A stretch of 64,000 nucleotides of DNA, taken from an uncultured Alphaproteobacteria bacterium. Its GTDB lineage: Bacteria; Pseudomonadota; Alphaproteobacteria; UBA9655. The stretch spans positions 9,094 to 73,093 of the forward strand of contig CAYRHD010000007.1 of NCBI GenBank assembly GCA_964424065.1. Reading direction: 5' to 3'. A model generated the notes under the pieces. That model saw nothing but the letters and a program-made list of their open reading frames with translations. It was not told where the DNA came from and ran no database searches. The position numbers and the translations under genes were made by a program. Positions 1 through 64,000 of the stretch are shown piece by piece (within the stretch, counting starts at the first letter, position 1; each line of letters begins with the position of its first letter).

Positions 1-8
1 TTTTTTTC

Positions 9-2882
9 TCATTTTACAAGTTTAAGAGCTTGGCTTACCAAGAGGTTCTGTTCAAAAGCATGGCGACTAAAAAGTCCTGTTGCTGGGGATGCCGCTTCTG
101 GTCGTCCAACATAAATGGGACGTTTAGAAGTCAAATTGACCTCAGCAAGTACATCTTCCAATCGTCTATCCAAAAAGTGCCATGCACCATTGTTTTGAGG
201 TTCTTCTTGGCACCAAACAAAATCAGCATTTTTGTATGATTTGAGAACTTCTACAAGTCTATGATGAGGGAAAGGATAAAACTGTTCAAGACGTATTATA
301 GCAATATTTTTGATTTTTTCTTCTTCACGTTTTTCAAGTAGGTCGTAATAAACTTTTCCAGAACATAGGACAACTCGATTTATGCCTGACGTTGGCAATG
401 TATCTGGGATAACTTCTTGAAAATGTGAACTTGTTTCGAAGTCAGCTAATGTGGATACCGCATACTTATGACGCAACAATGATTTGGGCGTCATAACAAT
501 GAGTGGCTTTCTGTATTTTCGATGCATTTGTCTTCGCAAACCATGGAAGTAATTAGCTGGTGTTGAACAATAAACGACTTGGAGATTATCTTCTGCACAC
601 AGTTGCAAATATCTCTCAAGCCTTGCGGAAGAATGTTCTGGACCTTGTCCTTCATATCCATGGGGAAGCAACATAACCAGACCTGACATCCTTAGCCATT
701 TTGACTCTCCCGCCGCTAAAAATTGATCAATAATAACTTGAGCACCATTCGCAAAATCTCCGAATTGAGCTTCCCATAAAACAAGGGCTTTTGGATCAGC
801 AAGACTAAATCCAAGTTCAAACCCTAATACGGAAGCCTCTGCTAAAGGACTATCCCAAACCTCAAAATGGGCTTGATGAGTTGAGAGATGATTGAGAGGG
901 AGGTATTTCTCTTCCGTTTCCTGATCATGTAAAACGGCATGTCTTTGACTAAAGGTCCCTCTGCCACTGTCTTGCCCACTGAGTCGCACAGCATGACCAT
1001 CGAGTAACAATGAACCAAAAGCTAATGCTTCTCCCATAGACCAATCGATAGGATGCTGATCTTTGATCATTTCTTCACGTGTTTTGAGGAAACGAACAAG
1101 CTTCGGATGAAGATGAAACATTTTCGGGGTTTTGCTTAAGGCTACACCAATTGAAATAAGAGTATCCTTTTTAACTCCTGTCTTAGCTTGACTTTGATCT
1201 CCATTTTTTGGCTCGAAACCTTCCCATCTACCGTTTAACCAATCGGCTTTGAGAGGTTTATAATTTGTTGCTTCGTTGAAACTTTCTTGAAGTTTATGCT
1301 CAAAAGTTCTTTCGACGGATTGAATTTGCTCAAGCGTAAAAGATCCTTCATCAATGAGTTCTTGCGTATAGAGGTGGCGAACAGATTTGTGCTCTCGGAT
1401 GGCTTTGTACATAAGAGGTTGAGTAAAAGCAGGTTCATCGGCTTCGTTGTGGCCAAATCGTCGATAACAGACAAAATCCACAACCACATCTGAATTAAAT
1501 TCACTGCGATATTCGGTGGCAAGTCGCATGACTTTGACAACAGCTTCGGGATCATCTCCATTTACATGGAAGATCGGCGCCTGGACAATCATTGCCAAAT
1601 CTGAGCTGTGAGCTGTTGAACGAGAGAATGCAGGTGCGGTTGTAAATCCAATTTGGTTATTAATAATGATATGGAATGTTCCGCCAGTCTGATATCCATG
1701 AAGTTGGGAGAGCAAAAATGTTTCGGCAACAACGCCTTGACCTGCGAAAGCAGCGTCACCATGTAACAAAAGTCCCATCACTTTGGATCTTTTTTTATCA
1801 TCATAAATGGCTTGCTTAGCTCTGACTTTACCCGCAACAACGGGATCGACAGCTTCCAAATGGGAAGGATTTGCTGTCAAGGAAATATGTATTTTCTTGC
1901 CATCAAAATATCGATCTGTTGAAGAACCCATATGATATTTGACGTCTCCTGAACCTTGAACTTGATCAGGTTGAGGATTTTGTCCTTGAAACTCAGAAAA
2001 AATAGCTTGATAGGGTTTTTCAAGAATATTGGTTAGAACATTAAGTCGACCACGATGGGCCATACCCAGCACAACTTCCTCAACACCGAGTTCAGACGAT
2101 CTCTTCAAAACTTCTTCAAGTCCCGGAATGAGACTTTCTCCCCCCTCAAGACCAAATTTTTTCGCAGCAGGATATTTGATATGCAAAAACTGTTCAAACA
2201 TCTCTGCTTGAGTTAATTCCTGCAGAATCTTCTTTTTCCATTTCAAATCATGAATAGGCTCTGCAAGGCCTAGCTCACCTTCGCCTTCCACTCGTTTTTG
2301 AAGCCATAGCTTTCTTTCCGGATCTTGAATATGAAGGAATTCAATGCCGATTGTTCCACAATAGGTTTTGCGTAAATGAGTGAGAATTTCACGTAAAGTA
2401 GCATAGGTTAAACCCAAAACATCATAGATATAAATGGGATGGTCATAATCTGCAGATGTAAAACCATAGGTTTTTGGGTCAAGCTCAGGGTAATCAACTT
2501 CTTTTATAAAGCCTAAAGGATCCAAATTTGCAACCATATGTCCGCGAGCTCGGTAAGCCCTGATGAGCATAATGGCCCGTATCGAATCCATGGCGGCCTT
2601 TTGAACATCTTGCGTTGCAATATCTTGCTTTTGCGAAAGAGATTGAGCTTTTTGTGGGTTCGTTCGTTCAGCCCATGTTGGCCCTAGCAAATCTTTTAAA
2701 ACTTCCGTTTCTTTGTCTCCTAAAGAAGAAAAATAATGGCGCCATTCCAGATCCACAGTAGTTGGGTTTTCCAGGTAATTTGTATAAACTTGAGCAATAT
2801 AAAGAGCATTATCTCCCGTTAGAAAAGATCGACTTTCATCAGTCCATGTTGAAGATGGTGATTTTTTCTCCATATCGCTCAT
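9..2882 (-). CDS. sucA: 2-oxoglutarate dehydrogenase E1 component
   Basis: The 957-aa ORF has OGDH-E1-like sequence along its full length (e.g. GDAAFAGQGVV, PHGYEGQGPEHSS). It lies downstream of mdh-sucCD on the same strand, the classical alphaproteobacterial order. Confidence 0.95.
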   Translation of the reverse strand: MSDMEKKSPSSTWTDESRSFLTGDNALYIAQVYTNYLENPTTVDLEWRHYFSSLGDKETEVLKDLLGPTWAERTNPQKAQSLSQKQDIATQDVQKAAMDSIRAIMLIRAYRARGHMVANLDPLGFIKEVDYPELDPKTYGFTSADYDHPIYIYDVLGLTYATLREILTHLRKTYCGTIGIEFLHIQDPERKLWLQKRVEGEGELGLAEPIHDLKWKKKILQELTQAEMFEQFLHIKYPAAKKFGLEGGESLIPGLEEVLKRSSELGVEEVVLGMAHRGRLNVLTNILEKPYQAIFSEFQGQNPQPDQVQGSGDVKYHMGSSTDRYFDGKKIHISLTANPSHLEAVDPVVAGKVRAKQAIYDDKKRSKVMGLLLHGDAAFAGQGVVAETFLLSQLHGYQTGGTFHIIINNQIGFTTAPAFSRSTAHSSDLAMIVQAPIFHVNGDDPEAVVKVMRLATEYRSEFNSDVVVDFVCYRRFGHNEADEPAFTQPLMYKAIREHKSVRHLYTQELIDEGSFTLEQIQSVERTFEHKLQESFNEATNYKPLKADWLNGRWEGFEPKNGDQSQAKTGVKKDTLISIGVALSKTPKMFHLHPKLVRFLKTREEMIKDQHPIDWSMGEALAFGSLLLDGHAVRLSGQDSGRGTFSQRHAVLHDQETEEKYLPLNHLSTHQAHFEVWDSPLAEASVLGFELGFSLADPKALVLWEAQFGDFANGAQVIIDQFLAAGESKWLRMSGLVMLLPHGYEGQGPEHSSARLERYLQLCAEDNLQVVYCSTPANYFHGLRRQMHRKYRKPLIVMTPKSLLRHKYAVSTLADFETSSHFQEVIPDTLPTSGINRVVLCSGKVYYDLLEKREEEKIKNIAIIRLEQFYPFPHHRLVEVLKSYKNADFVWCQEEPQNNGAWHFLDRRLEDVLAEVNLTSKRPIYVGRPEAASPATGLFSRHAFEQNLLVSQALKLVK

Positions 2883-3785
2883 CTATTTTTTCCTATTTTG
2901 AGAGGGAGCGTTACCTTTTAACATTTCATAGAGTGTTTGCCCTATTGTCGCAGGGGATTCTGCTACAATAACACCGGCTTTTTTTAGCGTTTCTATCTTG
3001 TCTTGAGCACTTCCTTCCGAGCCGGAGATTACAGCCCCCGCATGACCCATACGACGTCCGGGAGGTGCTGTCATTCCTGCAATAAAACTCACAACTGGTT
3101 TAGGATTCTTATGGGTTTTTATGAATTCAGCGGCTTCTTCTTCAGCAGTTCCGCCAATTTCACCAATCATAACAACAGAACTTGTATTTGGATCTTCAAA
3201 AAAGAGCGCAAGACAATCAACGAAATTGAGTCCTTGGATAGGATCTCCTCCGATGCCAATACAAGTTGACTGACCAAGGCCAACGGCTGTTGTTTGAGCG
3301 ACAGCTTCATAGGTTAACGTTCCCGAACGGGAGACAACGCCCACCTTTCCAGGTGTGTGAATATAACCGGGCATAATGCCGATTTTACATTCTCCGGGTG
3401 TAATAATACCTGGACAGTTGGGGCCAATCAGACGTGATTTTGATCCAGAAAGAGCCCGTTTAACTTCAAGCATATCAAGAACGGGAATCCCTTCCGTAAT
3501 ACAGACGACAAGCGGAACTTCCGCATCGATGGCTTCTAAAATGGCATCTTTTGCAAACGGAGCGGGTACATAGATAACGGATGCAGTTGCTTCTGTCTTT
3601 TGAACGGCTTCTTTGACTGTATCAAAAACAGGAAGATCTAAATGTTGGGTTCCTCCTTTTCCGGGCGTCACACCACCAACCATCTTGGTTCCATAAAGAA
3701 TCGCTTGCTCAGAATGAAATGTTCCCTGAGCACCTGTAAATCCTTGGCAAATAACTTTTGTATTGGAATTAATGAGTACAGACAT
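2883..3785 (-). CDS. sucD: succinyl-CoA synthetase alpha subunit
   Basis: 300 aa. Has the N-terminal CoA-binding pattern ([14 protein letters not shown]) and the phosphohistidine loop ([10 protein letters not shown]). It abuts sucC and sucA. Confidence 0.95.
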
Positions 3786-4954
3786 TAAGCTGCCTCCTTC
3801 ACTTCTTCAACGATGCGTTGGGCAGCGCTGGCCAGGTCATCCATCGCAATAATAGGGAGTCCTGACTCTTCAAATATGTCTTTTCCAAGTTCTGCATTGG
3901 TCCCTTCCAAACGAACAACAATAGGGATCTGCACGTGAATATCTTTCACTGCATTCACAATCCCTTCAGCTATAATATCACATCTCATGATCCCGCCAAA
4001 GATATTAACAAGAACGGCTCTCACTTTGGGATCTGAAAGAATAATTTTAAAGGCTTCAGTAACTTTCTCTCGAGTAGCTCCTCCACCAACATCTAAAAAG
4101 TTAGCCGGCTGACCCTCATATAGTTTAATAATATCCATTGTTGCCATCGCAAGCCCAGCACCATTGACCATACAGCCAATATTTCCCTCCAATTTGATGT
4201 AGCTCAAATCATGCTGAGAGGCTTCGACTTCCATGGGATCTTCTTCATCTAAATCACGAAGTTCTTCGAGATCTGAATGACGGTAGAGCGCATTGTCATC
4301 AAAGCTTACTTTTGCATCAAGTGCCAAAATTTTTCCTTCTTTCGTGAGGACCAAAGGGTTGATTTCAATGAGGCTCGCATCAAGTCCCAAAAAGGCTTCA
4401 TAAAGGCATCTTGAAAAGCGTGATAGTTCTTTAGCGTGTTCTCCTTTTAGTCCCAAACCAAAAGCAAGCTTTCGCCCATGGAAAGGTTGAAATCCTGCAA
4501 CAGGGTCTATCGGAACTTTTACAATCTTTTCGGGATGAGTCTTTGCCACTTCTTCAATTTCCATACCGCCTTCTGTGGAAGCTAAAAAAGTAAGGCGTGA
4601 TGTCGCCCGATCGATTAGCACACTCAAATAATATTCTTTTTCAATCGCGCATCCTTCTTCAACGTAAACCTTCTTTACAAGCCTTCCTTGAGGGCCTGTT
4701 TGATGGGTTACAAGGTTCATCCCTAGTATATCCTCTGCATAAGTTTCTACCTCACTGATTGACTTAGCGAGTTTCACTCCGCCGCCTTTCCCCCGTCCTC
4801 CCGCATGGATTTGAGCTTTTACAACCCAAACAGGACCTTGAAGAGACTTTGCTGCATCCTTTGCTTCATTGACACTAAAGGCAATGCGCCCATTGGGGAC
4901 AGGGACGCCGAATTTTTGAAGCAGTAATTTTGCTTGGTATTCATGAATATTCAT
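3785..4954 (-). CDS. sucC: succinyl-CoA synthetase beta subunit
   Basis: 389 aa with an ATP-grasp N-terminus ([20 protein letters not shown]). Its stop overlaps the sucD start. Confidence 0.95.
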
Positions 4955-4970
4955 TTCTTGGATTCCTTAA

Positions 4971-5936
<966 letters not shown>

Positions 5937-5958
5937 TCATTCCTTTGTTTTTTTATTA

Positions 5959-7098
5959 TCAACTCTTACTCTCTTTTGTTTGATTCCACAAGTCAGACCG
6001 TTGATTTTCATCCAAATGTTTTTTTAAAAAATCACCTCCCAGTTGCAGCCCTCTTTCATCAATTCCATGGCCTAGCCCAGGAAGCAAAGAAAGGGTTACA
6101 GGAACGCCAAGGGCTTTGAGGCTTTTTCCCGCAGCTACAGAAAATGAATCAGCAAGAACATCATCTTCTTGTCCATGAACAAGGAGAACAGAGGGACGTG
6201 CCACCAACATCCCCAGAGGATCTTGCAAAAATGCACCTGAATAGGCAACCACACCTGCACATTGAGGACGATGAAGTCCTATGTGAAGGGCCAACATGGC
6301 TCCTTGAGAGAAACCAACCAAGGCCAAACGATCGTAGCCCAGGTCATTTACTTTTAAGAGATGATCCAAATATTGATTAAAGGCTGGCGTAATCGCTTGG
6401 GTTTCTTTAATAATGCGAGCAGGATCCCAGTCTCTTAAATCAAACCACTGGTTTCCTGCTGGATTCATCTCACAAACTGTTGGGCCATGGGGGGCCACAA
6501 AGAGTGTATGAGGAAGAAGAGAAGACCATGCTTTTCCTAGCGAAATCAAGTCATCTCCGTTGGATCCATAACCATGGATGAGAACAACGATAGATGTTGG
6601 TTTTTCACCAGATGATGGGGACAAGCTAGGTCCTGAAAAATTAAAAGTCATATTTTCTTCTCCTTTTGAAAATGCGTATTCTCCTACAATACAAATTCCG
6701 AGCGCAAGTGCAAGTGCGGGTCCAAGAGGAAAAGTGGGGCCTTTTTTTAAATAACGCCAAATCAAATGTGTGATGATACCCATGGCTCCCGTTGCAACTA
6801 AAAATAATGGAATTTGAAAAAGAGAAAGCCAAAAACCAATGGCTGCCATGAGTTTAACATCACCAAAACCAAGTCCTTCTGTTTTTCTCATGAGAGGATA
6901 GAGTGCGTAGAGAGAGTAAGCGCATCCCCCCAAAATAAAAGCACTGAGCACGTGCTGGAAGTGATTTTGTAAGAGACCAAGAAGGGCAATAGTCATCACA
7001 CATAAATCGGGAATAATACCATCCTTAATGTCTTTTAAAATCAGGCAGAGGAGAGGGAAAAAAAGAAGGATAAGGAATATGTTTTCAGAAAAATACAT
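5959..7098 (-). CDS. fusion ORF: A24-type (CpaA/TadV-like) prepilin peptidase membrane domain plus phospholipase/carboxylesterase-family serine hydrolase
   Basis: The N-terminal ~145 aa are hydrophobic and carry the Asp motifs DIKDGIIPD and GLGFGDVKLM (the A24 GxGDxK type). The C-terminal ~230 aa carry HGYGSNGDD, the nucleophile elbow GFSQGA and a late GHGI. An internal AGGAG-N8-ATG lies at 6651 with no intervening stop. Confidence 0.6.
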   Translation of the reverse strand: MYFSENIFLILLFFPLLCLILKDIKDGIIPDLCVMTIALLGLLQNHFQHVLSAFILGGCAYSLYALYPLMRKTEGLGFGDVKLMAAIGFWLSLFQIPLFLVATGAMGIITHLIWRYLKKGPTFPLGPALALALGICIVGEYAFSKGEENMTFNFSGPSLSPSSGEKPTSIVVLIHGYGSNGDDLISLGKAWSSLLPHTLFVAPHGPTVCEMNPAGNQWFDLRDWDPARIIKETQAITPAFNQYLDHLLKVNDLGYDRLALVGFSQGAMLALHIGLHRPQCAGVVAYSGAFLQDPLGMLVARPSVLLVHGQEDDVLADSFSVAAGKSLKALGVPVTLSLLPGLGHGIDERGLQLGGDFLKKHLDENQRSDLWNQTKESKS

Positions 7099-7179
7099 AG
7101 CATCCTTCTCTTAGATTTAAATGAAAGTTGAGGATAATAAGAATTGAGAGAAAATTAAAGATAAAGATTTTTTTAATCA

Positions 7180-7220
7180 ATAAAAAACCCCTTGGGCCCT
7201 TTTTAGAGGTCCAAGGGGTT
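7180..7220 (-). terminator. Rho-independent terminator downstream of the 7236..8885 gene
   Basis: A 10-bp stem (AACCCCTTGG 7186-7195 pairing with CCAAGGGGTT 7211-7220) is followed on the minus strand by a TTTTTT run (plus-strand A-run 7182-7187). Confidence 0.7.
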
Positions 7221-7235
7221 GTTGGATTGTTGGGT

Positions 7236-8885
7236 TTATTTCACAGAAATGGTGATGTCCTTGACAACAAATGTCGTAGAACTCTTTTTAATGACCAAGT
7301 CTGGTGTTAATTGCATCCCACCTTGAGGAGCTGTATAGGTGAGAGTATATGTTCCATTTTTGGTAATGGGTTTCATACCTAATTGCTTGAAAGCTTTCGC
7401 TACAAGAGCGAGCTCAGCATTACCTGAGAGATTTTCAATCGTAAGATTGACCGCCAAAGTCTCCCCTTCTTTAAGGTCGATCGGTTGAATCAGGTGTCCT
7501 TTCTCTGTGGCTGTTGATATTTCCCTATCAAACAACCATAGACGTGACGCACCGGTTGAACCTGCTATAACAGATAAACTACCATCAACTTCCTCGACAG
7601 TCAGCCCATCGGCAAAATAACGTTTGTTTTCAATGACCGGCGCATCCTCAATCTCAACTTTAATGTTCGATACCTTAAATGCTGGAAGATTCGTTTTCGC
7701 GACGATGTCGGGGGTTACTTCCATATCCTCTGGGGCCACAAAAGTCATTGTATAGCTTCCATCTTTTGTGATGGGAAGGATTGCTGATTGTTTGAAAGCC
7801 GTGTGAACAAGAGCAAGCTCCACTCGTTTTTGTAAATCAGAAACCTCAAAAGAAACCCTTAAGGTTTGACCTTTCTTGAGTGCCCAAGGCTGAACCAAAT
7901 GACCATTTTTCGTAGCTCCGTTGGTCGGATTTTGGTGGAGCCAGAAACGACCTGCGCCAGTTGTTGGAGCGGTTAAAATATAGCCATCTGCTGTTTCTTC
8001 AACACTAAAATTGTCTGCAGTGTAACCTTTTGGCAGATGTGTAACTCTTTTGACAGCATTTTGAGCAGCGACCTTTTTGGCGGCTTCAGCTTCTAGTCTT
8101 GCAGTTTCTTCCTCAGCCTTAAGTTTAGCTTCAGCTTCTAGTCTTGCGGCTTCTTCTTCAACTTTAAGTTTGGCTTCAGCTTCCAGTCTTGCAGTTTCTT
8201 CTTCTTCAGCTTTAAGTTTAGCTTCAGCTTCTAGTCTTGCAGTTTCTTCATCGGCTTTACGTTTCGCTTCTGCAATCTTCTGTGCTGCTTCTTCCTCAGC
8301 TTTAAGTGAAGGAGCTGGGTTCTTTGCAGAAGTTGAGGATGATGCTCCTGAAGAAGATGACTTAGCATTTAGCTCTTCAAGTTTTGCAAGGGAGGCAGCG
8401 CGAACTCCAAGGGAGGCAGGAGAAAGATCAAATTTTGCTTTTCCAATTGTTACTTTTTTAGGAACCAATAAAGCAACCCAGTCGTAATATCTTCTTCTTG
8501 CCGCAGAGATGATTTCTATAGCATTATCTCTCTTTGAAGCTCCATTTAATAAACTAGCCAAGGCAATATTAATACCTTCGTCACCTTTGCTTAAGTCAAA
8601 GATACTAGCAAGTAGCACATCTGTTATGTTTGCACGGGGAACTCCTCCTTTTTTGGGCAAGTCATCCCTAAGTGTTCTATAGAGTTTATTTCTGGCCTGC
8701 TTCAGTCCTTGGGGAAGATCTGCATCAGTAACCACTTTTTTAGCAACAACTTTTAAAGTTGCATTGTCATCGTCGATGCCGGCTTGAGCTGGATTTTCAA
8801 TAAGGAAAGCAGAAGATAAAAGAAAAGCATAGGAAAATTTGTGAATAGAATTAAACATAATACCTCTTATACAAAATGTTAACAT
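7236..8885 (-). CDS. secreted repeat protein: signal peptide, Glu/Ala/Lys coiled-coil repeats, two beta-rich C-terminal domains
   Basis: 549-aa ORF. The likely true start is MFNSIHK at 8858, which gives a signal peptide ending NPAQA/G. It has four ~15-aa repeats (ARLEAEAKLKAEEEE) and two homologous ~130-aa C-terminal domains. It is a paralogue of 8939..10180. Confidence 0.75.
   Translation of the reverse strand: MLTFCIRGIMFNSIHKFSYAFLLSSAFLIENPAQAGIDDDNATLKVVAKKVVTDADLPQGLKQARNKLYRTLRDDLPKKGGVPRANITDVLLASIFDLSKGDEGINIALASLLNGASKRDNAIEIISAARRRYYDWVALLVPKKVTIGKAKFDLSPASLGVRAASLAKLEELNAKSSSSGASSSTSAKNPAPSLKAEEEAAQKIAEAKRKADEETARLEAEAKLKAEEEETARLEAEAKLKVEEEAARLEAEAKLKAEEETARLEAEAAKKVAAQNAVKRVTHLPKGYTADNFSVEETADGYILTAPTTGAGRFWLHQNPTNGATKNGHLVQPWALKKGQTLRVSFEVSDLQKRVELALVHTAFKQSAILPITKDGSYTMTFVAPEDMEVTPDIVAKTNLPAFKVSNIKVEIEDAPVIENKRYFADGLTVEEVDGSLSVIAGSTGASRLWLFDREISTATEKGHLIQPIDLKEGETLAVNLTIENLSGNAELALVAKAFKQLGMKPITKNGTYTLTYTAPQGGMQLTPDLVIKKSSTTFVVKDITISVK
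8083..8268. repeat. in-frame tandem repeat, 4 units of 45-48 bp, inside the 7236..8885 gene
   Basis: Units start at 8083, 8128, 8173 and 8221 (GCTTCAGCTTCTAGTCTTGCAGTTTCTTC...TTAAGTTTA). They encode the ARLEAEAKLKAEEE repeats. The paralogue has about one copy. Confidence 0.85.
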
Positions 8886-8938
8886 CAGTTAAAAACAAAT
8901 AACGAAATAACCTACTTTGAATTTAAAATCAACATTTA

Positions 8939-10180
8939 TTATTTATAAACATAAACCCCAGTAGACAAGCGAATACGTGATACATCGACTGAGTCTGCTA
9001 TATCAGATGAACCACCGTCAGCTTCATTGACAAGATAATTTTTTCTTTCAATGACTTGCGCATCCTCAATCTCAACTTTAATGTTCGATACCTTAAATGC
9101 TGAAGGATTCGTTTTCGCGACGATGTCTGGGGTCACTTCCATATCCTCTGGGGCCACAAAAGTCATTGTATAGCTTCCATCTTTTGTGATGGGAAGCATC
9201 GCTAATTGTTTGAAAGCCGTGTGAACAAGAGCAAACTCCACTCGTTTTTGCAAATCAGAAACCTCTAAAGAAACCCTTAAGGTTTGACCTTTCTTGAGTG
9301 CCAAAGGCTGAACCAAATGACCATTTTTCGTAGCTCCGTCGGTCGGATTTTGGTGGAGCCAGAAACGACCTATGCCAGTTGTTGGAGCGGTTAAAATATA
9401 GCCATCTGCTATTTCTTCAACACCAAAATTTTCTGCAGTGTAACCTTTTGACAGATGTGTAACTCTTTTCACAGCATTTTGAGCAGCTTGAGCTTTCAGT
9501 CTTGCAGCTTCTTCTTCCTCAGCTATGCGTTTAGCTTCAGCAGTTGTCCGCGCTGCATCGGCATCATTTGAGAGCGGTTTAACAGATGATCCATTAAGAG
9601 AAGGAGTTGGGTTCTTTGCAGAAGTTGAGGATGATGCTTCTGAAGAAGATGGCTGAGCATTTAGCTCTTCAAGTTTTGCAAGGGAGGCAGCACGAACTGC
9701 AAGAGAGATGGGAGAAAGATCAAAATTTGTTTTCCCAATTCTTACTTTTTGAGAAGCATCGAAATTAAACCAGCCGTAATATCTTCTTCTTGTCGCAGAG
9801 ATGATCTTTATAGCATTATCTCTCTTTGAAGCTCCATTTAATAAACGAGCCAAGGCAGTATTAATACCTTCGTCACCATCGCTTAAGTCGAACATATTGG
9901 CAAGTACTTCATCTGTTATGTTTGCAGCGGGAACTCCTCCATTTTTGGGCAACTCATTCCTAAGTATTCCATAGAGTTTATTTCTGGCCTGCTTTAGTCC
10001 TTCGGGAAGATCAGCATCAGTCACCACTTTTTGAGCAACAACTTTTGAAGCTGCATTGTCATCCTCGCGACCGGCTTGAGCTGGATTTTCAATAAGGAAA
10101 GCAGAAGATAAAAGAAAAACGTAGGAAAGTTTGTGAATAGAATTAAACATAATACCTCTTATAAAAAATGTTAAGATCAA
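8939..10180 (-). CDS. secreted protein, truncated tandem paralogue of 7236..8885
   Basis: 413-aa ORF with a likely start at 10150 (MFNSIHK). Long DNA stretches are nearly identical to the downstream copy (e.g. 9060-9190 vs 7640-7770). Its second C-terminal domain is cut short after ~30 residues. Confidence 0.75.
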   Translation of the reverse strand: MILTFFIRGIMFNSIHKLSYVFLLSSAFLIENPAQAGREDDNAASKVVAQKVVTDADLPEGLKQARNKLYGILRNELPKNGGVPAANITDEVLANMFDLSDGDEGINTALARLLNGASKRDNAIKIISATRRRYYGWFNFDASQKVRIGKTNFDLSPISLAVRAASLAKLEELNAQPSSSEASSSTSAKNPTPSLNGSSVKPLSNDADAARTTAEAKRIAEEEEAARLKAQAAQNAVKRVTHLSKGYTAENFGVEEIADGYILTAPTTGIGRFWLHQNPTDGATKNGHLVQPLALKKGQTLRVSLEVSDLQKRVEFALVHTAFKQLAMLPITKDGSYTMTFVAPEDMEVTPDIVAKTNPSAFKVSNIKVEIEDAQVIERKNYLVNEADGGSSDIADSVDVSRIRLSTGVYVYK

Positions 10181-10321
10181 CTGTAAACAAGTAAGTAAAT
10201 AACCTACTTTGAATTTAATATCAAGATTTATTTTTGAGAAAGAGAAAACTTAATCATAAACTCTTCTTCTAAGTATCAACTTTTTCTTCCCACACATACG
10301 AGAACACGTTAGTGTTTTGGA

Positions 10322-12157
10322 ATGACTGAAATTTGCGCACGCTCCATTTTACAAAAACGTTGGGTTCTTAGGTCTTTTGACGAAAACCACGTTCTCACCT
10401 TAACCCAAAAGTTGGGATTATCGTCAACTCTTGCACGCCTTTTGGTCATGCGAGGTCATGATCTTGAAACCATTCCACTTTTTTTAGAGCCCTCTCTTCG
10501 TCAGCATCTTCCTGATCCGTCTCTTCTGAAAGATATGGATAAAGCCATTAAAAGATTGGCTCAAGCTATTGAAGCAAAGGAAAAAATTCTAATATGGGGT
10601 GATTATGATGTGGATGGGGCTACATCTAGTGCTCTTTTAAACCGCTTTTTTCAAGCCATTAATGTTCCAACGGCTGTCTATATTCCAGACCGTGTGAAAG
10701 AAGGGTATGGACCCAATCTCCCGGGTATCCAAAAATTTATTGACCAAGGCTATACGGTAATGGTGGCCCTTGATTGTGGCACCACTTCTTTTGAACCTCT
10801 TGAGGCTGCTCAAAGCATGGATGTGGTTGTCCTGGATCATCATGCTCCCGAAGCAAAGCTGCCCAAAGCCTATGCCCTCGTAAATCCAAATCGGTTGGAT
10901 GAAAATCCCGATGTAACCCAAACACTTGGCCATCTGGCTGCAGTTGGCATAACTTTTTTATGTGTGGTTGGTCTCAACCGTGCCCTCCGAAAGAAAGAGT
11001 TTTATCAGAATCAGCAAGAACCGGATCTCAGGGATCTTCTGGATTTAGTGGCCTTGGGGACGGTTTGCGATGTTATGCCCTTAACGGGTCTCAATCGAAC
11101 GTTTGTGGCACAAGGCCTTAAGATTATGGGGCAACGAAAAAATATAGGCTTACGGGCCCTTTGTGATGTGGGCGGATTGGATGAAGCGCCCAGTCCGTAT
11201 CACCTGGGTTTTGTTTTGGGTCCCCGTATCAACGCGGGCGGTCGCGTGGGTGAGTCTTCCCTTGGAACTCATCTGCTTGCTTCCCACAATCCTGATGAAG
11301 TATCAACTATTGCCAGGAAACTTGACCAATATAACCAAGAAAGACGAGACCTCGAAGCTTTGGTGCTCGAGCAGGCTGTATTACAAGTTGAACCGGAGAA
11401 TCCCATAACGGTTGTTCATCGAGATGGATGGCACGAAGGTGTCATTGGGATTGTAGCAGGACGTCTCAAAGACAAATACCATAAGCCAACAGCTGTTATT
11501 GCATGGAATGAAGAGGGAGTCGGGAAAGCTTCCGCTCGTTCCATCCCTGGATTTGACTTTGGTCGATTCATTCATAAAGCCCATCATCTAGGACATGTCC
11601 TTGGGGGAGGGGGCCATGCCATGGCGGCTGGATTTTCAATTACGAAAGAACAGCTCCCTGGATTTTTAAGCTATTTTAGAGAAGAACTGACCAAAATTGA
11701 AAAAGAAGTGGACTTAAGTCCACTCATTCAGTGTGATGGTTACTTAGACCTCAATTCTTTAACTCACGCTCTTTTAGAGGAAATTGAAGGACTTGCTCCA
11801 TTTGGAATGGGAAACCCTTATCCACGCTTTATTTTCTCTGACCTAGTGGTTGAATCCTACCAACTGATCCAAGATCAACATATCCGCTGCCGTTTTGCTC
11901 AAGCCGATGGAAAAACCATTGAGGCTATTGGTTTTCGTTTGAAAGAAACACCTCTTGGAACCCTGCTCATGGATGGATCTCGTCGTCCTATTGATCTTTT
12001 AGCAACGCCCAAAATTGATACTTGGCGAGGAAAATCTAAAATCACATTGACCATTGAGGATGCGAGAACCTCTAGTGCTTCTCAGTTCCCTGTTAGTCAT
12101 CCCCGCGGAAGCGCACTGCTGTCCGGAAAAAATTTATCCTTGAAAGAGGGAGTGTAA
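10322..12157 (+). CDS. recJ: single-stranded-DNA-specific exonuclease RecJ
   Basis: 611 aa with the DHH-family motifs GDYDVDGATS, ALDCG and VLDHHAP, plus the DHHA1 motif GGGGHAMAAG. Confidence 0.93.
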   Translation: MTEICARSILQKRWVLRSFDENHVLTLTQKLGLSSTLARLLVMRGHDLETIPLFLEPSLRQHLPDPSLLKDMDKAIKRLAQAIEAKEKILIWGDYDVDGATSSALLNRFFQAINVPTAVYIPDRVKEGYGPNLPGIQKFIDQGYTVMVALDCGTTSFEPLEAAQSMDVVVLDHHAPEAKLPKAYALVNPNRLDENPDVTQTLGHLAAVGITFLCVVGLNRALRKKEFYQNQQEPDLRDLLDLVALGTVCDVMPLTGLNRTFVAQGLKIMGQRKNIGLRALCDVGGLDEAPSPYHLGFVLGPRINAGGRVGESSLGTHLLASHNPDEVSTIARKLDQYNQERRDLEALVLEQAVLQVEPENPITVVHRDGWHEGVIGIVAGRLKDKYHKPTAVIAWNEEGVGKASARSIPGFDFGRFIHKAHHLGHVLGGGGHAMAAGFSITKEQLPGFLSYFREELTKIEKEVDLSPLIQCDGYLDLNSLTHALLEEIEGLAPFGMGNPYPRFIFSDLVVESYQLIQDQHIRCRFAQADGKTIEAIGFRLKETPLGTLLMDGSRRPIDLLATPKIDTWRGKSKITLTIEDARTSSASQFPVSHPRGSALLSGKNLSLKEGV

Positions 12158-12172
12158 AGCTGCCAAACTTAT

Positions 12173-12195
12173 ACCTCTCCCACAAGGGGAGAGGT
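12173..12195 (+). terminator. hairpin downstream of recJ (weak terminator candidate)
   Basis: ACCTCTCC-CACAAG-GGGAGAGGT forms a stem of about 8-9 bp. A TTTT run follows only after 5 nt. Confidence 0.35.
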
Positions 12196-12234
12196 GAAGG
12201 TTTTACAGTCTTTTCTGTGGGTAAGCTATAAGAA

Positions 12235-12327
12235 AAAATCTAAGTCTCTTGTCTTTTTTATACCCCTAAGCCATTAGCTTTACTTGCCTTCCGTCTGTTT
12301 GCCAAGCTTATTCCCGGACACTACTGC
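12235..12327 (+). repeat. dispersed ~93-bp intergenic repeat, copy A
   Basis: By eye it aligns at roughly 85% identity to the reverse complement of 29844..29938 (AAAATCTAAGTCTCTTG...TTAGCTTTACTTGCCTTC.GTCT.TTTGCCAA...ACTACTGC). Confidence 0.8.
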
Positions 12328-12386
12328 ATGGAAGCGGAGATCCAGAGAGACAGCTCTTATCACAGATCCATTTATGAAGGGAAGAT

Positions 12387-12411
12387 GGATTCCCGCATTC
12401 GTGGGAGTGAC
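12387..12411. repeat. REP-like palindromic element (GGATTCCCGC-ATTC-GTGGGAGTGAC)
   Basis: It belongs to a family with copies at 23626, 29827 and 31975/32016. Spurious ORF 12284..12481 translates it as WIPAFVGVT. Confidence 0.7.
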
Positions 12412-12461
12412 ACTCAGTGAGGTAAGAAATAGATTTGACAGATCTATGGGTTTTGACTTTT

Positions 12462-13019
12462 CTATGAAGCTTTTGATTTGACCAGGCCTTCTTCCGTCAA
12501 AATCATATCGAGGACAAAATCATGGGGTTGATGAGGAATGCGATCCACTTCCTGGCCCTTAAACCCAACGCCAATTGTTATGGCTTTGTGGTGATGGAGA
12601 TACTGATCAAAATGGCCTTGGCCATAGCCCAAACGGTGGCCGGTGTGATCAAATGCAAGAAAAGGGACCAAAAGAACGTCAGGAATTACAAGAGGTGCGG
12701 TTGGATTCGGCTCAAAGGTATGAAAGTTCTTTTGATGAAGTGCCGTTGAAGGGGACCATTGTCGATAGGTCATGATCTCTTCTTCTAAACAGGGCAATGC
12801 ACATACAAAACCTTTGTCGTGGAGTTGATCTAAAAGAGGGCGAATATCAAGTTCTGAGCCAATGGGCCAATACCCTCCGATACACATTTCAGGAGGAAAA
12901 TCGAAATGCTTAAAAAAGAGTACAGCAAGTTGCTCTCCCGCATTTGGAATTTCTTGAGAGAGACGTTCTCTTTTTTCTTTCATTTCTTGACGGAGAATCT
13001 GTTTTTGAAAAGCGGGCAT
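12462..13019 (-). CDS. 5-formyltetrahydrofolate cyclo-ligase
   Basis: 185 aa with the C-terminal signature LVPFLAFDHTGHRLGYGQGHFDQYL, typical of the 5-FCL (YgfA) family. Confidence 0.85.
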   Translation of the reverse strand: MPAFQKQILRQEMKEKRERLSQEIPNAGEQLAVLFFKHFDFPPEMCIGGYWPIGSELDIRPLLDQLHDKGFVCALPCLEEEIMTYRQWSPSTALHQKNFHTFEPNPTAPLVIPDVLLVPFLAFDHTGHRLGYGQGHFDQYLHHHKAITIGVGFKGQEVDRIPHQPHDFVLDMILTEEGLVKSKAS

Positions 13020-13030
13020 TCGGTTTCTTT

Positions 13031-13210
13031 CTGATGAAATGTGAGGGCGCCGCGCTGACCGTCAACGATGTTTATCCTCGCGTGGCCTGCAAAAGCAGGT
13101 GGGTGCCGTATGCCAAAATCCACGGATTCAGGCAGGAACAGCCCCCTAAAGGATCTTATCGGCCCCAGGGAAATTCTCGTTTAACGCGTCCCACAGACAA
13201 CCCTCAGTGT
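13031..13210 (-). ncRNA. ssrS: candidate 6S RNA
   Basis: A ~180-nt GC-rich non-coding stretch lies immediately upstream of, and co-oriented with, the 5-FCL gene, matching the conserved ssrS-ygfA synteny. The ends can pair (UGAGGG/CCCUCA and CGCG/CGCG). An internal CCCUGGGGCCGAUAAGA resembles E. coli 6S CCCUGAGCCGAUAUUU. A TTGTAT-N17-TACATA promoter-like sequence lies just upstream. Confidence 0.55.
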
Positions 13211-13245
13211 TATATGTAAGATGGAATGCCTTAAAATACAAGAGT

Positions 13246-14286
13246 TCAGCTTAGCCCCTTACGAAACCCATCCGTTCCTAACAAGGAATCGATAAAATAC
13301 CCTTTGTTTGTGCATACCCACTCAAACCTTGGGTAAGTCTCTTTAAGAAATCTCACCAATTCAAAGCCCAACTGAAGAGCTTCTAACTCTTGGTGATTTG
13401 TCACGTATAAGCGCGCGCCTTGGCAAAATTTCCCTATCAGTTTTCCTGATTGAGGAATAAACTCAAAGGGCTCAGCTTTAATCCCTTTGAAAGAATTCAA
13501 AAAGTCTATCAGCTCATCAGCTTTTAAATCTGGTGCGCCAAGGGAGGTAAAAGGAAAAGAAGTTCCTCTACCTTCAGAAATATTTGTCCCTTCTAAAAGA
13601 ACTAGGGTCGGGTAAAGAAGAACCGCATCCCACGAGGGTAAATTGGGGGAAGGAGGTGTCCAGAGATCCTGATAAGGTTGAAAGATCCTTTGGTGAGAAA
13701 TGATCTGTGGACCATAGGTTGATAGAAGCTCGCCCATTGATTTTCCATGTTGAAAGGGCACATCTAAATAAGCAACAAGTGATCGAAACTGGGGATCTAA
13801 AGCGGGACCTTTTATGTCCGATCCCAAAGGGTTGGGCCGGTCACAAACAATCACCTCTTGATCTTTTAAGGTTTCGATGAATTTTGTACATGTGGCCGCA
13901 TAGGTATAACAACGCAGGCCTACATCCTGAAGATCGATGATAAGAACATCAAAATCAAATTCATGAACTCCTTGATTTCCTCCATAAAGACTATAGATGG
14001 GAATGTTTAGACTATCCTCAAAGCTATGAGGTACTTTGATTCCCTCTGCAATAGATCCAGACCAACCATGTTCAGGTGTTAATAAACAAACTAGGGCTTT
14101 TCCGAGTATTTGCTGCAAAGCAACAGCAGAAGGGATGGCTTCATAGGTTAAAGTTCTTTGATTCGATAACATAGCCACTTTCTGTTGAGACAGCTTTGAC
14201 AAAAGCCTTAGATCTCTCAAAAGAAAGTCAATTCCAGAACAAGGAGGATGTGTGCGTGTTTCTAAAATCATCTCTTGATTATACAA
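13246..14286 (-). CDS. DUF1343 family protein (NamZ-like exo-beta-N-acetylmuramidase family)
   Basis: 346 aa with the family-typical DLQDVGLRCYTY motif. Confidence 0.7.
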   Translation of the reverse strand: MYNQEMILETRTHPPCSGIDFLLRDLRLLSKLSQQKVAMLSNQRTLTYEAIPSAVALQQILGKALVCLLTPEHGWSGSIAEGIKVPHSFEDSLNIPIYSLYGGNQGVHEFDFDVLIIDLQDVGLRCYTYAATCTKFIETLKDQEVIVCDRPNPLGSDIKGPALDPQFRSLVAYLDVPFQHGKSMGELLSTYGPQIISHQRIFQPYQDLWTPPSPNLPSWDAVLLYPTLVLLEGTNISEGRGTSFPFTSLGAPDLKADELIDFLNSFKGIKAEPFEFIPQSGKLIGKFCQGARLYVTNHQELEALQLGFELVRFLKETYPRFEWVCTNKGYFIDSLLGTDGFRKGLS

Positions 14287-14307
14287 ACACGCATGGGTTT
14301 TTTGGAA

Positions 14308-15048
14308 CTAATTATTCAGATAGTCAAAAGCGACTTTCCCATAAGGAAGCGTCAGGTCTGTTAAGACGTGGGTTGCAGCCACGATCCTTTTGACGGGTAA
14401 GGTTGCAACTGGCGCCATCGCATGGGGAATGAGTTGTAAAGCGGCAGGCCCACTCCATGCGCCTTTAACGACTAAATCACTAAGGTAATATTCAACCAGC
14501 TCACAGATGCGCGGCGTCCCATCCACGTGGGGAATAATTTTTAAAAGATAGTTAGGTGACATGAGAGCTTGTCTAACTTCGTGTGTGTCTAGCTCATTGT
14601 ATTTATATCCCATGGTTGCCAAAGCAATGGTCGTGCCTTCATAATCCAGTTGACCAATGAGAGTTTCCTTTTCTACCTTCAAACTAGGAACAGCTAGTTT
14701 TTTGGGAAAGCCCCAGATTTCTCGACCCCCCGCAATGGGTGATTCGTCGTTGAGATACATGGCATAGGAGTAACCGCCTTTTTTCCCTTGGAACGTCACA
14801 GGGATCACTTGACCTGATTCCATGTAATCACCAAAGCCTGTTGAATCAGGCATCCGAATGAATTCGAATTTAACGAGAGGCTCTGTGACTTCAAGAGGTT
14901 CTGGAACCACTTGTTTTAAGATATCCATATCAGTTTCATAAGTCACAACAAGAAATTCACGATTTAGAAAGCGATAGGGCCCTCGCGGATAGGAAGGCGA
15001 TGTTAAAGGCATTGAGAAAGCATTCTTTTTGATATCTTCGATTTTCAT
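14308..15048 (-). CDS. adc: acetoacetate decarboxylase family protein
   Basis: 246 aa. The N-terminus ([30 protein letters not shown]) is characteristic of the ADC family. It is adjacent to a 3-hydroxybutyrate dehydrogenase-like SDR. Confidence 0.8.
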
Positions 15049-15060
15049 AGTGCTTTCTCC

Positions 15061-15843
15061 CTATTGCATGAACCAACCGTGGCTTACCACGAGAGATTGT
15101 CCGGTTAACGCATTAGTATTAAAGGATGCAAAAAACAAAGCAATATCCGCAACGTCATCGGTGGTTGTGAACTGTCCGTCAACCGTGTCTTTCAACATAA
15201 CCTTTTTAACGACGTCTGCTTCGGAGATTCCCAGATCTTTAGCTTGTTCAGGAATTTGCTTTGCTACAAGCGGTGTCTTCACAAAACCAGGACAAATCAC
15301 ATTGGCCCGCACATTATGTTGGGCCCCTTCTTTGGCCACAACTTCACACAAACCAATTAACCCATGTTTCGCGGTGACATAAGGTGATTTCAAGACGGAG
15401 GCTTCCTTCGAGTGAACAGATCCCATGTATATAATGCTGCCACCTTTTTCGCGTTCATACATATTTCGAATGCACGCACGTGTTGTCAAAAAAGCTCCAT
15501 CTAAATGAACTGACAAGAGTTGCTTCCATTTATCAAAAGGCAGATCTTCAATGGGATAAATATATTGAATGCCAGCATTACTGACGAGAACATCAACGCC
15601 ACCAAAATAAGAGATGACTTTTTGAATTCCTTCTTCAACTTGGTGTTCATCGGTCACATCCATGGAAACAGCCATGGCCTGACCACCAGCATTCTGAATC
15701 TCTTTAGCCGTTGTTTGAGCATCAGAAAGATCCATATCAGCGATGACCACTTTTGCGCCGTGTTTAGAAAATTTTTCTGCGATTCTTTTCCCAATACCAC
15801 TGGCAGCGCCTGTTACAACGGCAACTTTATCCTTGAGTAACAT
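15061..15843 (-). CDS. bdhA: 3-hydroxybutyrate dehydrogenase-like short-chain dehydrogenase
   Basis: 260 aa. It is a classical SDR with [11 protein letters not shown] and YVTAKH (YxxxK). Overall it resembles BdhA. Confidence 0.75.
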
Positions 15844-15893
15844 CTTCCATCCTCCCGTTTTTTATAGTTAAGATAAGTTTAGGGGCTGTTCAT

Positions 15894-15970
15894 TAATTTT
15901 TTCTTAAGGGGGACAAGATTTTTAATGATCATCAGCGAGTCTCTATTCGTCTCCTCCCCAAGATCGCCTC
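15894..15970. repeat. ~77-bp direct repeat, copy 1 (intergenic)
   Basis: TTAATTTTTTCTTAAGGGGGACAAGATTTTTAATGATCATCAGCGAGTCTCTATTCGTCTCCTCCCCAAGATCGCCTC closely matches 16835..16909. Confidence 0.8.
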
Positions 15971-16023
15971 ATAACTCCTAGATAAACAGACGCTCTACCC
16001 GATAGGGTAGAGCTTTTATCAAG

Positions 16024-16752
16024 TCAATTTTGAATTTTATTTTTAGTTGTAACTCGAGAGTTTTCCGTGAGTTTAGCAAAAGACTCAGCCGCAGTTTTCC
16101 CAGTGATCAGATTAGGAATAATAGAGTCAACAAGATTATTTCCCCATGACACAACCATTTGAGGATTAAAGGAAGGAGAGAAAATAAGGTATGAGTTAGG
16201 GTCGTCGTAAGAAATAGTAGTAAGTGGTACACCCATCTTTGTCAACTGTTGCACTAATGGAGAGGTCGTAGCACCTACTTGTACTGCGACGGCATCATTA
16301 TTTCTGTAGAAGGATAATAACATTGCCCCGGCTGTGTTGGGTGCAATTGATAACTTGCCCGCTACGATTCCGGATGAAACAGTAGACCAAATTGAATTTT
16401 TCGCGTTCGTTAGTTCGACACCCGTGAGCAAGGCGGCTTTAGACCTATCAATAATCTTGAGACTTAACTGATTTGCTTGTTCAGGGTTAAACTCACTTGT
16501 AAATAAGAAAGCATTATTACCATCCCTAGTTGTACCAGCGACCATATCCATGTTCATTGAAGGAATATAAAAACTTTTTGGCAATTCTACTTTATAACTA
16601 ACTTGTCCATTTGAATCTGAAGCCTGAAGTTTCGTGACTCTTATCTGCTCATTTCCTAGATAATATATACTGCTTCCAGCTGTGGCAGCTCTGGTTTCTG
16701 TCATCGTTAAAAGAGTTGCAAGGGCTGTTGCTGTTAGAATTAGGTTGCGCAT
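16024..16752 (-). CDS. hypothetical secreted protein
   Basis: 242-aa ORF with an N-terminal signal peptide (MRNLILTATALATLLTMTETRAATA). No recognisable domain. Confidence 0.6.
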   Translation of the reverse strand: MRNLILTATALATLLTMTETRAATAGSSIYYLGNEQIRVTKLQASDSNGQVSYKVELPKSFYIPSMNMDMVAGTTRDGNNAFLFTSEFNPEQANQLSLKIIDRSKAALLTGVELTNAKNSIWSTVSSGIVAGKLSIAPNTAGAMLLSFYRNNDAVAVQVGATTSPLVQQLTKMGVPLTTISYDDPNSYLIFSPSFNPQMVVSWGNNLVDSIIPNLITGKTAAESFAKLTENSRVTTKNKIQN

Positions 16753-16834
16753 GATTTCCTCCGCTTTTCATTTTTTAAATGATCAAAAATGATGATCTTT
16801 AATGAGATAATATGCAAAAATCATTAACCCTAAG

Positions 16835-16909
16835 TTAATTTCTTAAGGGGACAAGATTTTTATCGATCATCAGCGGGTCTCTATTAGTCCCCTCCCCATA
16901 TTCGCCTCC
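16835..16909. repeat. ~75-bp direct repeat, copy 2 (covers the 3' end of the 16884..17222 gene)
   Basis: It matches 15894..15970 and encodes the C-terminal ...RRRIWGGD-stop of the small secreted protein. Confidence 0.8.
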
Positions 16910-17222
16910 TATAAGAGTCTGGCGTCTTTTTCTTTGGAGGGCTGCCTGACCAAACTCCGTCATCAATCGCAGTAGAAAATGTATTCCTAAAATCTTCCCC
17001 ATCAGCACCATTTGAAGTTCTTTTAGGAATTGTTATTGGAGTACTTCCTTCATGGATCGGTTCCTCAACACCACTGTTCTCTTCTTCTACAGTTGATGCA
17101 GTAGGTATACTCTGAGAAGATGAATCTCCATCCATCGGGAAAATCTCTTCATCCATAGCATTCGCCAAGTCAACTAAAAGTATGAAAGCTATGTATAAAA
17201 CAAAAAAACGTGAAATAATCAT
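16884..17222 (-). CDS. small hypothetical secreted protein
   Basis: 112 aa with a signal peptide (MIISRFFVLYIAFILLVDLANA) followed by an acidic, low-complexity mature part. Confidence 0.5.
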   Translation of the reverse strand: MIISRFFVLYIAFILLVDLANAMDEEIFPMDGDSSSQSIPTASTVEEENSGVEEPIHEGSTPITIPKRTSNGADGEDFRNTFSTAIDDGVWSGSPPKKKTPDSYRRRIWGGD

Positions 17223-17289
17223 AGAAATCCCTCTATAATAACAATGCCGTATTTATAATTCTATGAGGATTATGTGTCAACTTGAGATT

Positions 17290-18387
17290 CTATTTTTCAC
17301 AGTTATCTAGCGCAGTTTTGGAGGATTTATTCGGAAGAGAAAGACATTTTGTCGAGGGAGTTTCGAGTCTCCAGCTTTCTAAATCCATAGTTGATTCTTT
17401 CCCCAACAAATGAAAATTATCTTTAATCCACTTATTAGCCGTTGCTCGCCCCATTTCTTTGAGTGATTTAAGGAATGTCCAATCCGTATTATACTTATTC
17501 CTGGTCCCAATATTTTCCATAAACCTATCATCTTGAATACTATGCAGGCGTATGCCCATGTATGGATTAACCGTCTCTGTCGACTGAGAAAATCGCTCCA
17601 TACTGATAATGTTACGAATTTCGCGCATTAGAGAAGAATTAAAGGTAATTTCGTTAATCCGATCTATGATTGTGACTGGGTTATTGGGGACGATCCTGCG
17701 ATTAATTGCATTAATCGGGATAACGACCAAATCTTTGGATCTGCAATTATAAATCAAGGGCTCTAAAATAGGGTTCCCCGTATATCCTCCATCCCAATAG
17801 TAATTTCCTTTATATTCAACCGGCTGAAAGAGGGTAGGTAAGCAGGCCGACGCCAAGAGTGCTTCTTCACACAACTCTTCTCGTTCAAAGATCTTTATTT
17901 TGTTGGTTTGCACGTTCGTTGCATTGACATACACTTTGATTTTTTTTGAGGTGTTGATTGTTTTAAAATCAACTCTTTCTCGAATAATATCGCGAAGGGG
18001 ATTATAATTAAGAGGATTAAATTCAGAAGGTGATACGATTTGTGCAAACAAATCAAACCAACTAACAGCAGGATGCCATCCTAAGTGGAACTGGTCAAAA
18101 AATTTTGTCCATGTATTGATTGGATTAAAAGGTGAACCTTGGGTGGAAATCGTCCGCCAAAACCGTTCAAGATCTTCTCGAGCCTTCTCATGCCCACTTT
18201 TAATCATACCTGTTGCGAGTATGCATCCATTCATGGCTCCTGCACTAGAGCCACTAATGCCTTCAAATTCAATAGAGGTTTCTTCCAACAACCGATCAAG
18301 CACCCCCCATGTAAATGCACCATGAGAACCACCTCCTTGAAGGGCTAAGTTAATCTTTATCTTCTTTTGGCCTTTGAGTTTTGTCAT
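17290..18387 (-). CDS. patatin-like phospholipase
   Basis: 365 aa with the oxyanion motif GGGSHGAF, the serine motif GISGSSAGA and DGGY (the Asp of the dyad). Confidence 0.88.
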   Translation of the reverse strand: MTKLKGQKKIKINLALQGGGSHGAFTWGVLDRLLEETSIEFEGISGSSAGAMNGCILATGMIKSGHEKAREDLERFWRTISTQGSPFNPINTWTKFFDQFHLGWHPAVSWFDLFAQIVSPSEFNPLNYNPLRDIIRERVDFKTINTSKKIKVYVNATNVQTNKIKIFEREELCEEALLASACLPTLFQPVEYKGNYYWDGGYTGNPILEPLIYNCRSKDLVVIPINAINRRIVPNNPVTIIDRINEITFNSSLMREIRNIISMERFSQSTETVNPYMGIRLHSIQDDRFMENIGTRNKYNTDWTFLKSLKEMGRATANKWIKDNFHLLGKESTMDLESWRLETPSTKCLSLPNKSSKTALDNCEK

Positions 18388-18557
18388 GACCGATAGGTTG
18401 TTGTTTAAATTTTAGTTCCTGTAAAACCACAGTCTCATAAACAGGTTAAAAAAGGCCTAAAATTTGACTTGAACAGGAAACTCACCGTCATTCATGGTTG
18501 ACGATAGATTCTGATAAAGGCATGTTCTTCCTAGAATTAACATAGGCAGTCGATCCA

Positions 18558-20543
18558 ATGACATCTCAACTTACAGACCACGATCTTCATCAAATGGCGG
18601 GTGCCATTCGGGCCCTTTCAATGGATGCGGTTGAAAAAGCCCAATCTGGACACCCTGGTATGCCCATGGGAATGGCAGATGTAGCAACCATTTTGTTTAC
18701 AAAATTTTTAAAATTCGACTCAAAAGCACCTCATTGGCCTGATCGGGATCGGTTTGTTCTTTCTGCAGGGCATGGTTCCATGCTTCTTTACGCCGTTTTA
18801 TACCTGACAGGGTATGAGGATATGACCATTGAAGAGATCAAAAACTTTCGCCAATGGAATAGCCGAACAGCGGGGCACCCCGAGTATGGATTTGCGGCCG
18901 GTATTGAAACAACGACAGGCCCTCTTGGCCAAGGTATAGGTAATGCTGTTGGCATGGCCATTGCTGAAAAAATCCTCAAGACACACTTTGGAGAAGAAGT
19001 TGTTAACCACAAAACCTATGTTATGGCCGGAGATGGCTGTTTAATGGAAGGCATATCCCACGAAGCCATTTCCCTTGCGGGGCACTTGAAACTCGATAAC
19101 TTAATTCTTCTTTTTGACGATAATAGTATTTCTATTGATGGCCCTACAGATTTAGCCGTGTCAGACGATCAACTCGAGCGTTTCAAAGCCTCGCATTGGG
19201 ACGTGATGGCCATTGATGGTCACAATTTTAAAGAGATCGAGGAAGCCCTTGAAAAAGCGCAAAAAAGCACAAAGCCTGTTTTGATAGCGTGCAAAACTCA
19301 AATCGGTAAAGGAGCTCCCAATAAAGCCGGAACCGCTGCCGTTCATGGTGCTCCCCTGGGGGCTGATGAAGTGAGTGCCGTTCGTCAAAACATTGGTTGG
19401 CCTTATGAACCATTTGTCATTCCTGAGGATATCCTCTCTCACTGGCGTCAAGCAGGAACAAGATCATCTGCATTGAGAAAAGCATGGGACGATACTCTTG
19501 AAAAGAATCCGCAGAAGGCTGAGTTTCAACGTCGCGAGAGAGGTGAGCTTCCTCTCAATTGGAAGGGACCGTTTCAGGATCTTCTCAAAAAATTCGTAGA
19601 TGAAAAAACGACCGTGGCCAGTCGCCAATCTTCACAAATGGTTCTTGATGTTCTGTCTCTTCATATTCCTGAGCTTATAGGTGGGTCTGCAGATTTAACA
19701 GGATCCAACAACACCAAAGCTAAAAGTATGATGCCCATCAGCTCTGATAACTTTAAAGGTGATTATATTTATTATGGGGTGAGAGAACATGCTATGGCAG
19801 CGGCCATGAATGGAATGGTTCTCCATGGAGGGGTTATTCCTTATGGTGGGACATTTCTCCAATTCACAGATTATTGCCGCCCTGCGATTCGGTTATCGGC
19901 TTTGATGGAGATGCGTGTAATCTATGTTATGACCCATGATTCTATTGGTCTGGGTGAAGACGGGCCAACACATCAACCTATTGAACATTTGGCATCTTTA
20001 AGGGCCATGCCCAACCTTCAGGTGTTCCGTCCCGCAGATGCGGTTGAAGTGGCAGAATGCTGGGCTCTCGCTCTTGAATCTAAAAAAATACCTTCGGTGT
20101 TGACTTTAACACGCCAAAAACTGGGTCTTTTCAGAGAAGATGTTTCCCAAAACCATTGTGAAAAAGGCGCTTATGTTCTGAGAGATTCCTCAGGAAAGCG
20201 TGAGGCGACCCTCCTTGCCACTGGCTCTGAAGTAGGAATAGCTGTTAAAGCCCATGAGATCTTGGAAAGCAAAGGCATTTCAACAGCTGTTGTCTCTATG
20301 CCATGCTGGGAATTATTTGAAAAGCAAAGCCCAGACTATCGGGAAAAAGTCCTTGGAAAAGATAGCTTGCGCATTGCCATTGAAGCCGCATCCCCCATGG
20401 GATGGGACAAATATGTTGGTGAAAAAGGTATCATGGTGGGTCTTGGCCATTTCGGAGCATCAGCCCCCGCGGAAGTTCTTTATGAAAAGTTTGGTCTCAC
20501 CGCTGAACACATCGTTAAACTAGTTGAGGAGAAAAGAAAATGA
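18558..20543 (+). CDS. tkt: transketolase
   Basis: 661 aa with the ThDP motifs SGHPGMPMGMAD and GDGCLMEGISHEA. Confidence 0.95.
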   Translation: MTSQLTDHDLHQMAGAIRALSMDAVEKAQSGHPGMPMGMADVATILFTKFLKFDSKAPHWPDRDRFVLSAGHGSMLLYAVLYLTGYEDMTIEEIKNFRQWNSRTAGHPEYGFAAGIETTTGPLGQGIGNAVGMAIAEKILKTHFGEEVVNHKTYVMAGDGCLMEGISHEAISLAGHLKLDNLILLFDDNSISIDGPTDLAVSDDQLERFKASHWDVMAIDGHNFKEIEEALEKAQKSTKPVLIACKTQIGKGAPNKAGTAAVHGAPLGADEVSAVRQNIGWPYEPFVIPEDILSHWRQAGTRSSALRKAWDDTLEKNPQKAEFQRRERGELPLNWKGPFQDLLKKFVDEKTTVASRQSSQMVLDVLSLHIPELIGGSADLTGSNNTKAKSMMPISSDNFKGDYIYYGVREHAMAAAMNGMVLHGGVIPYGGTFLQFTDYCRPAIRLSALMEMRVIYVMTHDSIGLGEDGPTHQPIEHLASLRAMPNLQVFRPADAVEVAECWALALESKKIPSVLTLTRQKLGLFREDVSQNHCEKGAYVLRDSSGKREATLLATGSEVGIAVKAHEILESKGISTAVVSMPCWELFEKQSPDYREKVLGKDSLRIAIEAASPMGWDKYVGEKGIMVGLGHFGASAPAEVLYEKFGLTAEHIVKLVEEKRK

Positions 20544-21547
20544 CCTGTAAAGTTGCAATCAATGGATTTGGAAGAATTGGACGCTTAGTCCTCAGAGCAA
20601 TCTTTGAAAATCGTCGATCCGATATCGAAGTCGTAGCGATTAACGACCTAGGATCCGTTGCAGATAACGCCCACCTTTTTAAGCACGATTCTGTCCATGG
20701 TGCTTTCCCAGGAACAGTCGAAGTTGTTGATGATGGACTAAAAATTAATGGCCATCACATCAAAGTGTTTGCCATTTCAAACCCAGAACAACTTCCTTGG
20801 AAAGACTTGAATATTGATATTGCTATGGAATGTTCAGGTCGATTCACTAAACGGGATGATGCAGCAAAACACCTAACGGCGGGAGCCAAAAAAGTCCTTA
20901 TTTCTGCGCCTGCTGAGGGTGCCGATATAACCGTTGTTTGGGGCGTCAATCATAAAGATATCAAAGCTCAACATACCATTGTCTCCAATGCCTCATGCAC
21001 AACCAATTGTTTGGCACCGGTGGCTTATGTTCTTCAAAATACAATTGGCATTGAACATGGCTTTATGACAACGATCCACTCCTACACCGGAGATCAAGTG
21101 CTGGTTGATACGTTGCACAAAGACTTAAGACGAGCACGTGCTGCCGCCATGTCCATGATTCCCGCCTCAACGGGTGCAGCGAAAGCCGTTGGTCTTGTGT
21201 TGCCTGAATTAAAAGGGAAATTGGATGGAACAGCCGTTCGTGTCCCAACACCCAACGTTTCTTTAATTGACTTTAAGTTGGTTTCAAAACGTTCCACAAC
21301 AAAAGAGGAAATTAACAAAGCCATGGCTGAAGCCGCTGAAGAAGAGTTGAAAGGCATTTTAGCCGTCAACAATGAGCCTCTCGTTTCCACTGACTTTAAT
21401 CATAATTCGGCCAGTTCAATTTTTGATCTCACCGAAACCCAAGTTATTGATGGAAAATTCTGTCGGATTCTGTCTTGGTATGATAATGAATGGGGTTTTT
21501 CAAACCGCATGTCCGACACAGCTTTAACAATGCATGCCTTAAGATAA
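20540..21547 (+). CDS. gap: glyceraldehyde-3-phosphate dehydrogenase
   Basis: 335 aa with INGFGRIGR and the active site SNASCTTNCLAP. Its start overlaps the tkt stop in an ATGA. Confidence 0.95.
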   Translation: MTCKVAINGFGRIGRLVLRAIFENRRSDIEVVAINDLGSVADNAHLFKHDSVHGAFPGTVEVVDDGLKINGHHIKVFAISNPEQLPWKDLNIDIAMECSGRFTKRDDAAKHLTAGAKKVLISAPAEGADITVVWGVNHKDIKAQHTIVSNASCTTNCLAPVAYVLQNTIGIEHGFMTTIHSYTGDQVLVDTLHKDLRRARAAAMSMIPASTGAAKAVGLVLPELKGKLDGTAVRVPTPNVSLIDFKLVSKRSTTKEEINKAMAEAAEEELKGILAVNNEPLVSTDFNHNSASSIFDLTETQVIDGKFCRILSWYDNEWGFSNRMSDTALTMHALR

Positions 21548-21560
21548 AGGAAATTTTTAT

Positions 21561-22892
21561 ATGTGGAAATTTAGACTTTTCAGCCTGCTCTTAGTTGTTG
21601 CTTTAAATTCAACAGTTTGGGCGAATAATGATAAGGTTGAGCATTGGGCCATCAGTAAAAATACAGAAACCCTAATTGGTAAAAATCTTATTGGTTGTCT
21701 TATAGAGAGTCTAAAAGATATGAATAAGGAGCCATATCTAACGTCATTTGAAAACTACTTCGAAAAATATAAAATTATCGAAGGTCAATTTTTTACAGTT
21801 TATTTAGCCCCCCGTTTTTTCCAAAAAGATCACGTATGGATTTTAACAAATTCTTCAATGACGACATCTTTTGACGAAATGACAGTTGAACAGTTGTCAG
21901 AACTTGAGCAATTTCGATATTTGGTGGGAGAGGTTCTTCTCCATAACTTCAAGTACGATGGCTATTTTGCCTTCATTGATACGCAGAAAACCTATGGACT
22001 CGATTACCCTCATGTTTGTTTGGAGATGATTCCAGACAGACTGACGGGTAAAGATAAAAACGTATTTGACCCCTTCGTAAAATTAAAACGAGTTTGGTAT
22101 GCTCTTTTCGGTGTTGGTGGAGAGAATTTTGTCACCTCGGAAGAAGCCAAAGAGACTATCCTTCAATTTCAAAAATCTATTGAACTGGCTGAAAGCCAAG
22201 GAAAAACTCTTGAAAACAAAACACGTGAAGTAAAAAATACATTACCCTGGAACTTCATTACAAAATGGAACCCTGAACTCCGAGAGTATTGTTTCACAGA
22301 GGTCAAGGATGGACTCCTCAAAAATCAGGACTTACTTATGGATACGCCTGAAAAGAAAAGTACACAAGAGCATCAAGCAACCGATCGTAAAACACATGTT
22401 GACGGTGAATTTAGATTTGATAAAGAACAAACAAGTAAGATTGAAAAGTGCGTCTTTTGTAATCCTAAAATCGTAGGGAATCAATTTGTGACGCAGTGGG
22501 GTGACTTCGTCAGCTTATATAATTACCTTCCCTATACCCCAGGTTATCATTTCATGGTTTTACCGGCTTCTGAATTTCACCTTGAAAATTGGCAAAATTT
22601 ATCTCTTAAAGATGCTGTCCATGTTGACCAGTTTTTACAAGCTTATGCAAAAGCCATAAAGAAAGATAGCAAAAGGGATGACATTATCATATTCCTTCAA
22701 AATGGACTCGCCGGAGGTGCAACCGTTCCTCATAGTCATATCCATATTCTTTTGAGACCCTCAAAGCTATTTCTCATGGCGATGAACTTAACTGAAGTTA
22801 CGGGAAACAAGTTGGTTGGTTTAACCGCTGATGAAATGGCACCCATCCGGGAAAAGTTCCATCATCTTTTAGAACCGTTTATTGGAAAGTGA
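21561..22892 (+). CDS. secreted HIT-superfamily protein (degenerate N-terminal HIT-like half plus intact C-terminal HIT domain)
   Basis: 443 aa with a signal peptide (MWKFRLFSLLLVVALNSTVWA). The C-terminal domain carries CVFCNP and the histidine triad VPHSHIHILL. The N-terminal half has a similar layout, but PHVCLEMIP replaces the triad. Confidence 0.65.
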   Translation: MWKFRLFSLLLVVALNSTVWANNDKVEHWAISKNTETLIGKNLIGCLIESLKDMNKEPYLTSFENYFEKYKIIEGQFFTVYLAPRFFQKDHVWILTNSSMTTSFDEMTVEQLSELEQFRYLVGEVLLHNFKYDGYFAFIDTQKTYGLDYPHVCLEMIPDRLTGKDKNVFDPFVKLKRVWYALFGVGGENFVTSEEAKETILQFQKSIELAESQGKTLENKTREVKNTLPWNFITKWNPELREYCFTEVKDGLLKNQDLLMDTPEKKSTQEHQATDRKTHVDGEFRFDKEQTSKIEKCVFCNPKIVGNQFVTQWGDFVSLYNYLPYTPGYHFMVLPASEFHLENWQNLSLKDAVHVDQFLQAYAKAIKKDSKRDDIIIFLQNGLAGGATVPHSHIHILLRPSKLFLMAMNLTEVTGNKLVGLTADEMAPIREKFHHLLEPFIGK

Positions 22893-22906
22893 AAAAGACT
22901 AAAACC

Positions 22907-23590
22907 TCAAATCCCCATGAGGGAGGGGCCGTGAAGTTTTAGCCACTTTTTATGTTGCTTGTAATCTGGACAAAGGTTTTCGACCTCTCGCCAAAAGGCC
23001 ATGCTATGATTCATGTGAATCAAGTGAACCGCTTCGTGAATACACACATACTGGGCAACCTCACGCGGTGCTAAAATGAGTCGCCAACTCAGGGAGATGG
23101 TCTTTGTTGTTGAACAACTCCCCCAGCGTGATTTGGAGTCGCGAATGGAAACCCTTACAAACCGTTCATTGAGCGCAGCTGTGGCTTTCTCCACATAGGA
23201 CGTAAGAGTTCCCAAAGCTACTTCTTTAAAAAGATGATGAAGGTCTTGTTTTGTATAACGGCTGGGTAAAAAAAGAGTTTGGGAATCAGCACATAAAACA
23301 GGTTTTCGGCGCAAAGGATCTACTTCACAAGTATAGACTTTTCCATGGACCGAAATGTTTTCACCAGGCCCTATGATCTTTCTGTTGTCCAGCTTTTTGA
23401 GCTGGTTTTGCGCCCAGCCCTGACATTTGGTCAAAAAATCAGAAACTTGAGAATCAGAAATACGTGGTGGTAGAGTCAAAATAAAGGCATTGTCTTTGAC
23501 GGAAAACCGCAAAGTCAAACGTCGTGAGCGTTTGTTTGTTTTGTACTTAAGAGGGATTTCTTGCCCTTGGTACGAAAAGGGTGAGATCAT
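22907..23590 (-). CDS. YgjP-like (DUF45/M48-type) metal-dependent hydrolase
   Basis: 227 aa with the zinc motif HEAVHLIHMNH (HExxHxxxxNH) near the C-terminus. Confidence 0.75.
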   Translation of the reverse strand: MISPFSYQGQEIPLKYKTNKRSRRLTLRFSVKDNAFILTLPPRISDSQVSDFLTKCQGWAQNQLKKLDNRKIIGPGENISVHGKVYTCEVDPLRRKPVLCADSQTLFLPSRYTKQDLHHLFKEVALGTLTSYVEKATAALNERFVRVSIRDSKSRWGSCSTTKTISLSWRLILAPREVAQYVCIHEAVHLIHMNHSMAFWREVENLCPDYKQHKKWLKLHGPSLMGI

Positions 23591-23625
23591 GAGACACCTG
23601 TAAAACAGAAAGAATAGAAAAAAGT

Positions 23626-23652
23626 GTCATTTCCGCAAAAGCGAAAATCCAG
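23626..23652. repeat. REP-like palindromic element (GTCATTTCCGC-AAAA-GCGAAAATCCAG)
   Basis: Intergenic hairpin of the same family as 12387, 29827 and 31975. Confidence 0.65.
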
Positions 23653-23689
23653 TAATTTCAAAAGAATATGCAATATTCTCATGATCATT

Positions 23690-25759
23690 TTATCCTGACG
23701 CCAAGGTATGGATACCTTTTTCTTGGCCAAATAGATACAGTAACGTTCGAGCAGCTTGACCTTGGGAAGAGGTCAGTTCTGGGTCTTGGTCAAGTAATTC
23801 CTTAGCGGCTTGATAAGCCTTGTCCAGAAGATGACTGGATGTAAACGGATCGGCTAATTTAAAGGAAGGAAGCCCGCTTTGTTTTGTACCCAGAACATCT
23901 CCTCCACCACGAAGGCGGAGGTCTTCTTCGGCGATTTTAAATCCATCCTCTGTCTCACGCATGACTTGAAGACGACGTTTCCCTACATCTGAAATAGGAT
24001 AACTATACACTAACAAACAACGCCCTTCTTCTGTTCCTCTGCCCACGCGTCCACGCAATTGGTGAAGCTGCGATAGGCCGAATCGTTCCGCATGTTCAAT
24101 CACCATCACATTGGCGGCTTTAATATCGATGCCTACTTCAATGACGGTGGTCGCGACCAAAATCTGACAGTTTCCGTTTTTAAAAGAGGCCATGACGGCA
24201 TCCTTTTCATCGCTCTTTTGTTTGCCATATACAAGTCCAACTTTATCTTCCCCAAATATGGCTTTGAGGTGTTCGTATCTCTCTTTTGCTGCAGCCAGGT
24301 CTAAGGTTTCTGATTCTTCTACAAGAGGGCAGACCCAATAAACTTTCATGCCTTGGTTGATGAGCCCGACAAGTCCTTGGCAAACCTCGTCTAGGCGATT
24401 GGATCCAAGGATACGGGTTTGAATGGGCTTACGGCCTTGAGGTTTGTCGAGGATACGAGAAACATCCAGATCTCCATAGGCCGTTAAACGCAGGGTTCGA
24501 GGAATGGGTGTTGCAGTCATCACAAGAATGTCTACGTCTTTTCCTTTTGAAGTTAAGTTCATCCGTTGCTCAACACCGAAACGATGTTGTTCGTCAATGA
24601 CGACAAAACCTAAGTTGGCAAATTGAACCGCTTCTTGCAAGAGAGCATGGGTTCCTACCACCACTTGAATCGCACCTTGTGACAGTTCCTCATAAATCTG
24701 CTTTTTGTTCTTTTGTTTGCTGGTTAAAAGGGCCACGTTAATGCCAGCCTTGTCTCCCAAAGCTTTTAAAGTTTCAGCATGTTGATTCGCAAGAATTTCA
24801 GTGGGTACTAGAAAAGCGGCCTGGTAACCCGCTTCAATTGCTCGTGTGATAGCGAGAAAAGCCACAAGTGTTTTGCCCGATCCCACGTCGCCTTGAAGAA
24901 GGCGAATCATTCGTTGAGGTGAGGCGATGTCATTTTCAATCTCTGTTAAAGCTTGTTGTTGGCCAGAGGTAAGAGGGTGTCCAAAGGCTTGTAGGACTTT
25001 TTCTTTGAGATGCCCTGAGGACATTATGGATTTCCCGTGGGGTCGCTTTTTCCGAATGAGCCTTAAGGCCAGCTGGTCAGCAAAAAGTTCATCAAATGCG
25101 AGGCGTTCCCGTGCAGGATGGAAAGGGTTAAGATCGTTCTCCTGCTGGGGCAGATGAACCACTTCCAGGGCTTTATGCCAGGATGGCCATGACCCCAAAA
25201 ATGACGATGAAATCCACTCTGGTAAGTGAGGGACTCTTTGAAGGGCCAACTTAACAAGCTTTTGAACGTGTGATTGGAACAGGCCGGCTGTTAAGGGGTA
25301 GATAGGGCTTTTATCTTTCCAAAAGGAGGCAACATCAGCACTGACAATTCGTTCAGGGTGAGCCATTTGCCAAACTCCTAAATAACGATCGACATTTCCG
25401 CAGACTAGTCTTTTTTCTCCGATGGGAAGTCTAGTTTGAATGGTTTTTGGGTAGGCTTTAAAAAAAGTGAGACTAAGTTGTTGGCCTTGAACCTCACAGA
25501 TAACCGTATAGGGTTTACGAGATCCTCTCGGAGGTATGTCATGATTTACAATATGAACCACAAGAGCTGCGGGTTCTCCAGGACTACAGTCTTTAAGATG
25601 CGACTTGAGGGGAAAGTGAGCGATTCCACTGGGCAAATGCCATACCATATCGACCACACGTTCTATACCCAGTTTTTTCAGCAACTTGGAAAGTTCGGGA
25701 CCGACACCTTTTAGGCTTTCAAGTGTGGCATAAAGAGGGAAAAGAATTTCAGGGCGCAT
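23690..25759 (-). CDS. recG: ATP-dependent DNA helicase RecG
   Basis: 689 aa with Walker A GDVGSGKT, the DEQH box and helicase C-terminal motifs (QLRGRVGRG). Confidence 0.93.
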   Translation of the reverse strand: MRPEILFPLYATLESLKGVGPELSKLLKKLGIERVVDMVWHLPSGIAHFPLKSHLKDCSPGEPAALVVHIVNHDIPPRGSRKPYTVICEVQGQQLSLTFFKAYPKTIQTRLPIGEKRLVCGNVDRYLGVWQMAHPERIVSADVASFWKDKSPIYPLTAGLFQSHVQKLVKLALQRVPHLPEWISSSFLGSWPSWHKALEVVHLPQQENDLNPFHPARERLAFDELFADQLALRLIRKKRPHGKSIMSSGHLKEKVLQAFGHPLTSGQQQALTEIENDIASPQRMIRLLQGDVGSGKTLVAFLAITRAIEAGYQAAFLVPTEILANQHAETLKALGDKAGINVALLTSKQKNKKQIYEELSQGAIQVVVGTHALLQEAVQFANLGFVVIDEQHRFGVEQRMNLTSKGKDVDILVMTATPIPRTLRLTAYGDLDVSRILDKPQGRKPIQTRILGSNRLDEVCQGLVGLINQGMKVYWVCPLVEESETLDLAAAKERYEHLKAIFGEDKVGLVYGKQKSDEKDAVMASFKNGNCQILVATTVIEVGIDIKAANVMVIEHAERFGLSQLHQLRGRVGRGTEEGRCLLVYSYPISDVGKRRLQVMRETEDGFKIAEEDLRLRGGGDVLGTKQSGLPSFKLADPFTSSHLLDKAYQAAKELLDQDPELTSSQGQAARTLLYLFGQEKGIHTLASG

Positions 25760-25880
25760 AGGACTTCTAAGTTAATCTCAAAATCTAATTCTATATAAAA
25801 TGATAACCAGATCAATGCTAAAACGACATGGCTTTCTTAATTAAAATTTAAGAAAATTCTCATATGATAAACCAACACTT

Positions 25881-26309
25881 ATGCAAAAGAGGAAACCTAT
25901 GAAAACGGCAAGAGATATTATGAGGCATCAAAAATTAACAGTTGAAGCTCATGATTCAGTCAAACTCGCATCAGATCGCATGAAAGAGCATGACGCTGGT
26001 GTGATCGTTGTCGTTGAAGAAGGTAAAGTTAATGGTATTCTCACCGATAGAGATATTGTCATTCGTTGTGTTGCTGAAGGTAAAGATGTTCAGACAACAA
26101 AGGTTGAAGACATTATGACATCCCCTGTTGTTCATTGTATGGAAGATGATACCTTAGTGGGCATTGTAAAGAAAATTAACGATACTCATGTTCACAGACT
26201 TCCAGTTTTGAACCATGAGATGGAGCTTTGCGGGCTTGTTTCAATACGGAACGTATGTGCAGCCGATGCCGAATTAGGCGGTGAAGCCGTTGCTATGATT
26301 CGAGCTTAG
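25881..26309 (+). CDS. CBS-pair domain protein
   Basis: 142 aa with two CBS-like repeats (ARDIM...VVVV, VEDIMTSPV...HRLPVL). Confidence 0.75.
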   Translation: MQKRKPMKTARDIMRHQKLTVEAHDSVKLASDRMKEHDAGVIVVVEEGKVNGILTDRDIVIRCVAEGKDVQTTKVEDIMTSPVVHCMEDDTLVGIVKKINDTHVHRLPVLNHEMELCGLVSIRNVCAADAELGGEAVAMIRA

Positions 26310-26315
26310 AATAAG

Positions 26316-26915
26316 TTATGAGGAAGGGGCCTTTGCATAGACCCCTTCTCCGAGTTTCTCAAGGCACTCTTTGAGCTCTGGATCTAAAATATCTTTGGTT
26401 AAAGAATCCACGTATCCTTTATCTTGTTGAGAGAGGATAGGGATTGGTTTTTCTTGCTTGGATTGCAGTTTCTTGATCAGATCATGTGTCATTTTGATCT
26501 TTGACACCGCTTTATATCCAAAATAGACGTTAATGCGCTCAAGAAGAAGATCCTGAGTATATTGCAAAAAAAGGGCACCTGAAGATGTGACGCTGAGGTG
26601 AAGGGTTCCCTCCGTCTTTTTATTCAAGGGAAACGTGATCTTTTCCGGCAAAGACAAGTCAGCAAAACGCTCCCCCACAATTTGTGACCAGTGAGTGATG
26701 ATTTTCCCTTCGAGTAAACCGCGTGCAGCAAAGACAGGCTTTACCATTTTCTGTGTATAAAACCCTAGGCGGCGAGGAATGTTCTTGGTAGATTGACGCA
26801 TCCTTTTAACGTAAAGATATTTAGAGAGTTTGAAAAGTGTTTTCGGAAAAGCTACTGGATTGGTTTGATAAAGAAAAGCGAGAGCTTCCATGGCGTTTGA
26901 TGCCAAAAAATCCAT
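26316..26915 (-). CDS. DUF721 (DciA-like) protein
   Basis: The ORF is divergent from mutY, the usual alphaproteobacterial neighbourhood for DUF721. The annotated start overlaps mutY by 79 nt. An internal start at 26801 (MRQSTKNIPRRLG) is more plausible. Confidence 0.6.
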   Translation of the reverse strand: MDFLASNAMEALAFLYQTNPVAFPKTLFKLSKYLYVKRMRQSTKNIPRRLGFYTQKMVKPVFAARGLLEGKIITHWSQIVGERFADLSLPEKITFPLNKKTEGTLHLSVTSSGALFLQYTQDLLLERINVYFGYKAVSKIKMTHDLIKKLQSKQEKPIPILSQQDKGYVDSLTKDILDPELKECLEKLGEGVYAKAPSS

Positions 26916-27796
26916 ATTTTACATGGCTGAGTGAGGTGATGTTACAACAAACAACTGTCTCAACCGTCATCCCTTATTTTCATCGCTTTATTCAAAAATG
27001 GCCTAAGCTTGAGAACCTTGCAGGCGCTTCTTTGGATGACGTTCTTCATCTCTGGCAGGGGTTAGGGTATTATTCACGAGCACGTAATCTTCATAAATGT
27101 GCTCAAGAGTTAACTCAGCGATTCCCTGAGTCAGAAGAAGAACTTGTAAAACTTCCGGGCATTGGACCCTATACGGCCGCAGCTATTTCATCCATTGCCT
27201 TTCACAAGCCTGCTGCCGCTGTGGATGGAAATGTCATCAGAGTCATGAGTCGCTATTTAGCACTACCTCAGCCTAGACCCGTTCAAGAGGTAAAAACGTT
27301 TTTAAGGGCTGTATTGCCCAAAAAAAGATGTGGTGATTTTACAGAAGCCCTCATGGAGCTTGGAGCTCTCATTTGTCGCCCCAAAAATCCACTGTGTCAT
27401 CAATGTCCTTTTAACAAGGAATGTAAGGCCTTTTTACAAAATGCAACAGACCAATTTCCCGTTATTTTACCAAAATCAAAGCTTCCAACACGTTATGCAA
27501 CGGCTTTTATCATCAGACGAGAGGATGGTGCGATTTTATTACGCAAGCGTCCTCCTCAGGGCCTCTTGGGAGGTATGATGGAAGTGCCCACAACGCCTTG
27601 GGATGAAAATAAAATAGAGAGTCACGGACCGGTTGTGCGTCATACGTTTACCCACTTTCATTTTGAAGTGCATATTTCACACAAAAGTCTAAAAGAAGAA
27701 GGTGAGGGAGTATGGGTCCATCCCCAAGATTTGCATCAGTATGCTCTTCCAACGGTTATGAAAAAGATTATTCGTGCAGGTTTAAAAGGGCCTTAA
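26837..27796 (+). CDS. mutY: A/G-specific adenine DNA glycosylase
   Basis: 319 aa with LPWR, the HhH-GPD region (LPGIGPYTAAAI) and the 4Fe-4S cluster cysteines (CRPKNPLCHQCPFNKEC). Confidence 0.9.
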   Translation: MFSEKLLDWFDKEKRELPWRLMPKNPYFTWLSEVMLQQTTVSTVIPYFHRFIQKWPKLENLAGASLDDVLHLWQGLGYYSRARNLHKCAQELTQRFPESEEELVKLPGIGPYTAAAISSIAFHKPAAAVDGNVIRVMSRYLALPQPRPVQEVKTFLRAVLPKKRCGDFTEALMELGALICRPKNPLCHQCPFNKECKAFLQNATDQFPVILPKSKLPTRYATAFIIRREDGAILLRKRPPQGLLGGMMEVPTTPWDENKIESHGPVVRHTFTHFHFEVHISHKSLKEEGEGVWVHPQDLHQYALPTVMKKIIRAGLKGP

Positions 27797-28391
27797 TGGG
27801 TGCAAAGCTTTTCCGGTGGTGAATAGTGACACCTTGAAGCGCAAGAGCCTTTTGATGTTCAGCTGTTCCATAACCCGCATTTCTTTCCCACCCATAATGA
27901 GGATATTCCTGAGCCAAGATTTCCATGAGCGTGTCACGCGTAACTTTAGCAAGAATAGAGGCGGCAGCGATGGAGTAACTGAGACTATCTCCTTTGATAA
28001 CAGGGTGAACTCGAAGGTTCGGTAATGATGGCATCATCTTTCCATCAATAAGTAGATGATCGGGGGAAGCGGGTAATTCTTGAGTTGCCCGCTTCATGGC
28101 CAAAAAGGTGGCTTGAAGGATATTGAGTTGATCAATCTCGTCCACACTGGCCATGCCAATACTATAAGAAAAGTGAGGTACTTCTTTAAGAGCTTCTGCA
28201 ATCTCGATTCTTTTTTCCTTTGAGAGGCGTTTAGAATCTTGGATGTTTTCTTTTAAAAATGGAGAGAGATTTTCAGGTTGGTGAAATACGGCCACGGCTG
28301 CAACCACAGGACCTGCCCAAGGGCCGCGACCGACTTCGTCAACGCCTCCTACCAAACCTTGAAGTTGATTTTCAAGATCAAAGCTAGGCAC
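27768..28391 (-). CDS. rnhB: ribonuclease HII
   Basis: 207 aa with the N-terminal GVDEVGRGPWAGPVV catalytic motif. Confidence 0.92.
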   Translation of the reverse strand: MPSFDLENQLQGLVGGVDEVGRGPWAGPVVAAVAVFHQPENLSPFLKENIQDSKRLSKEKRIEIAEALKEVPHFSYSIGMASVDEIDQLNILQATFLAMKRATQELPASPDHLLIDGKMMPSLPNLRVHPVIKGDSLSYSIAAASILAKVTRDTLMEILAQEYPHYGWERNAGYGTAEHQKALALQGVTIHHRKSFAPIKALLNLHE

Positions 28392-29655
28392 GACTTTTCA
28401 GCCATTTTTTTAAATGATCATAGGATTTGGTGAACCAGGAAAATTGGCGACCGTAAAGAATATTTAAAAGCTTTGAAAGGGTGACAGCCCGCTTGGGGGC
28501 TAAATCGTGAATGCGTTTAGCTGTAGTCAACCATAGAGGACTCAGAATCAAAGAAAGCACAGTTAAGGATACAATAAGATTGGTTCCATAATCGGTCACA
28601 ATACCCACTTCTTCACCAACGGTTGCAAGAAGGAATGAGAACTCTCCCAATTGAGCCAAAACAACGCCCGATAGGAAGGACATGGTCCAGGGTTGTCTTA
28701 GGAAATGGAGAATGCTAATGTTTAGGGCAGTTTTACCTAAGGTGATGAAGAGCAAAATCATGAGGACCTTCGAGAGGTTTTCCCAGACAAAGTTAAGATC
28801 TAGCAAAAGTCCAATTGAGAGGAAGAATACCATAATCAGGACACTATAAATCGGTGTCATCCGGTCCATGATGGTTTGGCGCTCATGGCTGTTTCCCATA
28901 ACAAGACCGGCCAAGAATGCGCCATAGGCAGCGGATAAACCAAGAAGACCAGCAACGGCAGCGGCTCCAAAGCAAAAAGCCATGCCCACAAGGGGCGTCA
29001 GGTCTGTATGTCCCACGACCATGGTTAAGTATGGTAATCGTAGTTTTTCTTTTCGACCCAAATACCATACAAGTGCTGCCAAGAGACCAACAGCAACGAT
29101 AATTTTGATAAGGACAATTGAAAAGCTAACTTCTTCACCTGGTTGAAGTCCACGAATCACAAGAATCATAGGGACGATAGCCAAGTCCTGAGCTATCAAA
29201 ACACCGATGGTGAGTCTGCCGGTTGTTGTATTCATTTCGCCAATTGTATCCAACATCTTAACAGCAACTGCTGTACTGCTCAGCGCAAAAACAAAGGCGA
29301 GCAAGAGGGTTAAATTAAGGGGCCACTGATAGAGATGGGCAAGGGGAAAGGCGATGGCGAGTCCACCCAAAATTTGCATAGCAATACAGCCAACGGAGAT
29401 ATGCCAGATTTTGATAAAGGGACGTACACTGAGCTCCATGCCAATGACAAAAAGAAGCATTAACACACCTAGTTCCGCCAAAACCCCGACGGTTTCACGG
29501 TTTTCAATAAGCCCAAAGAGGGAAGGCCCTAAAATAACACCTGCAAAGATATAGCCGACGATGGAGGGTTGTTTGAATTTTTCCAAAACAATACCACACG
29601 CCAAAGCAGCCGTGACAACAATCGCAATTTCAGTAAGTGTACTTTCTATAGGCAT
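28384..29655 (-). CDS. cation:proton antiporter (CPA2/Kef-like membrane domain)
   Basis: 423 aa and polytopic. The N-terminus has a Na+/H+-exchanger-family pattern (PSIVGYIFAGVILGPS). No KTN domain is present. Confidence 0.8.
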   Translation of the reverse strand: MPIESTLTEIAIVVTAALACGIVLEKFKQPSIVGYIFAGVILGPSLFGLIENRETVGVLAELGVLMLLFVIGMELSVRPFIKIWHISVGCIAMQILGGLAIAFPLAHLYQWPLNLTLLLAFVFALSSTAVAVKMLDTIGEMNTTTGRLTIGVLIAQDLAIVPMILVIRGLQPGEEVSFSIVLIKIIVAVGLLAALVWYLGRKEKLRLPYLTMVVGHTDLTPLVGMAFCFGAAAVAGLLGLSAAYGAFLAGLVMGNSHERQTIMDRMTPIYSVLIMVFFLSIGLLLDLNFVWENLSKVLMILLFITLGKTALNISILHFLRQPWTMSFLSGVVLAQLGEFSFLLATVGEEVGIVTDYGTNLIVSLTVLSLILSPLWLTTAKRIHDLAPKRAVTLSKLLNILYGRQFSWFTKSYDHLKKWLKSRA

Positions 29656-29826
29656 AACAAAAGAATATCACAGGACTTCTGTATTTAAAAGGTAGATTGC
29701 AGTTGACTCTTTCTTATCTCTCTATTCAAGAGATTATCTGGCAAGAAAAGATAATGTTTTCCTTGAAATGCAAACTACTTTTTTCTCAAGAATGACATCA
29801 TTAATTTGTTTTTACTTTAAAACAGT

Positions 29827-29852
29827 GTCATTCTTGCGATAGCGCAGTAGTC
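29827..29852. repeat. degenerate REP-like palindromic element (GTCATTCTTGCG-ATAG-CGCAGTAGTC)
   Basis: It directly abuts repeat copy B and belongs to the same family as 23626 and 31975. Confidence 0.5.
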
Positions 29853-29938
29853 TCCGGAGAAAAGTTTGGCAAATAGACAGAAGGCAAGTAAAGCTATTGG
29901 TTTATGGGTATAATAAAAGAGCAAGAGACTTAGATTTT
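29844..29938 (-). repeat. dispersed ~93-bp intergenic repeat, copy B (inverted relative to copy A)
   Basis: The reverse complement aligns to 12235..12327 at roughly 85% identity by eye. Confidence 0.8.
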
Positions 29939-29965
29939 ATCTTCATGGCCTACTCACTGAAAATC

Positions 29966-30712
29966 CTACTCCAGGGCAGATCGAAAATACCTTTTGAGAA
30001 AAACATCCCGACTTTCCCACTTTAAATGAGTTGCAGAGTGATGATTTTCTTGAAAGGTGAATCCTTTAGAGTTGTCTTGGGATTTTGTTTTTTCATGACT
30101 TATCAAAACAATAGCAACATAATTTGGATTTTTTTCATGAGGTTGAGTTGAAATTACAGAACTTCCATCTTCACTTAAGACCTTAATGAATCCACCCGGT
30201 TCTTCTTTTAAGTTAGTAAGCTGCTGGGTGAGTTGAGGCTCCACCACGTAGGTGATAGGTTGCTTGTCTCCATCTTTTGCATAGATTTCGCTAATGCCTA
30301 ATGTTTTATAAGGAACAGTTCCTTTCGCTTTCGGTCCTCGGCAGGATATTTGAGAGACACCATTATTGAGTTCCCCAGTAGGACATGGAAAGCGACCATT
30401 TTTTTCAACAAATGAGGCAATGGAATTCATGACATAGTCTTGATGCAGTCGCGTTTTATGCAGAGCGGCTCGGCTCATTTGTGTGCGAACAAAAGCGAAG
30501 CTGATGCCGCCAATCATTCCCAAGATAACAAGAACAATGGACAGTTCGAGCAAAGAAAATCCATCTTGATGAGATTTTTTAAAGTTGGACAAAAAGGACA
30601 CAAGCAGGTTCCCTCCTTTCAATATTATAAGTTCCATCGGCTTTGACACAGGAATAAGCAGGTTGATCCGACCCATCAAACGCCCTGACTTTTCCCGAGT
30701 TGGGATACCCAT
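29966..30712 (-). CDS. prepilin-type N-terminal cleavage/methylation domain protein (pseudopilin-like)
   Basis: It has the class III signal ...HQDG/FSLLELSIVLVILGMIGG. The annotated start overlaps the upstream gene by 134 nt. A GTG at 30601 or a TTG at 30592 would give a normal short leader. Confidence 0.7.
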   Translation of the reverse strand: MGIPTREKSGRLMGRINLLIPVSKPMELIILKGGNLLVSFLSNFKKSHQDGFSLLELSIVLVILGMIGGISFAFVRTQMSRAALHKTRLHQDYVMNSIASFVEKNGRFPCPTGELNNGVSQISCRGPKAKGTVPYKTLGISEIYAKDGDKQPITYVVEPQLTQQLTNLKEEPGGFIKVLSEDGSSVISTQPHEKNPNYVAIVLISHEKTKSQDNSKGFTFQENHHSATHLKWESRDVFLKRYFRSALE

Positions 30713-31271
30713 TGTCCAGCTTTTTATCGATGCTCATAGCTTGTTGCGGTGTCAACAATCCACCATCTCCGTGATCCCCATTCTTTTTGCCGACTATAAA
30801 CCAATGCCCAGATAGTCCCCGGGGGGTGTATTCAATAGTGAATCCACCACCAAGACATGTTTCAGGAGCTCCTTTACCAAACTCGCCAATATTCTTGTCT
30901 TCGTCTTTCCCTGGGTTTCCGATGAGTCCAGCGGCCGCAAGATGAGACCAAAACGTTAGAGCTTCACCATTTGAAGACAAGCCGCCACCATCAATGATGC
31001 CGTTCCCATTGCCATCGCGAAGGGATGTATTGATCATTAAAGACGCTTTTTTATAATCGCCTGGCAGTGAGTCAAACTTATCAAGGAAAGTACTCGTAGC
31101 CATTTGATATTCGCTCAATTGAGAGATCATACGCTTCAGACGAGCACTTTCAATCAGTTCTCGTCCCTTTAAAACACCGCCAATCAGCAAGCCTATGACA
31201 ATCAGAACAATAGCCAGTTCAATAAGGCTAAATCCAGCGGTTTTGTTACATTTCTTGTTTTTTGACTTCAT
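30579..31271 (-). CDS. prepilin-type N-terminal cleavage/methylation domain protein (type IV pilin/pseudopilin-like)
   Basis: 230 aa with the leader MKSKNKKCNKTAG/FSLIELAIVLIVIGLLIGG. Confidence 0.8.
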   Translation of the reverse strand: MKSKNKKCNKTAGFSLIELAIVLIVIGLLIGGVLKGRELIESARLKRMISQLSEYQMATSTFLDKFDSLPGDYKKASLMINTSLRDGNGNGIIDGGGLSSNGEALTFWSHLAAAGLIGNPGKDEDKNIGEFGKGAPETCLGGGFTIEYTPRGLSGHWFIVGKKNGDHGDGGLLTPQQAMSIDKKLDNGYPNSGKVRAFDGSDQPAYSCVKADGTYNIERREPACVLFVQL

Positions 31272-31366
31272 GAAAGTCTCCCTTTGTAGGGAGCTTGCCA
31301 GGCTTACATTAAAATGTAAAGAACAAATGAATCAAAAAAATAATATATTATCAAATATGGTAAATT

Positions 31367-31807
31367 TTATATACTAGATTGGATATCAATGAGAGAGAAT
31401 ACGCTTTCTTTGAAAGATGTTTTTAATTGGGATAGTCTGCCATTTTTGTCATGATCCTTATAGTCAAAGTGGATGCCACTATTCCAAACAGGACCAGGCC
31501 ATGCTTTATCTGTCTCATAGCGGGCAATGATATGCACATGAAGTTGAGGAACAACATTGCCTAGACTCGCCACATTAAGCTTTGTAGGGCTGAAAAGGTC
31601 TTTCATGATTTGGCTAGCAACAGAAATTTCATCCATGAGTTGGTGTTGCTGGGTATAACTTAAGTCAATGAGTTCACGAATACCTTCAATTTGAGGGATT
31701 AGGATAATCCAAGGAAAAGCGGCATTATGACTTAAGCGCACCTGACAGAGTGTCAAGTTTGTGACCAGAGAAGAGCTTTCAAGAAGGCGTGAGTCTATAA
31801 TCATCAT
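31367..31807 (-). CDS. HIT family protein
   Basis: 146 aa with the histidine triad VPQLHVHIIAR. Confidence 0.8.
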   Translation of the reverse strand: MMIIDSRLLESSSLVTNLTLCQVRLSHNAAFPWIILIPQIEGIRELIDLSYTQQHQLMDEISVASQIMKDLFSPTKLNVASLGNVVPQLHVHIIARYETDKAWPGPVWNSGIHFDYKDHDKNGRLSQLKTSFKESVFSLIDIQSSI

Positions 31808-31974
31808 TTTTCATCAGTATCACAGACCTTCAGTTGTGTCTAATTGAGAAAGGAGTCATTTTCTCTCTTGGATTAGTGCTTTGCAATGACACAGAAACTA
31901 GCAAAATTGTCATCAACTATATAAGAAAGTTGATCTTCCTCTTGTCTCCCAACGTGTCATCTCCTCCTCCTTTT

Positions 31975-32043
31975 GTCATCTCCGCGAATGCGGAGATCCA
32001 TCTTTCAGCTTTTTCCTGGATTTCCGCTTTCCTGGGAATGACG
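31975..32043. repeat. head-to-head pair of REP-like palindromic elements
   Basis: GTCATCTCCGC-GAAT-GCGGAGATCCA (31975-32000) faces TGGATTTCCGCTTTCCTGGGAATGAC (32016-32043). Spurious ORF 31834..32109 translates them as ISANAEIH and WISAFLGMT. Confidence 0.75.
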
Positions 32044-32162
32044 TCGAGAGAGGGAGACCGAGCATCTATTGAAGTTTACTTTCTTTTCTTAAACAGAGTG
32101 AACCCATAAATAACTCTTCTTAGAGTCTTTCAGAAATCCCCTATTTTTGATACACTTGTTTT

Positions 32163-32690
32163 ATGAAAACACTCTACCTTCTTAGACATGCCCATGCGGA
32201 ACCTCGCCCTGAGAGTATAGCGGATTATTACCGCCCCTTAACAGAGCAAGGTGAAGAAGAAGCTCACGCTGTTGCTGATTATTTAGCACAGGAAAAAATT
32301 ATGTTTGATTTTGTCATGTGTTCGGGAGCCATCCGCGCTGAAGAAACTCTTGAACCCTTGCGTGCTGTTGTTGGTACTGAGGACATAGAGATTTCTGAGA
32401 ACTTTTATAATAGTCCTGAAGATAAGATTCTTAACAACCTCCAACATGTAGCCGATAAATGGGAGCGAATTCTCTATATTGGGCACAATCCTGGAATTGC
32501 GTTTGCGGCCTTTAAATTTACAAAGACCTTTCCACAAGAGTTGATGGAAAGTGTGAGGCCAGCAACCCTAATCGGATTTCAATTTCCTATTGATCACTGG
32601 AGTGATCTTGCGTGGTGGGAAGGACAAGTTATTGATCACTTTCAGCCGCCTCTTCCTTCTCCAGATACGTCCGCACCAAGGGAATCGTAA
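32163..32690 (+). CDS. histidine phosphatase family protein (SixA-like)
   Basis: 175 aa with the N-terminal LYLLRHAHAE (RHG-type motif) and a later GHNP. Confidence 0.75.
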   Translation: MKTLYLLRHAHAEPRPESIADYYRPLTEQGEEEAHAVADYLAQEKIMFDFVMCSGAIRAEETLEPLRAVVGTEDIEISENFYNSPEDKILNNLQHVADKWERILYIGHNPGIAFAAFKFTKTFPQELMESVRPATLIGFQFPIDHWSDLAWWEGQVIDHFQPPLPSPDTSAPRES

Positions 32691-33309
32691 TCGATCTTTT
32701 ATAAATGAGAGCTTCCTGATTTAAAATTTCAACCCACTTATGAACACTTTCAAATGACCGTTCGATTTGCTTGAGCAGAAAACGAATCACATCTTCATCA
32801 ACCTTGATTTGCATCTCCCCAAATCTTTTTTGAATAACCTGGAATAATAAACCTTCATCAGGAGCGTGGATCTTGAGAGCAGGGATAACCTTGAGCCGAG
32901 ATTGTAAGTCAGGTAATTTCTTGTTCCAATGAGCCGGCGGGGACTCTGAAAGAAGCAATAGACCCCCTTGGGTGTTGAGGATATGATTGTAGAGATGGAA
33001 GAATTTTTCTTCATTTTCAATGAGATGAGCATCGCTCAAGATAAAAAATGGCTTTTCAATCATGAGATGTTCTGTGGGAGTTTTGTCAAAGTCAGTATGA
33101 CTAAGATAACGGGCCTTGGCGTTGTGCTGCCAAATCGAAGAAAGATGGGTTTTGCCACATCCCTTTTCACCATAAAGAGTGAGGCACCTTTGAGGCCAGT
33201 CGGGCCAACGAGTTAGCCAAATAAATGCTTCTTCGTTGGAAGGCGAAACAATAAAGTCTTTTTCTTCAAGAGCTGAGGGTAGGTTAAGAGGAAGGACGAG
33301 TTGCTTCAC
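32629..33309 (-). CDS. hda: DnaA-related regulatory protein (Hda/HdaA-like)
   Basis: 226 aa with AAA+ Walker A GEKGCGKTHL. Size and layout match Hda. Its 3' end overlaps the SixA-like gene convergently by 62 nt. Confidence 0.7.
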   Translation of the reverse strand: MKQLVLPLNLPSALEEKDFIVSPSNEEAFIWLTRWPDWPQRCLTLYGEKGCGKTHLSSIWQHNAKARYLSHTDFDKTPTEHLMIEKPFFILSDAHLIENEEKFFHLYNHILNTQGGLLLLSESPPAHWNKKLPDLQSRLKVIPALKIHAPDEGLLFQVIQKRFGEMQIKVDEDVIRFLLKQIERSFESVHKWVEILNQEALIYKRSITIPLVRTYLEKEEAAESDQ

Positions 33310-34387
33310 GGGATGGCTTCTTTGACGATGATCTCTGTCCTAGGTAATACGGGCTTTTAAGATAAAATTCAAGACCGTGACGCACAAGAACGCCTATGGC
33401 CGCTGCAATGGGAAGGGCAAATAAGATTCCTACAAAACCATAAAGGAAACCACCTGCGAGTAGAGCAAACAGAACCCACACGGGGTGGAGACCAATTCGA
33501 TCACCAACGAGGTAGGGAACGAAAATGTAAGCTTCGATGGTTTGTCCTACAACAAATATGACACCGACGAGACCGATGGAGGACCATTCTGTGTATTGGG
33601 CAAAGGCAATTCCCATGCTGAGAAGTAGCCCAATAATAGCACCAACATAAGGGATAAAAGCCATGACACCGATGACCAGACCCACAACGATGCTAAAATC
33701 CAGGCCAATAATGGTGAGCATGACTGAGTAGTAAAGTGCAAGAGAAATGCAGACAAGGGCTTGCCCTCTTGCAAAGCTTCCGATGGTAGAATTAATCTCT
33801 ATGAAGAGTTTTTTCACCGTGGGTTCATAGGGTCTCGGAAGCCAATTATCGATCGCTTCGATAATTTTCTTCCAATCTCTCAAAAAGTAAAAAGCCGTAA
33901 TAGGAGTAATAACGATCAGAGATATGAGATTGGCGAGAGCCAGACTGCTGGTTAACACTTTTGTTAGAAACTTCACACCCCAAGTGACAACGTCCACAAG
34001 ATAAGAGCTTGCCAAGCTGCGAAGTTTTTCAATGTCTGTCGGCTCGATATAGTGAGAAACTTCATCGATAAGAGGTTTTACCGCGGTCAGTATGCGATCC
34101 CCGTATTGAGGAATACGAGACGCAAGGTAAAGTAATTCTGCCTGGATAAAAGGAATTGCGATAAAAAGGAGTAAACCGATCAGCAGAAAGAAGCTAAATA
34201 TCATAAAAGTAGTGCTAAGCGTCCTGGAGAAACCCCATTTTTCAAAACGACTCACCGCAGGGTTCATGGCGTAGGCAACCAGAAGTCCGGTGAGGAAAGG
34301 CATGAGAATACCACTAAAAAGGTATAAACATCCTATAAATAAGACGCCTGCACCGAGCCAAATCCATGTTTGATGATTTTTTTTCAC
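33284..34387 (-). CDS. AI-2E family transporter (PerM-like)
   Basis: 367 aa and polytopic. The layout is typical of the AI-2E/UPF0118 family, with a C-terminal ...GLHPVWVLFALL.GG motif. Confidence 0.75.
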   Translation of the reverse strand: MKKNHQTWIWLGAGVLFIGCLYLFSGILMPFLTGLLVAYAMNPAVSRFEKWGFSRTLSTTFMIFSFFLLIGLLLFIAIPFIQAELLYLASRIPQYGDRILTAVKPLIDEVSHYIEPTDIEKLRSLASSYLVDVVTWGVKFLTKVLTSSLALANLISLIVITPITAFYFLRDWKKIIEAIDNWLPRPYEPTVKKLFIEINSTIGSFARGQALVCISLALYYSVMLTIIGLDFSIVVGLVIGVMAFIPYVGAIIGLLLSMGIAFAQYTEWSSIGLVGVIFVVGQTIEAYIFVPYLVGDRIGLHPVWVLFALLAGGFLYGFVGILFALPIAAAIGVLVRHGLEFYLKSPYYLGQRSSSKKPSREATRPSS

Positions 34388-34944
34388 AGATCCGTACTGT
34401 CCACCTTACTCAATTGCTTTAAGCCTAATGTAACATAACTTGCACCAGAAATCACTGTTGTAAGTGCAACGATGTATCCAAAGTATGCATTGATATTTGG
34501 AATGCCTATATATTTTTCTGCTTGCCCCAGGACAAAGAGGGCATAGCTAAGCTGAGCGACTGTATTTATCTTGCTGACCATGAGAGGCTTCATTTCAACT
34601 CTATCTTTAAATAGGAAAAGAAGAAAAATTCCCCCGACAATCAAGACATCTCTAAAGATGATCAAAATGACGATCCATTGTTCGACAAGTCCAGTCAAGC
34701 CAAGAGTGGCAAAGACGCTTACAAGGAGTGCCTTGTCTGCAATTGGATCTAAGTAAGCCCCTAAAATGGTTCGACATTTAAAAAGGCGGGCAAAAAGTCC
34801 ATCGAGTGCGTCTGAGACTCCAGCTAGAGTAAAGCAAATAAAAGCCAGATTTAGTCTGTCTGATAAGATAAGAGATACAATCAGAGGTACGCTAAACAAA
34901 CGTGCAAGAGTGATCATATTCGGAAGGTTTATAGATAAGATCAT
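34384..34944 (-). CDS. pgsA: CDP-alcohol phosphatidyltransferase (PgsA-like)
   Basis: 186 aa with the signature DALDGLFAR...G..LDPIADK. Confidence 0.85.
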   Translation of the reverse strand: MILSINLPNMITLARLFSVPLIVSLILSDRLNLAFICFTLAGVSDALDGLFARLFKCRTILGAYLDPIADKALLVSVFATLGLTGLVEQWIVILIIFRDVLIVGGIFLLFLFKDRVEMKPLMVSKINTVAQLSYALFVLGQAEKYIGIPNINAYFGYIVALTTVISGASYVTLGLKQLSKVDSTDL

Positions 34945-34967
34945 TATTTTTCAGGTTCCTTGTACTC

Positions 34968-35579
34968 TTAATAGATGCAACTAATTATCCATTCTTCATT
35001 TTGAGGAGAAAATGAGAGTCCCTTTTGAGCGAGTATGGTCTTAAGATCTTCTGGATTTCCATTTAAAAGAAAGCGGAGTTCAGCAGTATTCGATGATACG
35101 CTTTGTAATTCAACCCCTTGAATTTGTGGTAGAGATTCAAGAGTCTTCTTGATTCTATTCCACTCTGCAAGATTTTGATAAGATGCTTTAGCCTTAAGAG
35201 GTTTAACTCCTACAGTGTTGGCCGCTTGTAAAGAGAGAGGGTTATTTTGGTTTTGAAGCCAAGCGTGAAGTTTAGATTGATCAAACTCAAAGCTCATAAG
35301 AGCCGTATAATTTGTTGAAGTACTCTTTTCTTTGTCGATTGAAAAATTTGATACCATATCAACGATTGTCTCATGAGGAGGGAGGGCCCTCTGTGTCTCT
35401 GGAAAATTTGTTTCAATCAACTTTTGAAAAGCCTGGTCATGTGCATTTTCAATGGCTTGTTCACGAGCTTCTGCAGCCGAACTGGCCGTTACTGAAACTT
35501 TAACGTTTGGAATCACGAGGTTTTGTGCTTGTGCCAATCCAAAACTACATAAGACAATTAAAAAACTAACAAATTTCAT
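34968..35579 (-). CDS. hypothetical secreted protein
   Basis: 203 aa with a signal peptide (MKFVSFLIVLCSFGLAQA). No recognised domain. Confidence 0.55.
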   Translation of the reverse strand: MKFVSFLIVLCSFGLAQAQNLVIPNVKVSVTASSAAEAREQAIENAHDQAFQKLIETNFPETQRALPPHETIVDMVSNFSIDKEKSTSTNYTALMSFEFDQSKLHAWLQNQNNPLSLQAANTVGVKPLKAKASYQNLAEWNRIKKTLESLPQIQGVELQSVSSNTAELRFLLNGNPEDLKTILAQKGLSFSPQNEEWIISCIY

Positions 35580-35580
35580 T

Positions 35581-36303
35581 TCATAATACCTTTGCTAAAA
35601 ATTCTTTTGCTCTTTTCGTTTTGGGCGCTTCAAAAAAGACTGTACTCGGAGAGTCTTCCACAAGTAAACCCTCATCTAAAAACCATATACGATCCGCCAC
35701 CTCTTTAGCGAAACCCATTTCATGGGTGACGATGATCATTGTCATACCTGTATGAGCCAGGCTTTTCATGACATTTAAGACCTCTTTGACCATTTCAGGA
35801 TCAAGGGCTGATGTAGGCTCATCAAAAAGAATGGCTTCGGGCTCCATAGCAAGGGCACGGGCAATAGCGGCGCGTTGTTTTTGCCCTCCTGATAAATGAG
35901 CCGGATAAGTATTCATTTTATTTTTAAGGCCCACCTTATCGAGTAGTTTTTTCCCCAATGCTTCTGCTTCCTTGCGAGGCATTTTCTTGACTTTAATAGG
36001 AGCATAAATGACATTTTCGAGGGTTGTTAAGTGGGGGAAAAGGTTAAACTGTTGAAAAACCATTCCCACTTTTGTTCGAATTTTTTCAATGTTGACTTTG
36101 CCTTCATTGATGCAGATCTCGTCAATAAAGACTTTTCCTCGGGTTGGTTTTTCCAAAAGATTGATTGAACGTAAAAGAGTTGATTTGCCAGACCCGGAAG
36201 GACCAATGATAGCTAATACTTCACCTTGGGGGATTTTTCCTGAAATTCCTTTGAGAACTTCATGGTCTTCAAAGCTTTTGTGAATTCTTTCCAGAGCAAT
36301 CAT
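35581..36303 (-). CDS. amino acid ABC transporter ATP-binding protein
   Basis: 240 aa with Walker [10 protein letters not shown], the signature LSGGQKQR and Walker [12 protein letters not shown]. Confidence 0.92.
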
Positions 36304-36959
36304 GCTGTTTTTAATTTCTTTTCAAGAAGTTGAGTTGCAAACGACAGAACCATCACAAGAATATAATATAAAAACCCAGCAATCAACAGGGGTTCAAAAA
36401 ACAGATATTTTTCGCTGGCAACAATGTTTGCGCGTCTTAAGATATCGGCCCCACCGATCACGGAAATGAGTGCGGATTCCTTAAGTAAATCAATGGCCTC
36501 ATTTACTAAAGAAGGGAGAATAATGCGGATGGCTTGTGGAAGAACAATATCCTTCATAATGAGGATATAAGGTAGGCCCAGAGAAAGGGCGGCATCCATT
36601 TGTCCTCTGTCAACGCCATTAATTCCTGAACGAATATGTGCTGCAACGTAGGCGCCAGAATTGAGTGTAAAGGTTAAAATACCAGCTTCCCATATGGAAA
36701 TAGTATAGCCTGTGAGCTGTGGTGTTGCGAAGTAGATTATGGAGAGCTGCAATAGCAAAGGGGTTCCTCGAAAAATGGAGGAATAAAAACTAGCGAGCCA
36801 ACGCAAAAGTTTGATATGACTGACTTGTAAAAGCGCAAGAACGGCCCCCCACAAAAAACCCAGAAACAAGGATACGCTTGTATAAGCTAAGGTTACCTGA
36901 ACACCATCAAGGATGTAGGGAATGGATGGCCAAATACGCTCAAAATCTAAGATAATCAC
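36300..36959 (-). CDS. amino acid ABC transporter permease
   Basis: 219 aa, His/Glu/Gln/Arg-type permease pattern. Start and stop codons overlap the neighbouring ABC genes. Confidence 0.88.
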
Positions 36960-37765
36960 TCGTTAATCCACTTCAATTCAATCTGATGAATTTCGTCTTT
37001 CATTTTATCTAGTGCTTCGTTAGTTGGCGCAACGAGGGGCGAGCCTTTTGGAAAGGCAATAGAAAGAGGGGTCCCTAAAGAAGGAAGGACGACAACTTTT
37101 AAGCCTGGGTTCGCTTTCGCAATTTTGCGTCCGACGATTTCTTCCAAGAGAATGGCTTGAATACGACCATTTTTTAACTCTTGCACAAGTTCTCCAATTT
37201 TATTGAGAGAAACAAGCGTGAGGTCAGGTGTGTCTTTTTCCCAATTTTTAGCAATGTTCTCATTAGCCGTTCCAAGTTGAACACCCAGCTTGACATTTTG
37301 TAGGTCACGTTCAGAAGTAATGTTTGAATTTTCAGAAACAAGAAGGCTGACATTGGTCACATAATAAGGCTTAGAAAAGTCAACGCTCTTGCTTCTTTCT
37401 TCTGTTGGTGAGATGTAAGCAATCGCCATATCGGCTCGTCCTGACTGCAAAGAAGGTATTAAAGTAGAAAAGTCGGCTTCGATAACTTTTATGGGTCGTC
37501 CAAGTTGTTCTCCAACTTTGTGAACCACATCCATATCAAAACCGATCACTTCGTCACCGCGTGCGGTATCTTTAAATTCAAAGGGGGGGCTGTCTGGAGA
37601 TGTGATCACAATGATCGGCTTTTTCCCATCATCAGATGCTTTTTCTCCACATGAAGCCATGAAAACTAGGCTTAAACATAGGCAGAAAACTCTTTTAAAC
37701 ATTTTGGACTCCGTATCCGCGTATATTTTTTCGCGATGATATCCTTTATTAGGGATAAAGGTCAA
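36956..37765 (-). CDS. amino acid ABC transporter substrate-binding protein (probable lipoprotein)
   Basis: Type 3 solute-binding-protein layout. The likely real start is the ATG at 37702 (MFKRVFCLCLSLVFMASCG, lipobox-like), which has a GGAG about 6 nt upstream. Confidence 0.85.
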   Translation of the reverse strand: MTFIPNKGYHREKIYADTESKMFKRVFCLCLSLVFMASCGEKASDDGKKPIIVITSPDSPPFEFKDTARGDEVIGFDMDVVHKVGEQLGRPIKVIEADFSTLIPSLQSGRADMAIAYISPTEERSKSVDFSKPYYVTNVSLLVSENSNITSERDLQNVKLGVQLGTANENIAKNWEKDTPDLTLVSLNKIGELVQELKNGRIQAILLEEIVGRKIAKANPGLKVVVLPSLGTPLSIAFPKGSPLVAPTNEALDKMKDEIHQIELKWINE

Positions 37766-37842
37766 TTTTCAAAAAAATATTCTTCTTCACAACAAACAGT
37801 TGCAATTGTTCTCATTTATTTTTATGTTACAGACGATTCTGT

Positions 37843-37917
37843 TGGGGCGTAGCCAAGCGGTAAGGCAGCGGTTTTTGGTACCGCCATGCGTAGGTTCGAA
37901 TCCTACCGCCCCAGCCA
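37843..37917 (+). tRNA. tRNA-Gln (anticodon UUG)
   Basis: Hand-folded cloverleaf: acceptor TGGGGCG/CGCCCCA, anticodon stem GCGGT/ACCGC with loop TTTTGGT, T-arm GTAGG-TTCGAAT-CCTAC, and an encoded CCA. The last 15 nt overlap, antisense, the 3' end of the MFS gene. Confidence 0.9.
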
Positions 37918-39081
37918 CGATTTATATCCCGCCCACAAACTTATCAGACATAAAACGCCCATAACAATGCCTAGCATAAGGGGTGACGTGGGGATGAGAC
38001 TTGCAAAAAGACCTCCAAAAAACCCTGAACCAATTTGAATAGCTCCAATCATGGCTGCAGCGACGCCGGCTTTTTCAGGATGTAAATTCATGGCAGCTGA
38101 TGAAGCATTAACCGTGGCTAAAGCTGAAAATACATAAAAGAAGATCGTATAGATGATCAAGCTATTCGCGTCAGAACCAAGAATGATCGTTGTAATAATA
38201 TAGGCAAGGGTGCAGATAAAAGTGAGCAAGCTTCCAAAAAACAGGCCTTGACCAAATTTAATGCGGTAGGCCAAGCGACGGGCAATCGCAAAACCCACAA
38301 TATTACCGAATGCTCCAGTAACCCCAAGAAAACCATATTCTTGAGGAGTCCACCCATAGAGATTGATAAAAAGGTAAGGTGAAAGGGTAACATAGGAAAA
38401 GATCGAAGCCATTTGAGCAAAAAGAATAAGACATGCTAACGAAAAAGCCTTCTCTTTAAAAAGCAAAGCATAATTTATGAATGTCTTCATAAGCGGATAA
38501 TGCGGTTGTGATTTACTCTTGGTTTCAGGGAGTCGTAGCCAAACAAAAGCAGCCGTTATAATACCAAAGGCCATCAGAAAATAGAAATTCATTTTCCAGC
38601 CCACATAAAATTCAATATATCCGCCCAAAGTTGGAGCAATGGCTGGCGATACAGACATGACCATCATTACCGTTGAAGAATAATGGGCGAGATCAGCCCC
38701 TTCATAAAGATCTCGTCCCACTGCCCGGGCAACAAGCATGCCACAGCTTGACCCAACTCCTTGGAAAAAGCGCGCAATAATTAAACTATGAATCGACTGG
38801 GCTTCTGCACACCAAATGCTTGCGACGATAAAAATAATGAGACCTCCCTTTGCCACCATGAGCCGCCCTTTCTTATCTGAAATAGGACCTAACAGTAAGT
38901 TTCCAACCGCGGATCCAAGGAATAAAAGGGAGAGAGAAAGCTGAACCATATTATCCGAAGCGTTAAAGGCCTTGGTAATGGCCGGCATCGAGGGGAGAGT
39001 CAGTGCAGTAGAAAAAATACCAATTGCTGCAAGGAGCCATAAGATGGGGAGGAAAGGGTGGTTTTGAGAGCTTTGGGTCAT
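37903..39081 (-). CDS. MFS transporter (Bcr/CflA-like drug efflux subfamily)
   Basis: 392 aa with 12 predicted TM segments and the MFS motif GPISDKKGR. Confidence 0.8.
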   Translation of the reverse strand: MTQSSQNHPFLPILWLLAAIGIFSTALTLPSMPAITKAFNASDNMVQLSLSLLFLGSAVGNLLLGPISDKKGRLMVAKGGLIIFIVASIWCAEAQSIHSLIIARFFQGVGSSCGMLVARAVGRDLYEGADLAHYSSTVMMVMSVSPAIAPTLGGYIEFYVGWKMNFYFLMAFGIITAAFVWLRLPETKSKSQPHYPLMKTFINYALLFKEKAFSLACLILFAQMASIFSYVTLSPYLFINLYGWTPQEYGFLGVTGAFGNIVGFAIARRLAYRIKFGQGLFFGSLLTFICTLAYIITTIILGSDANSLIIYTIFFYVFSALATVNASSAAMNLHPEKAGVAAAMIGAIQIGSGFFGGLFASLIPTSPLMLGIVMGVLCLISLWAGYKSWLGR

Positions 39082-39227
39082 TGTTTTCCTTGTCTGCTAA
39101 ACTTCAAATTTGATTTTCAAACTAATAATTTACATAAACGTTAAAAAAGAACACAAAACGATTTGACAAGACCCTTTGTTTGATTATAGTCTCCCCATGA
39201 CTTATTTTTCCTAAAGGAACATTTTGC

Positions 39228-39842
39228 ATGACAAAACGAATTGACTCTAAACATAAAATTGACCGACGCTTGGGTGTTAACTTGTGGGGCCGGCCGAAGA
39301 GCCCTATTAATACACGCGCTTATGGGCCAGGTCAACATGGTCAACGCCGTTCTAAACCATCGGACTATGGGTTACAGCTTTCTGCAAAGCAAAAGCTGAA
39401 GGGATATTACGGAAACATAACAGAACGTCAGTTCCGTAGGCTTTATGCAGATGCCCTTCGTAAGCGTGGGGATACGGGTGAAAACCTTATTGGTCTTTTA
39501 GAATCACGTTTAGATGCAGTAGTATACCGTATGAAATTTGTACCAACCGTCTTTGCAGCACGTCAATTTGTCAACCATGGTCATGTTATGGTGAATGGTA
39601 AGCGCGTCAACATACCTTCATATCTTGTCAAGCCAGGTGACGTTGTTGAAGTTCGTCAAAAATCAAAAGAATTGCCTATGGTTTTAGAAGCAACCCAGCT
39701 CGCTGAGAGAGATATTCCTGAATATATGGATGTGGATCAAAAAACCATGAAAGGAACCTACGTAAGAGTTCCTACTCTTCTTGAAGTTCCCTATCCGGTT
39801 CAAATGGAACCCCATCTTGTGGTTGAGTTCTACTCTCGATAG
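39228..39842 (+). CDS. rpsD: 30S ribosomal protein S4
   Basis: 204 aa. Begins [22 protein letters not shown] and has an S4 RNA-binding domain. Confidence 0.95.
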
Positions 39843-39855
39843 TTCTTTACTATAG

Positions 39856-39931
<76 letters not shown>

Positions 39932-40461
39932 GGGAACTCAAGGGTTTCTAAATCTCCGCGTTTCTCAAGCACACGTTAATTTTTTAAAGAAGCTTACGAA
40001 AGGATTTGCTAGTTAGACAAAGTTAAGTTTAACTATATCACATATAGCATTATTTTCCAATTGACGTTATTTTCGTTCTCTGCAAAAACTAGTCAAAATA
40101 TTACTGTTCATGGAAATGCTGCTATTAGTGGAAATGACAATAAAGTTGACAACGTCACAAATGTTTCAGGAGAATCAATCACCATTTTCTTCCAAATCTC
40201 GATAGCTAATTCTATATTAGCAGTACCACCTTATACAACTTAAGATGATCTCTCTTTGAAAATGACGCCATTTAAAATCTCTCATCATTCCTCCACAAAA
40301 AACTTCCACTTTACATTCATATCATTCCTATATTTTTGCAACAGAGCTATAAATTTTCTAAACGGTTATCTAATTTTCTTGATTTATTTTCTCTATAAGC
40401 TTTATATAAAAATATTATTTTTGGAGGATATGCATCTAAAATATAAATTTTTTGAGAGAGT

Positions 40462-41094
40462 ATGATAAAAAAAATCCCACGATGTGTTTTTTGTAATTTA
40501 GAAGAAAAATTGAAAATTTATGCAACAAAAAATTTTTTTGTTATATTTGATCCTTACCCTTTAGTTGAGGGACATCTTATCATAAGTTCAAAAGCACATT
40601 ATGGATGTTTAGGAGACTTACCTTATAATATGTTAGAAGAAATATTTATTTTAAAGGAAAAAGTCGCTAAAATAATTACAAAGGTTTACAGGAATGTATG
40701 CTTTTATGAACATGGGCGTGCTGGAGGGTGTTTACCAACAGACCCTAACAATCGTATGTGTCATCATTTACATCTTCATGCTATTCCTTTTTATGGCGAT
40801 ATAGTTAAGGATTTAGAATTAAAGTTTAAACCAGAAAAGCTAGACAATTTTTTTAAGGTTAAAGAATATTATGAAGGCCTTGGGGAATATCTCTATTTTG
40901 AAAATTCATTAGGTGAAATGATGTTTTATTCCGTTAATGAAGGAGATGTGCCTATGCATTATTTTAGAACATTGATTTCTAAGTACATAGGAAAACCACA
41001 TCTTGCCGACTGGTCCTTGTTTCCCCATAGAGACACATGTACATTAAAAACTGCTTCAAAAAAGATTCAGCAATATCATTATCTATTTGATTAG
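40462..41094 (+). CDS. HIT-superfamily protein with ~90-aa C-terminal extension
   Basis: 210 aa with CVFCN, EGHLIISSKAH and the histidine triad CHHLHLHAIPF. Confidence 0.7.
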   Translation: MIKKIPRCVFCNLEEKLKIYATKNFFVIFDPYPLVEGHLIISSKAHYGCLGDLPYNMLEEIFILKEKVAKIITKVYRNVCFYEHGRAGGCLPTDPNNRMCHHLHLHAIPFYGDIVKDLELKFKPEKLDNFFKVKEYYEGLGEYLYFENSLGEMMFYSVNEGDVPMHYFRTLISKYIGKPHLADWSLFPHRDTCTLKTASKKIQQYHYLFD

Positions 41095-41111
41095 GAGCAA
41101 TCTACATAAAT

Positions 41112-42263
41112 ATGATTTATTTAGACAATGCTAGTACTAGTTGGCCAAAACCATCAGCTCTTATTGAAGAGATGGATATTTATTTGAAAGAGATTGGTGT
41201 AAGTCCATTACGCGGAAGTTATAGCAAAACAGAGGAGGGAGATTTTTTTATCTCGAATGTAAGGCGTAAACTTTCAAATTTATTTAATATAAACAACCCA
41301 AATCAAATTAGCTTTACTTTAAATGCGACTCATTCTCTTAATATTGTATTAAAAGGTCTTTTGAAAGCTGGAGATCATGTTGTGCTCTCAAATTTTGAAC
41401 ATAACTCTGTTATAAGGCCTTTAGAAAAATTAATGAGAAGTTCTGGAATCTTCTATAGTATCTACGAGTCGAACTCAGAAGGTTTTTTTGATCTTGAACA
41501 AATCGAAACTTTAATTCGTGACAATACGAAGCTTATAATATGTAATCATGCTTCTAATGTAATCGGAGTTATAAGCCCTATTTCTGAGATTGGAAAGATT
41601 TCTCAAAAACATGGCATTTTTTTTCTTGTAGATTGTGCGCAAACTGCTGGAATTTTAAAGATTGATGTTGAACAAGATCATATCGACTTTCTTGCGGGGA
41701 CATCTCATAAGACTCTCTTGGGCCCTCCTGGATTAGGCTTTCTATATGTTAAGGATCCATCAAAATTAGATACCCTTTGTGAGGGTGGAAGTGGATATAA
41801 TTCGCTTTCAAAGATACACCCTCAAATTATGCCCTTAAAGTTTGAAGCGGGTACTTTAAATTATCTTGGAATAGCTGGGTTGTATGGAAGTTTAAAATTT
41901 TTAGAAAATGAGGGAACAGCTAAAATTTATGATTTAGAGATGCAACTTATGCAATATTTTTTGGAAAATATTTCCCAAATAAAACATGTTAAAATCTACG
42001 GAACTCAAAAGTTAAATTTTAAAATTCCCCTTTTATCTTTCAATTTGAAATCATTGCTTCCATCGGAAGTAGCCTATATTTTAGACAAAAAATATTCTAT
42101 TTGTGTCCGAGCAGGAATTCAATGTGCACCATTAATACATAAAACTATTAATACACTGCCCCATGGAACTGTTCGAATTAGTTTTGGATTTCAAAATTCT
42201 ATCGAAGAAGTGGATTTGTTAGTCCAAGCAATTAAAAATATTTCCTATAAAAAGGCGGTGTAA
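41112..42263 (+). CDS. class V aminotransferase-fold PLP enzyme (short-N-terminus cysteine desulfurase/selenocysteine lyase-like)
   Basis: 383 aa with the N-terminus MIYLDNASTSWPKP, the PLP lysine in GTSHKTLLGPPG and a candidate catalytic Cys in RAGIQCAPLIHK. Confidence 0.8.
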   Translation: MIYLDNASTSWPKPSALIEEMDIYLKEIGVSPLRGSYSKTEEGDFFISNVRRKLSNLFNINNPNQISFTLNATHSLNIVLKGLLKAGDHVVLSNFEHNSVIRPLEKLMRSSGIFYSIYESNSEGFFDLEQIETLIRDNTKLIICNHASNVIGVISPISEIGKISQKHGIFFLVDCAQTAGILKIDVEQDHIDFLAGTSHKTLLGPPGLGFLYVKDPSKLDTLCEGGSGYNSLSKIHPQIMPLKFEAGTLNYLGIAGLYGSLKFLENEGTAKIYDLEMQLMQYFLENISQIKHVKIYGTQKLNFKIPLLSFNLKSLLPSEVAYILDKKYSICVRAGIQCAPLIHKTINTLPHGTVRISFGFQNSIEEVDLLVQAIKNISYKKAV

Positions 42264-42341
42264 AATTTTTGTGAGATTATGGTAATAAAAATCTATATAA
42301 AACAGAAAGTTATTAACAAAGCCTTGCCAAAGAATTATTTT

Positions 42342-42355
42342 ATGTATAAATACAT
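42342..42355. promoter_or_regulatory. perfect inverted repeat ATGTAT-AA-ATACAT (operator candidate) 6 nt upstream of the XRE gene start
   Basis: The palindrome was read directly from the sequence. The same half-site motif recurs three times in the 49092-49438 divergent control region. Confidence 0.55.
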
Positions 42356-42360
42356 AAAAT

Positions 42361-42807
42361 ATGATAAAAATTGCTTCACAAATAAAAAATAGACTTCTTG
42401 AAAGAGGAATGTCAGCACATGCCCTTGAAAAACATGCTGGATTAAAGTCGAGCGCAGTTCAAAATATTCTTAATGGCCGATCGAAAAATCCAAGTATTAC
42501 TATTATTCAAGCTATCGCACAAGCACTTGACTGTAGTGTTCATGATCTTATTGGTGAAGTTTCTTATGAAAATAAGGATGATAATCCACAAATAAATAAA
42601 CTTTCTAGTTCTCCTTGGAATCTTGAACTTTATTTAGAGGTATTTGAAACTGTTACTTCTATTTTAAAAATTAAAAAAATTAACCTCTCAAAGGAAAAAA
42701 TTTTAGAAATTGTAGATGAAGTTTATTTATATGCTCAAAAAGGAAATCAAGATAAGCCTGATGCTCAATTTGCAATGTGGATTATAGAAAAATATATTAA
42801 ATTATGA
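42361..42807 (+). CDS. XRE-family helix-turn-helix transcriptional regulator
   Basis: 148 aa. The N-terminal ~65 aa have a Cro/C1-type HTH pattern (LLERGMSAHALEKHAGLKSSAVQNILNGRSKNPSITIIQAIAQAL). The C-terminal half has no recognised domain. Confidence 0.8.
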   Translation: MIKIASQIKNRLLERGMSAHALEKHAGLKSSAVQNILNGRSKNPSITIIQAIAQALDCSVHDLIGEVSYENKDDNPQINKLSSSPWNLELYLEVFETVTSILKIKKINLSKEKILEIVDEVYLYAQKGNQDKPDAQFAMWIIEKYIKL

Positions 42808-42849
42808 GTTTAAACAATAAATTCAAAAATTAAAAAAAATGAAACTTAT

Positions 42850-44577
42850 ATGAAATTTAAAAAATTATATATAAATAAAGATTATTTTACATTTTTATGT
42901 ACCCTTTTTTTTGCTTCAACATTACTCGTAGGTTTTTTTATTTATGATGCCTATCAAGCTCAAGTGACTGATAAACATAGAAGGTTACGTATCACTGGGA
43001 ATGAAATAGCTATAAATTTAGATGAATTTCTAACTCAAATAAGTGAAATTGTGCTTTCTTTCGGAAAACATATATCTTCTGGAAATACAACTCCTGTTCG
43101 GATAGCTAATGTATTAGGAAAAAAATCGGAAAATCATTATCCAACCGATTTTTTATCTAAAATAGATGCATCTTGGATTTCAAATAACGATTTTATGACT
43201 TTTAATAATCAGTATGGAGTTCTTGATAATCCCACAAATATGTCATTCCGCTCTTATGTTAAGGCTTGTAAAAAGGTTCCGTGGAAATTGCATTTTTCAA
43301 AACCCGCAGTTGGAACTCCTGGAGGATTATGGCAAATTCCGGCTGGAATGGGTATAACAGATAGCGAGGGTAAATACGTTGGAATTATTGCTATAGGGCT
43401 AAATATTGCTGAACTAAATAGCAAAATTCATCGAATTTCATTTGAAAGAGGAGTAAGTTTTGTCCTCTTAGATGATCAATATAGAATTATTCTACAGTCA
43501 CTTGATAATGAGCTTGATCCAAATAGTACATTTTATAGAGACTACTTTTCAGAAAACTCTTTGTTTTTAAATGATGAAGGAATTTTGAAAAATCCTCTAA
43601 TATATAAAGGAATAAATTATAGTTACTATAAGAAAATTAATAATTATCCTTATATATTGTTAATGGGATTTGATAATATTATTTTACAAAACGAATTAAA
43701 AAATAGCATCTTTCCTCATTTGATGGAGTTTGTTGGAATTGGAATTTTAATTTTAATTTTGTTCTTTCTATTTCATAAAAGAATTTTAAAACTGTCGCAA
43801 TTATCTCAAAAAACCCGAGAATCTTTTACTCATCAATTAAAATCTGACATGGATGTCTTTATTAATACAATAATCGCGTATAGCGCCATCATAAAAAAGT
43901 ATTACAATGGCGAGATTGAGGTAGGAGTTGATGAAAAGAGACTTAGAGACTTAATTGAAGAGATATTCCAGAGTGCTTTGAATCTTAGAGTATTTACAAC
44001 TGATTTTCTTAATTTTAATTATGTGTGTGTCAATTCAATTATTAATGAAGTTATAACTATGCAATCTCAAAAACTCGCAATAAAAAACATTAAAGTGAAA
44101 ACTTCTTTAATTAAGGAGCTTCCTCGACTTTGGGCAGATGAACTTCGGCTAAAGCAGATTTTAGGAGGGTTAATATCCCTGAGCATTAAATGTACACAAA
44201 AAAAGGGATGTATGAAAATTATCAATCATTTAAGCGAGGAAAATTCAAGTAATACCTTATATATAATTATCGAAGATAATGGTTTTACTCTCGATGAAGA
44301 TGATTTTGAGCGAATAGATAAGAAGTCTGATTGCGACCTTTTTAAAAATGATATATACGGTTTGGGCCTTGAATATCCAGCTATTAAAGAATTGGTTAAA
44401 CTTCATAGTGGATGCATAAAAGTTGAAAGATTAGAGAAAAGAGGGAAAAAGTTTATTCTTACGTTCCCTTACATTAATCCTTCTCTACGAATGAATGGCA
44501 TGCTCAATAATTCCAAATTGCAAGAGTCTCAAGTTCTTCAAATGTTCAAAGATAGTCAAACAACTTCTATTTCATAG
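42850..44577 (+). CDS. membrane sensor histidine-kinase-like protein (Cache-like extracytoplasmic domain; degenerate N box)
   Basis: 575 aa with two TM segments flanking a ~270-aa extracytoplasmic domain. It has an H-box-like FTHQLKSDMD, a G1-like EDNGF and a G2 YGLGL. The N box reads GGLISLSIK, so both conserved Asn residues are missing. Confidence 0.65.
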   Translation: MKFKKLYINKDYFTFLCTLFFASTLLVGFFIYDAYQAQVTDKHRRLRITGNEIAINLDEFLTQISEIVLSFGKHISSGNTTPVRIANVLGKKSENHYPTDFLSKIDASWISNNDFMTFNNQYGVLDNPTNMSFRSYVKACKKVPWKLHFSKPAVGTPGGLWQIPAGMGITDSEGKYVGIIAIGLNIAELNSKIHRISFERGVSFVLLDDQYRIILQSLDNELDPNSTFYRDYFSENSLFLNDEGILKNPLIYKGINYSYYKKINNYPYILLMGFDNIILQNELKNSIFPHLMEFVGIGILILILFFLFHKRILKLSQLSQKTRESFTHQLKSDMDVFINTIIAYSAIIKKYYNGEIEVGVDEKRLRDLIEEIFQSALNLRVFTTDFLNFNYVCVNSIINEVITMQSQKLAIKNIKVKTSLIKELPRLWADELRLKQILGGLISLSIKCTQKKGCMKIINHLSEENSSNTLYIIIEDNGFTLDEDDFERIDKKSDCDLFKNDIYGLGLEYPAIKELVKLHSGCIKVERLEKRGKKFILTFPYINPSLRMNGMLNNSKLQESQVLQMFKDSQTTSIS

Positions 44578-44578
44578 A

Positions 44579-47500
44579 TTAAGGTTGGTACCTACAAGCT
44601 TTCAGTTTTAGAAGAGATTCTTGTATTCCTTTTTTATCTTTTAGTTCAGTTAAGAGCTTATTAGCTTTTTGAAAATGGTGTATGGCTTTTTCTGAATGAT
44701 TTTCTAGAAATTCTAACTCACCTAATCCTAAGAGCGTCCTTCCTTCTCCTCTTTTATTATTTAATTGATTAAAAATAGAAAGCGCTTGTTGGTAGGCAAT
44801 ATGGGCTTCTTTAAAATTTCTTTTCTTAGTAAATAAATGGCCAAGTTCTCTTAATGTATCCCCTTCGTGAATTAGATTTTCTCTAAATTTAAAAAGATCT
44901 AAAGCACGATTTAAAAAAATCATAGCTTGTTCATAATGAGCTGAATTTGCCTCTAGAATGCCTAACTTTTGCCATACAATTCCTTCAAGCAATGTATCAT
45001 CTTGTTGCTTGAACAGTTGTAATGCTTCTTGAAAATATAACTGAGCTTCATAATTTTTTCCTTCTCTTACTTTTAAAAGGCCAAAGTCTAATTTCGTCTT
45101 AGCGATCTCTATGCTATTATTGATTTTCTTTGAAAGTGATAGGGCTGAATTATAAAGCATTTCAGCCTGATCGTAATGTTCCATTTCCTGGCGGAGTGTA
45201 GCTTCTTCTCTTAAAACTTTGACTTTACCTTGTATGTCTCCGATGCTTGTATAAATTCTATTAGAGTTGTCATAAAGCTCTTCGGCTTTTTGAAAATCAG
45301 AAAGTAAATACTCCAAACGTCCTAATCTTCGTAATGAATCCGCTTCTCCTTTTCGATCATTTGTTTGCCTAAAAATTGTTAAAGCTTGATTATAATAATT
45401 TCGGCACTCATCGAAGTTATCTTGATAAAATGATATGCTTCCTAAACTAACAAGAGCTTTAGCCTCTCCCACTTTGTGTCCAACTTTTTTGCAAAGTTCC
45501 AAACTTCGCTCATAAGATTTTTGAGCATTATTATAGTGGTTGCTTTCTTCTTCAATAAGACCTAAGGTCCTGCTGACTTCAATTTCTCCCCATTTATGAT
45601 TAATGGTTGTAAAAAGAAGCAATGCTTGATCGCAGGTTGTACGCGCTCTTCCATAATTCCCTAGAGTTACATCCAGCTTACATAAACTAAATAAAGTTTG
45701 GGCTTCTACTTGTTTTTCTCCAATTTCCTTTGATAGAAGGAATGCTTGTTCTAAGGAATCTCTGGATTTTTCGTACTCTCCTAATGAGCCTTCTATTTCT
45801 CCTAAATCTCTTAACGCTCTTGCCTCGTTCCGCTTGTTTCCGAGTTTTTTGAAAGATTTAATAGATGTCATATAAATATTTATTGCTTCATCATAATTAT
45901 TTAAGTTTCTTTCTAGATCAGCTTGTTCTAAGATTAATTCTGATATTCCACTCGCATATTTAATTTGTTTTGATAGAGTAAGGGCCTCGGTAAGTAGTGT
46001 TCTTGCTTTTGTGAAGTTACCAATTCTGCGATTGACTTCAGCTAATGCCAAAAGAGAATTTGATTGTCCTGACCGTTCACTCAGGTCTTTATATAAACTT
46101 ATGGCAGATTCAAAAAGTAAAATGGCTTCCCAGGTAAGCCCTTCACGTGAATTGATGTGTCCTAATCCTTCTATCGCGTAAGCCATACACCATTTATTTC
46201 CGATGTTCTTCGCAAGAATAAGTCCTTGCTCGTAGTTACTACGAGCTTTACGAGAGTTGCCTAGAAGTCTGTTAATATCACCCATGAATGACAAAGTCTT
46301 ACTTTGATATTCTTTATTTTTAATTTTGCAAAAAAGAACATAAGCTTGATCAGATAACTCTTTACTTTTTTCGTAGGAACATAATTCTTTCTCGAGTTTT
46401 GCAAGTCCTAATAATGCCTTGGCTTTATAATATACGTTATTAATATTATTTGAAATGGATAAAGAATTTTTATAATATGTTCGAGCTTCATTATAATTTC
46501 CATGTATGCGATTAATGCCTCCTAATCCTAATAAAGAAACTGCTTTAATTTCGGAGTCCTTGCATTTTTCAGAAATGGAGAAAGCTTTTTTAAAATAATC
46601 AAGAGATTCTTCGTAATTATTGACATATGTCTCTAATTTTCCTAAGCCAAGATAAACAACAGCTTCAAGTTTATTAGAAGAACCATTTTCTTTACTCATT
46701 GATTTTAATTTTAAAATAGCATTTCTATAAAGATCTCGAGCCTGATTATATCTCCCTACAGCTGTCATTAAATTTCCATAATCAATAAAAACCTTAAATT
46801 CTCCAAGTGGATTATGGATATCGGTAAAATATAAAAATGCCTTTTCAAAATTTGCTTCGGCTTCATTATAATTTGATAGTAAAAAATTTAAGCGACCAAA
46901 ATAATACAGAGAGTCAGCTATTCCATTAATATCATTTATTTTTTTAAATAATTGAAGGGCTTGTTCAAAATATATTTGAGATTCTTCGTAATTACCTAAC
47001 TTCATCTCTAATTTGCCCTTTGCTTTTAGAATTTTAGCCTCGCCACGTATGTCTTTTGTTTCCTTAAACAGAAAATGTGCTTGATTAAAAGCTGTTAGAG
47101 CTTGTTCATAATGACCTAATTTAGCTTCTAAGTTACCAATTCCTTTTAGTACGGCTCCTTCTTGAACTCGGGATCCTTCCTTTTTGAAAATTGTGAGGGC
47201 TTTCTCATAATCCTCGCGAGCTTCCTCATTATTGCCAGTTAATTTTTTTATATAAGCGAGCCCATTTAAAGCTGTAGCTTCCCCTTTCTTATCATCTAGC
47301 TTTTTAAATAAAAAAATTGCCGAAAGATATGATTCAGCAGCTTTCTTAAAGTCACTATATCTTTCTAAATCTCCTTTCTTTAATAATACTTGCGCTTGCC
47401 CGTCGAAATTATTAATTTTTTGAAAATGTGAATAAGCCTTTTCGTAAAGTTCCTTACATTTTTCAAAATGTCCCAAATAATATTCAGTTTGGCCTAAATC

Positions 47501-48103
47501 TGATAATGTTCGAGCAATTCCTTCTTTATCATCTAATTCTTCGAAATAGTTAAGAGCTAAGCTATAATTTCGCATAGCTTCAAGGAGGTGACCAAGAAGA
47601 CGCTTGCTCGTACCAATGCCGCATAATGAATAAGCTTCCCCTGTTTTTTCTTTTTCTTGTTTAAAAATATCAAGAGCTTTTTGATAATTTATGCTTGCTT
47701 GTTCGAAAAAATTTTTATTTCTTTGTTTTTCAGCTAAATAAAATAGAAGTTTTCCTTCTTTACACCTTTTTGAAATATTACCTTCGCATAGTTTTATATC
47801 AGGTTTATCATTCGAAAGTTTCGGATCAAAGGCGTTACTTAGAATGATTGAAGCGGAAGAGGATAGTTTTTCATTTATGGGAGATAGTATATTTTTTTTG
47901 TCTAGGTAACAAGAGAAATATAAGTAACTTATAAAAATGAGAGTTATTAAAAATAAACTACCTAGCCAAAATATGTGCTTTTTATTTTTAGGATTTTTAT
48001 AAAAAAAATAAACTAAACATAAGATAAATATGAAAGAAAAAATTGACAAATAATACAAACCGACATTGTTAAATAAAATTTTTTGAAATTTGTTGAAATC
48101 CAT
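44579..48103 (-). CDS. membrane-anchored tetratricopeptide-repeat protein
   Basis: 1174 aa with two N-terminal TM helices, followed by about 26 consecutive ~40-aa TPR-like units (recurring ...G.A...LG......G.Y..A...YE.AL.I....D..GEA...). Confidence 0.85.
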   Translation of the reverse strand: MDFNKFQKILFNNVGLYYLSIFSFIFILCLVYFFYKNPKNKKHIFWLGSLFLITLIFISYLYFSCYLDKKNILSPINEKLSSSASIILSNAFDPKLSNDKPDIKLCEGNISKRCKEGKLLFYLAEKQRNKNFFEQASINYQKALDIFKQEKEKTGEAYSLCGIGTSKRLLGHLLEAMRNYSLALNYFEELDDKEGIARTLSDLGQTEYYLGHFEKCKELYEKAYSHFQKINNFDGQAQVLLKKGDLERYSDFKKAAESYLSAIFLFKKLDDKKGEATALNGLAYIKKLTGNNEEAREDYEKALTIFKKEGSRVQEGAVLKGIGNLEAKLGHYEQALTAFNQAHFLFKETKDIRGEAKILKAKGKLEMKLGNYEESQIYFEQALQLFKKINDINGIADSLYYFGRLNFLLSNYNEAEANFEKAFLYFTDIHNPLGEFKVFIDYGNLMTAVGRYNQARDLYRNAILKLKSMSKENGSSNKLEAVVYLGLGKLETYVNNYEESLDYFKKAFSISEKCKDSEIKAVSLLGLGGINRIHGNYNEARTYYKNSLSISNNINNVYYKAKALLGLAKLEKELCSYEKSKELSDQAYVLFCKIKNKEYQSKTLSFMGDINRLLGNSRKARSNYEQGLILAKNIGNKWCMAYAIEGLGHINSREGLTWEAILLFESAISLYKDLSERSGQSNSLLALAEVNRRIGNFTKARTLLTEALTLSKQIKYASGISELILEQADLERNLNNYDEAINIYMTSIKSFKKLGNKRNEARALRDLGEIEGSLGEYEKSRDSLEQAFLLSKEIGEKQVEAQTLFSLCKLDVTLGNYGRARTTCDQALLLFTTINHKWGEIEVSRTLGLIEEESNHYNNAQKSYERSLELCKKVGHKVGEAKALVSLGSISFYQDNFDECRNYYNQALTIFRQTNDRKGEADSLRRLGRLEYLLSDFQKAEELYDNSNRIYTSIGDIQGKVKVLREEATLRQEMEHYDQAEMLYNSALSLSKKINNSIEIAKTKLDFGLLKVREGKNYEAQLYFQEALQLFKQQDDTLLEGIVWQKLGILEANSAHYEQAMIFLNRALDLFKFRENLIHEGDTLRELGHLFTKKRNFKEAHIAYQQALSIFNQLNNKRGEGRTLLGLGELEFLENHSEKAIHHFQKANKLLTELKDKKGIQESLLKLKACRYQP

Positions 48104-48188
48104 AAAAAATCCTTTAAATTTTTATAAGATAATTTTATTCATTATTATTTTTTATCTGGTTGATTTAGCGGATTATTTTATAACCCTA

Positions 48189-49091
48189 TTACTGTGAATC
48201 CGTATTTAATTTTATATTTTTCCTATTCTTTTTTATAAGTTGTCCACAACCCCCCTCAACATCTCGTCCTCTACTTATTTGTAGAATTGTATCTAATCCT
48301 TTTTTAGCTACGATATTCTTAAACTCATAAGCAAATTCATCTGATACTCTTTGATAAGGAAGTCCAATTGTAGGATTGTATAGTTGTATTTGAGCTTCAA
48401 AGTAGCGTGGATCAAGTAAATTTGCGAAATCTATAGCATGCTGCTGTGTATCATTAATTCCTTTAAGTAAAAGATATGTGGCCTTTACATATCCATTTGT
48501 TTTTTTAGCATATTCTTTGCATGCTTCTATGGCTGATTCAATGGAATATTTTTGTGTTATTGGCATAATCTTTGTTCTTTCTGCATTGTATGGGGAGTGA
48601 ACAGAGAGATAAAGCTTAAGTCTTATATCTAAAGATAAGTTTGCTAATTCATATATACGGTTAGATATCCCAACCGTTGAAAGACTCATTCTATTAAGGT
48701 AAGGGAACTTTTCTTGAACGACACCAAGAAATGTGCATATATTATTATAATTCTTTAAAGGTTCACCCATTCCCATCAATGCAATGTTAAAGGCTGCGTC
48801 ATCTTTTTCTATCTCGTTTTTCACGATATCTTTTACAATTAGATCAACTTGTTCGAGTATTTCTTCTGGAGTAAGATTAGCAAAAAAGCCACCATGTCCA
48901 GTAGCGCAGAACTTGCATCCCATAGCACATCCTGCTTGAGACGAAACACAAATACGATATTCTTCAAAAGCTATCCCATTATTTGGTGGAAGGCGAAAAT
49001 ATATTGATTCAAATAAATTTCCTTCTTGGTTTTTGAATGCATATTTGATGCTTCCATCAGAAGATATTGATTTATTAATTATTTCAAGCAT
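48189..49091 (-). CDS. RlmN/Cfr-family radical SAM methyl-synthase, lacking the N-terminal accessory domain
   Basis: 300 aa with ICVSSQAGCAMGCKFCATG (cluster CxxxCxxC plus the upstream Cys), MGMGEPLKN, SLSTVG and a C-terminal GGCGQL. It is collinear with E. coli RlmN from about residue 85 onward. An AGGAGAA RBS lies 7 nt upstream. Confidence 0.85.
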   Translation of the reverse strand: MLEIINKSISSDGSIKYAFKNQEGNLFESIYFRLPPNNGIAFEEYRICVSSQAGCAMGCKFCATGHGGFFANLTPEEILEQVDLIVKDIVKNEIEKDDAAFNIALMGMGEPLKNYNNICTFLGVVQEKFPYLNRMSLSTVGISNRIYELANLSLDIRLKLYLSVHSPYNAERTKIMPITQKYSIESAIEACKEYAKKTNGYVKATYLLLKGINDTQQHAIDFANLLDPRYFEAQIQLYNPTIGLPYQRVSDEFAYEFKNIVAKKGLDTILQISRGRDVEGGCGQLIKKNRKNIKLNTDSQ

Positions 49092-49110
49092 AGAGCCTTC
49101 TCCTAAACAT

Positions 49111-49138
49111 ATAATCTATAATCTATAATCTACAATCT
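49111..49138. repeat. heptamer tandem repeat (ATAATCT x3, then ACAATCT) in the divergent control region
   Basis: Read directly from the sequence. It creates phased TATAAT hexamers at 49110, 49117 and 49124 on the + strand and lies 20-50 nt upstream of the radical SAM start codon. Confidence 0.85.
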
Positions 49139-49313
49139 ATAAAATGTAAAATCCCCAACATTATGATCCTTCTTACCAAAAGTTATTTTTGAATAGCTAT
49201 AGACTTGTTCATTTGTGTTCTAATCATTAAAGATATGTAGTTTTTTATAAAGTGGTATGTTGAGAGATCTTTCCCTCGTTCTCGTAACTTCTAAAATTTC
49301 TTTTTATAAAATT

Positions 49314-49327
49314 ATGTATAAATGCAA
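49314..49327. promoter_or_regulatory. operator-like motif ATGTAT-AA-ATGCAA
   Basis: Same half-site and spacing as the palindrome at 42342. Confidence 0.45.
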
Positions 49328-49336
49328 AATTATCTA

Positions 49337-49365
49337 TTGACCATTCGATACGATTATGTATTTAT
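49337..49365 (+). promoter_or_regulatory. candidate sigma70-type promoter of the selD operon (TTGACC-N16-TATTTA)
   Basis: The -35 element lies at 49337-49342 and a -10-like element at 49359-49364. The -10 element is embedded in operator-like motif 49356-49369. It lies about 75 nt upstream of the first ORF. Confidence 0.35.
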
Positions 49366-49369
49366 GCAA
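49356..49369. promoter_or_regulatory. operator-like motif ATGTAT-TT-ATGCAA
   Basis: Same motif family. It overlaps the candidate -10 element. Confidence 0.45.
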
Positions 49370-49413
49370 AAGACAATGCTTTTATCGGTTAGCCCGATTT
49401 AAAAGACAAAAGT

Positions 49414-49427
49414 ATGTATTTATACAA
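49414..49427. promoter_or_regulatory. operator-like inverted repeat ATGTAT-TT-ATACAA
   Basis: Near-perfect palindrome directly abutting the AAGGAAG ribosome-binding site of the 67-aa ORF. Confidence 0.5.
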
Positions 49428-49438
49428 AGGAAGAAAGA

Positions 49439-49642
49439 ATGAAGATTCGTTTAATTAGAACAAATGCAACAACAGCACATCTAGGTGCGATTCAAAAGAT
49501 CAACGATATTCAGTTTCAGGATATTTATGATGTGGATGACAAAAAAGCTAAAGGCTTAAATTTAAAATTCGGCGCAATCCCTGCTAGGGACTTAAAAAAT
49601 ACAATTACCAATTCACAAGAAGTATACTTTAAAGGAGAATAA
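49439..49642 (+). CDS. small hypothetical protein (67 aa), first cistron of the selD operon
   Basis: A good RBS (AAGGAAG) lies 6 nt upstream. Its stop is 1 nt before the next start, and its last codons (GGAGAA) supply the next gene's RBS. It faintly resembles a degenerate Rossmann N-terminus of Gfo/Idh/MocA type, without the Gly motif. Confidence 0.5.
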   Translation: MKIRLIRTNATTAHLGAIQKINDIQFQDIYDVDDKKAKGLNLKFGAIPARDLKNTITNSQEVYFKGE

Positions 49643-49643
49643 A

Positions 49644-50963
49644 ATGAATTTATTAAAAATAAAATCTATTTCTATTTTTTTTGCTAAAATGTTCTATATT
49701 TGCTTTTGTTGGGCCAATGATGATCTTGATATTGAAGCATTAGCATCTCTAACAAAAAATCTCAAATCTTTAGAGATTAATCATAAGAATTTCAATGAAT
49801 TAAAAGATATAGAAGGGATTATCCTTATAGGATCGAGTGGAGCAGGGAAAACAACTTTGCTTAATGAAATACGAGAAAAATGTAGAGGAGTTTCAATTCC
49901 AATAAGATTTATTACAAGACCCTTAAGATTAAATGAAGATGATGATGAAAATACTCATATTACAAAAGAACAATTTGAGGAAAAGCTTAAAAATGGAGAG
50001 ATTTCTTTTGCTTGGACTAGAGGATTTGAAAATGACCGTAAAGAATATTACGGATTTGAAAATGCCTCGAATGGTTTTCCAATTTATTCAGCAAATAATT
50101 CATTCTTTTACTCTGAAACAGGGTTTGCAAATTTTAACCATCTCATTATAAGCGTGTACGCTCCGGATGAAATACGTCAACATCGCCTTGCTTTGAGATC
50201 GCCAGATTTTGCCCTAGGAGAATTTAAAATCAGAGTAGAAGATCCTTATAAGGATGCTAAAAATTTCGCCCATGTCGTCGTTCATAACTATGGAGATTTT
50301 GAAAACCGATCTTCTAAATTTGACCTTGTAACCTTTATTAATGCTTTGAAAGTTATTAAATCTGGATGGGGCAGAATCAGAGACCTTAATAATCATAGGA
50401 TTGAATACCGTGCCCGTCTTTTTGATATTATGACTCATGATGTTGAATTTTTTGGTGGTGAGAGGAAAACTTTCCAATATGCTAGGAGAAGTCCTGGAGT
50501 TCGTGTTCTTGCAGAGCAAAATGGCAAATTTCTAATTACGGCAGAATGGAGAACCGAAATAAGTGGATGGGATTTCAGGTTACCTGGTGGTAAATGCTTT
50601 GAAAATACAGAAGAGTATGCAGATTATTTAAAAAAATTTGGCAAAGATTTTTTGCCAGAAAAGGGGATAGATTCTGCGGTTTTAGAACTAAAAGAAGAAT
50701 GTGGGCTTACACTAAAAAAAGAGGACGTAAAGCATTTTGCTACCTCAAAGTGTGGGGCTACCGTTGATTGGGATTTATATTACTATTTTACTGAACTTAC
50801 AGATACATCTAATGATTACTCCCATACATCTCCAGAAGGTGAAAGAACTTTATCATTATGGTTGCTTCCTGAAGAAGTCCTAAATCTCTGTTTTAATGGC
50901 AGCATAAGTGAAGATCGTACGGCAGCTACTCTCATGCGCTTTTTTTTAAACTCAAAAAAATAG
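49644..50963 (+). CDS. fusion protein: PhnN/guanylate-kinase-like P-loop kinase plus Nudix hydrolase
   Basis: 439 aa. The N-terminal half has the P-loop GSSGAGKTTLL, then IRFITRP...ENTHITKEQFEEK...ISFAWTRGF...YYGF, which is collinear with PhnN (ribose 1,5-bisphosphokinase). The C-terminal half has a Nudix-like box, LPGGK...AVLELKEECGL. The N-terminal 25 aa are hydrophobic. Confidence 0.7.
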   Translation: MNLLKIKSISIFFAKMFYICFCWANDDLDIEALASLTKNLKSLEINHKNFNELKDIEGIILIGSSGAGKTTLLNEIREKCRGVSIPIRFITRPLRLNEDDDENTHITKEQFEEKLKNGEISFAWTRGFENDRKEYYGFENASNGFPIYSANNSFFYSETGFANFNHLIISVYAPDEIRQHRLALRSPDFALGEFKIRVEDPYKDAKNFAHVVVHNYGDFENRSSKFDLVTFINALKVIKSGWGRIRDLNNHRIEYRARLFDIMTHDVEFFGGERKTFQYARRSPGVRVLAEQNGKFLITAEWRTEISGWDFRLPGGKCFENTEEYADYLKKFGKDFLPEKGIDSAVLELKEECGLTLKKEDVKHFATSKCGATVDWDLYYYFTELTDTSNDYSHTSPEGERTLSLWLLPEEVLNLCFNGSISEDRTAATLMRFFLNSKK

Positions 50964-50970
50964 GTGAACT

Positions 50971-52023
50971 ATGAATACAGTTACTTTAACTAACTTATCG
51001 CAAGCCGGTGGATGCGGATGTAAACAGCAAGAAGACACACTTTCAGAAATTTTATGTTCTCTAAAACAAGATTTCATAAATCCTGCTGTTATTGTTGATT
51101 TTAAAAATAGTGATGATTGCGCTGTTTATGATTTAAATGAGGAGGAATATCTCCTTATGACAACGGATTTTTTTACTCCAGTAGTTGATGATCCTTACGT
51201 CTATGGAGTTGTTTCAGCAGCAAATGCTCTAAGTGATATATATGCGATGGGTGGTAAACCAATTATAGCAAATGCCATCCTTGGATATCCACGAGATCAA
51301 ATAACTGCCAAAGATCTAGAGCAAATTCTTCGAGGAGGAACCGATACTTTAAATAGTTCCAATTGCAGTATTGTAGGTGGTCATACAATAGAAAATCCTC
51401 AACCATTCTATGGGTTTACCATTCTAGGAACTGTTAAGAAAACTAACTTGAAAAAGAATATTGGAGCTCGGGAAGGGGATCTTTTAATTCTGACAAAGCC
51501 TCTTGGAGTTGGAATCTATTCAAATGCATTGAAGTTAGGATTATTAACAGATGAGTTATATAATTTTATGCTACCCCATCTTATGAAGGTAAATACGGAA
51601 GGTTTTGATCTTGGATTTCTCTCAAGTATTCATAGTATGACAGATTTAACAGGATTTGGGCTGATTGGACATGCTTTAGAACTTTGTCAGGAAGCAAAGC
51701 TATCACTTGAGCTATTTTACCACAGAATCGATTTCTTCCCTCAATTAGAAAATCTAGTGGGAGCTGTCACATCGCCAAATAGTGGAGTTATGAGAAATTA
51801 CCACAATTATAAAGATAAAATTAAGATTAGAGAAGTTAAGGAAGGTGAAAATCTTGATAAACTCTTACCCTTATTTGATCCTCAATCTAATGGTGGACTT
51901 TTGCTATCCATTGAAGAAAAGGATTTAAAGCAAGTTTTAAAAATTGTTGGACCACAAGCTAGAATTATTGGGCGATTTGTAAATAGAAGAACACAAGAAA
52001 CTCCAATTGTAATTGGAAAATGA
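50971..52023 (+). CDS. selD: selenophosphate synthetase (selenide, water dikinase), Cys-type
   Basis: 350 aa. LTNLSQAGGCGCKQ matches the SelD active-site loop (E. coli LTQYSHGAGCGCK). DDCAVYDL, TTDFFTPVVDDPY and SDIYAMGGKPI follow in order, as in SelD. Confidence 0.9.
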   Translation: MNTVTLTNLSQAGGCGCKQQEDTLSEILCSLKQDFINPAVIVDFKNSDDCAVYDLNEEEYLLMTTDFFTPVVDDPYVYGVVSAANALSDIYAMGGKPIIANAILGYPRDQITAKDLEQILRGGTDTLNSSNCSIVGGHTIENPQPFYGFTILGTVKKTNLKKNIGAREGDLLILTKPLGVGIYSNALKLGLLTDELYNFMLPHLMKVNTEGFDLGFLSSIHSMTDLTGFGLIGHALELCQEAKLSLELFYHRIDFFPQLENLVGAVTSPNSGVMRNYHNYKDKIKIREVKEGENLDKLLPLFDPQSNGGLLLSIEEKDLKQVLKIVGPQARIIGRFVNRRTQETPIVIGK

Positions 52024-53234
52024 TGACCATGTTACATAAAAATCATTCTAAAATTAGATGCTTATTTCCTGCTTTAAAAGATGGAACGGTTTATCTTGAC
52101 AATGCAGCAACGACTTTGAAGCCAACGCCTGTCATTGAGAAACTTCTTGAGTATTATCAAGAATATCCAGCAAACGTGCATAGAAGTGCCTATAAAATGG
52201 CAGAAAAAGCAAATTTGGAATATGAAAAATCACGGTGTTTAGTTCAGAAATTTATCAACGCGATTTCTCCAGAAGAAATTATTATTACAAGAGGCTCAAC
52301 TGAAGCGATAAATCTAGTTGCACTTTCTTGGGGTGAAGAAAATATAAAGCAAGGGGATAAAATCCTTATCTCTATTTTAGAACATCACTCAAATATTCTT
52401 CCTTGGGAAAAACTTGCTGAGCGTAAGAGTGCTCAGGTTAATTATATTCCTGTTACACCTCAAGGTGATGTAGATTTAGAAAGTTTTCAAAACCTTTTAG
52501 ATAGCAAAGTTAAGCTTATTGCTATTACAGGTGCATCTAATGTTATTGGAACTTTAGTTCCTTTAGAGAAAATCATCTCTCTGGGGCATTTACATGGTGC
52601 AAAAGTATTAGTTGATGCTGCTCAAGCTGCAGCTCATGTATCTATTGATGTGCAGCAACTTAATTGTGATTTTCTTTGTTTATCCGCGCATAAGGTATAT
52701 GGAGCAACAGGTATTGGAATTTTATATGGAAAACGTTCCTTATTAGAGAATATGCCTCCAGTTATTTATGGGGGAGGGATGGCTGATAGACTCCGATTGA
52801 ATGGTGCTGGTTATGAATTACCTCATAAGTTTGAAGCAGGTACACCTCCAATAGCTAGTTTTATTGCTTTTGGTGCTGCTATTGAGTTTATTCAAGCTTT
52901 AGGATTTGAAAGTATATGTAATTATGAAGAAGAGCTTTTCGAACACTTCTGCAAGGAATTACATAATATCCCTGAAATAAGCATTCTTGGTGCTCCTCAA
53001 AAGAGGATCGGGGTTTGCTCTATTTTAGCCAAGAATATTCATGCCCATGATCTAGGGACTCTACTTGATGATTATGGAATTGCTGCAAGAGTTGGGCACC
53101 ATTGCGCATCTCCCCTCATGAAACATTACGGGGTTTCATCTACCCTTAGAATCTCTCTTGGTATTTATAACAATTTAGAAGATATAGAAAAGACAATTTA
53201 TGCATTAAAACGAATAGTGGAGATGTTCAAATGA
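52020..53234 (+). CDS. sufS: SufS-type (group II) cysteine desulfurase / selenocysteine lyase
   Basis: 404 aa with LDNAATTLKP, ANVHRS, LEHHSNILPW, the PLP lysine in LSAHKVYG and the catalytic Cys in RVGHHCASPL. It is collinear with B. subtilis SufS. Its start overlaps the selD stop. Confidence 0.88.
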   Translation: MMTMLHKNHSKIRCLFPALKDGTVYLDNAATTLKPTPVIEKLLEYYQEYPANVHRSAYKMAEKANLEYEKSRCLVQKFINAISPEEIIITRGSTEAINLVALSWGEENIKQGDKILISILEHHSNILPWEKLAERKSAQVNYIPVTPQGDVDLESFQNLLDSKVKLIAITGASNVIGTLVPLEKIISLGHLHGAKVLVDAAQAAAHVSIDVQQLNCDFLCLSAHKVYGATGIGILYGKRSLLENMPPVIYGGGMADRLRLNGAGYELPHKFEAGTPPIASFIAFGAAIEFIQALGFESICNYEEELFEHFCKELHNIPEISILGAPQKRIGVCSILAKNIHAHDLGTLLDDYGIAARVGHHCASPLMKHYGVSSTLRISLGIYNNLEDIEKTIYALKRIVEMFK

Positions 53235-53692
53235 ACGTAACTGATACTTCAAAACTTTATCAAGAAACCATTCTTGCTTTTAATAAAAAGCCTTTGAATT
53301 ATGGCATTATTCAAGGGAACAACTGCAATATGGCCGAATGTCACAATCCACATTGTGGTGATACGGTTAAACTTTTTATAACCTTTTCAACAACAACTGT
53401 GCCCACCATTAAGCAAATTAGCTTTTATGGTGAAAGCTGTGCTGTTACAAAAACTTCTGCATCTTTGATGACAAAAAAATTAAAAAATAAGAATTTAACT
53501 CAGACTGGGAAGTTAATTTCTAGTTTTTACTCTCTTGTGGAGAATTCTTCTTCTGATGATCAAACTGAAGAGAATGAGCTAGGTGAGCTTAAAATTTTTA
53601 GTTCTCTTAGCCGCTTTCCGTCTCGGAAAACATGCGCATTGCTACCGTGGAAGGCTTTAGAACAACTCACTTATGCGTTTGTGAAAAAATGA
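53231..53692 (+). CDS. sufU: SufU-type sulfur/selenium acceptor scaffold
   Basis: 153 aa with the three SufU cysteines in context (NPHCGD, GESCAV, RKTCALLPWKALEQ). Its start overlaps the sufS stop in an ATGA. Confidence 0.85.
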   Translation: MNVTDTSKLYQETILAFNKKPLNYGIIQGNNCNMAECHNPHCGDTVKLFITFSTTTVPTIKQISFYGESCAVTKTSASLMTKKLKNKNLTQTGKLISSFYSLVENSSSDDQTEENELGELKIFSSLSRFPSRKTCALLPWKALEQLTYAFVKK

Positions 53693-54612
53693 ATTTTATT
53701 ATAGCAGCAGGTTACAAATACACAGACGTGGATGTTTTAGCTTCTAGTATTGCGCTTAGAGAATTAATGCATCTTCAAGGAAAAAAAGCGGATATACACC
53801 TAACAGGACCATTTAATGCATCAATTCCAAGTAGATTTATTGATAGTGTGACTGAGTATGTAAATCGAACAGTTCTCTCAAAACTATCAGAATGTAATTT
53901 TATTCTTGTAGATATTTCTAATCCTGATTATGTCGATTCGTTTGTAAAAATAGACAAGGTATGCGCAGTCTATGATCATCACTTTGGATATGAAGAATTT
54001 TGGGCGAGACGCATAGGAGTCCAAGCAAAGATTGAACCAATAGGGGCGTGTGCCACTCTTATATGGGAAGAATTTAAGACTTATAATTTTCATAAGAAAA
54101 TTTCTTCTTTAGCAGCTAATCTTCTTTATACAGCGATTATCTCCAACTCTCTAAATTTTAACGCTCAAGTTACTTCCTTACGAGATAAAACAGCAGCAAA
54201 AGAAATCCTTAACTACGTTACACTTCCTGAAAATTGGGCTAAAGAGTATTACAGAGAAGTTGAGAATCATATATTTCAGAATTTACCTAATTGCATACAA
54301 AACGATACAAAAATAATTTCTAAATCTCATTTGGATTTTTTGTTTAGCCAATTAGAAATACATGATCCTAAAAGTCTTATGAAAAAATATAATGTTCATA
54401 AAGAGATGGATCGTATTTTTCCAAAAAGAAATTGGCTTCTTAATTTAATTAGTATTAAAGAAGGGAATAGTTATTTATTTACTAACTCAGAAAAAATAAG
54501 AAATATGTTGGAACAGGTTATTCCGGTAATAAGAAAACCCTCCTTCTCAAAATCCAAAACAGTATGGTTGCGTAAAGAAATACTAGGATTGATAGAGAAG
54601 GTGAATTCATAA
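53689..54612 (+). CDS. DHH-family phosphoesterase (family II pyrophosphatase-like, divergent metal ligands)
   Basis: I place the start at the ATG at 53689, which overlaps the sufU stop in an ATGA; the track ORF begins at 53632. Motifs appear in order: YKYTDVDVLASS (DxD), ILVDISN, VYDHHFG (DHH), PIGACATL and AIISNSLNF. Family II PPases have H, DHNE and SDT at three of these positions. Confidence 0.65.
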   Translation: MNFIIAAGYKYTDVDVLASSIALRELMHLQGKKADIHLTGPFNASIPSRFIDSVTEYVNRTVLSKLSECNFILVDISNPDYVDSFVKIDKVCAVYDHHFGYEEFWARRIGVQAKIEPIGACATLIWEEFKTYNFHKKISSLAANLLYTAIISNSLNFNAQVTSLRDKTAAKEILNYVTLPENWAKEYYREVENHIFQNLPNCIQNDTKIISKSHLDFLFSQLEIHDPKSLMKKYNVHKEMDRIFPKRNWLLNLISIKEGNSYLFTNSEKIRNMLEQVIPVIRKPSFSKSKTVWLRKEILGLIEKVNS

Positions 54613-54711
54613 ACAATATTAAACGTTCATATCACTTGTTCACGACACCCTCAATTCTTTGATTGCTTCTCAAGATGATAAATTGTAACTTACCTGTAAA
54701 ATGAGGAAATC

Positions 54712-55440
54712 ATGGACATCTTATGTTTGACACATGCCGATTTTGAAACACCGGGTGTGATTGAAACCTGGGCACATGAGAATAGTCATTCCTTTACCAT
54801 CTGCAGACCTTACCGAGGAGAGCCTCCTTTTGCTCAGCAAAACTTTGATTGCCTGATCTTCATGGGTGGGCCTCAAAGTCCCCTGGAATTAGAAAAGGAC
54901 CCTTATCTCAAAGATGAAATCCAACTGATTCAGAAAGCCATTCAAGATGACAAGCTTATTTTAGGGTTTTGTTTGGGGGCTCAATTGATTGGTGAAGCAT
55001 TGGGTGCAAAAACGGAGCGTAGTCCAGAAAAAGAAATTGGTGTTTATCCCATTACCCTGACGGAAGAAGGACTTTGTGATCCTCTCCTCCAAGGATTGCC
55101 AGTTCAATTTCCAGTCATTCATTGGCATAATGATATGCCGGGTGAGACGAAAGATTCTGTCATATTAGCTAGAAGTGAAGGATGCCCTCGTCAAATACTG
55201 CGATATGGATCAAAGGCTTATGGATTCCAATGTCATCTTGAAATTACTCCAGACGGAATTGAAGATATGATCCGAGCGTGTCCCAATGACCTTGCACCAG
55301 GCCGCTTTACCCAAGATGCAGCAACACTGCGAAAACAGGATTATGTCACAATCAATAAAATGATGATTTGCTTATTAGATCGTTTTGTTGCCTTAAATGA
55401 GGAGATCCGCACTCATGCCAAAGCCTTTTCAGCTTATTGA
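54712..55440 (+). CDS. class I glutamine amidotransferase-like protein
   Basis: 242 aa with the nucleophile elbow GFCLGAQL and a later FQCHLE (His/Glu of the triad). Confidence 0.8.
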   Translation: MDILCLTHADFETPGVIETWAHENSHSFTICRPYRGEPPFAQQNFDCLIFMGGPQSPLELEKDPYLKDEIQLIQKAIQDDKLILGFCLGAQLIGEALGAKTERSPEKEIGVYPITLTEEGLCDPLLQGLPVQFPVIHWHNDMPGETKDSVILARSEGCPRQILRYGSKAYGFQCHLEITPDGIEDMIRACPNDLAPGRFTQDAATLRKQDYVTINKMMICLLDRFVALNEEIRTHAKAFSAY

Positions 55441-56095
55441 TCTGAGCCATAGACTTTCTTCTTCTATTCCAACTTGGGAGGGTGAATGTGGTTTTCACCA
55501 TTGCCGTGAAAAAGACTATCGACTCAATTTCTGTCGTACCCATAAGATTGAGATGAATGAAGGAATTGGGACCCATATGGATGCCCCTGCTCACTTCTTT
55601 GAAGGAGGTAAAACCATTGATGACTTGGATATTAATGAATTGTTTGCTCCCTGTGTGGTGATTGATATCTCTCATAAGGCGCATGAATCTTATAGTCTTT
55701 CTTTAGAAGACTTCCATGCATTTGAAGAAAAGTATGGAAAAATTCAGGAGGGGAGTTTTGTTCTGGTTTATACGGGATGGGATCAGTTTTGGGAGGATCC
55801 GGAAAAGTATCGAAATGACCTTAAATTTCCAAGTGTTTCAGATGATGTTGCTGAGCGTCTATTAGAGAGGAACATCAGTGGTCTTGGCATTGATACCCTT
55901 TCCCCCGATCGTCCCGAAGATGGCTATCCTGTTCATCAATTAATATTAGGGGCTGGCAAAGTCCTCATCGAAAACATTGCACAGGCTTCTTTACTTCCCG
56001 TGAAAGGCGCTTATCTTCTTGCTCTTCCACTGAGAATTCAAGGGGGTACAGAGTCTCCCCTAAGGTTGGTGGGAATGGTGGGGAACTGTTCCTAA
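55415..56095 (+). CDS. cyclase family protein (kynurenine formamidase-like)
   Basis: Motif GIGTHMDAPAHF (HxGTHxDxPxH). I prefer the start at 55415 (MPKPFQLIDLSH) over the track start at 55397. Confidence 0.78.
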   Translation: MPKPFQLIDLSHRLSSSIPTWEGECGFHHCREKDYRLNFCRTHKIEMNEGIGTHMDAPAHFFEGGKTIDDLDINELFAPCVVIDISHKAHESYSLSLEDFHAFEEKYGKIQEGSFVLVYTGWDQFWEDPEKYRNDLKFPSVSDDVAERLLERNISGLGIDTLSPDRPEDGYPVHQLILGAGKVLIENIAQASLLPVKGAYLLALPLRIQGGTESPLRLVGMVGNCS

Positions 56096-56291
56096 CCTAT
56101 ACGACAGTTAAATTTAAGTTAGAAGTGATGAATCATATCTTGGTGTTCTCTCGACCTTGACAGATAGGAGACGAGTCCCTACATAATAAGTATAGGTGTT
56201 TAGGGATGCCTGTATCCACAAAAGAGGACCTCACCCTAGATTTGACGATAAAGTCTATCTTTATAATCATTAACTTTTTTGTTGTGCTCGA

Positions 56292-56828
56292 ATGCGTGGG
56301 TTAAGAGCAGTAGAAAGCAAAGAGGTTGATATGAAAAATATCCATCAAAATACTATTATCGAAGAGTTGAAGACAAAAGCTTCTCTCTTATTGAAAGCCA
56401 GCCGCTCTAAGGATTCAGCGATTGCTGCTCAAGCGGCTAAGCGACTCGAAACTCATTCAGAGTTTCCACAAGAAACGTGGAAGCTCAAGGATGCCTTGCG
56501 AGTCATTGCCAATGAATATGGTTGTGAATCTTGGCAGGAATTAAAAAATTTCGCTGAAAGCCCATTCAAAAATCATATGTCTGCTGGACAGCTTAATCAT
56601 TGGTTTGGTGATTACGAAGAAGCGAAAGAGTTCCTTGAATTAAACGGAGGGTATCTCCTTCCTTATCAAAAGGATTACTTTATTTGTAGTCGCTACTTCA
56701 TTGAAGGGGTCGGCATCAATCCGGACGATCCGAATTGGAAGGAAATCGGTTTCGATTGGGTGGTTCCTCAAAATTCACGAGCCTTATTCAAATTGTTTGA
56801 ACAATTGGCAAGGCTTCAAAAACAATAA
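56292..56828 (+). CDS. hypothetical protein
   Basis: 178-aa ORF, with a possible start at 56331 (MKNIHQ), followed by a clear terminator. No recognised domain. Confidence 0.5.
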   Translation: MRGLRAVESKEVDMKNIHQNTIIEELKTKASLLLKASRSKDSAIAAQAAKRLETHSEFPQETWKLKDALRVIANEYGCESWQELKNFAESPFKNHMSAGQLNHWFGDYEEAKEFLELNGGYLLPYQKDYFICSRYFIEGVGINPDDPNWKEIGFDWVVPQNSRALFKLFEQLARLQKQ

Positions 56829-56837
56829 TAAGAATAA

Positions 56838-56866
56838 GCGGCTCTATTGGTTTAGAGCCGTTTTTC
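56838..56866 (+). terminator. Rho-independent terminator
   Basis: Stem GCGGCTCTA/TAGAGCCGT with loop TTGGTT, followed by TTTTT. Confidence 0.75.
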
Positions 56867-56986
56867 ACTTGAAAGTCTCCGTTTCTTGTAAAAAGAAGTT
56901 GATGGATCTATTAAAAGGATGAAAATGGTCGTTGATAAAATGAACTTTCTCCTTAGGCTCTGATTTTTTTGATAGAGGAAAAACGA

Positions 56987-57871
56987 ATGTCATTTATAAA
57001 ACTGAAACAAGTTAACCTCTGTTATGAGATGACTGGAGATCAAGGCTCTCCTTCTATTATCCTGATTATGGGCTTTGGAGGGCAATTAATTCAGTGGCCT
57101 TCTGAGCTTATCAATTCACTTTCTCAATTAGGTTATAGAGTAATTACATTTGATAATCGTGATGCTGGTTTGACAACTTTTTTGTCTTCTCAATCGCCAA
57201 TAAACCTTCAAGAAATATTCAAAGAGGTTGCAGAAGGAAATCGACCATCTCTTCCCTATAGTTTGATAGATATGGCTGAAGATGTGATTCAACTTATGGA
57301 TGCATTTCGTATTAAAAAAGCCCATATATTGGGTATGTCTGTGGGAGGTATGATAGTCCAACTTCTGGCCATTCACCATCCTGAAAGATTAGAGAGTCAA
57401 GTGTGTATCAGCTCAAGCTCTGGAGATCCACAATTACAACTGCCCACTCATACTGTTCAAGAAAAGTTGATGGATTTTACCCAAACCCCTTCAGTAGATG
57501 AAAGAGATCAAGTGGAAAGGCGTCTTGAGCTTTTTAAAGTCTACAATCCAAGTTTTACAGACAAAGACTTGGAACAGACGGCTGAACTTGCTCATGAAGA
57601 ATATGGCCGTCGAACGGAAGGAAATAGTCTTACTCGACAAATCTTAGCGGTAACCACAGCGCCTTCCCGAGTTGAAAACTTAAAAAATCTCACGTTGAAA
57701 ACATTGATTCTTCACGGGAAAGAAGATCCTGTCTTTCCTCTTTCTCATGGAAAGCAGCTTCACACTCTCATTAAAGGCAGTCAATTTTACGAGATTGATC
57801 ATATGGGTCATGGATTTATACAACAGATACTTAGCCCTTTATGCACTGCGCTTATTCAGTTTTATAGCTAG
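56987..57871 (+). CDS. alpha/beta hydrolase
   Basis: HGFGG-like oxyanion region (IMGFGGQL), nucleophile elbow GMSVGG and a C-terminal DHMGHGF. The ATG at 56987 has GAGGA upstream; the track start at 56969 is a TTG. Confidence 0.8.
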   Translation: MSFIKLKQVNLCYEMTGDQGSPSIILIMGFGGQLIQWPSELINSLSQLGYRVITFDNRDAGLTTFLSSQSPINLQEIFKEVAEGNRPSLPYSLIDMAEDVIQLMDAFRIKKAHILGMSVGGMIVQLLAIHHPERLESQVCISSSSGDPQLQLPTHTVQEKLMDFTQTPSVDERDQVERRLELFKVYNPSFTDKDLEQTAELAHEEYGRRTEGNSLTRQILAVTTAPSRVENLKNLTLKTLILHGKEDPVFPLSHGKQLHTLIKGSQFYEIDHMGHGFIQQILSPLCTALIQFYS

Positions 57872-57889
57872 AAGGTATATAGACTGTCT

Positions 57890-58750
57890 TTAGTTCCGTT
57901 CAAAACCAGCCACCTCACTTTTTGCTTTTTGCGCTAAATCCAACCAAAACGTCTCGAATTCTTGAGGGGTCACACTCCCCGTTGAGAATGTAAGTCCACC
58001 TGTATATTCAACACCAATGAATTGGATGGATGAGTCGAAACTTTGTAGGCTCGATTCAACAACTTCAAAGTACTTTGCTCGATCATCAAATAGGATGACA
58101 ACTTTTGGTTTGTAATTCATAGCTTTAAGAAAGGCCACAAGGACAGAGCCTTTTGTGACATCTTGGTGGCCACCAGAATCGGTGAGCAAAACGCCGCGCG
58201 TGAATTCAGGGTGGCGTTCTGTTTGTCCCGTAAAAGAATCCAATTGCAATGATTCAGTGTTAGGAAAAGAAGATTTAAAATCAACGCCCAGTCTTTCGAG
58301 AGCGTCAACTCGCCAATCTGCCACTGATTCAATGCCTCCCAATCTTCCCGTCATGGAATCCGTCAGGGCAATGACTTTTGCGCCCTTAGCTATAAGTGAT
58401 TGGATAATTTTTGGGGCGCGTTCTTCAATAAGAACGGGGGATTGAGTTTTTGTTGAAAGATTCAGAAGAGTATTTCCTTCAAAAGGATTCAAGCTTTGAA
58501 AAATGGATTTGAAGATCCTCTTATGATTCTGAATGCTGGGCCACTGAGCTGCAACTTCGGTTGTAACCGTAAGGGTTAAATCCACGTCAAAACAAATAAG
58601 AATATCCTGAGGACGATATTTTTTACTCAAGTCTTGGAGAATTTCTTGAGCTGTTTGAATAGATTCACATTTTAGAGTGTTTGCGTTCAGTTTTGAGGAC
58701 GTCAGCATTGAGACAACAGCACTGGTAACAAGCAATCTTTTGAATATCAT
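57890..58750 (-). CDS. secreted HAD-like hydrolase family protein
   Basis: 286 aa with a signal peptide (MIFKRLLVTSAVVSMLTSSKLNA) and the HAD motif I-like FDVDLTLT. Confidence 0.55.
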   Translation of the reverse strand: MIFKRLLVTSAVVSMLTSSKLNANTLKCESIQTAQEILQDLSKKYRPQDILICFDVDLTLTVTTEVAAQWPSIQNHKRIFKSIFQSLNPFEGNTLLNLSTKTQSPVLIEERAPKIIQSLIAKGAKVIALTDSMTGRLGGIESVADWRVDALERLGVDFKSSFPNTESLQLDSFTGQTERHPEFTRGVLLTDSGGHQDVTKGSVLVAFLKAMNYKPKVVILFDDRAKYFEVVESSLQSFDSSIQFIGVEYTGGLTFSTGSVTPQEFETFWLDLAQKAKSEVAGFERN

Positions 58751-58904
58751 TTGATCTCCTTTAGAGAACAGGTTACTCCAGTCGAACTCTCTCTATCAAT
58801 AGGATATGCAAGGTGCAATGTATTTTTGACTTTGTATGGCAGTTGCTCAATCAAAAAAAACATGGTATAAGAACAGACAAAACGATTATTTTTTCAATAA
58901 ATCC

Positions 58905-59828
58905 ATGAAAAATTTTATTCTTTATATTGCAACTGTACTCATTTGGGGGACCACTTGGTACGCCGTAAAGCTTCAGATTGGTCTTGCTCCTGACGAGATT
59001 TCCATACTTTACAGGGCCCTCCTTGCCGCTGGGTGTTTGCTTGTATGGTGCAAAATCAAAGGGATGAAACTTAATTTTAGTCTTCTTGATCATGTTTTCC
59101 TTTGTGGTTTAGGTTTATCTATATTTTCCATCCACTATTTCTTTGTTTATAGTGCGTCTACCTATATTGTATCTGGCCTCATCGCAGTTGTATTCTCGGG
59201 AGTCAGTCTCCTCAGTATTATCAATAATTCTCTGTTATTTCGTGTGAAGCCTAGTCTTAATATTTGCTTAGGTGCTTTCATTGGTATCGTTGGCCTTTGC
59301 GTATTCTTTTATCATGAAATCGTTTTAGCAACTCTTGAGGATGACGCCCTCATTGGCTTAGGATATGCAGTCATTGGGACATTTATCTTTTCTCTTGGCA
59401 GCATCATCAGTAAGCGCAACAACCAAAAAGGGTTGGAGATTGTCCCAGCGATGGCCATGGCGACCACTTATGGCGCTTTTGCCATCGGTATCTATACCCT
59501 TGTCCGAGGGACCCCATTGATTTTTCCAGCCGACACGGTTTATTGGGGGGCTCTTGTTTATCTTGTGGCCGTGAGTTCAATCATTGCTTACTTCTGCTAT
59601 CTCCAGCTTATCAAAAATATAGGGCCTGAGCTTGCTAGCTATTCAACTGTTTTATTCCCAGCAGTGGCCTTAATTGTGTCATCCTTTTTAGAGGACTATA
59701 GTTTCTCGCTTGCGGATTTCTTTGGGTTGCTTTTTGTGATTGCGGGGAATGTTCTTGCAATGACAAAAAAGCCTTTGTCCCAAATCGTTCTATCGAGGCT
59801 TAAGCCTTTAGTTTCTGATAGTATCTGA
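58905..59828 (+). CDS. EamA/DMT-family transporter
   Basis: Ten predicted TM helices in two EamA-like halves. The start at 58905 (MKNFILYIATVLIWGTTWYAVK) is more plausible than the track start at 58836. Confidence 0.78.
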   Translation: MKNFILYIATVLIWGTTWYAVKLQIGLAPDEISILYRALLAAGCLLVWCKIKGMKLNFSLLDHVFLCGLGLSIFSIHYFFVYSASTYIVSGLIAVVFSGVSLLSIINNSLLFRVKPSLNICLGAFIGIVGLCVFFYHEIVLATLEDDALIGLGYAVIGTFIFSLGSIISKRNNQKGLEIVPAMAMATTYGAFAIGIYTLVRGTPLIFPADTVYWGALVYLVAVSSIIAYFCYLQLIKNIGPELASYSTVLFPAVALIVSSFLEDYSFSLADFFGLLFVIAGNVLAMTKKPLSQIVLSRLKPLVSDSI

Positions 59829-59859
59829 AGATAGCCATGAAGCCACTGTTGAGGTTTCA

Positions 59860-60260
59860 TAATGAACGATTTAGTTAAACCCAAACAAGACATTCTTTGA
59901 CGCTCAGATAAAGAGCGTCGAGATAAAGCCTTGTTTGATGCGTACTACTTTGAAAAATGAAAAAAATAAGGGCAGACTCTATAAGATGGGTGATACATTC
60001 TCTAAAATTCATTCTTTGAATTTGTGGGGAGCTCAAGAACTTTAAGGATTTGGGAAGTCGATATCTCCTGGCAACAACATTTACTGAATGTGAAACAAAT
60101 GAAGATATCTTGACTGGAGACTGGCGGACTTTAAATTTTCAAAAAACCCCTTTCTATTTTCCTTCGCACAGTTGAAAGATATATCGATAATATTCGCCTC
60201 AAAGCACAGCTTTGAAAACGTTTTGAACTGGTAGAGGTCCATTTTCCCAGTAACTTAGTG
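59860..60260 (+). pseudogene. degraded remnant of a class I SAM-dependent methyltransferase-like gene
   Basis: Frame 60020-60173 reads ICGELKNFKDLGSRYLLATTFTECETNEDILTGDWRTLNFQKTPFYFPSHS-stop. The flanking homologous-looking pieces lie in other frames and contain stops. Confidence 0.45.
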
Positions 60261-60324
60261 AAGACTTAAGGGGTCAAAATGAAAAAGGTGCATATTTCTA
60301 TGCACCTTTTCCGGGGAGAAGACA

Positions 60325-61197
60325 TTAGGGAATTGGTAGGTGCCCGAGAGTATTAGCAACCTTTCCAGCAACACTAGCTGCTTTTCCAGCAACATGAACT
60401 GCCTTTACAGCTGTATGCCCAACGGTTTCGCCAACCTTTAACCCTTTTTCAAGAATGTCTACGCCTTGCTCTAGCTTATCTAAAGTATGGCGCTCTTCTT
60501 TAGCTGGTTCTTCAGGTGGTATCCGAAACAAAACCTGCCTTGGTGTTTCTTTCGGTCGAACTTCCTTTCTTACCAATCTTCTTGCTTTGGTCTCGGCTTC
60601 AGCTCTCGCTTCGACTCTTGCCCTTTCCCAGGCTATCATGTCAGCATATGCTTTGGCTCTAGCGTTGGCTTTCAGTTCACTAAACCCATGAATCTTTTCC
60701 ACCTCTTCTTCAGGTTGAAAAGGATTTCCTTTGCCTTGTGGGTTACCATGTTTAAGTCTTCCCATAAAGCCCAGCTTATGGACGAACTTAGTAGCTTTTT
60801 CCTCATCGCCAAGTTGTTTATAGGCAACTTGAATTGCAGCGATTCTGCCAGCCATCAAGATATTGTTTCGGACAATAGGCTGAATCTTTGATCCGCCGGG
60901 ATTAGGCTGTCCTGCGAAGATTTCATCTACAAGAAATTCGGCTTCATCCTTATCTTTGATCCATCCTTTTGCTGTTTTCAATGCTGCTCTTTTTGCGGCC
61001 CTTTCTGCAGCCTTTTTCAAGAGCTCCTTATCAGGATTTTGGGCAGCCTTGGGAGCCTTGCGTGAATGGGATGAACTCTTGCTCTCTCCGTTTTCATCTG
61101 AGCGAAGTGATTGACAGTCAAAAACAGTCATCAATGCTGTTAAGCAAATGGCGTATTTATATGTATTTATATTTATGTAACACATGTTAAACCTCAT
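60325..61197 (-). CDS. hypothetical secreted Lys/Ala/Glu-rich protein
   Basis: 290-aa ORF with a hydrophobic N-terminus (AICLTALMTVFDC) followed by a charged, low-complexity region. No recognised domain. Confidence 0.5.
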   Translation of the reverse strand: MRFNMCYININTYKYAICLTALMTVFDCQSLRSDENGESKSSSHSRKAPKAAQNPDKELLKKAAERAAKRAALKTAKGWIKDKDEAEFLVDEIFAGQPNPGGSKIQPIVRNNILMAGRIAAIQVAYKQLGDEEKATKFVHKLGFMGRLKHGNPQGKGNPFQPEEEVEKIHGFSELKANARAKAYADMIAWERARVEARAEAETKARRLVRKEVRPKETPRQVLFRIPPEEPAKEERHTLDKLEQGVDILEKGLKVGETVGHTAVKAVHVAGKAASVAGKVANTLGHLPIP

Positions 61198-61590
61198 AAG
61201 TTATGGTTAGTAAAAATGTCCAAAAAACAATTATCCCGGACTACTTATATTATTATCAAATTAAAAACAAAATATCTTTCCGTAATAAACAGCTAAGTGA
61301 AAAATACGGATGTCAAAATAAGAATATTAAGGAATTTTCTCGCTTTTATAACTTTAATGAAGATGTATAGATGCTTAAACTGTTAGAAATATTCCCTAAA
61401 ATTTAAACTACTTTGGGGTGAAAGCTTGCTGAGAGTGGTTCTGTTTCAAATCTTTATGGGAGAGTTGGAGGGATAACTCTTTCGCCTTGACAATTGGCAA
61501 GTGGAGCAAGAATATGATAAGGATACAATGTTGATGGTGGTGGATGCAATTATCCTAAAACTCTATTTTCGATAGCGAAATATTTCTCTT

Positions 61591-64000
61591 ATGAAATTTA
61601 TTAATAATGCCAGAGGTCATAAATTGAGCCGAAAAGACAAACCAAAACAGTGGTTTAGTCCCTTCTGTTTGAAGTTTTGTCGTGGGGTTGTGAGTGCTTT
61701 GTTAATTTTGACTCTTTTGCTGCCTGATATTGCGCATGCGATGGACGAGAGAGAGGAGGGGGCCAACGGTTTGCATCGACCCGCCGTTCTTATCCCCGTC
61801 AATGCCAATGCGAGTCTTCATCGGGAAGAGGTTGATGATGCGGATTTAGCTCCGCCTGAGACGCCCGAGAATTCGATGATTCTTTCGAGTGGGAAAAGAA
61901 AAAGTAAAACATCCTCAAACGATGATGAGGGTACGCAGATGGATAGGTTATCTTCTGACCGGTCGCGGGAAAAGGGAGCAGAAAAACCTCTCGATAAACA
62001 ACGAGAGACGACTCAGCCTGGTCAACGCTCTTCAGTTGTGACATATGGTGCCGTGGACCAAAATTACATTACTGTGGAAGAGTTCTTGAATGGTTCTTAT
62101 CCTGATTCCCAAGATCAGCCCCCTAAACTGAAAAAGCGAAAAACTGTTTCTTTAAAAGAGCTGAGAGATGCGGGCCGACGATATAAAGAATGGAGCACAA
62201 AAGGAACAAGTTTTAATAAAGTCAAAGCATGGTTAGATGGCAATGAACCCCAAGTGGAAGAGATTCTTGAACGCATAAACTGGTTGTTTCAAACTGAGGG
62301 GGCTTCTTCTTCCGCTTCTATCAATCTTCCTAGTACATTTCCTGCCGAGTTAAACACGCCCGAAGGCCGAAAAGCCGCTAAAGCGCTTCTTTTGAATGAA
62401 TTCCGATATGTTTTTGAAGATCAATGCCGTTGGCCACAATGGGCAGCTATGATTGCTACCTGGCCGATTTGTGCATTCGCCGCTCAAGGTTACTCTCCTG
62501 TCATCACAGATGCTGTTGCTAGTATTTTTCATCATCGGTTAGGGCTTGGAGAGTACACAACCACTCCAGAGGTATTATACACAGTTATAGGTTTTTCAAT
62601 CTTTTTTGCGCTTAGCAAAACTCTTTCTCAGATGCCGCAAGTTGCCAAGTATTGGATGTCAGAGCCTCCTAGCTGGGACTTTTTACCTGAATATTTTGCG
62701 GAAGATTCAGTGGGACGCTTTTCTTTAAAAACAGACTGGAGAATCAGATTGATAGAAAGAGGCATAAAATTAACAGACTCTGTACTTCATGCGGCTTGGA
62801 ATACATACTTTTTGATTGCCATTTTGATTATCGAAGTTAATGAACAGAACACGAGCAACTTTACTCTAGCAAACCTAATACCAGAAATTATGTTTTTAAT
62901 AGGTCTACCTATTGCAGAAGCCCTTCAAGAACATGAGCAAGCATCCCTTGTTCTGAATCAAGGTCGGTCTTTTACGGCTCGTATGTTGAAAAGGCTTTTT
63001 GATTATGAACTGCCGAATGCGATTATTCCGAGAGTGAGTCTCCCTTACGAAGCTTTCCGATCTGAGGAATTGGAAAAGCTTTCTCAATTCAGGTGTGCTG
63101 TTGGTTGTATGCCAGAGCCCTTGGTGGATCAAGTTTATGATCGGATGTTTGGCAAACGCGCCATCTTTTCGAAAGAAGCCTTTCAACGGAAATATCCTAA
63201 CCGTTCAGCAAATCATTACCGGATGATGAGTGGCGCGGCTCGTGTGGCTTACATCACTTCTCTTGCAAAAGAAATTCAAGAAGAGAAAGAACAAGAAGTC
63301 CAGGCCCTCGGAAATAGCGCTCTTGTCAAGGAAGGGAATGAAGAAGAGAATACATTTTATAATGGAGCAACAATTGCCGCAAGTGGAGGTGTAACGATCT
63401 GGGCGATACTTGGTGCGGCTATCTTTTTACAATTTGCCTTTCAATTAACGTTAGAGTTTTTTGGGGCTTCTAAAGAAGGATCCTTTGATGGATCCTTGAT
63501 TTTAGCAGGGGTGAGCATGCCTTTTTTGAGCATATCAAGTCATGTGAGTAGCCTCGAAATGTTCAGAGACCGTTTAGGGCGATTTTTGCCGAGCCGCTTG
63601 TATAATGCAGAACCTGATGAACACAGCAAGTGGATGCCCATTCGGGCGATGCTCTTTTGTCTCTTAGCGATTCCTGCAGCTGCTGCCTTTACTCTTCCCT
63701 TTTTACAAGGAGGTCTTGATTCAACGGATCGGTTTGGCGTCCAGTCAGCAATGATTTGTATCAGAACGTTACTGATTCTTGGATTCACAGCGAGTATAGG
63801 GTTTGGTCAATTTGGCGAGACGGTGAAAGCCTTTGTTGAGTATTGGCCCACACTTGCATGCAAGACTTATAATGGATTTCGAACACGGGTTTTGGGATGG
63901 GAGCCTACCAACAAGAGAGATGAGGTCATGCGCGGTTTGATAGGGCATCGCCGTAAGCTGGCCCGTTATAATCAAGAAGCTCTTGCTTTTCTCAGGTATC
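61591..64000 (+). CDS. large hypothetical polytopic membrane protein (3'-partial, runs off the window)
   Basis: Not in the supplied ORF track. I translated 61591-64000 codon by codon and found no stop in 803 codons. There is an in-frame stop at 61573 and the first ATG is at 61591. It has a signal-like N-terminus (VVSALLILTLLLPDIAHA), a ~250-aa charged region and at least 8 hydrophobic segments. Confidence 0.8.
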   Translation, partial: MKFINNARGHKLSRKDKPKQWFSPFCLKFCRGVVSALLILTLLLPDIAHAMDEREEGANGLHRPAVLIPVNANASLHREEVDDADLAPPETPENSMILSSGKRKSKTSSNDDEGTQMDRLSSDRSREKGAEKPLDKQRETTQPGQRSSVVTYGAVDQNYITVEEFLNGSYPDSQDQPPKLKKRKTVSLKELRDAGRRYKEWSTKGTSFNKVKAWLDGNEPQVEEILERINWLFQTEGASSSASINLPSTFPAELNTPEGRKAAKALLLNEFRYVFEDQCRWPQWAAMIATWPICAFAAQGYSPVITDAVASIFHHRLGLGEYTTTPEVLYTVIGFSIFFALSKTLSQMPQVAKYWMSEPPSWDFLPEYFAEDSVGRFSLKTDWRIRLIERGIKLTDSVLHAAWNTYFLIAILIIEVNEQNTSNFTLANLIPEIMFLIGLPIAEALQEHEQASLVLNQGRSFTARMLKRLFDYELPNAIIPRVSLPYEAFRSEELEKLSQFRCAVGCMPEPLVDQVYDRMFGKRAIFSKEAFQRKYPNRSANHYRMMSGAARVAYITSLAKEIQEEKEQEVQALGNSALVKEGNEEENTFYNGATIAASGGVTIWAILGAAIFLQFAFQLTLEFFGASKEGSFDGSLILAGVSMPFLSISSHVSSLEMFRDRLGRFLPSRLYNAEPDEHSKWMPIRAMLFCLLAIPAAAAFTLPFLQGGLDSTDRFGVQSAMICIRTLLILGFTASIGFGQFGETVKAFVEYWPTLACKTYNGFRTRVLGWEPTNKRDEVMRGLIGHRRKLARYNQEALAFLRY

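Follow-up and report, generated by a model that had tools for sequence, protein, structure and literature searches.

The 64-kb window (the whole stretch of 64,000 nucleotides analyzed here, from an uncultured Alphaproteobacteria bacterium) contains a 14.7-kb AT-rich island that was probably acquired horizontally from a lower-GC Holosporales-like donor, a mosaic whose mobility genes have decayed and which carries a module for selenium mobilization and activation with undescribed downstream chemistry. Base composition, an insertion sequence (IS) scar, and the varying contexts of the selenium operon in other lineages point to acquisition.

Borders and base composition of the island

The island starts directly 3′ of a tRNA-Lys(CUU) gene, which ends at 39931, and it ends just before the GATase gene. 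The flanks consist of core genes (sucA, sucCD, mdh, recJ, tkt, gap, recG, and rpsD). The following features mark the borders.

39856..39931, plus strand: tRNA-Lys(CUU), left anchor of the island (ARAGORN; Rfam tRNA, 76.3 bits), kept after rpsD in the relatives L091 and L002
39932..40186, no strand: left spacer, first ~10 nt common to the relative L091, GC breakpoint at ~39975
40187..40348, minus strand: truncated IS6-family element, comprising a terminal inverted repeat and 33 transposase codons, with the interior facing the tRNA
54613..54711, no strand: right junction, GC breakpoint at ~54730, without a repeat or an IS end

The GC content of positions 39932 to 54711 is 31.9%, versus 42.1% in the 49.2 kb of flanks, and the values of 1-kb windows do not overlap, ranging from 0.273 to 0.359 in the island (n = 14) and from 0.378 to 0.463 in the flanks (n = 48; Mann-Whitney p = 8e-9). 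A maximum-likelihood two-breakpoint GC scan placed the borders at 39975 and 54730, at most about 45 bp from those that an earlier note had drawn from the sequence (39932 and 54711). Mean GC3 is 0.22 in the island (0.13 to 0.29, 11 ORFs) and 0.36 in the flanks (0.28 to 0.44, 44 ORFs), and GC1 is 0.43 versus 0.53. Nine of the 11 island genes have GC3 values of 0.21 to 0.23, and values so uniform, near 0.22, point to a single compositional background with a GC content of about 32%. The tetranucleotide correlation with the window flanks is 0.40 to 0.72 for the relative L091, versus −0.02 to 0.25 for part A of the island and 0.17 to 0.44 for part B. The sliding-window GC, GC3, and tetranucleotide analyses had been proposed in the earlier note; together with the breakpoint scan, they bear out its description of an AT-rich block, foreign to the flanks, that follows tRNA-Lys and reverts at the GATase gene. 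The gene content that it listed (two Cys/Sec lyases, SelD, a radical SAM enzyme, regulators, and a giant TPR protein) agrees with the Pfam and NCBIfam profiles. Its count of 12 intact genes holds for 11 ORFs of at least 100 aa, the twelfth being only a 67-aa ORF (49439-49642).

An ancestral, vertically inherited block might have reached a low GC content through a local bias in mutation, through low expression, or because selection on accessory host-interaction genes was relaxed, and the lack of an intact mobility gene or att repeat would fit such a history. We consider this quite unlikely, since GC1, GC2, and GC3 shift jointly in all 11 adjacent genes, each breakpoint falls at a bordering intergenic region, all 44 flank ORFs have a GC3 of at least 0.28, and an IS6 end lies at the border.

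It is highly improbable that the island is an assembly artifact, in which a 14.7-kb block of another, lower-GC organism in the metagenome was joined to the host at a shared tRNA-Lys sequence. The sequence comes from a metagenomic contig of 73.5 kb, the Logan contigs of that run stop at each border and overlap there by just 18 and 24 nt, and the contig of a related metagenome-assembled genome also ends within tRNA-Lys, as might be expected of such a join. However, the right join has no repeat that could cause it, and because both flanks have the same host-like composition, an artifact would need two chimeric joins. The Logan assembly of SRR16797978, made independently, matches the window at 100% identity, and both junctions are present in it at the contig level: contig L172 runs from the operon across the whole right intergenic region into the start of the GATase gene, with a unique 24-nt overlap with L171, and in contig L173, island DNA follows 58 nt of the tRNA.

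IS6-family remnant and possible routes of entry

The absence of an integrase and of an att repeat at the borders, as reported in the earlier note, is supported by profile scans and repeat searches. No tyrosine or serine integrase was detected when every island ORF was scanned against Pfam and NCBIfam and 39932-40470 was read in six frames. No second copy of the tRNA 3′ end was found in the 64-kb window, where a 25-mer with up to three mismatches recovered only the tRNA itself and a 14-mer matched at chance level, with no match within the island. The left and right borders have no direct or inverted repeat above chance and no common 10-mer or longer in a comparison of the two, and the left spacer (39932-40186) contains no ORF and has no database match.

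The note's reading that there was no transposase and that the 530 bp after the tRNA were noncoding is contradicted by the truncated IS6-family element on the minus strand at 40187-40348. Its terminal inverted repeat, GCTCTGTTGCAAAAATAT, runs from 40348 to 40331 and abuts the cargo side, and the transposase remnant, interrupted by an in-frame TAG, starts at 40285 and spans 33 codons to 40187. The remnant matches the NF033587 IS6 transposase (E = 5.5e-8) and shows 79% amino acid identity with the transposase on a plasmid of “Ca. Paracaedimonas acanthamoebae,” and the island inverted repeat is identical to that of this Paracaedimonas IS at 17 of 18 nt. The best matches of the remnant are plasmid-borne IS6 copies of the amoeba symbionts “Ca. 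Paracaedimonas acanthamoebae,” Legionella longbeachae, and L. lytica. No 8-bp target duplication is detectable at this truncated copy.

The island is similar to integrase-type tRNA-linked genomic islands in its atypical composition, the sharp border at the tRNA 3′ end, a cargo with its own regulators, and core-gene surroundings. Unlike these, it lacks both a tyrosine integrase and a direct repeat (att) that copies the tRNA 3′ end, its junction lies about 10 nt outside the tRNA, and its sole mobility trace is the IS6 fragment. It also resembles the pseudo-compound transposons and translocatable units of the IS26/IS6 family, in which an IS6 terminal inverted repeat (CTGTTGCAAAA core) abuts passenger DNA, but it has a single truncated and inactivated copy, without a second IS or a plasmid carrying the cargo. 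Targeting of tRNA genes is not known for IS6 elements.

We tentatively suggest that the island may have entered by integrase-type insertion at the tRNA hot spot, the integrase and attR being lost later through IS-associated deletion. Delivery of the island or its left part by an IS6 (IS26-like) element, as a translocatable unit or plasmid cointegrate whose IS copies were later deleted and whose position at the tRNA is coincidental, is possible but doubtful. The terminal repeat directly abuts the cargo, and the best matches lie on amoeba-symbiont plasmids, whereas no second IS6 inverted repeat or transposase fragment was found in the 64-kb window, no plasmid in PLSDB carries similar island DNA or KinNud (the operon's signature gene, listed below), and a chance landing within about 250 bp of the tRNA 3′ end is unlikely. 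Entry by other routes, such as homologous replacement, is likewise possible but doubtful. In the explanation that we propose, a foreign segment from about 39,940 to 54,711 would have lodged in a core chromosomal region of a host with about 42% GC, directly 3′ of tRNA-Lys(CUU), and its mobility machinery would have decayed, leaving one truncated IS6-family end beside the tRNA.

The selenium operon and other island genes

Five genes with translationally coupled starts form an operon in the order kinase-Nudix fusion (KinNud), SelD, SufS, SufU, and DHH phosphoesterase.

49439..49642, plus strand: 67-aa ORF of uncertain status, with its stop 1 nt before the KinNud start and no family match
49644..50963, plus strand: KinNud, kinase-Nudix fusion, the operon's signature gene
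50971..52023, plus strand: SelD, selenide-water dikinase, Cys form (NF002098, TIGR00476)
52020..53234, plus strand: SufS-type (group II) cysteine desulfurase/selenocysteine lyase (TIGR01979), ATGA overlap with selD
53231..53692, plus strand: SufU-type Zn-dependent sulfur (selenium) transfer protein (TIGR01994), ATGA overlap with sufS
53689..54612, plus strand: DHH-family phosphoesterase, distant kin of family II pyrophosphatases (Pfam DHH), ATGA overlap with sufU

KinNud comprises an N-terminal hydrophobic segment, a guanylate kinase/PhnN-like P-loop kinase, and an ADP-ribose pyrophosphatase-type Nudix domain. Its AF2 model (pLDDT, 85.6) matches 5c7t, 8wv3, 3x0l, and 1lvg in Foldseek, and only 26 homologs are present among 5.8e9 proteins. 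SelD scores above the equivalog cutoffs of NF002098 (324.9 bits versus 299) and TIGR00476 (324.1 bits versus 125) and has the N-terminal motif GGCGCK at residues 13 to 18. SufS scores 497 bits with TIGR01979 (cutoff, 475.1) and contains GHHCA with the catalytic Cys, its best PDB matches being the Escherichia coli SufS/CsdB “selenocysteine lyase” and Bacillus subtilis SufS. SufU scores 105.5 bits with TIGR01994 (cutoff, 92.5), and alignment to B. subtilis SufU (5xt5) recovers its NPHCGD, GESC, and KTCA motifs (Zn ligands) as well as the SufU-specific insertion. The DHH protein scores 60.8 bits with PRK05427, far under the cutoff, and the Mn-dependent pyrophosphatases in PDB match its N-terminal domain only; its start is more likely at 53689, in the ATGA that overlaps the SufU stop, than at 53632.

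The earlier note had assigned SufS and SufU to the Firmicutes-type system. The SufU type stands (score above the cutoff, Zn ligands, and insertion), but the pair is not a stray Fe-S assembly system, as it belongs to a conserved, coupled five-gene SelD operon, which the note had not recognized as a unit, and no SufB, SufC, or SufD was found in the island or in the gene tables of related loci, unlike in a Firmicutes-type SUF operon for Fe-S assembly. As in the B. subtilis SufS-SufU pair, a group II desulfurase and a Zn-SufU with Cys/Asp/Cys/Cys ligands and the SufU insertion are encoded by adjacent overlapping genes. Unlike in B. subtilis, SufB/C/D scaffold genes do not adjoin the pair in any locus, and the neighbor is SelD, which suggests that the pair probably carries selenium destined for selenophosphate, not sulfur for Fe-S clusters.

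SelD is also tightly linked to a NifS/SufS-like PLP lyase in the Enterococcus faecalis EF_2566-EF_2568 region (the Se-dependent molybdenum hydroxylase trait) and in the senABC selenoneine cluster, and the island is like these loci in having a TIGR01977 family member. They have a common logic, which is to mobilize Se, make selenophosphate, and pass it to a dedicated downstream enzyme. Unlike in these loci, neither yqeB/yqeC and xanthine dehydrogenase genes nor senA/senB lie next to the operon, either in the window or in those related loci for which gene tables or DNA were available. Among window ORFs of 100 aa or more, all 11 in the island and 36 of 44 in the flanks were scanned, and no selA/selB/selC, selU (ybbB), yqeB plus yqeC, or senA/senB was found; none of these genes was found beside the operon in related loci. 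Here, by contrast with known selD-linked loci, the operon partners of SelD include SufU, the kinase-Nudix fusion, and the DHH phosphoesterase, a combination of which no description was found in the literature searched.

The remaining island genes and a regulatory motif are as follows.

40462..41094, plus strand: HIT-family (HxHxHxx) nucleotide hydrolase/transferase-like protein (weak Pfam CwfJ_C_1, DcpS_C, and HIT matches)
41112..42263, plus strand: TIGR01977 (EF_2568-type) PLP cysteine desulfurase/probable selenocysteine lyase
42341..42354, no strand: palindromic motif TATGTATAAATACA, 7 nt before the XRE gene start
42361..42807, plus strand: XRE-family HTH regulator, 148 aa (Pfam HTH_26, HTH_3)
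42850..44577, plus strand: membrane sensor histidine kinase (dCache and HATPase_c profile matches)
44579..48103, minus strand: 1,174-aa TPR protein, ~25 repeats, membrane segment at the N terminus (Pfam TPR_12, 349 bits, 11 stretches; internal DNA repeats)
48189..49091, minus strand: core-only RlmN/Cfr-like radical SAM enzyme (TIGR00048, 238 bits, below the cutoff of 290)
49313..49426, no strand: three more copies of the palindromic motif (49313, 49355, and 49413), in the intergenic stretch from which the radical SAM gene and the selenium operon diverge

The HIT-like protein matches HIT proteins and Ap4A phosphorylase in PDB. The TIGR01977 lyase scores 446.2 bits (cutoff, 377) and 335.8 bits with the narrower SclA model, below its cutoff of 525; members of the TIGR01977 family are probable selenocysteine lyases linked to selD (Haft and Self, PMC2276186). 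The radical SAM enzyme keeps CX3CX2C and both methyl-transfer cysteines, lacks the ~80-aa N-terminal domain, and aligns to residues 81 to 359 of E. coli RlmN, with Cfr models far under the cutoff. No response regulator was found in the island. The 14-nt palindromic motif TATGTATWWATRCA occurs at four sites, all inside the island (chance expectation, 0.00), and judging from these positions, the XRE regulator probably binds to it, thereby regulating both its own expression and the divergent promoter region of the operon.

Distribution of the operon and proposed function

The five-gene operon is present in at least seven other lineages, one of them labeled Holosporales, in the same order as far as the contigs reach, with SelD identities of 94% to 51%. 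KinNud-SelD-SufS-SufU-DHH occurs in this order in L088, L089, L082/84, L085, and the P0003 and P0270 contigs; L087 has the first four genes, its contig stopping inside sufU. In more cases, the lengths of the contigs that carry SelD and KinNud coincide (10375, 14120, 8553, 2716, 35915, and 4887), and KinNud and DHH also pair without SelD in L174. The SelD proteins of the operon loci form one clade of 31 sequences, including the island SelD. The operon neighborhood differs in every lineage examined, and the other island genes do not accompany the operon in its related loci. The closest operon relatives lie on contigs with 32% to 35% GC throughout, and the agreement of these contigs with the ~32% GC background of the island points to a lower-GC, Holosporales-like bacterium as the probable donor. 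The nearest relatives (rpsD 87% to 91% identical) have rpsD-tRNA-Lys in common with the window, lack the island, and show no other synteny on either side; in L091, homology stops about 10 nt past the tRNA.

Vertical inheritance of the block could be argued from the occurrence of the operon in several lineages that are Holosporales-like (the host itself may belong to this order), from an operon GC in L082 to L084 equal to that of its surroundings, and from a synteny in the group so eroded that the absence from L091 says little. The different operon neighborhood in each lineage and the agreement of the island GC with that of the contigs carrying the nearest operon homologs argue against it.

For the module, family membership predicts that SufS, a PLP cysteine desulfurase/selenocysteine lyase, would abstract Se (or S) and pass it by way of SufU to SelD, which would make selenophosphate. 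The TIGR01977 lyase and its HIT partner may provide a second selenium-mobilizing entry point. More speculatively, KinNud and DHH might then act on a nucleotide or sugar phosphate that accepts the selenium, or might do so to recycle by-products, roles that are guesses. The five-gene selenium-activating operon is rare and recurs in a handful of related uncultured bacteria.

A compositionally foreign block beside tRNA-Lys

ARAGORN and Rfam place a tRNA-Lys(CUU) gene at 39856-39931, and the base composition of the window changes sharply beside it. The GC content per 1 kb falls from 0.40-0.46 to 0.27-0.36 over positions 40,001-55,000 and recovers afterwards. The island (39932-54711) has a GC content of 31.9%, versus 42.1% in the remaining 49.2 kb of the window; the 1-kb GC distributions of island and flanks do not overlap (Mann-Whitney p = 8e-9), and a two-breakpoint likelihood scan set the borders at 39,975 and 54,730. 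GC3 averages 0.22 (range, 0.13-0.29) in the 11 island ORFs that are 100 aa or longer and 0.36 (range, 0.28-0.44) in 44 flank ORFs, and GC1 and GC2 also differ between the two sets. Tetranucleotide correlations to the window flanks are 0.40-0.72 for L091, the locus of a host relative with rpsD and tRNA-Lys, versus -0.02 to 0.25 for part A of the island and 0.17 to 0.44 for part B. By GC, GC3, breakpoints, and tetranucleotides, the AT-rich block that the earlier note described after the tRNA-Lys gene is confirmed close to where it was placed. The flanks contain the core genes sucA, sucCD, mdh, recJ, tkt, gap, recG, and rpsD and an amino-acid ABC transporter, so that a compositionally foreign and sharply bounded block is set in a core region beside a tRNA gene. 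The features referred to below are as follows.

Features at the island and its borders
39856-39931, tRNA-Lys(CUU) gene
40187-40348 (-), remnant of an IS6-family insertion sequence
49439-49642 (+), 67-aa ORF
49644-50963 (+), KinNud, a kinase-Nudix fusion gene, the first of five genes in the selenium operon
54712, border with the GATase gene of the right flank

Two separate acquisitions, to which an internal GC step at about 50,150 might point, were rejected, because GC3 stays uniform from one part to the other and the step lies within the KinNud gene; the step reflects the higher GC1 and GC2 of the conserved enzymes. An Rfam scan found two tRNAs and nothing else, a promoter and terminator scan gave the same counts as shuffled sequence and was uninformative, and a search for anti-phage defence systems with PADLOC returned just generic desulfurase, TPR, and HTH similarities.

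Several other features of the window were recorded. A lower-GC, low-GC1 patch at 16024-18387 (-), possibly a further accessory or effector locus, contains a patatin-like phospholipase gene (17290-18387), along with two ORFs that have no match in Pfam. A single ORF at 5959-7098 (-) combines the N-terminal domain of a type IV prepilin peptidase (A24) with a phospholipase/carboxylesterase domain. Three HIT-domain proteins are encoded within 64 kb, at 21561-22892 (+), 31367-31807 (-), and 40462-41094 (+), and one of them (443 aa) has a C-terminal HIT domain and about 300 N-terminal residues without assignment. Large flank ORFs of host composition without a Pfam match include those at 7236-8885 (-), 8939-10150 (-), 60325-61197 (-), and 61591-64000 (+), of 549, 403, 290, and >800 aa, respectively.

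Borders, insertion-sequence remnant, and host relatives

As the earlier note had also reported, the island lacks an integrase and att repeats: no integrase was found among the ORFs scanned, a 3'-end pattern search found no second copy of the tRNA 3' end within the window, and the k-mers of the left and right borders have nothing in common above chance. Its reading of the 530 bp after the tRNA as noncoding, and of the island as free of transposases, has to be corrected, however. On the minus strand, this stretch reads MRDFKWRHFQREIILSCIRWYC*YRISYRDLEE, a peptide that matches the N terminus of IS6-family transposases (NF033587, E = 5.5e-8) and is 79% identical to the transposase of a plasmid-borne IS from "Ca. 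Paracaedimonas acanthamoebae," an amoeba symbiont, with plasmids of Legionella longbeachae and L. lytica among the next-best matches. In addition, GCTCTGTTGCAAAAATAT, read from 40348 to 40331 and located 46 bp upstream of the transposase start, matches the Paracaedimonas IS terminal inverted repeat at 17 of 18 positions. Transposase homology ends after codon 33, at 40187. A decayed, truncated, and inactivated IS6 end thus sits at the island edge, after the tRNA and ahead of the first cargo gene, with its outer end toward the cargo and its deleted interior toward the tRNA.

The main alternative for the arrival of the island is IS6-mediated delivery, with which the remnant at the left edge is consistent; no second IS6 end or other IS piece was found within the window, and the sole likeness to IS26-type units is one IS end. 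The position beside the tRNA favors an integrase-type event. Speculatively, the island may have been inserted at the tRNA in this way, after which int and attR would have been deleted, with the truncated IS marking the deletion. The island is like tRNA-linked genomic islands in kind, but the integrase and att repeats, which are among the features that define them, are lacking here.

The window is part of a 73.5-kb NCBI contig and is 100% identical to the Logan contigs from an independent assembly of run SRR16797978. Relatives were sought with RpsD in GTDB genomes and JGI metagenomes and with GATase in a homolog search; none exceeded 91% RpsD identity or 76% GATase identity. The nearest RpsD proteins (87-91% identical) come from MAGs labeled "Alphaproteobacteria bacterium," and all others are at most 78% identical. 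Among the relatives with flanks, the best is L091, a contig of 54 kb in which rpsD is also followed by tRNA-Lys(CUU). Its nucleotide homology with the window stops about 10 nt past the CCA end, it contains no AT-rich block, and synteny is absent both upstream and downstream. The relatives are too rearranged for an empty-site comparison, with L091 sharing only rpsD-tRNA-Lys.

Two contigs from independent assemblies break off in or at tRNA-Lys, namely, a Logan contig (L001) and a contig of the nearest GTDB MAG (L002; RpsD, 87%), the latter of which terminates inside the tRNA. The Logan contigs also change at both borders, from window positions 38661-39891 to 39874-41824 on the left (18-nt overlap) and from 50344-54715 to 54692-58424 on the right (24-nt overlap). 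These breaks are weak evidence for a variable region, and strain heterogeneity or repeats at the site could account for the changeover.

A conserved selenium operon in variable contexts

The operon consists of the genes for KinNud, SelD, SufS, SufU, and a DHH protein. In the window, KinNud and selD are separated by 7 nt and the next three junctions are ATGA overlaps; the genes are translationally coupled. The SelD protein belongs to a clade of 31 sequences that are 94-44% identical, beyond which identity drops to a generic level of about 40%. Gene tables or DNA of seven other clade lineages were compared with the window.

Operon-bearing lineages (SelD identity to the window; operon neighbors)
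L087: 94%; contig stops within sufU
L088: 84%; GerE regulator
P0003 contig: 84%; TrwB fragment and MFS transporter
L089: 73%; GerE regulator
L082/83/84: 60%; ribosomal-protein operon (L082)
L085/86: 51%; ileS and tmRNA gene (L085)
P0270 contig: found through a KinNud homolog that is 43% identical; trmD-rpsP-ffh

The five genes occur in an identical order in each lineage where the contig reaches far enough, with a kinase-Nudix protein of 430-495 aa and a DHH protein of about 307 aa beside SelD, SufS, and SufU, and further pairs of SelD and KinNud homologs lie on contigs of matching size. The neighborhood of the operon is different in every lineage. None of the other island genes (HIT, TIGR01977 lyase, XRE, histidine kinase, TPR, and radical SAM) lies beside the operon in the related loci; large TPR proteins recur close to it in L085 and L089.

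The contigs of the nearest operon relatives have a GC content of 32-35% throughout, which the composition of the island matches. In L085 (43% GC), the region at L085:8250-14545 contains the operon, which makes up the 6 kb of the locus richest in AT and stops at a distance of 170 bp from the tmRNA gene 3' end (13860-14260, minus strand), and tmRNA genes are classic island insertion sites. Upstream of the L085 operon are an XRE gene and a gene for a 1,228-aa caspase-TPR protein. The conserved order, the varying contexts, and the agreement in GC point to a portable operon at home in lower-GC lineages, including one that NCBI labels Holosporales, and the island was probably acquired horizontally from a lower-GC, Holosporales-like donor. 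Against plasmids, the KinNud protein and the island DNA had no match, and SelD retrieved generic SelD alone (≤42% identity); against phages, the island DNA matched just two unannotated Listeria phage records, over 127 nt of SufS sequence.

A 14-nt motif, TATGTATWWATRCA, whose core TGTATnnATACA is palindromic, has four sites in the window, every one of them inside the island, with none expected by chance. The first precedes the XRE regulator gene by 7 nt; the other three fall in the intergenic region from which the radical SAM gene and the selenium operon diverge. The XRE protein is therefore predicted to autoregulate and to control the operon, which would wire cargo of different ancestry into one unit. 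Apart from one unrelated hit, the motif is absent from 173 related loci and is thus specific to the regulator of this island rather than to the conserved operon.

Operon proteins and a candidate selenium pathway

SelD, SufS, SufU, and the TIGR01977 protein exceed curated family cutoffs. The GGCGCK motif is present in SelD, SufS carries the GHHCA cysteine and scores about equally with E. coli SufS/CsdB ("selenocysteine lyase") and B. subtilis SufS, and SufU retains the Zn ligands and the SufU insertion. Since SufBCD is absent from every locus examined, SufS-SufU is unlikely to be an Fe-S assembly system and most plausibly feeds selenium to SelD; such a role is described for lyases of the NifS/CsdB type in vitro. 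Selenium would thus be mobilized by SufS/SufU and passed to SelD to form selenophosphate. The radical SAM protein encoded elsewhere in the island is a core-only relative of RlmN/Cfr without the N-terminal domain.

KinNud, the signature protein of the operon, falls into no curated family. Its AlphaFold model (pLDDT, 85.6) shows an N-terminal helix that resembles a signal peptide or anchor in three of four homologs, a guanylate-kinase/PhnN-like P-loop domain, and a Nudix domain of the ADP-ribose/NDP-sugar-pyrophosphatase type, the last with target-normalized TM-scores of 0.72-0.78. About 26 homologs are detectable among 5.8 billion proteins, and an exhaustive search returned ~15 full-length representatives and roughly 350 stand-alone kinase or Nudix halves. 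The 67-aa ORF (MKIRLIRTNATTAHLGAIQ...) that ends 1 nt before the KinNud start has a ribosome-binding site and matches no family; it could encode a leader peptide, be what remains of a gene, or be noise. The DHH protein shows only a distant relationship to family II pyrophosphatases, and its single-sequence AlphaFold model (pLDDT, 41.5) is too low in confidence to use. Its longest ORF begins at 53632, but the ATG at 53689, which overlaps the SufU stop (ATGA) and gives 307 aa, is the likelier start, in agreement with homologs of 305-309 aa.

A Logan contig of run SRR33696515 (L174:2152-7546) encodes a Nudix-kinase fusion of reversed order (452 aa) beside a homolog that is 34% identical to the window DHH protein. 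SelD, SufS, and SufU are absent there, and searches of Pfam and the PDB gave no match for two further ORFs, of 478 and 528 aa. This locus looks like a sister system with the same trio, which suggests that kinase, Nudix, and DHH form a functional unit able to pair with other partners.

To our knowledge, SelD is the entry point for every biological use of selenium, and we know of no selenium pathway that uses its partners in this operon. New chemistry has twice emerged from "orphan" SelD contexts, first in the form of the Se-dependent molybdenum hydroxylase cofactor and also as selenoneine. Known selD-linked loci follow a similar logic with different content, and no description of this gene combination was found in the literature searched. 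The chemistry of KinNud and DHH within a selenium pathway is speculative. It is possible, although we consider it doubtful, that the operon encodes an undescribed selenophosphate-dependent pathway, a further, island-borne selenium-utilization trait of a few dozen Holosporales-like, probably protist-associated lineages, in which KinNud and DHH would make or modify a nucleotide or sugar-phosphate metabolite that contains selenium, as opposed to a pathway that merely supplies selenophosphate to selenocysteine or selenouridine machinery.

The island itself is ordinary in kind and a clean case, with mobility genes erased and cargo intact and un-ameliorated, in a reduced, symbiont-like genome. The interesting part is the cargo, in which SelD is locked in a strictly conserved, translationally coupled operon, a testable candidate for new selenium biochemistry in under-studied intracellular bacteria.

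Follow-up and report, generated by a model that had tools for sequence, protein, structure and literature searches.

The low-GC island described here carries a gene for a 300-amino-acid protein. At about an even chance, we judge this protein to be a class A radical SAM methyl synthase that works on its own and has been turned to a substrate other than RNA, possibly one of adenine type. The argument draws on the architecture of the protein, the conservation of its catalytic residues, its fold, its membership of a clade of its own, the loss of RNA-side residues in that clade and the gene neighbourhoods of its relatives. The gene itself is:

48189..49091 (-): 300-aa core of a class A radical SAM methyl synthase of the RlmN/Cfr family, without the N-terminal helical RNA-docking domain (from ORF, Pfam, NCBIfam, PDB sequence match and AF2 model)

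A radical SAM core without the N-terminal domain

The only Pfam domain found in the 300-aa protein is Radical_SAM (PF04055, E=3.6e-13), a single domain in which the cysteines of the CX3CX2C motif are C55, C59 and C62. An earlier note, made from the DNA letters, had listed the sequence motifs of the RlmN and Cfr methyl synthases, and every one of them was present in this reading frame: VSSQAGCAMGCKFCATG, RICVSSQ, MGMGEPL, SLSTVG and GGCGQL. Alignment with E. coli RlmN also confirmed its assignment of the ICVSSQ cysteine to C118 and the GGCGQL cysteine to C355, which are C48 and C282 of the island protein, and paired C55/C59/C62 with C125/C129/C132. E. coli RlmN was the best sequence match in the PDB (3rf9, E=9e-43), with residues 3–286 of the query aligned to residues 81–359 of RlmN, and the protein covers positions 70–350 of the 355 in the RlmN model TIGR00048. 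The N-terminal accessory domain was correctly described as missing: there is no match to PF21016, the helical RlmN N-domain, and about 78 N-terminal residues that make up this domain are absent relative to RlmN. The truncation therefore stands as proposed, while the point at which the protein begins lies at about RlmN residue 79, rather than near residue 85.

The earlier note had itself raised the possibility of a mis-called start, with the N-domain encoded in an upstream extension. When we looked at this, an in-frame TAG was found 9 codons upstream of the ATG, which is preceded by an AGGAG Shine-Dalgarno (SD) sequence, and a tblastn search of the 347-bp upstream spacer with the 95-residue N-termini of canonical RlmNs revealed no N-domain remnant (E>1). 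The truncation is thus not an annotation artefact. A common start, ML.I...S.DGSIKY, is shared by all 47 aligned short homologues, and with this clade-wide conservation added to the upstream stop and the lack of a remnant, a mis-called start or a pseudogene can be ruled out. No second gene of the RlmN family was found within the window (the whole 64-kb stretch of DNA analysed).

An AF2 model of the protein was obtained with high confidence (pLDDT 93.3, pTM 0.90). Superposed on the structures 3RFA, 4PL1, 5HR7 and 6FZ6 it gave TM values of 0.84–0.86, and on Cfr a value of 0.68, so that the core of the island protein is, as modelled, an RlmN-type fold.

Catalytic and RNA-side residues across the clade

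In a search of 5.8 billion proteins, the best 49 matches were 247–340 aa long and all lacked PF21016, canonical RlmNs (344–360 aa, with PF21016) appearing from about match 50 onwards at 35–38% identity. We define the N-domain-less clade by the common start, a length of 278–340 aa and monophyly relative to canonical RlmN, and the island protein fits this definition. The phylogenetic placement called for in the earlier note was carried out as a neighbour-joining tree (120 sequences, 285 columns, 100 bootstraps, with canonical sequences drawn from the top hits only), in which all 77 N-domain-less proteins, including the island protein, formed one clade apart from canonical RlmN (bootstrap 97). 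Cfr was the sister of this clade with only 50% support; the Cfr sequence used was validated by its scores of 629–649 bits against the Cfr models. Within the clade, the island protein and proteins P0002–P0004 formed a subclade with 100% support, whose nearest relatives in the tree were members from phosphonate-type clusters (43–72% support).

Members of the clade that carry a taxonomic name come only from Chlamydiales and Waddliaceae MAGs. In the work of Kaminska et al., sequences from Chlamydiae fell on a 'Cfr branch' described as heterogeneous, and a small subfamily of unknown function was noted (PMC2836569); these sequences may include the N-domain-less clade. We found nothing on RlmN in Chlamydiae beyond that 2010 study. 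To gauge how common the architecture is, counts were taken from a library of 1.84 billion representatives, where about 20 clusters at 50% identity scored >275 bits without an N-terminal extension, and about 49 of the best 150 representatives were N-domain-less, in a family that totals 3,834 representatives at E<1e-30. By these counts the N-domain-less architecture is real and recurrent, but rare.

Although the source databases label clade proteins '23S rRNA (adenine2503-C2)-methyltransferase', the curated models do not bear this out. The island protein scored 238.4 bits against TIGR00048, where the equivalog cut-off is 290, and 141–145 bits against the Cfr models (TIGR04432 / NF000424), where the cut-offs are 468–550. 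Nine further clade members scored 193–264 bits against TIGR00048, and none of them reached any curated RlmN or Cfr cut-off; nor was there an NCBIfam model that covered the clade when these ten proteins were scored. Judged by curated thresholds, the island protein is thus neither RlmN nor Cfr.

The pattern of residue conservation separates the two sides of the enzyme. C48, C55, C59, C62 and C282 are invariant in the alignment of 47 short homologues, and the equivalents of C48 and C282 are 100% conserved across the 77 clade members, in which the cofactor, SAM-site and catalytic residues E105, C118, C125, C129, C132, F131, M176, S211, S233, H235 and C355 (E. coli numbering) are conserved at 92–100%. 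Other positions have been released: T116 falls from 92% in canonical RlmN to 23% in the clade, N172 from 97% to 27% (the island protein keeps it, as N102) and V174 from 100% to 22% (A104 in the island protein). Six of the 14 core columns with at least 75% K/R in canonical RlmN drop to 30% or less in the clade. The K/R fraction falls from 88% to 16% at R114 (E44 in the island protein), from 98% to 30% at R141 (A71), from 90% to 12% at R206 (N133), from 98% to 22% in the column of E. coli position 273 (G200), from 100%, all of it arginine, to 22% in a mixture of Q, R, V and I at R344 (Q271), and from 79% to 13% in the column of position 359 (I286). Of the near-invariant RlmN set R141, R206, R344, N172 and V174, the island protein retains only N172. 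The loss is also visible in the mean net charge, which is +0.5 in the clade and +1 in the island protein, compared with +5.6 in the equivalent core of canonical RlmN.

RlmN R206 has been reported to bond with G29 of tRNA (PMC5130265). For Cfr, a preprint lists the substrate-proximal residues of an AlphaFold3 model, from which we took the Cfr-specific pocket residues Y97, W101, S103, S151, S153, Q329 and F330 (PMC12458371); the island protein has L34, E44, R46, N102, A104, S273 and R274 at these positions and matches 0/7. Pocket residues also differ between subclades of the N-domain-less clade. By sequence and predicted fold, then, the methyl-synthase machinery is intact and the RNA-recognition apparatus, both domain and surface, is gone. 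The first of the two readings offered in the earlier note, a Cfr-like resistance enzyme or an alternative RNA methylase, is disfavoured by the Cfr and TIGR00048 scores, the absence of Cfr residues and the loss of RlmN basic residues.

The island and the neighbourhoods of relatives

To place the gene in context, 14 further loci of the clade were compared by tblastn and all-against-all BLAST, with a clade-specific sub-alignment used for the metagenome scan. The closest relatives are in loci L085 (72% identity) and L093 (73%). Around the radical SAM gene, the window contains:

39856..39931 (+): tRNA-Lys(CTT), on the left border of the low-GC island
40462..41094 (+): conserved-module gene for a HIT-family protein that resembles nucleotide hydrolases/transferases and has an HLHLH motif (L093 orthologue, 61% identity)
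41112..42263 (+): conserved-module gene for a PLP enzyme, either a cysteine desulfurase of EF2568/SclA type or selenocysteine-lyase-like (446 bits against TIGR01977, over the cut-off; L085 and L093 orthologues, 76–78% identity)
42361..42807 (+): conserved-module gene for an HTH protein of XRE type (L085 and L093 orthologues, 60–65% identity, with HTH_3 there)
42850..44577 (+): conserved-module gene for a sensor histidine kinase (L085 and L093 orthologues, 56–59% identity, with dCache_1 and HATPase_c there)
44579..48103 (-): 1174-aa TPR protein with two N-terminal hydrophobic segments and ~25 TPR units (L085 and L093 orthologues, 63–67% identity, following the radical SAM gene)
49092..49438 (no strand): divergent 347-bp control region with AGGAG SD, tandem repeat and operator-like motifs
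49439..54612 (+): divergent selD cluster, encoding a 67-aa ORF, a P-loop kinase-like 439-aa protein, SelD, SufS-type, SufU-type and DHH proteins

The island spans ~14.7 kb (~39.95–54.65 kb), with a GC content of ~30% (40–54.6 kb) against ~42% in the flanks and a GC3 of 0.21–0.22 in its genes against 0.29–0.40 in housekeeping genes. It is flanked by the housekeeping genes sucA, recJ, tkt, recG and rpsD, and the S4 protein encoded by rpsD has its named relatives in uncultured Alphaproteobacteria (84–87% identity) and Thalassobaculum (76–78%). The host is an alphaproteobacterium. Since this low-GC island lies next to tRNA-Lys and the named clade members are from Chlamydiales and Waddliaceae, the radical SAM gene is horizontally acquired and is not an rlmN of the alphaproteobacterial type. 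The island had already been taken for a horizontal acquisition in the earlier note, with which the GC content, deviant GC3 and tRNA-Lys at the edge agree. No att-type direct repeat of the tRNA-Lys end was found at the far island border, and no integrase was seen among the island ORFs. A search for anti-phage defence systems with PADLOC was blank for the radical SAM gene and gave only generic TPR, HTH and desulfurase matches for its neighbours, and this role is not supported.

The radical SAM gene is separated from the downstream TPR gene by 85 nt, as noted before, and no terminator was found between the two. The island, L085 and L093 have in common a module made up of the radical SAM gene and genes for a 1174–1190-aa TPR protein, a histidine kinase, an XRE regulator and an EF2568/SclA-type desulfurase. 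The HIT-like gene is present in L093, while the L085 contig stops partway through the desulfurase gene, at the point where one would look for the HIT-like gene; the HIT-like protein resembles the structures of AMP phosphoramidase and Ap4A phosphorylase. The TPR, histidine kinase, XRE and desulfurase genes recur only in these two closest relatives among the 14 other loci, so that the linkage to the TPR gene claimed earlier holds for the nearest kin, with an IS630-type element between the radical SAM and TPR genes in L085, and breaks down elsewhere. In L093, IS3 and TraG adjoin the module.

Upstream of the gene, the control region contains a 7-nt tandem repeat (TATAATC x4.7, 49110–49142) and, present twice, the operator-like motif TATGTATTTATrCAAArGA (49355–49373 and 49413–49431), for which the XRE protein (42361..42807) is a candidate regulator. 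No Rfam riboswitch or RNA element was found in the region, and a promoter scan was not above chance. As the earlier note had it, the 347 bp form a divergent spacer shared with the selD operon; the operator-like block, however, is kept upstream of the radical SAM orthologues in L085, L086 and L093, and the control region therefore belongs to the radical SAM module and not to selD.

Beyond the closest relatives, 5/14 other loci (L083, L094, L096, L097 and L176; 59–65% identity) carry the radical SAM gene within a phosphonate-type cluster. These five share, in rearranged order, genes for a true PEP mutase (367 bits against TIGR02320, where the cut-off is 320), a dioxygenase of PhyH type, an Ldh_2 enzyme resembling sulfolactate dehydrogenase, SAM_HAT_N and one further conserved protein whose function is unknown, and each of HAD, DUF2608, MFS efflux, B12-radical SAM, ferredoxin and adenylate kinase genes is found in some of them, the B12-radical SAM genes standing beside clade members in L083, L097 and L176. 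Going by gene content, this is a phosphonate biosynthetic cluster. In L178 (49% identity) the radical SAM gene adjoins TauD and a multi-module NRPS, and in L089 (47%, Chlamydiales) it lies among genes for a Nudix-adenylate kinase, a GntI/ThiK-like kinase, Nudix, a variant radical SAM protein and HAD. The C-terminal half of the 439-aa protein in the divergent cluster of the island had looked Nudix-like by eye; it gave no Pfam Nudix match at E<=1, its similarity to the Nudix-adenylate kinase of L089 was not significant, and the assignment was dropped. Our literature searches turned up no report that connects RlmN-like genes with biosynthetic clusters or with phosphonates.

Chemistry, substrate and competing readings

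We infer the chemistry by homology with RlmN; the non-RNA substrate and its nature are likewise inferred. C55, C59 and C62 would hold a [4Fe-4S] cluster; a first SAM would methylate C282, and a second would be cleaved to give a 5'-deoxyadenosyl radical that activates the C282 methyl, whereupon the thiomethylene radical would attack an sp2 carbon in the substrate to form an adduct that C48 would resolve. On this account, the protein is catalytically competent; the clade, which has lost the N-terminal RNA-docking domain and RNA-contact residues of RlmN, would have been recruited as a stand-alone tailoring enzyme in accessory or biosynthetic clusters, and the gene would have come to the host genome on the low-GC island, within a mobile module (radical SAM-TPR, histidine kinase-XRE, HIT-like protein and SclA-like desulfurase). 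The substrate would most likely be something other than RNA, possibly a nucleoside or nucleotide metabolite of adenine type that the HIT-like neighbour also handles. The carbons attacked in class A chemistry are electron-poor and sp2-hybridised, adenine C2 and C8 being examples, and because of this target type, together with the SAM_HAT_N and adenylate kinase genes of the phosphonate loci, the Nudix-adenylate kinase context of L089 and the HIT-like protein, an adenine-type metabolite is a reasonable guess, though only that.

More tentatively, and at somewhat less than an even chance, the clade may be the first class A (two-cysteine) methyl synthase family to act on small molecules. Its members would methylate an sp2 carbon, perhaps C2 or C8 of adenine, in natural products of nucleoside, nucleotide or phosphonate type, and the enzyme of this island would tailor a sulfur- or selenium-linked adenylate-type metabolite. 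Several observations count against repurposing. The sole characterised relatives, RlmN and Cfr, act on RNA; three contexts (L087, L095 and L177) are housekeeping or uninformative, the Waddliaceae locus L087 among them; the island module has no obvious biosynthetic core enzyme, so that the substrate here is a guess; and methylase genes within clusters can also serve self-resistance.

The main rival, which we regard as possible if doubtful, is that the protein is still an RNA adenine C2/C8 methyltransferase, whether a Cfr-like resistance enzyme, a self-resistance enzyme or an alternative modifier of rRNA or tRNA, that binds RNA without the N-domain, perhaps via a partner protein. Its best matches in sequence and structure are indeed RlmN, and resistance methylases are commonly embedded in antibiotic clusters. 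The genes next to some homologues point the same way: in L087 the gene comes after mutL-pepP, amid RNA-related housekeeping genes, with those for RsgA, a SpoU methylase and a CCA-adding enzyme close by, and in L091 (40% identity) it follows two class II aminoacyl-tRNA synthetase paralogues and a SAM methyltransferase. To these can be added the position of Cfr as sister to the clade in the neighbour-joining tree, at only 50% support, and that of Chlamydiae sequences on the 'Cfr branch' (PMC2836569). An RNA substrate is, however, hard to square with a helical N-domain missing clade-wide, the loss of RlmN-invariant basic residues (R206 and R344 included), a net charge of about zero, the absence of all seven Cfr pocket residues from the island protein and scores far under both the Cfr and the RlmN cut-offs, and the pocket differs among subclades, which would be unexpected for a single universal RNA target. 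A Cfr-like resistance role in particular is unlikely.

It is improbable that the enzyme acts specifically on the selenium-pathway product of the divergent selD operon, the form in which the earlier note had cast its second reading. The two transcription units do share the 347-bp spacer, the conserved module includes an EF2568/SclA-type selenocysteine-lyase-like enzyme that keeps a sulfur/selenium connection possible, and the nearby HIT-like and P-loop kinase-like proteins suggest nucleotide chemistry. Yet no homologue of SelD or of the other five genes of the operon was found in 14/14 other clade loci, where L093 has only 404 nt upstream of the radical SAM gene and selD could lie beyond the end of its contig; in L085 the divergent position is taken by cupin and SDR genes in place of the selD cluster; and the conserved upstream block travels with the radical SAM module. 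The general form of the second reading, a repurposed methyl synthase, gains from the residue loss, the low charge and the clustering with phosphonate, NRPS and nucleotide genes in relatives, while the tie to the selD operon falls with the linkage, which is not conserved.

The enzyme might instead methylate a side chain in a protein or peptide, such as an aromatic residue in the TPR partner or in a RiPP-like peptide, though this seems similarly improbable. In its favour, the nearest relatives conserve a TPR scaffold protein as the direct neighbour, one relative adjoins an NRPS, and the loss of RNA-side residues would fit any non-RNA substrate. Against this, no precursor-peptide gene, RiPP recognition element or peptidase was conserved with the clade in the loci compared, an IS element stands between the radical SAM and TPR genes in L085, and most of the informative contexts are clusters of phosphonate or nucleotide type. 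Finally, a decaying or inactive rlmN remnant on a mobile island, as might be suggested by a protein shorter than RlmN, the AT-rich island and the IS elements near relatives, has next to nothing in its favour given at least 77 homologues, down to ~35% identity, that share the start, keep the catalytic residues invariant and show no frameshifts, a confident and complete predicted fold (AF2), and conservation of both the SD and the upstream motif.

The repurposed methyl synthase that we favour can be set beside several known enzymes. With RlmN, the dual-specificity 23S rRNA A2503 / tRNA A37 C2-methyltransferase (PDB 3RFA, 5HR7; EC 2.1.1.192), it shares ~32% identity, the radical SAM core, beta-extension and C-terminal stretch (TM 0.84–0.85), CX3CX2C, the C118/C355 equivalents and the SAM-site residues; it differs in lacking the ~78 N-terminal residues and R114, R141, R206 and R344, in having another residue at the V174 position, in being near-neutral, and in being island-borne here and cluster-embedded in relatives, where RlmN is a housekeeping enzyme. 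The best structural match is a radical SAM methyltransferase from Sphaerobacter thermophilus (PDB 6FZ6; TMq 0.86, rmsd 1.7 A, 31% identity), which is 366 aa long, is aligned with the island protein only from its residue 95 and was deposited as a probable RlmN. Cfr, the 23S rRNA A2503 C8-methyltransferase that confers PhLOPSA resistance (TIGR04432, PDB 9P0P), has the class A mechanism residues and horizontal mobility in common with it, besides being its weak sister in the tree; but Cfr has an N-terminal lobe, its pocket is matched at 0/7 positions and TM is only 0.68. The cluster-embedded class B and C radical SAM C- and P-methylases, such as Fom3 and PhpK of phosphonate pathways, would be analogous in a small-molecule tailoring role if our preferred explanation is right, whereas their accessory domains are unrelated and their mechanism (cobalamin or HemN-like) differs from the two-cysteine class A chemistry of the island protein.

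Among radical SAM methylases, the representatives of class A are RlmN and Cfr, both of which act on RNA (review PMC9692996). What we describe combines familiar chemistry with a new architecture and, probably, a new class of substrate. For annotation, the consequence is that clade proteins now labelled RlmN might just as easily be taken for Cfr-like resistance determinants, whereas the evidence speaks against either label. If the preferred reading is true, two-cysteine class A chemistry would extend from RNA to metabolites, and the clade would hint at methylated natural products, as yet unknown, in bacteria that resemble protist-associated lineages, as their Chlamydiales names and ankyrin/TPR-rich contigs suggest.

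Gene clusters carrying relatives of the short radical SAM protein

Members of the clade of RlmN-like radical SAM proteins without the N-terminal helical domain, to which the 300-aa protein of the window (the short rSAM) belongs, are encoded within a conserved phosphonate gene cluster in five metagenomic contigs (L083 1-10927, L094 235-9332, L096, L097 and L176 93-10793), a cluster that is apparently undescribed so far. Its content comprises a true PEP mutase, a PhyH dioxygenase, Ldh_2, DUF62/SAM_HAT_N, unknown proteins and the short RlmN-like rSAM. On the model of sulfolactate dehydrogenase, Ldh_2 could possibly be a phosphonopyruvate reductase. Also encoded, each in part of the contigs, are a B12-radical SAM protein, ferredoxin, TylF methyltransferase, adenylate kinase and MFS efflux; L083 has, in addition, a giant ankyrin-repeat gene (>4000 aa). 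Two further loci place the clade in other surroundings:

L178 8853-20897: clade member with a TauD dioxygenase gene on one side and, on the other, a Pol-beta nucleotidyltransferase and a multi-module NRPS
L089 7689-14383: Chlamydiales contig, single co-directional block including a short rSAM

The first, with an NRPS built of C-A-PCP units, is a biosynthetic context of a second type. The second combines a Nudix (N-terminal)/adenylate kinase (C-terminal) fusion, a GntI/ThiK-like kinase, the clade member, a Nudix protein, a 'variant' radical SAM protein (NF045502), a HAD phosphatase and an IPP-isomerase-type Nudix protein.

The upstream spacer and the TPR neighbour

The 347-bp divergent spacer between the short rSAM gene and the selD cluster contains two repeated elements, and a TPR gene is the rSAM gene's neighbour:

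49110-49142: 7-nt tandem repeat TATAATC, 4.7 copies, 92% matches
49355-49373 and 49413-49431: operator-like motif pair TATGTATTTATrCAAArGA
44579-48103: TPR protein, 1174 aa, two N-terminal hydrophobic segments

The pair, whose motif includes the near-palindrome ATGTATnnATACAT, is conserved ahead of the orthologous rSAM genes of two further contigs (L085, about 2100-2170; L093, about 190-260). A candidate for binding it is the XRE regulator encoded in the module of the rSAM gene. The tandem repeat lies immediately 5' of the rSAM ribosome-binding site and is absent from the upstream regions of the orthologous genes. The hydrophobic segments of the TPR protein have Kyte-Doolittle values >1.6 in windows that start at residues 9-19 and 43-50; the protein is probably membrane-anchored, with its TPR array to one side.

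The island edge and the selD cluster

37843-37917: tRNA-Gln(TTG), 2 kb upstream of tRNA-Lys(CTT)
39856-39931: tRNA-Lys(CTT), directly ahead of the GC drop
49439-54612: selD cluster, with genes for a 67-aa ORF, a 439-aa P-loop kinase-like protein, SelD, SufS-type, SufU-type and DHH phosphoesterase proteins

The low-GC island probably integrated at the tRNA-Lys(CTT) gene; no flanking direct repeat and no integrase turned up. Elsewhere, the housekeeping part of the window holds a 6S RNA (13043-13202, minus strand; Rfam RF00013, 50 bits, just over the gathering score).

Within the selD cluster, SelD is the Cys form (GGCGCK), and the P-loop kinase-like label of the 439-aa protein does not cover its C-terminal half. 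The DHH ORF as listed (53632-54612) shares 61 nt with the SufU gene; because its Pfam match starts at residue 23, with an internal Met (MNFIIAAG) just ahead, translation probably begins near 53689. The annotated ORFs of the window showed no selA, selB or ybbB, and the cluster is orphan-looking. It and the SclA-type enzyme (41112-42263) may together be the mark of a selenium-utilisation trait that is so far uncharacterised.

Follow-up and report, generated by a model that had tools for sequence, protein, structure and literature searches.

A candidate selenium-utilization cassette that links SelD to a kinase-Nudix fusion and a pyrophosphatase-like protein in an uncultured alphaproteobacterium

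A 64,000-nucleotide stretch of DNA from an uncultured alphaproteobacterium (the whole analyzed stretch is called the window here) encodes the selenide, water dikinase SelD in an operon with a kinase-Nudix fusion, SufS, SufU and a DHH protein. Which use of selenophosphate could such an operon serve? A sequence-only reading had proposed a new selenium-utilization pathway, and we analyzed the operon, its surroundings and its counterparts in other genomes.

Layout of the operon and its genomic island

As that reading had claimed, six closely spaced genes lie on the plus strand at 49439-54612; the first two junctions are gaps of 1 and 7 nt, and the other three are ATGA overlaps:

49439-49642, +, 67-aa ORF, preceded by AGGA; coding status uncertain
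49644-50963, +, kinase-Nudix fusion, 439 aa (profiles, AlphaFold model, homologues)
50971-52023, +, SelD, selenide, water dikinase, 350 aa, Cys form with GGCGCK (TIGR00476, NF002098)
52020-53234, +, SufS-type cysteine desulfurase/selenocysteine lyase, 404 aa, HHCASPL cysteine loop (TIGR01979)
53231-53692, +, SufU, zinc-dependent persulfide (or perselenide) acceptor of SufS, 153 aa, CGD, C and C motifs (TIGR01994)
53689-54612, +, DHH/DHHA2 protein, family II pyrophosphatase paralogue, 307 aa (match to 1k23)

The last gene was called from 53632 in the ORF list; we chose the ATG at 53689, which fits the homologues. The 67-aa ORF matched no Pfam or NCBIfam family and has no homologue at any related locus, and was therefore excluded from the conserved unit. 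Thus, of the proposed six-gene unit, five genes stand as a conserved core.

The operon forms the right-hand part of a low-GC island, which ends with it and begins directly 3' of a tRNA-Lys gene:

39856-39931, +, tRNA-Lys (CTT), left edge of the island (ARAGORN, Rfam; GC falls right after it)
39932-54612, low-GC island, 14.7 kb, carrying the whole system (GC, GC3)
40462-41094, +, HIT-superfamily protein with HHLHLH motif, first island gene (weak Pfam matches to CwfJ_C_1, DcpS_C and HIT)
41112-42263, +, second class-V PLP enzyme, EF2568/SclA-like, putative selenocysteine lyase (TIGR01977)
42341-42356, palindromic operator-like site TATGTATAAATACA, directly 5' of the XRE gene
42361-42807, +, XRE-type HTH regulator, candidate regulator of the operon (Pfam HTH_26, HTH_3)
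48189-49091, -, RlmN/Cfr-like radical SAM methyltransferase with its N-terminal domain missing, divergent from the operon (TIGR00048)
49313-49428, three operator-like sites (at 49313, 49355 and 49413) in the 347-bp radical SAM/operon intergenic region

The GC content of the island is 0.32 versus 0.42 outside, and GC3 is 0.13-0.29 in every island gene versus 0.30-0.41 in the flanking genes. No integrase or att repeat was found for the island, and the 3' end of the tRNA-Lys gene is not repeated within the window. We interpret the operon as a horizontally acquired, mobile cassette. The motif TATGTATWWATRCA has only four sites in the 64 kb (0.2 expected by chance) and is common to the site upstream of the XRE gene and the upstream region of the operon; this shared operator-like motif points to the island's own XRE protein as the probable regulator of the operon.

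The second PLP enzyme scored 446 bits with TIGR01977 (cut-off 377) and 336 bits with the SclA model NF040779, under its cut-off of 525; the EF2568 family is a probable selenocysteine lyase (Haft and Self 2008). The radical SAM protein reached 238 bits with TIGR00048 (cut-off 290), covering profile positions 70-350 of 355. At other loci, the TPR, histidine-kinase-like, radical SAM and HIT genes of the island are not conserved partners of the cassette.

Protein families of the cassette and known selenophosphate consumers

The window SelD scored 324 bits with TIGR00476 (cut-off 125) and 325 bits with NF002098 (cut-off 299). It aligns with E. coli SelD over the whole length, keeps the GGCGCK loop, and has the catalytic Cys, Lys and Asp intact. 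It falls in a distinct clade of approximately 30 SelD clusters, and a drop in bit score separates this clade from ordinary SelDs. SufS (TIGR01979, 497 bits; cut-off 475) and SufU (TIGR01994, 105.5 bits; cut-off 92.5) also exceeded their curated thresholds, in agreement with the proposal that the three proteins constitute a module from selenium mobilization to selenophosphate. Judging from family membership and conserved active-site residues, SufS with SufU can draw selenium from selenocysteine, and SelD can convert the resulting selenide to selenophosphate.

The fusion protein consists of a hydrophobic N-terminal helix, a P-loop kinase domain (approximately residues 55-240) and a Nudix domain (approximately residues 250-439) whose Nudix box contains an inserted helix. 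Among curated profiles, the kinase domain matched PhnN best (TIGR02322; E 1.5e-9), along nearly the full length. Since the score of 37.8 bits is far under the cut-off of 156, a PhnN orthologue is ruled out and the domain is best described as PhnN/guanylate-kinase-like; its closest solved structures are guanylate kinases. Pfam called the Nudix domain in several homologues but not in the window fusion. In an AlphaFold model (pLDDT 84.7), however, this part matched ADP-ribose and NDP-sugar pyrophosphatases, with Foldseek E values down to 1e-11 and target-normalized TM-scores up to 0.79. Hence, among the profile assignments of the sequence-only reading, SelD, SufS and SufU passed their cut-offs and PhnN and Nudix did not, while the description of the kinase as PhnN-like and of the Nudix domain as ADP-ribose type was borne out by the best profile match and the structural matches. 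The Nudix box of the window protein has Leu at the canonical Arg position and a long insertion, which counts against the function proposed below.

The DHH family profile matched the B. subtilis pyrophosphatase (PPase) 1k23 over its full length (E 1e-41), and the cassette protein keeps D13, D15, D75, H97, H98, K205, R295 and K296, with 61 bits for NF003877 (cut-off 283). Throughout the family, H9 is replaced by Tyr or Ser and D149 by Asn; this loss of two canonical metal ligands likewise counts against the function proposed below. The PPase-like character of the DHH protein and its replacement by a family I PPase at other loci fit the suggested role at a PPi-releasing step.

The sequence-only reading had also stated that the established selenophosphate consumers are lacking from the window. 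Of the 58 window ORFs with 90 aa or more, 43 were scanned with Pfam or NCBIfam. This set took in all ORFs of 300 aa or longer, apart from a 392-aa protein (37903-39081, read as a membrane transporter) and a 1174-aa TPR protein, to which a PADLOC scan was applied. SelA, SelB, SelU, YqeB/YqeC and SenA/SenB were not detected among the 43 ORFs, nor was a tRNA-Sec in the 64-kb window, so the SelD can be called orphan for the window. Similarly, neither known consumers nor tRNA-Sec were present in 13 SelD-linked loci scanned for tRNAs.

Recurrence of the SelD linkage in other genomes

The five-gene core (kinase-Nudix, SelD, SufS, SufU and DHH) was found in at least 10 diverged lineages, across which the fusion protein is 37-74% identical. 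Kinase and Nudix occur as kinase-Nudix fusions, as Nudix-kinase fusions and as separate adjacent genes. In a survey of 67 non-redundant Nudix loci with approximately 428 kb of flanking DNA, the commonest neighbours were PPase-like DHH proteins (11 loci) or family I PPases (6 loci), and SelD (9 loci). The window itself, L093, L094 and the 58-kb P0009 contig are additional SelD-linked cases, and L095, L096 and the P0194 contig were located via SelD itself.

Altogether, SelD adjoins the Nudix family in four architectures, three of which lack SufS/SufU. The linked SelDs all pass TIGR00476, come from different SelD lineages and, with E. coli and Aquifex SelD as references, are polyphyletic. Those of L021, L040 and L089 share 53-57% identity with E. 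coli SelD and may be general-purpose enzymes, with SelA or SelU among the consumers they supply. In L040, a SufE-like gene lies directly 5' of the kinase, Nudix and SelD genes. L096/L097 carry a PhnN-like kinase, SelD, SufS, SufU and a different Nudix in a 15-gene co-directional cluster, together with inositol-3-phosphate synthase, short-chain dehydrogenases, kinases, a phosphatase and an MFS transporter; this cluster looks like a small-molecule pathway.

The linkage of selD to kinase-Nudix and DHH genes, chosen in advance as a test, thus holds across many genomes and several independent architectures. Evolution has repeatedly brought SelD together with three partners: a kinase of the PhnN/guanylate-kinase-like kind, a Nudix of the NDP-sugar/ADP-ribose type and a pyrophosphatase-like enzyme. 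Since this partnership recurs in many unrelated uncultured bacteria, it probably reflects an undescribed use of selenium; in the literature searched, no paper described the cassette or SelD together with Nudix. Most Nudix loci, with or without kinase and PPase, have no SelD nearby, which argues that the core chemistry of the module is not selenium-specific. In summary, the gene identities, the SelD linkage and the lack of known consumers in the window partly support a new selenium-utilization pathway, but not an exclusively selenium-related role of the module.

Proposed function, alternatives and known systems

Our preferred reading, with a rough probability of 0.5, is that the cassette underlies a new SelD-dependent trait, the production of a small selenium-bearing metabolite derived from a sugar or ribosyl phosphate. 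The Nudix domain would cleave a nucleoside-diphosphate sugar or an ADP-ribose-type compound to NMP and a sugar phosphate, and the kinase would phosphorylate the phosphate of the latter to a diphosphate, much as PhnN phosphorylates the 1-phosphate of ribose 1,5-bisphosphate to yield PRPP. Selenophosphate or selenide could then displace the diphosphate to give a selenoglycosyl or selenoribosyl phosphate, in parallel to SenB chemistry with PPi instead of UDP as the leaving group, and removal of PPi by the DHH enzyme would pull the reaction forward. That none of the cassette proteins is an evident C-Se bond-forming enzyme counts against this proposal.

The main alternative, possible if rather doubtful, is that SufS, SufU and SelD supply a SelU or SelA whose gene lies in another part of the genome, and that the kinase-Nudix and PPase-like enzymes only recycle nucleotide by-products near the AMP-forming dikinase (NDP-X or ADP-ribose to NMP, NMP to NDP, PPi to Pi). 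This would agree with the occurrence of the module mostly without SelD, with the guanylate kinase structures nearest to the kinase domain, with one representative protein in which the Nudix is fused to a PEP-utilizing (dikinase-type) enzyme, with the ordinary E. coli type of some linked SelDs, and with a consumer scan that covers the 64-kb window of a larger genome. However, to our knowledge the characterized SelD systems require no kinase-, Nudix- or PPase-type helpers, the linkage exceeds chance more than 100 times by a rough estimate and was assembled several times, and the L096 cluster is biosynthetic in appearance. Furthermore, the genes that adjoin or overlap selD typically encode consumers or serve selenium delivery (Kayrouz et al., preprint).

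It is unlikely that the Nudix, kinase and PPase-like enzymes instead degrade a selenium-bearing nucleotide or sugar from a host or the environment, with selenium freed via SufS/SufU and reactivated by SelD. The source appears, from the names of related proteins, to be a Holosporales-like endosymbiont dependent on host metabolites, Nudix and PPase enzymes are hydrolytic, and the island contains a second, SclA-like lyase; but a diphosphate-building kinase misfits a purely degradative route, SufS/SufU are mostly absent from the SelD-linked architectures, and we know of no such substrate. We consider it very improbable that SufS/SufU act in iron-sulfur cluster assembly or thiolation with a SelD homologue that handles sulfur or is a passenger. 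Both are canonical iron-sulfur cluster components, and sulfur roles have been proposed for some SelD-like proteins (PMC4210487), yet SufBCD genes are not nearby, SufS/SufU are dispensable in other SelD-linked architectures, and the window SelD exceeds both SelD equivalog thresholds with its catalytic residues intact and scores nothing on the SelD-related sulfur family. Finally, islands gather unrelated cargo, as the nonconserved TPR, histidine-kinase-like, radical SAM and HIT genes illustrate, but a chance juxtaposition is effectively refuted: 10 or more diverged lineages have the identical gene order, stop and start codons overlap, and the two domains are fused both ways.

The proposed route to a selenium-bearing sugar- or ribosyl-phosphate metabolite can be compared with several known systems. 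The selenoneine (sen) cluster comprises SenC (a SelD), the selenosugar synthase SenB, and SenA (Kayrouz et al. 2022, preprint). As in the cassette, SelD is co-operonic with nucleotide-sugar chemistry enzymes, and the proposed attack of selenophosphate on an activated anomeric carbon would copy SenB. In contrast, the cassette has no SenB (TIGR04348) and no SenA/EgtB homologue, its activation would use a PhnN-like kinase and a PPi leaving group, and it has Nudix, a PPase-like DHH protein and SufS/SufU instead. In the orphan-SelD cluster of Enterococcus faecalis and Clostridioides difficile (SelD, EF2568/SclA, YqeB and YqeC), which serves selenium-dependent molybdenum hydroxylases (Haft and Self 2008), SelD likewise lies beside a NifS-like selenocysteine lyase, and the island described here holds a TIGR01977 member. 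However, the window has neither YqeB/YqeC nor a molybdenum hydroxylase, and the lyase adjacent to its SelD is SufS with SufU.

With ADP-ribose/NDP-sugar pyrophosphatases (NudF, NudE, NudK, NUDT5, Bdellovibrio Bd3179 and B. methanolicus ACT), the cassette Nudix shares the fold and the Nudix-helix glutamates, but the identity is only 16-18%, the Nudix box has an inserted helix of approximately 20-30 residues and Lys or Leu in place of Arg, and the proline signature of ADP-ribose pyrophosphatases is missing. In L066 and L089, the Nudix family stands beside a NadM-like nucleotidyltransferase, which recalls NadM-Nudix fusions. The DHH protein shares the full-length DHH+DHHA2 architecture, the PPi-binding Lys/Arg/Lys and most metal ligands with family II (Mn-dependent) inorganic pyrophosphatases, but differs at H9 and D149 and scores far under the curated cut-offs.

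PhnN, the ribose 1,5-bisphosphate phosphokinase of the C-P lyase pathway, converts an anomeric phosphate to a diphosphate and presumably shares an RxITR...ENxH motif with the cassette kinase, whose best curated match it is. Unlike PhnN, this kinase falls short of the TIGR02322 cut-off, is fused to Nudix and is not accompanied by phn genes. The tRNA 2-selenouridine synthase SelU (YbbB) also combines selenophosphate use with a P-loop domain and a diphosphate-activated intermediate (geranyl diphosphate). In contrast to SelU, the cassette has no rhodanese domain, none of its proteins matches the NCBIfam SelU model, and its enzymes resemble small-molecule enzymes.

Operon layout, selenium genes and genomic setting

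The DNA under study carries the following features:

49439-54612, + strand: six ORFs (67-aa ORF, kinase-Nudix fusion, SelD, SufS, SufU, DHH/DHHA2 protein)
53689-54612, + strand: DHH/DHHA2 protein, the last of the six
39856-39931: tRNA-Lys gene
39932-54612: low-GC island (14.7 kb)
40462-42263: HIT-superfamily gene and, after 17 nt, a TIGR01977 putative selenocysteine lyase, at the left end of the island
48189-49091, - strand: RlmN/Cfr-like radical SAM methyltransferase
42341-42356, 49313-49326, 49355-49368 and 49413-49428: TATGTATWWATRCA motif
13043-13202, - strand: 6S RNA gene (Rfam RF00013; 50 bits, gathering score 46.4)

The sequence-only reading had proposed a tightly packed six-gene operon for a new selenium-utilization pathway, and the ORF junctions (gaps of 1 and 7 nt, then three ATGA overlaps) bore out this arrangement. 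The DHH gene probably starts at 53689, overlapping the SufU stop, which fits its homologues of approximately 305 to 320 aa; the start given by the ORF finder was 53632. The 67-aa ORF, also counted as an operon member, is packed like the others, but no homologue of it was found in any related locus.

Each of the three proposed selenium genes scored above its curated HMM cut-off. SelD reached 324 bits with TIGR00476 (cut-off, 125) and 325 bits with NF002098 (cut-off, 299). It aligned over its whole length with E. coli SelD (3u0o), with matching GGCGCK loop and DDxAV, TTDFF, NAxSD and MTDxTGFG motifs, and its Cys-x-x-Lys loop and ATP/metal-binding aspartates are conserved. SufS, which was judged by TIGR01979, the PLP lysine and the catalytic Cys loop, scored 497 bits (cut-off, 475) and contains SAHK and HHCASPL. 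SufU, judged by TIGR01994 and by three Cys and an Asp as zinc ligands, scored 105.5 bits (cut-off, 92.5) and contains CGD, GESC and KTC. Family membership and conserved active-site residues support the view, put forward in the same reading, that SufS, SufU and SelD make up a complete route from selenium to selenophosphate.

The operon lies at the right end of the island, which opens directly after the tRNA-Lys gene and has a GC content of 0.32, compared to 0.42 outside; the GC3 of its genes is 0.13 to 0.29, versus 0.30 to 0.41 for the flanking genes. Neither an att repeat of the tRNA-Lys 3' end nor an integrase was found in the window. Besides the operon, the island carries the HIT-superfamily gene, an XRE regulator, a Cache/HATPase protein, a 1,174-aa TPR protein and the radical SAM enzyme. 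Furthermore, a second class-V PLP enzyme in the island passes TIGR01977, the EF2568/SclA-type putative selenocysteine lyase family, which was first noticed adjoining orphan selD. With the HIT gene it is a second selenium-flavored module; this pair was not found beside the cassette in other loci. The radical SAM protein, divergent from the operon, is without the approximately 70-residue N-terminal domain and keeps the CxxxCxxC motif and both catalytic cysteines. In the host metagenome-assembled genome, which is alphaproteobacterial, ribosomal protein S4 clusters with "Alphaproteobacteria bacterium 41-28" entries, and cassette homologues are labeled Holosporales.

The TATGTATWWATRCA motif occurs at only four places in the 64 kb, against a chance expectation of 0.2 matches. 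Three of the sites fall in the 347-bp region upstream of the operon; the fourth, a perfect palindrome, is 5 nt upstream of the XRE gene. This arrangement suggests that the XRE protein may regulate its own gene and the cassette, perhaps together with the divergent radical SAM gene. Scans for consensus promoters and terminators were uninformative, with counts no higher than in shuffled sequence, and no Rfam riboswitch or SECIS element was found near the operon. PADLOC returned generic matches only; therefore, this is not a known defense system.

The kinase-Nudix fusion and the DHH partner

The N-terminal half of the 439-aa fusion matched PhnN best (TIGR02322; 37.8 bits versus a cut-off of 156; E = 1.5e-9; profile positions 4 to 169 of 179). 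Guanylate kinase models also matched (TIGR03263, 33.3 bits versus 160; PF00625, 20.4 versus 25.2), a likeness of fold only. No phn C-P lyase genes were found in the window or in related loci. The earlier description of the kinase as PhnN-like was thus right as to the best match, but neither the score nor the gene context is that of PhnN; by its profile scores, the domain is a PhnN relative, not a PhnN member.

In Pfam (PF00293), a Nudix domain was not called in the window fusion itself and was called in several of its homologues. An AlphaFold model of the fusion built on 12 homologues (pLDDT, 84.7) has two domains, one guanylate-kinase-like and one Nudix. The solved structures nearest to the Nudix domain are ADP-ribose/NDP-sugar pyrophosphatases (B. 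methanolicus ACT, Bdellovibrio Bd3179, MT-ADPRase, T. thermophilus ADPRase, NudE, NUDT5 and NudK). Superfamily membership was judged by the fold and the catalytic helix [RK]E-x2-EE-x-GU, of which the glutamates E348, E351 and E352 are invariant. On both counts the domain is a Nudix hydrolase, and this half of the earlier assignment holds despite the silence of Pfam on the window protein. The Nudix box is split by an extra helix, most members have Lys and the window protein has Leu in place of the box Arg, and S-x-C/L/A-G occupies the position of the ADP-ribose pyrophosphatase Pro, approximately 16 residues downstream of the box. The window domain thus appears to differ from NudF-type ADP-ribose pyrophosphatases, which have the canonical 23-residue box and the downstream Pro.

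The conserved Cys of the S-x-C-G motif was considered as a selenium relay. Four SelD-linked lineages have Leu, Ala or Ser at this position, and Sec (UGA) variants were absent among the homologues examined, so the idea was dropped. Residues 1 to 29 of the fusion (49644-49730) form a hydrophobic start resembling a signal peptide or membrane anchor in Holosporales-like lineages (for example, MNLLKIKSISIFFAKMFYICFCWAN). This segment, seen in the window and in the homologues P0004, P0006, P0007 and P0014, is absent from other lineages with the same operon; export of an ATP-dependent kinase by such an N terminus would be odd.

The best matches of the DHH protein are Mn-dependent inorganic pyrophosphatases (NF003877; 61 bits versus a cut-off of 283), and an eight-member profile of its family matched B. 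subtilis family II pyrophosphatase over the full length (E = 1e-41). For family II, NF003877 and the ligands H9, D13, D15, D75, H97 and D149 were taken as diagnostic. In its alignment (A4), the family keeps D13, D15, D75, H97 and H98 together with the PPi-binding K205, R295 and K296, while H9 is Tyr or Ser (Tyr in the window) and D149 is Asn throughout. Unlike a family II pyrophosphatase, the DHH protein neither reaches the curated cut-off nor has the full metal-ligand set; as far as its residues tell, it is a pyrophosphatase paralogue with a remodeled metal site, not a canonical member.

Recurrence of the cassette and its SelD linkage

The kinase-Nudix fusion is rare, with 26 matches among 5.8 billion proteins. 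An exact look-up of the window fusion returned no matching record, tblastn against a plasmid collection gave no match, and a genome-contig scan with the fusion alignment, dominated by the P-loop pattern, yielded 3 weak loci only. Wherever enough contig was available, the kinase-Nudix form was followed by SelD, SufS, SufU and the DHH protein. This five-gene core is present in the 58-kb ENA contig of P0009, in the P0194 contig, and in the metagenomic or genomic loci L002, L006, L007, L008, L013, L014, L093, L094 and L095; identity of the fusions to that of the window ranges from approximately 37% to 74%. Of these, L006 belongs to assembly GCA_027328625.1 and L095 to GCA_021772275.1; JGI and ENA bins carry the cassette as well. 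The SelDs of the five-gene operons form a clade of their own (approximately 30 clusters), separated from ordinary SelDs by a drop in score from 316 to 282 bits. The radical SAM, HIT, histidine-kinase-like and TPR genes of the island and the 67-aa ORF have no conserved counterparts beside the cassette elsewhere. A conserved TPR/HTH partner was rejected: L002 and L095 have mutually related HTH and TPR genes nearby, but these are not relatives of those of the window. In L002, the same operon is followed by a tmRNA gene, another classic island insertion site.

Fusions in the reversed order (Nudix-kinase) also exist, and in the loci L021 and L040 the kinase and Nudix are separate adjacent genes. 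These permuted and split forms argue strongly for a joint action of the kinase and Nudix activities. Two proteins of 478 and 528 aa without a Pfam or NCBIfam match adjoin a Nudix-kinase and DHH pair in the locus L012 (3511-6608), the longer with a motif resembling that of PLP enzymes by eye (DDAQGGG...TAAKV).

With only the Nudix domain as query, 276 relatives were recovered from metagenomes, and 80 loci were fetched; neighbors were identified by tblastn with the window proteins and by clustering of neighboring ORFs, on a base of 67 non-redundant Nudix lineages with approximately 428 kb of flanks. A PhnN-like kinase was fused or adjacent in 22/67 lineages, and a pyrophosphatase-like DHH/DHHA2 protein was a neighbor in 11, SelD in 9 and family I inorganic pyrophosphatase in 6; no other family came near these counts. 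The finding of family I pyrophosphatase in the DHH position elsewhere argues for PPi, or a very similar compound, as the substrate of the DHH partner. Approximately one-third of bacteria use selenium (Peng et al. 2016). If a selenium-using genome carries approximately one selD, chance alone would place well under one SelD in these flanks, and the enrichment is, as a rough estimate, more than 100-fold. The linkage of selD to the kinase-Nudix and DHH genes across genomes, which the sequence-only reading had named as a check, was thus recovered, and SelD is linked to this Nudix family in four architectures:

Architecture 1: kinase-Nudix, SelD, SufS, SufU, DHH
Architecture 2: kinase, Nudix and SelD as separate genes; in L040 with a SufE-like gene in front
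Architecture 3: SelD, DHH, Nudix-kinase (loci L067 and L068)
Architecture 4: NadM-like nucleotidyltransferase, SelD, membrane protein, Nudix, second Nudix (loci L066 and L089)

All SelDs of the four architectures pass TIGR00476. In a quick neighbor-joining tree including E. coli and Aquifex SelD, the linked SelDs were polyphyletic: those of L021, L040 and L089 are E. coli-type (53 to 57% identical), that of L066 groups with Aquifex SelD, that of L067 is a deep branch, and those of the five-gene operons form the separate clade. The linkage was thus assembled, or SelD replaced, several times. The gene-neighborhood data support the view that SelD is coupled in evolution to the kinase/Nudix pair and a PPi-type hydrolase. 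In architecture 4 (L066, 3393-6911; L089, 170-3634), the NadM-like protein has GRFQPLHxGH, the membrane protein (approximately 290 aa) is without a family match, and the second Nudix is MutT-like; the two SelDs come from different lineages (36% and 53% identical to E. coli SelD, respectively).

The SelD of the related loci L096 and L097 stands at the edge of the operon clade (44% identical) and lies in a 15-gene codirectional cluster (L096, 1-13401). A PhnN-like kinase overlaps SelD and is followed by SufS and SufU, and a different, MutT-type Nudix lies just upstream; with this non-orthologous Nudix, the kinase/Nudix/SelD theme persists there. The cluster further encodes inositol-3-phosphate synthase, two short-chain dehydrogenases, an APH-type kinase, a phosphatase, an epimerase-like protein, a truncated archaeal-type SAM synthetase-like gene and an MFS transporter. 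From its gene content it looks like a small-molecule pathway, possibly one leading to a selenium-containing cyclitol or sugar.

In L040 (4910-7238), a PRPP synthetase gene, a tRNA-Leu gene and the SufE-like gene are just upstream of kinase, Nudix and SelD, and on the P0194 contig a LOG-family (Lysine_decarbox) gene comes after the cassette. Ribose-phosphate enzymes recur near the cassette, which may be chance.

Possible chemistry and known selenium traits

Orphan SelD genes have reportedly been an open problem since 2008, and to our knowledge very few C-Se bond-making enzymes have been characterized. The cassette offers a concrete, recurrent and compact five-gene target for this problem, which can be expressed and reconstituted. 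We put the probability that it represents a new SelD-dependent trait at approximately 0.5.

Nudix enzymes acting on NDP-sugars or ADP-ribose release NMP and a sugar phosphate, PhnN makes PRPP by phosphorylating ribose 1,5-bisphosphate at its anomeric phosphate, and PRPP-type donors lose PPi when a nucleophile attacks C1. Since these enzymologies point the same way, we propose that the Nudix domain would cleave an NDP-sugar to a sugar 1-phosphate, which the kinase would convert to the sugar 1-diphosphate. Selenophosphate or selenide would attack the latter to give a selenoglycosyl or selenoribosyl product and PPi, and the DHH enzyme would hydrolyze PPi and thereby pull the reaction. A new C-Se bond route of this kind, through a glycosyl diphosphate made by a PhnN-like kinase and leading to a new class of selenosugar, selenoribosyl or perhaps selenonucleotide metabolites in endosymbionts and other uncultured bacteria, is a tentative idea, less likely than not, and the specific reaction sequence is doubtful. 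If a selenium-bearing sugar, ribosyl or nucleotide metabolite is indeed made, this would be a new selenium trait, probably with new enzymology and possibly categorically new chemistry, and would mean horizontal acquisition of selenium metabolism by intracellular symbionts.

Alternatively, the cassette could supply selenium to, or otherwise support, a known consumer encoded elsewhere, which we regard as possible, though on the unlikely side. In line with this, the Nudix/kinase/pyrophosphatase module occurs mostly without SelD, some of the linked SelDs are E. coli-type, and P0177, a 700-aa homologue, is a fusion of a cassette-type Nudix to a PEP-utilizing, dikinase-type enzyme (phosphohistidine mobile and PEP-binding domains), so that a further phosphotransfer enzyme is joined to this Nudix family. 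However, a need for such a helper is not part of established knowledge, the linkage arose repeatedly, and the L096 cluster resembles a biosynthetic one. Even a mere support module would be a new and widespread Nudix/kinase/pyrophosphatase unit. Salvage of a selenium-bearing nucleotide or sugar that feeds SelD is improbable, and a role in sulfur or iron-sulfur metabolism, contradicted by the bona fide SelD, is most improbable. Chance juxtaposition can hardly be credited.

Known selenophosphate-dependent pathways are few, and the new trait we favor would be added to them. Those listed in reviews up to 2026 are selenocysteine, 2-selenouridine, the Se-Mo hydroxylase cofactor, selenoneine and ovoselenol. 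SelA, SelB, SelU, YqeB/C and SenA/B were not detected in the 43 of 58 window ORFs of at least 90 aa that were scanned, and for these ORFs the proposed lack of known consumers in the window holds. Scans for tRNAs in the window and in 13 SelD-linked loci gave no tRNA-Sec, and Rfam showed no relevant family in the window. The neighbors proposed in surveys of orphan SelD were limited to isochorismatase-like, ABC-ATPase and cysteine-desulfurase-like ones. The literature searched contained no paper combining SelD with Nudix and nothing relevant on PhnN with Nudix; an Actinomarina preprint and a Holosporales review were false leads.

In comparison with the Se-Mo hydroxylase trait, the window has an EF2568-type TIGR01977 lyase but not YqeB/YqeC. 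The cassette differs from the selenoneine/selenosugar trait, as neither SenB (TIGR04348) nor EgtB-like SenA is among the SelD neighbors in the window and related loci. The proposed C-Se step would mirror that of SenB, with PPi in place of UDP as the leaving group. All parts of the cassette belong to known superfamilies; together, they appear to form a SelD-centered selenium gene cluster with unprecedented partners.
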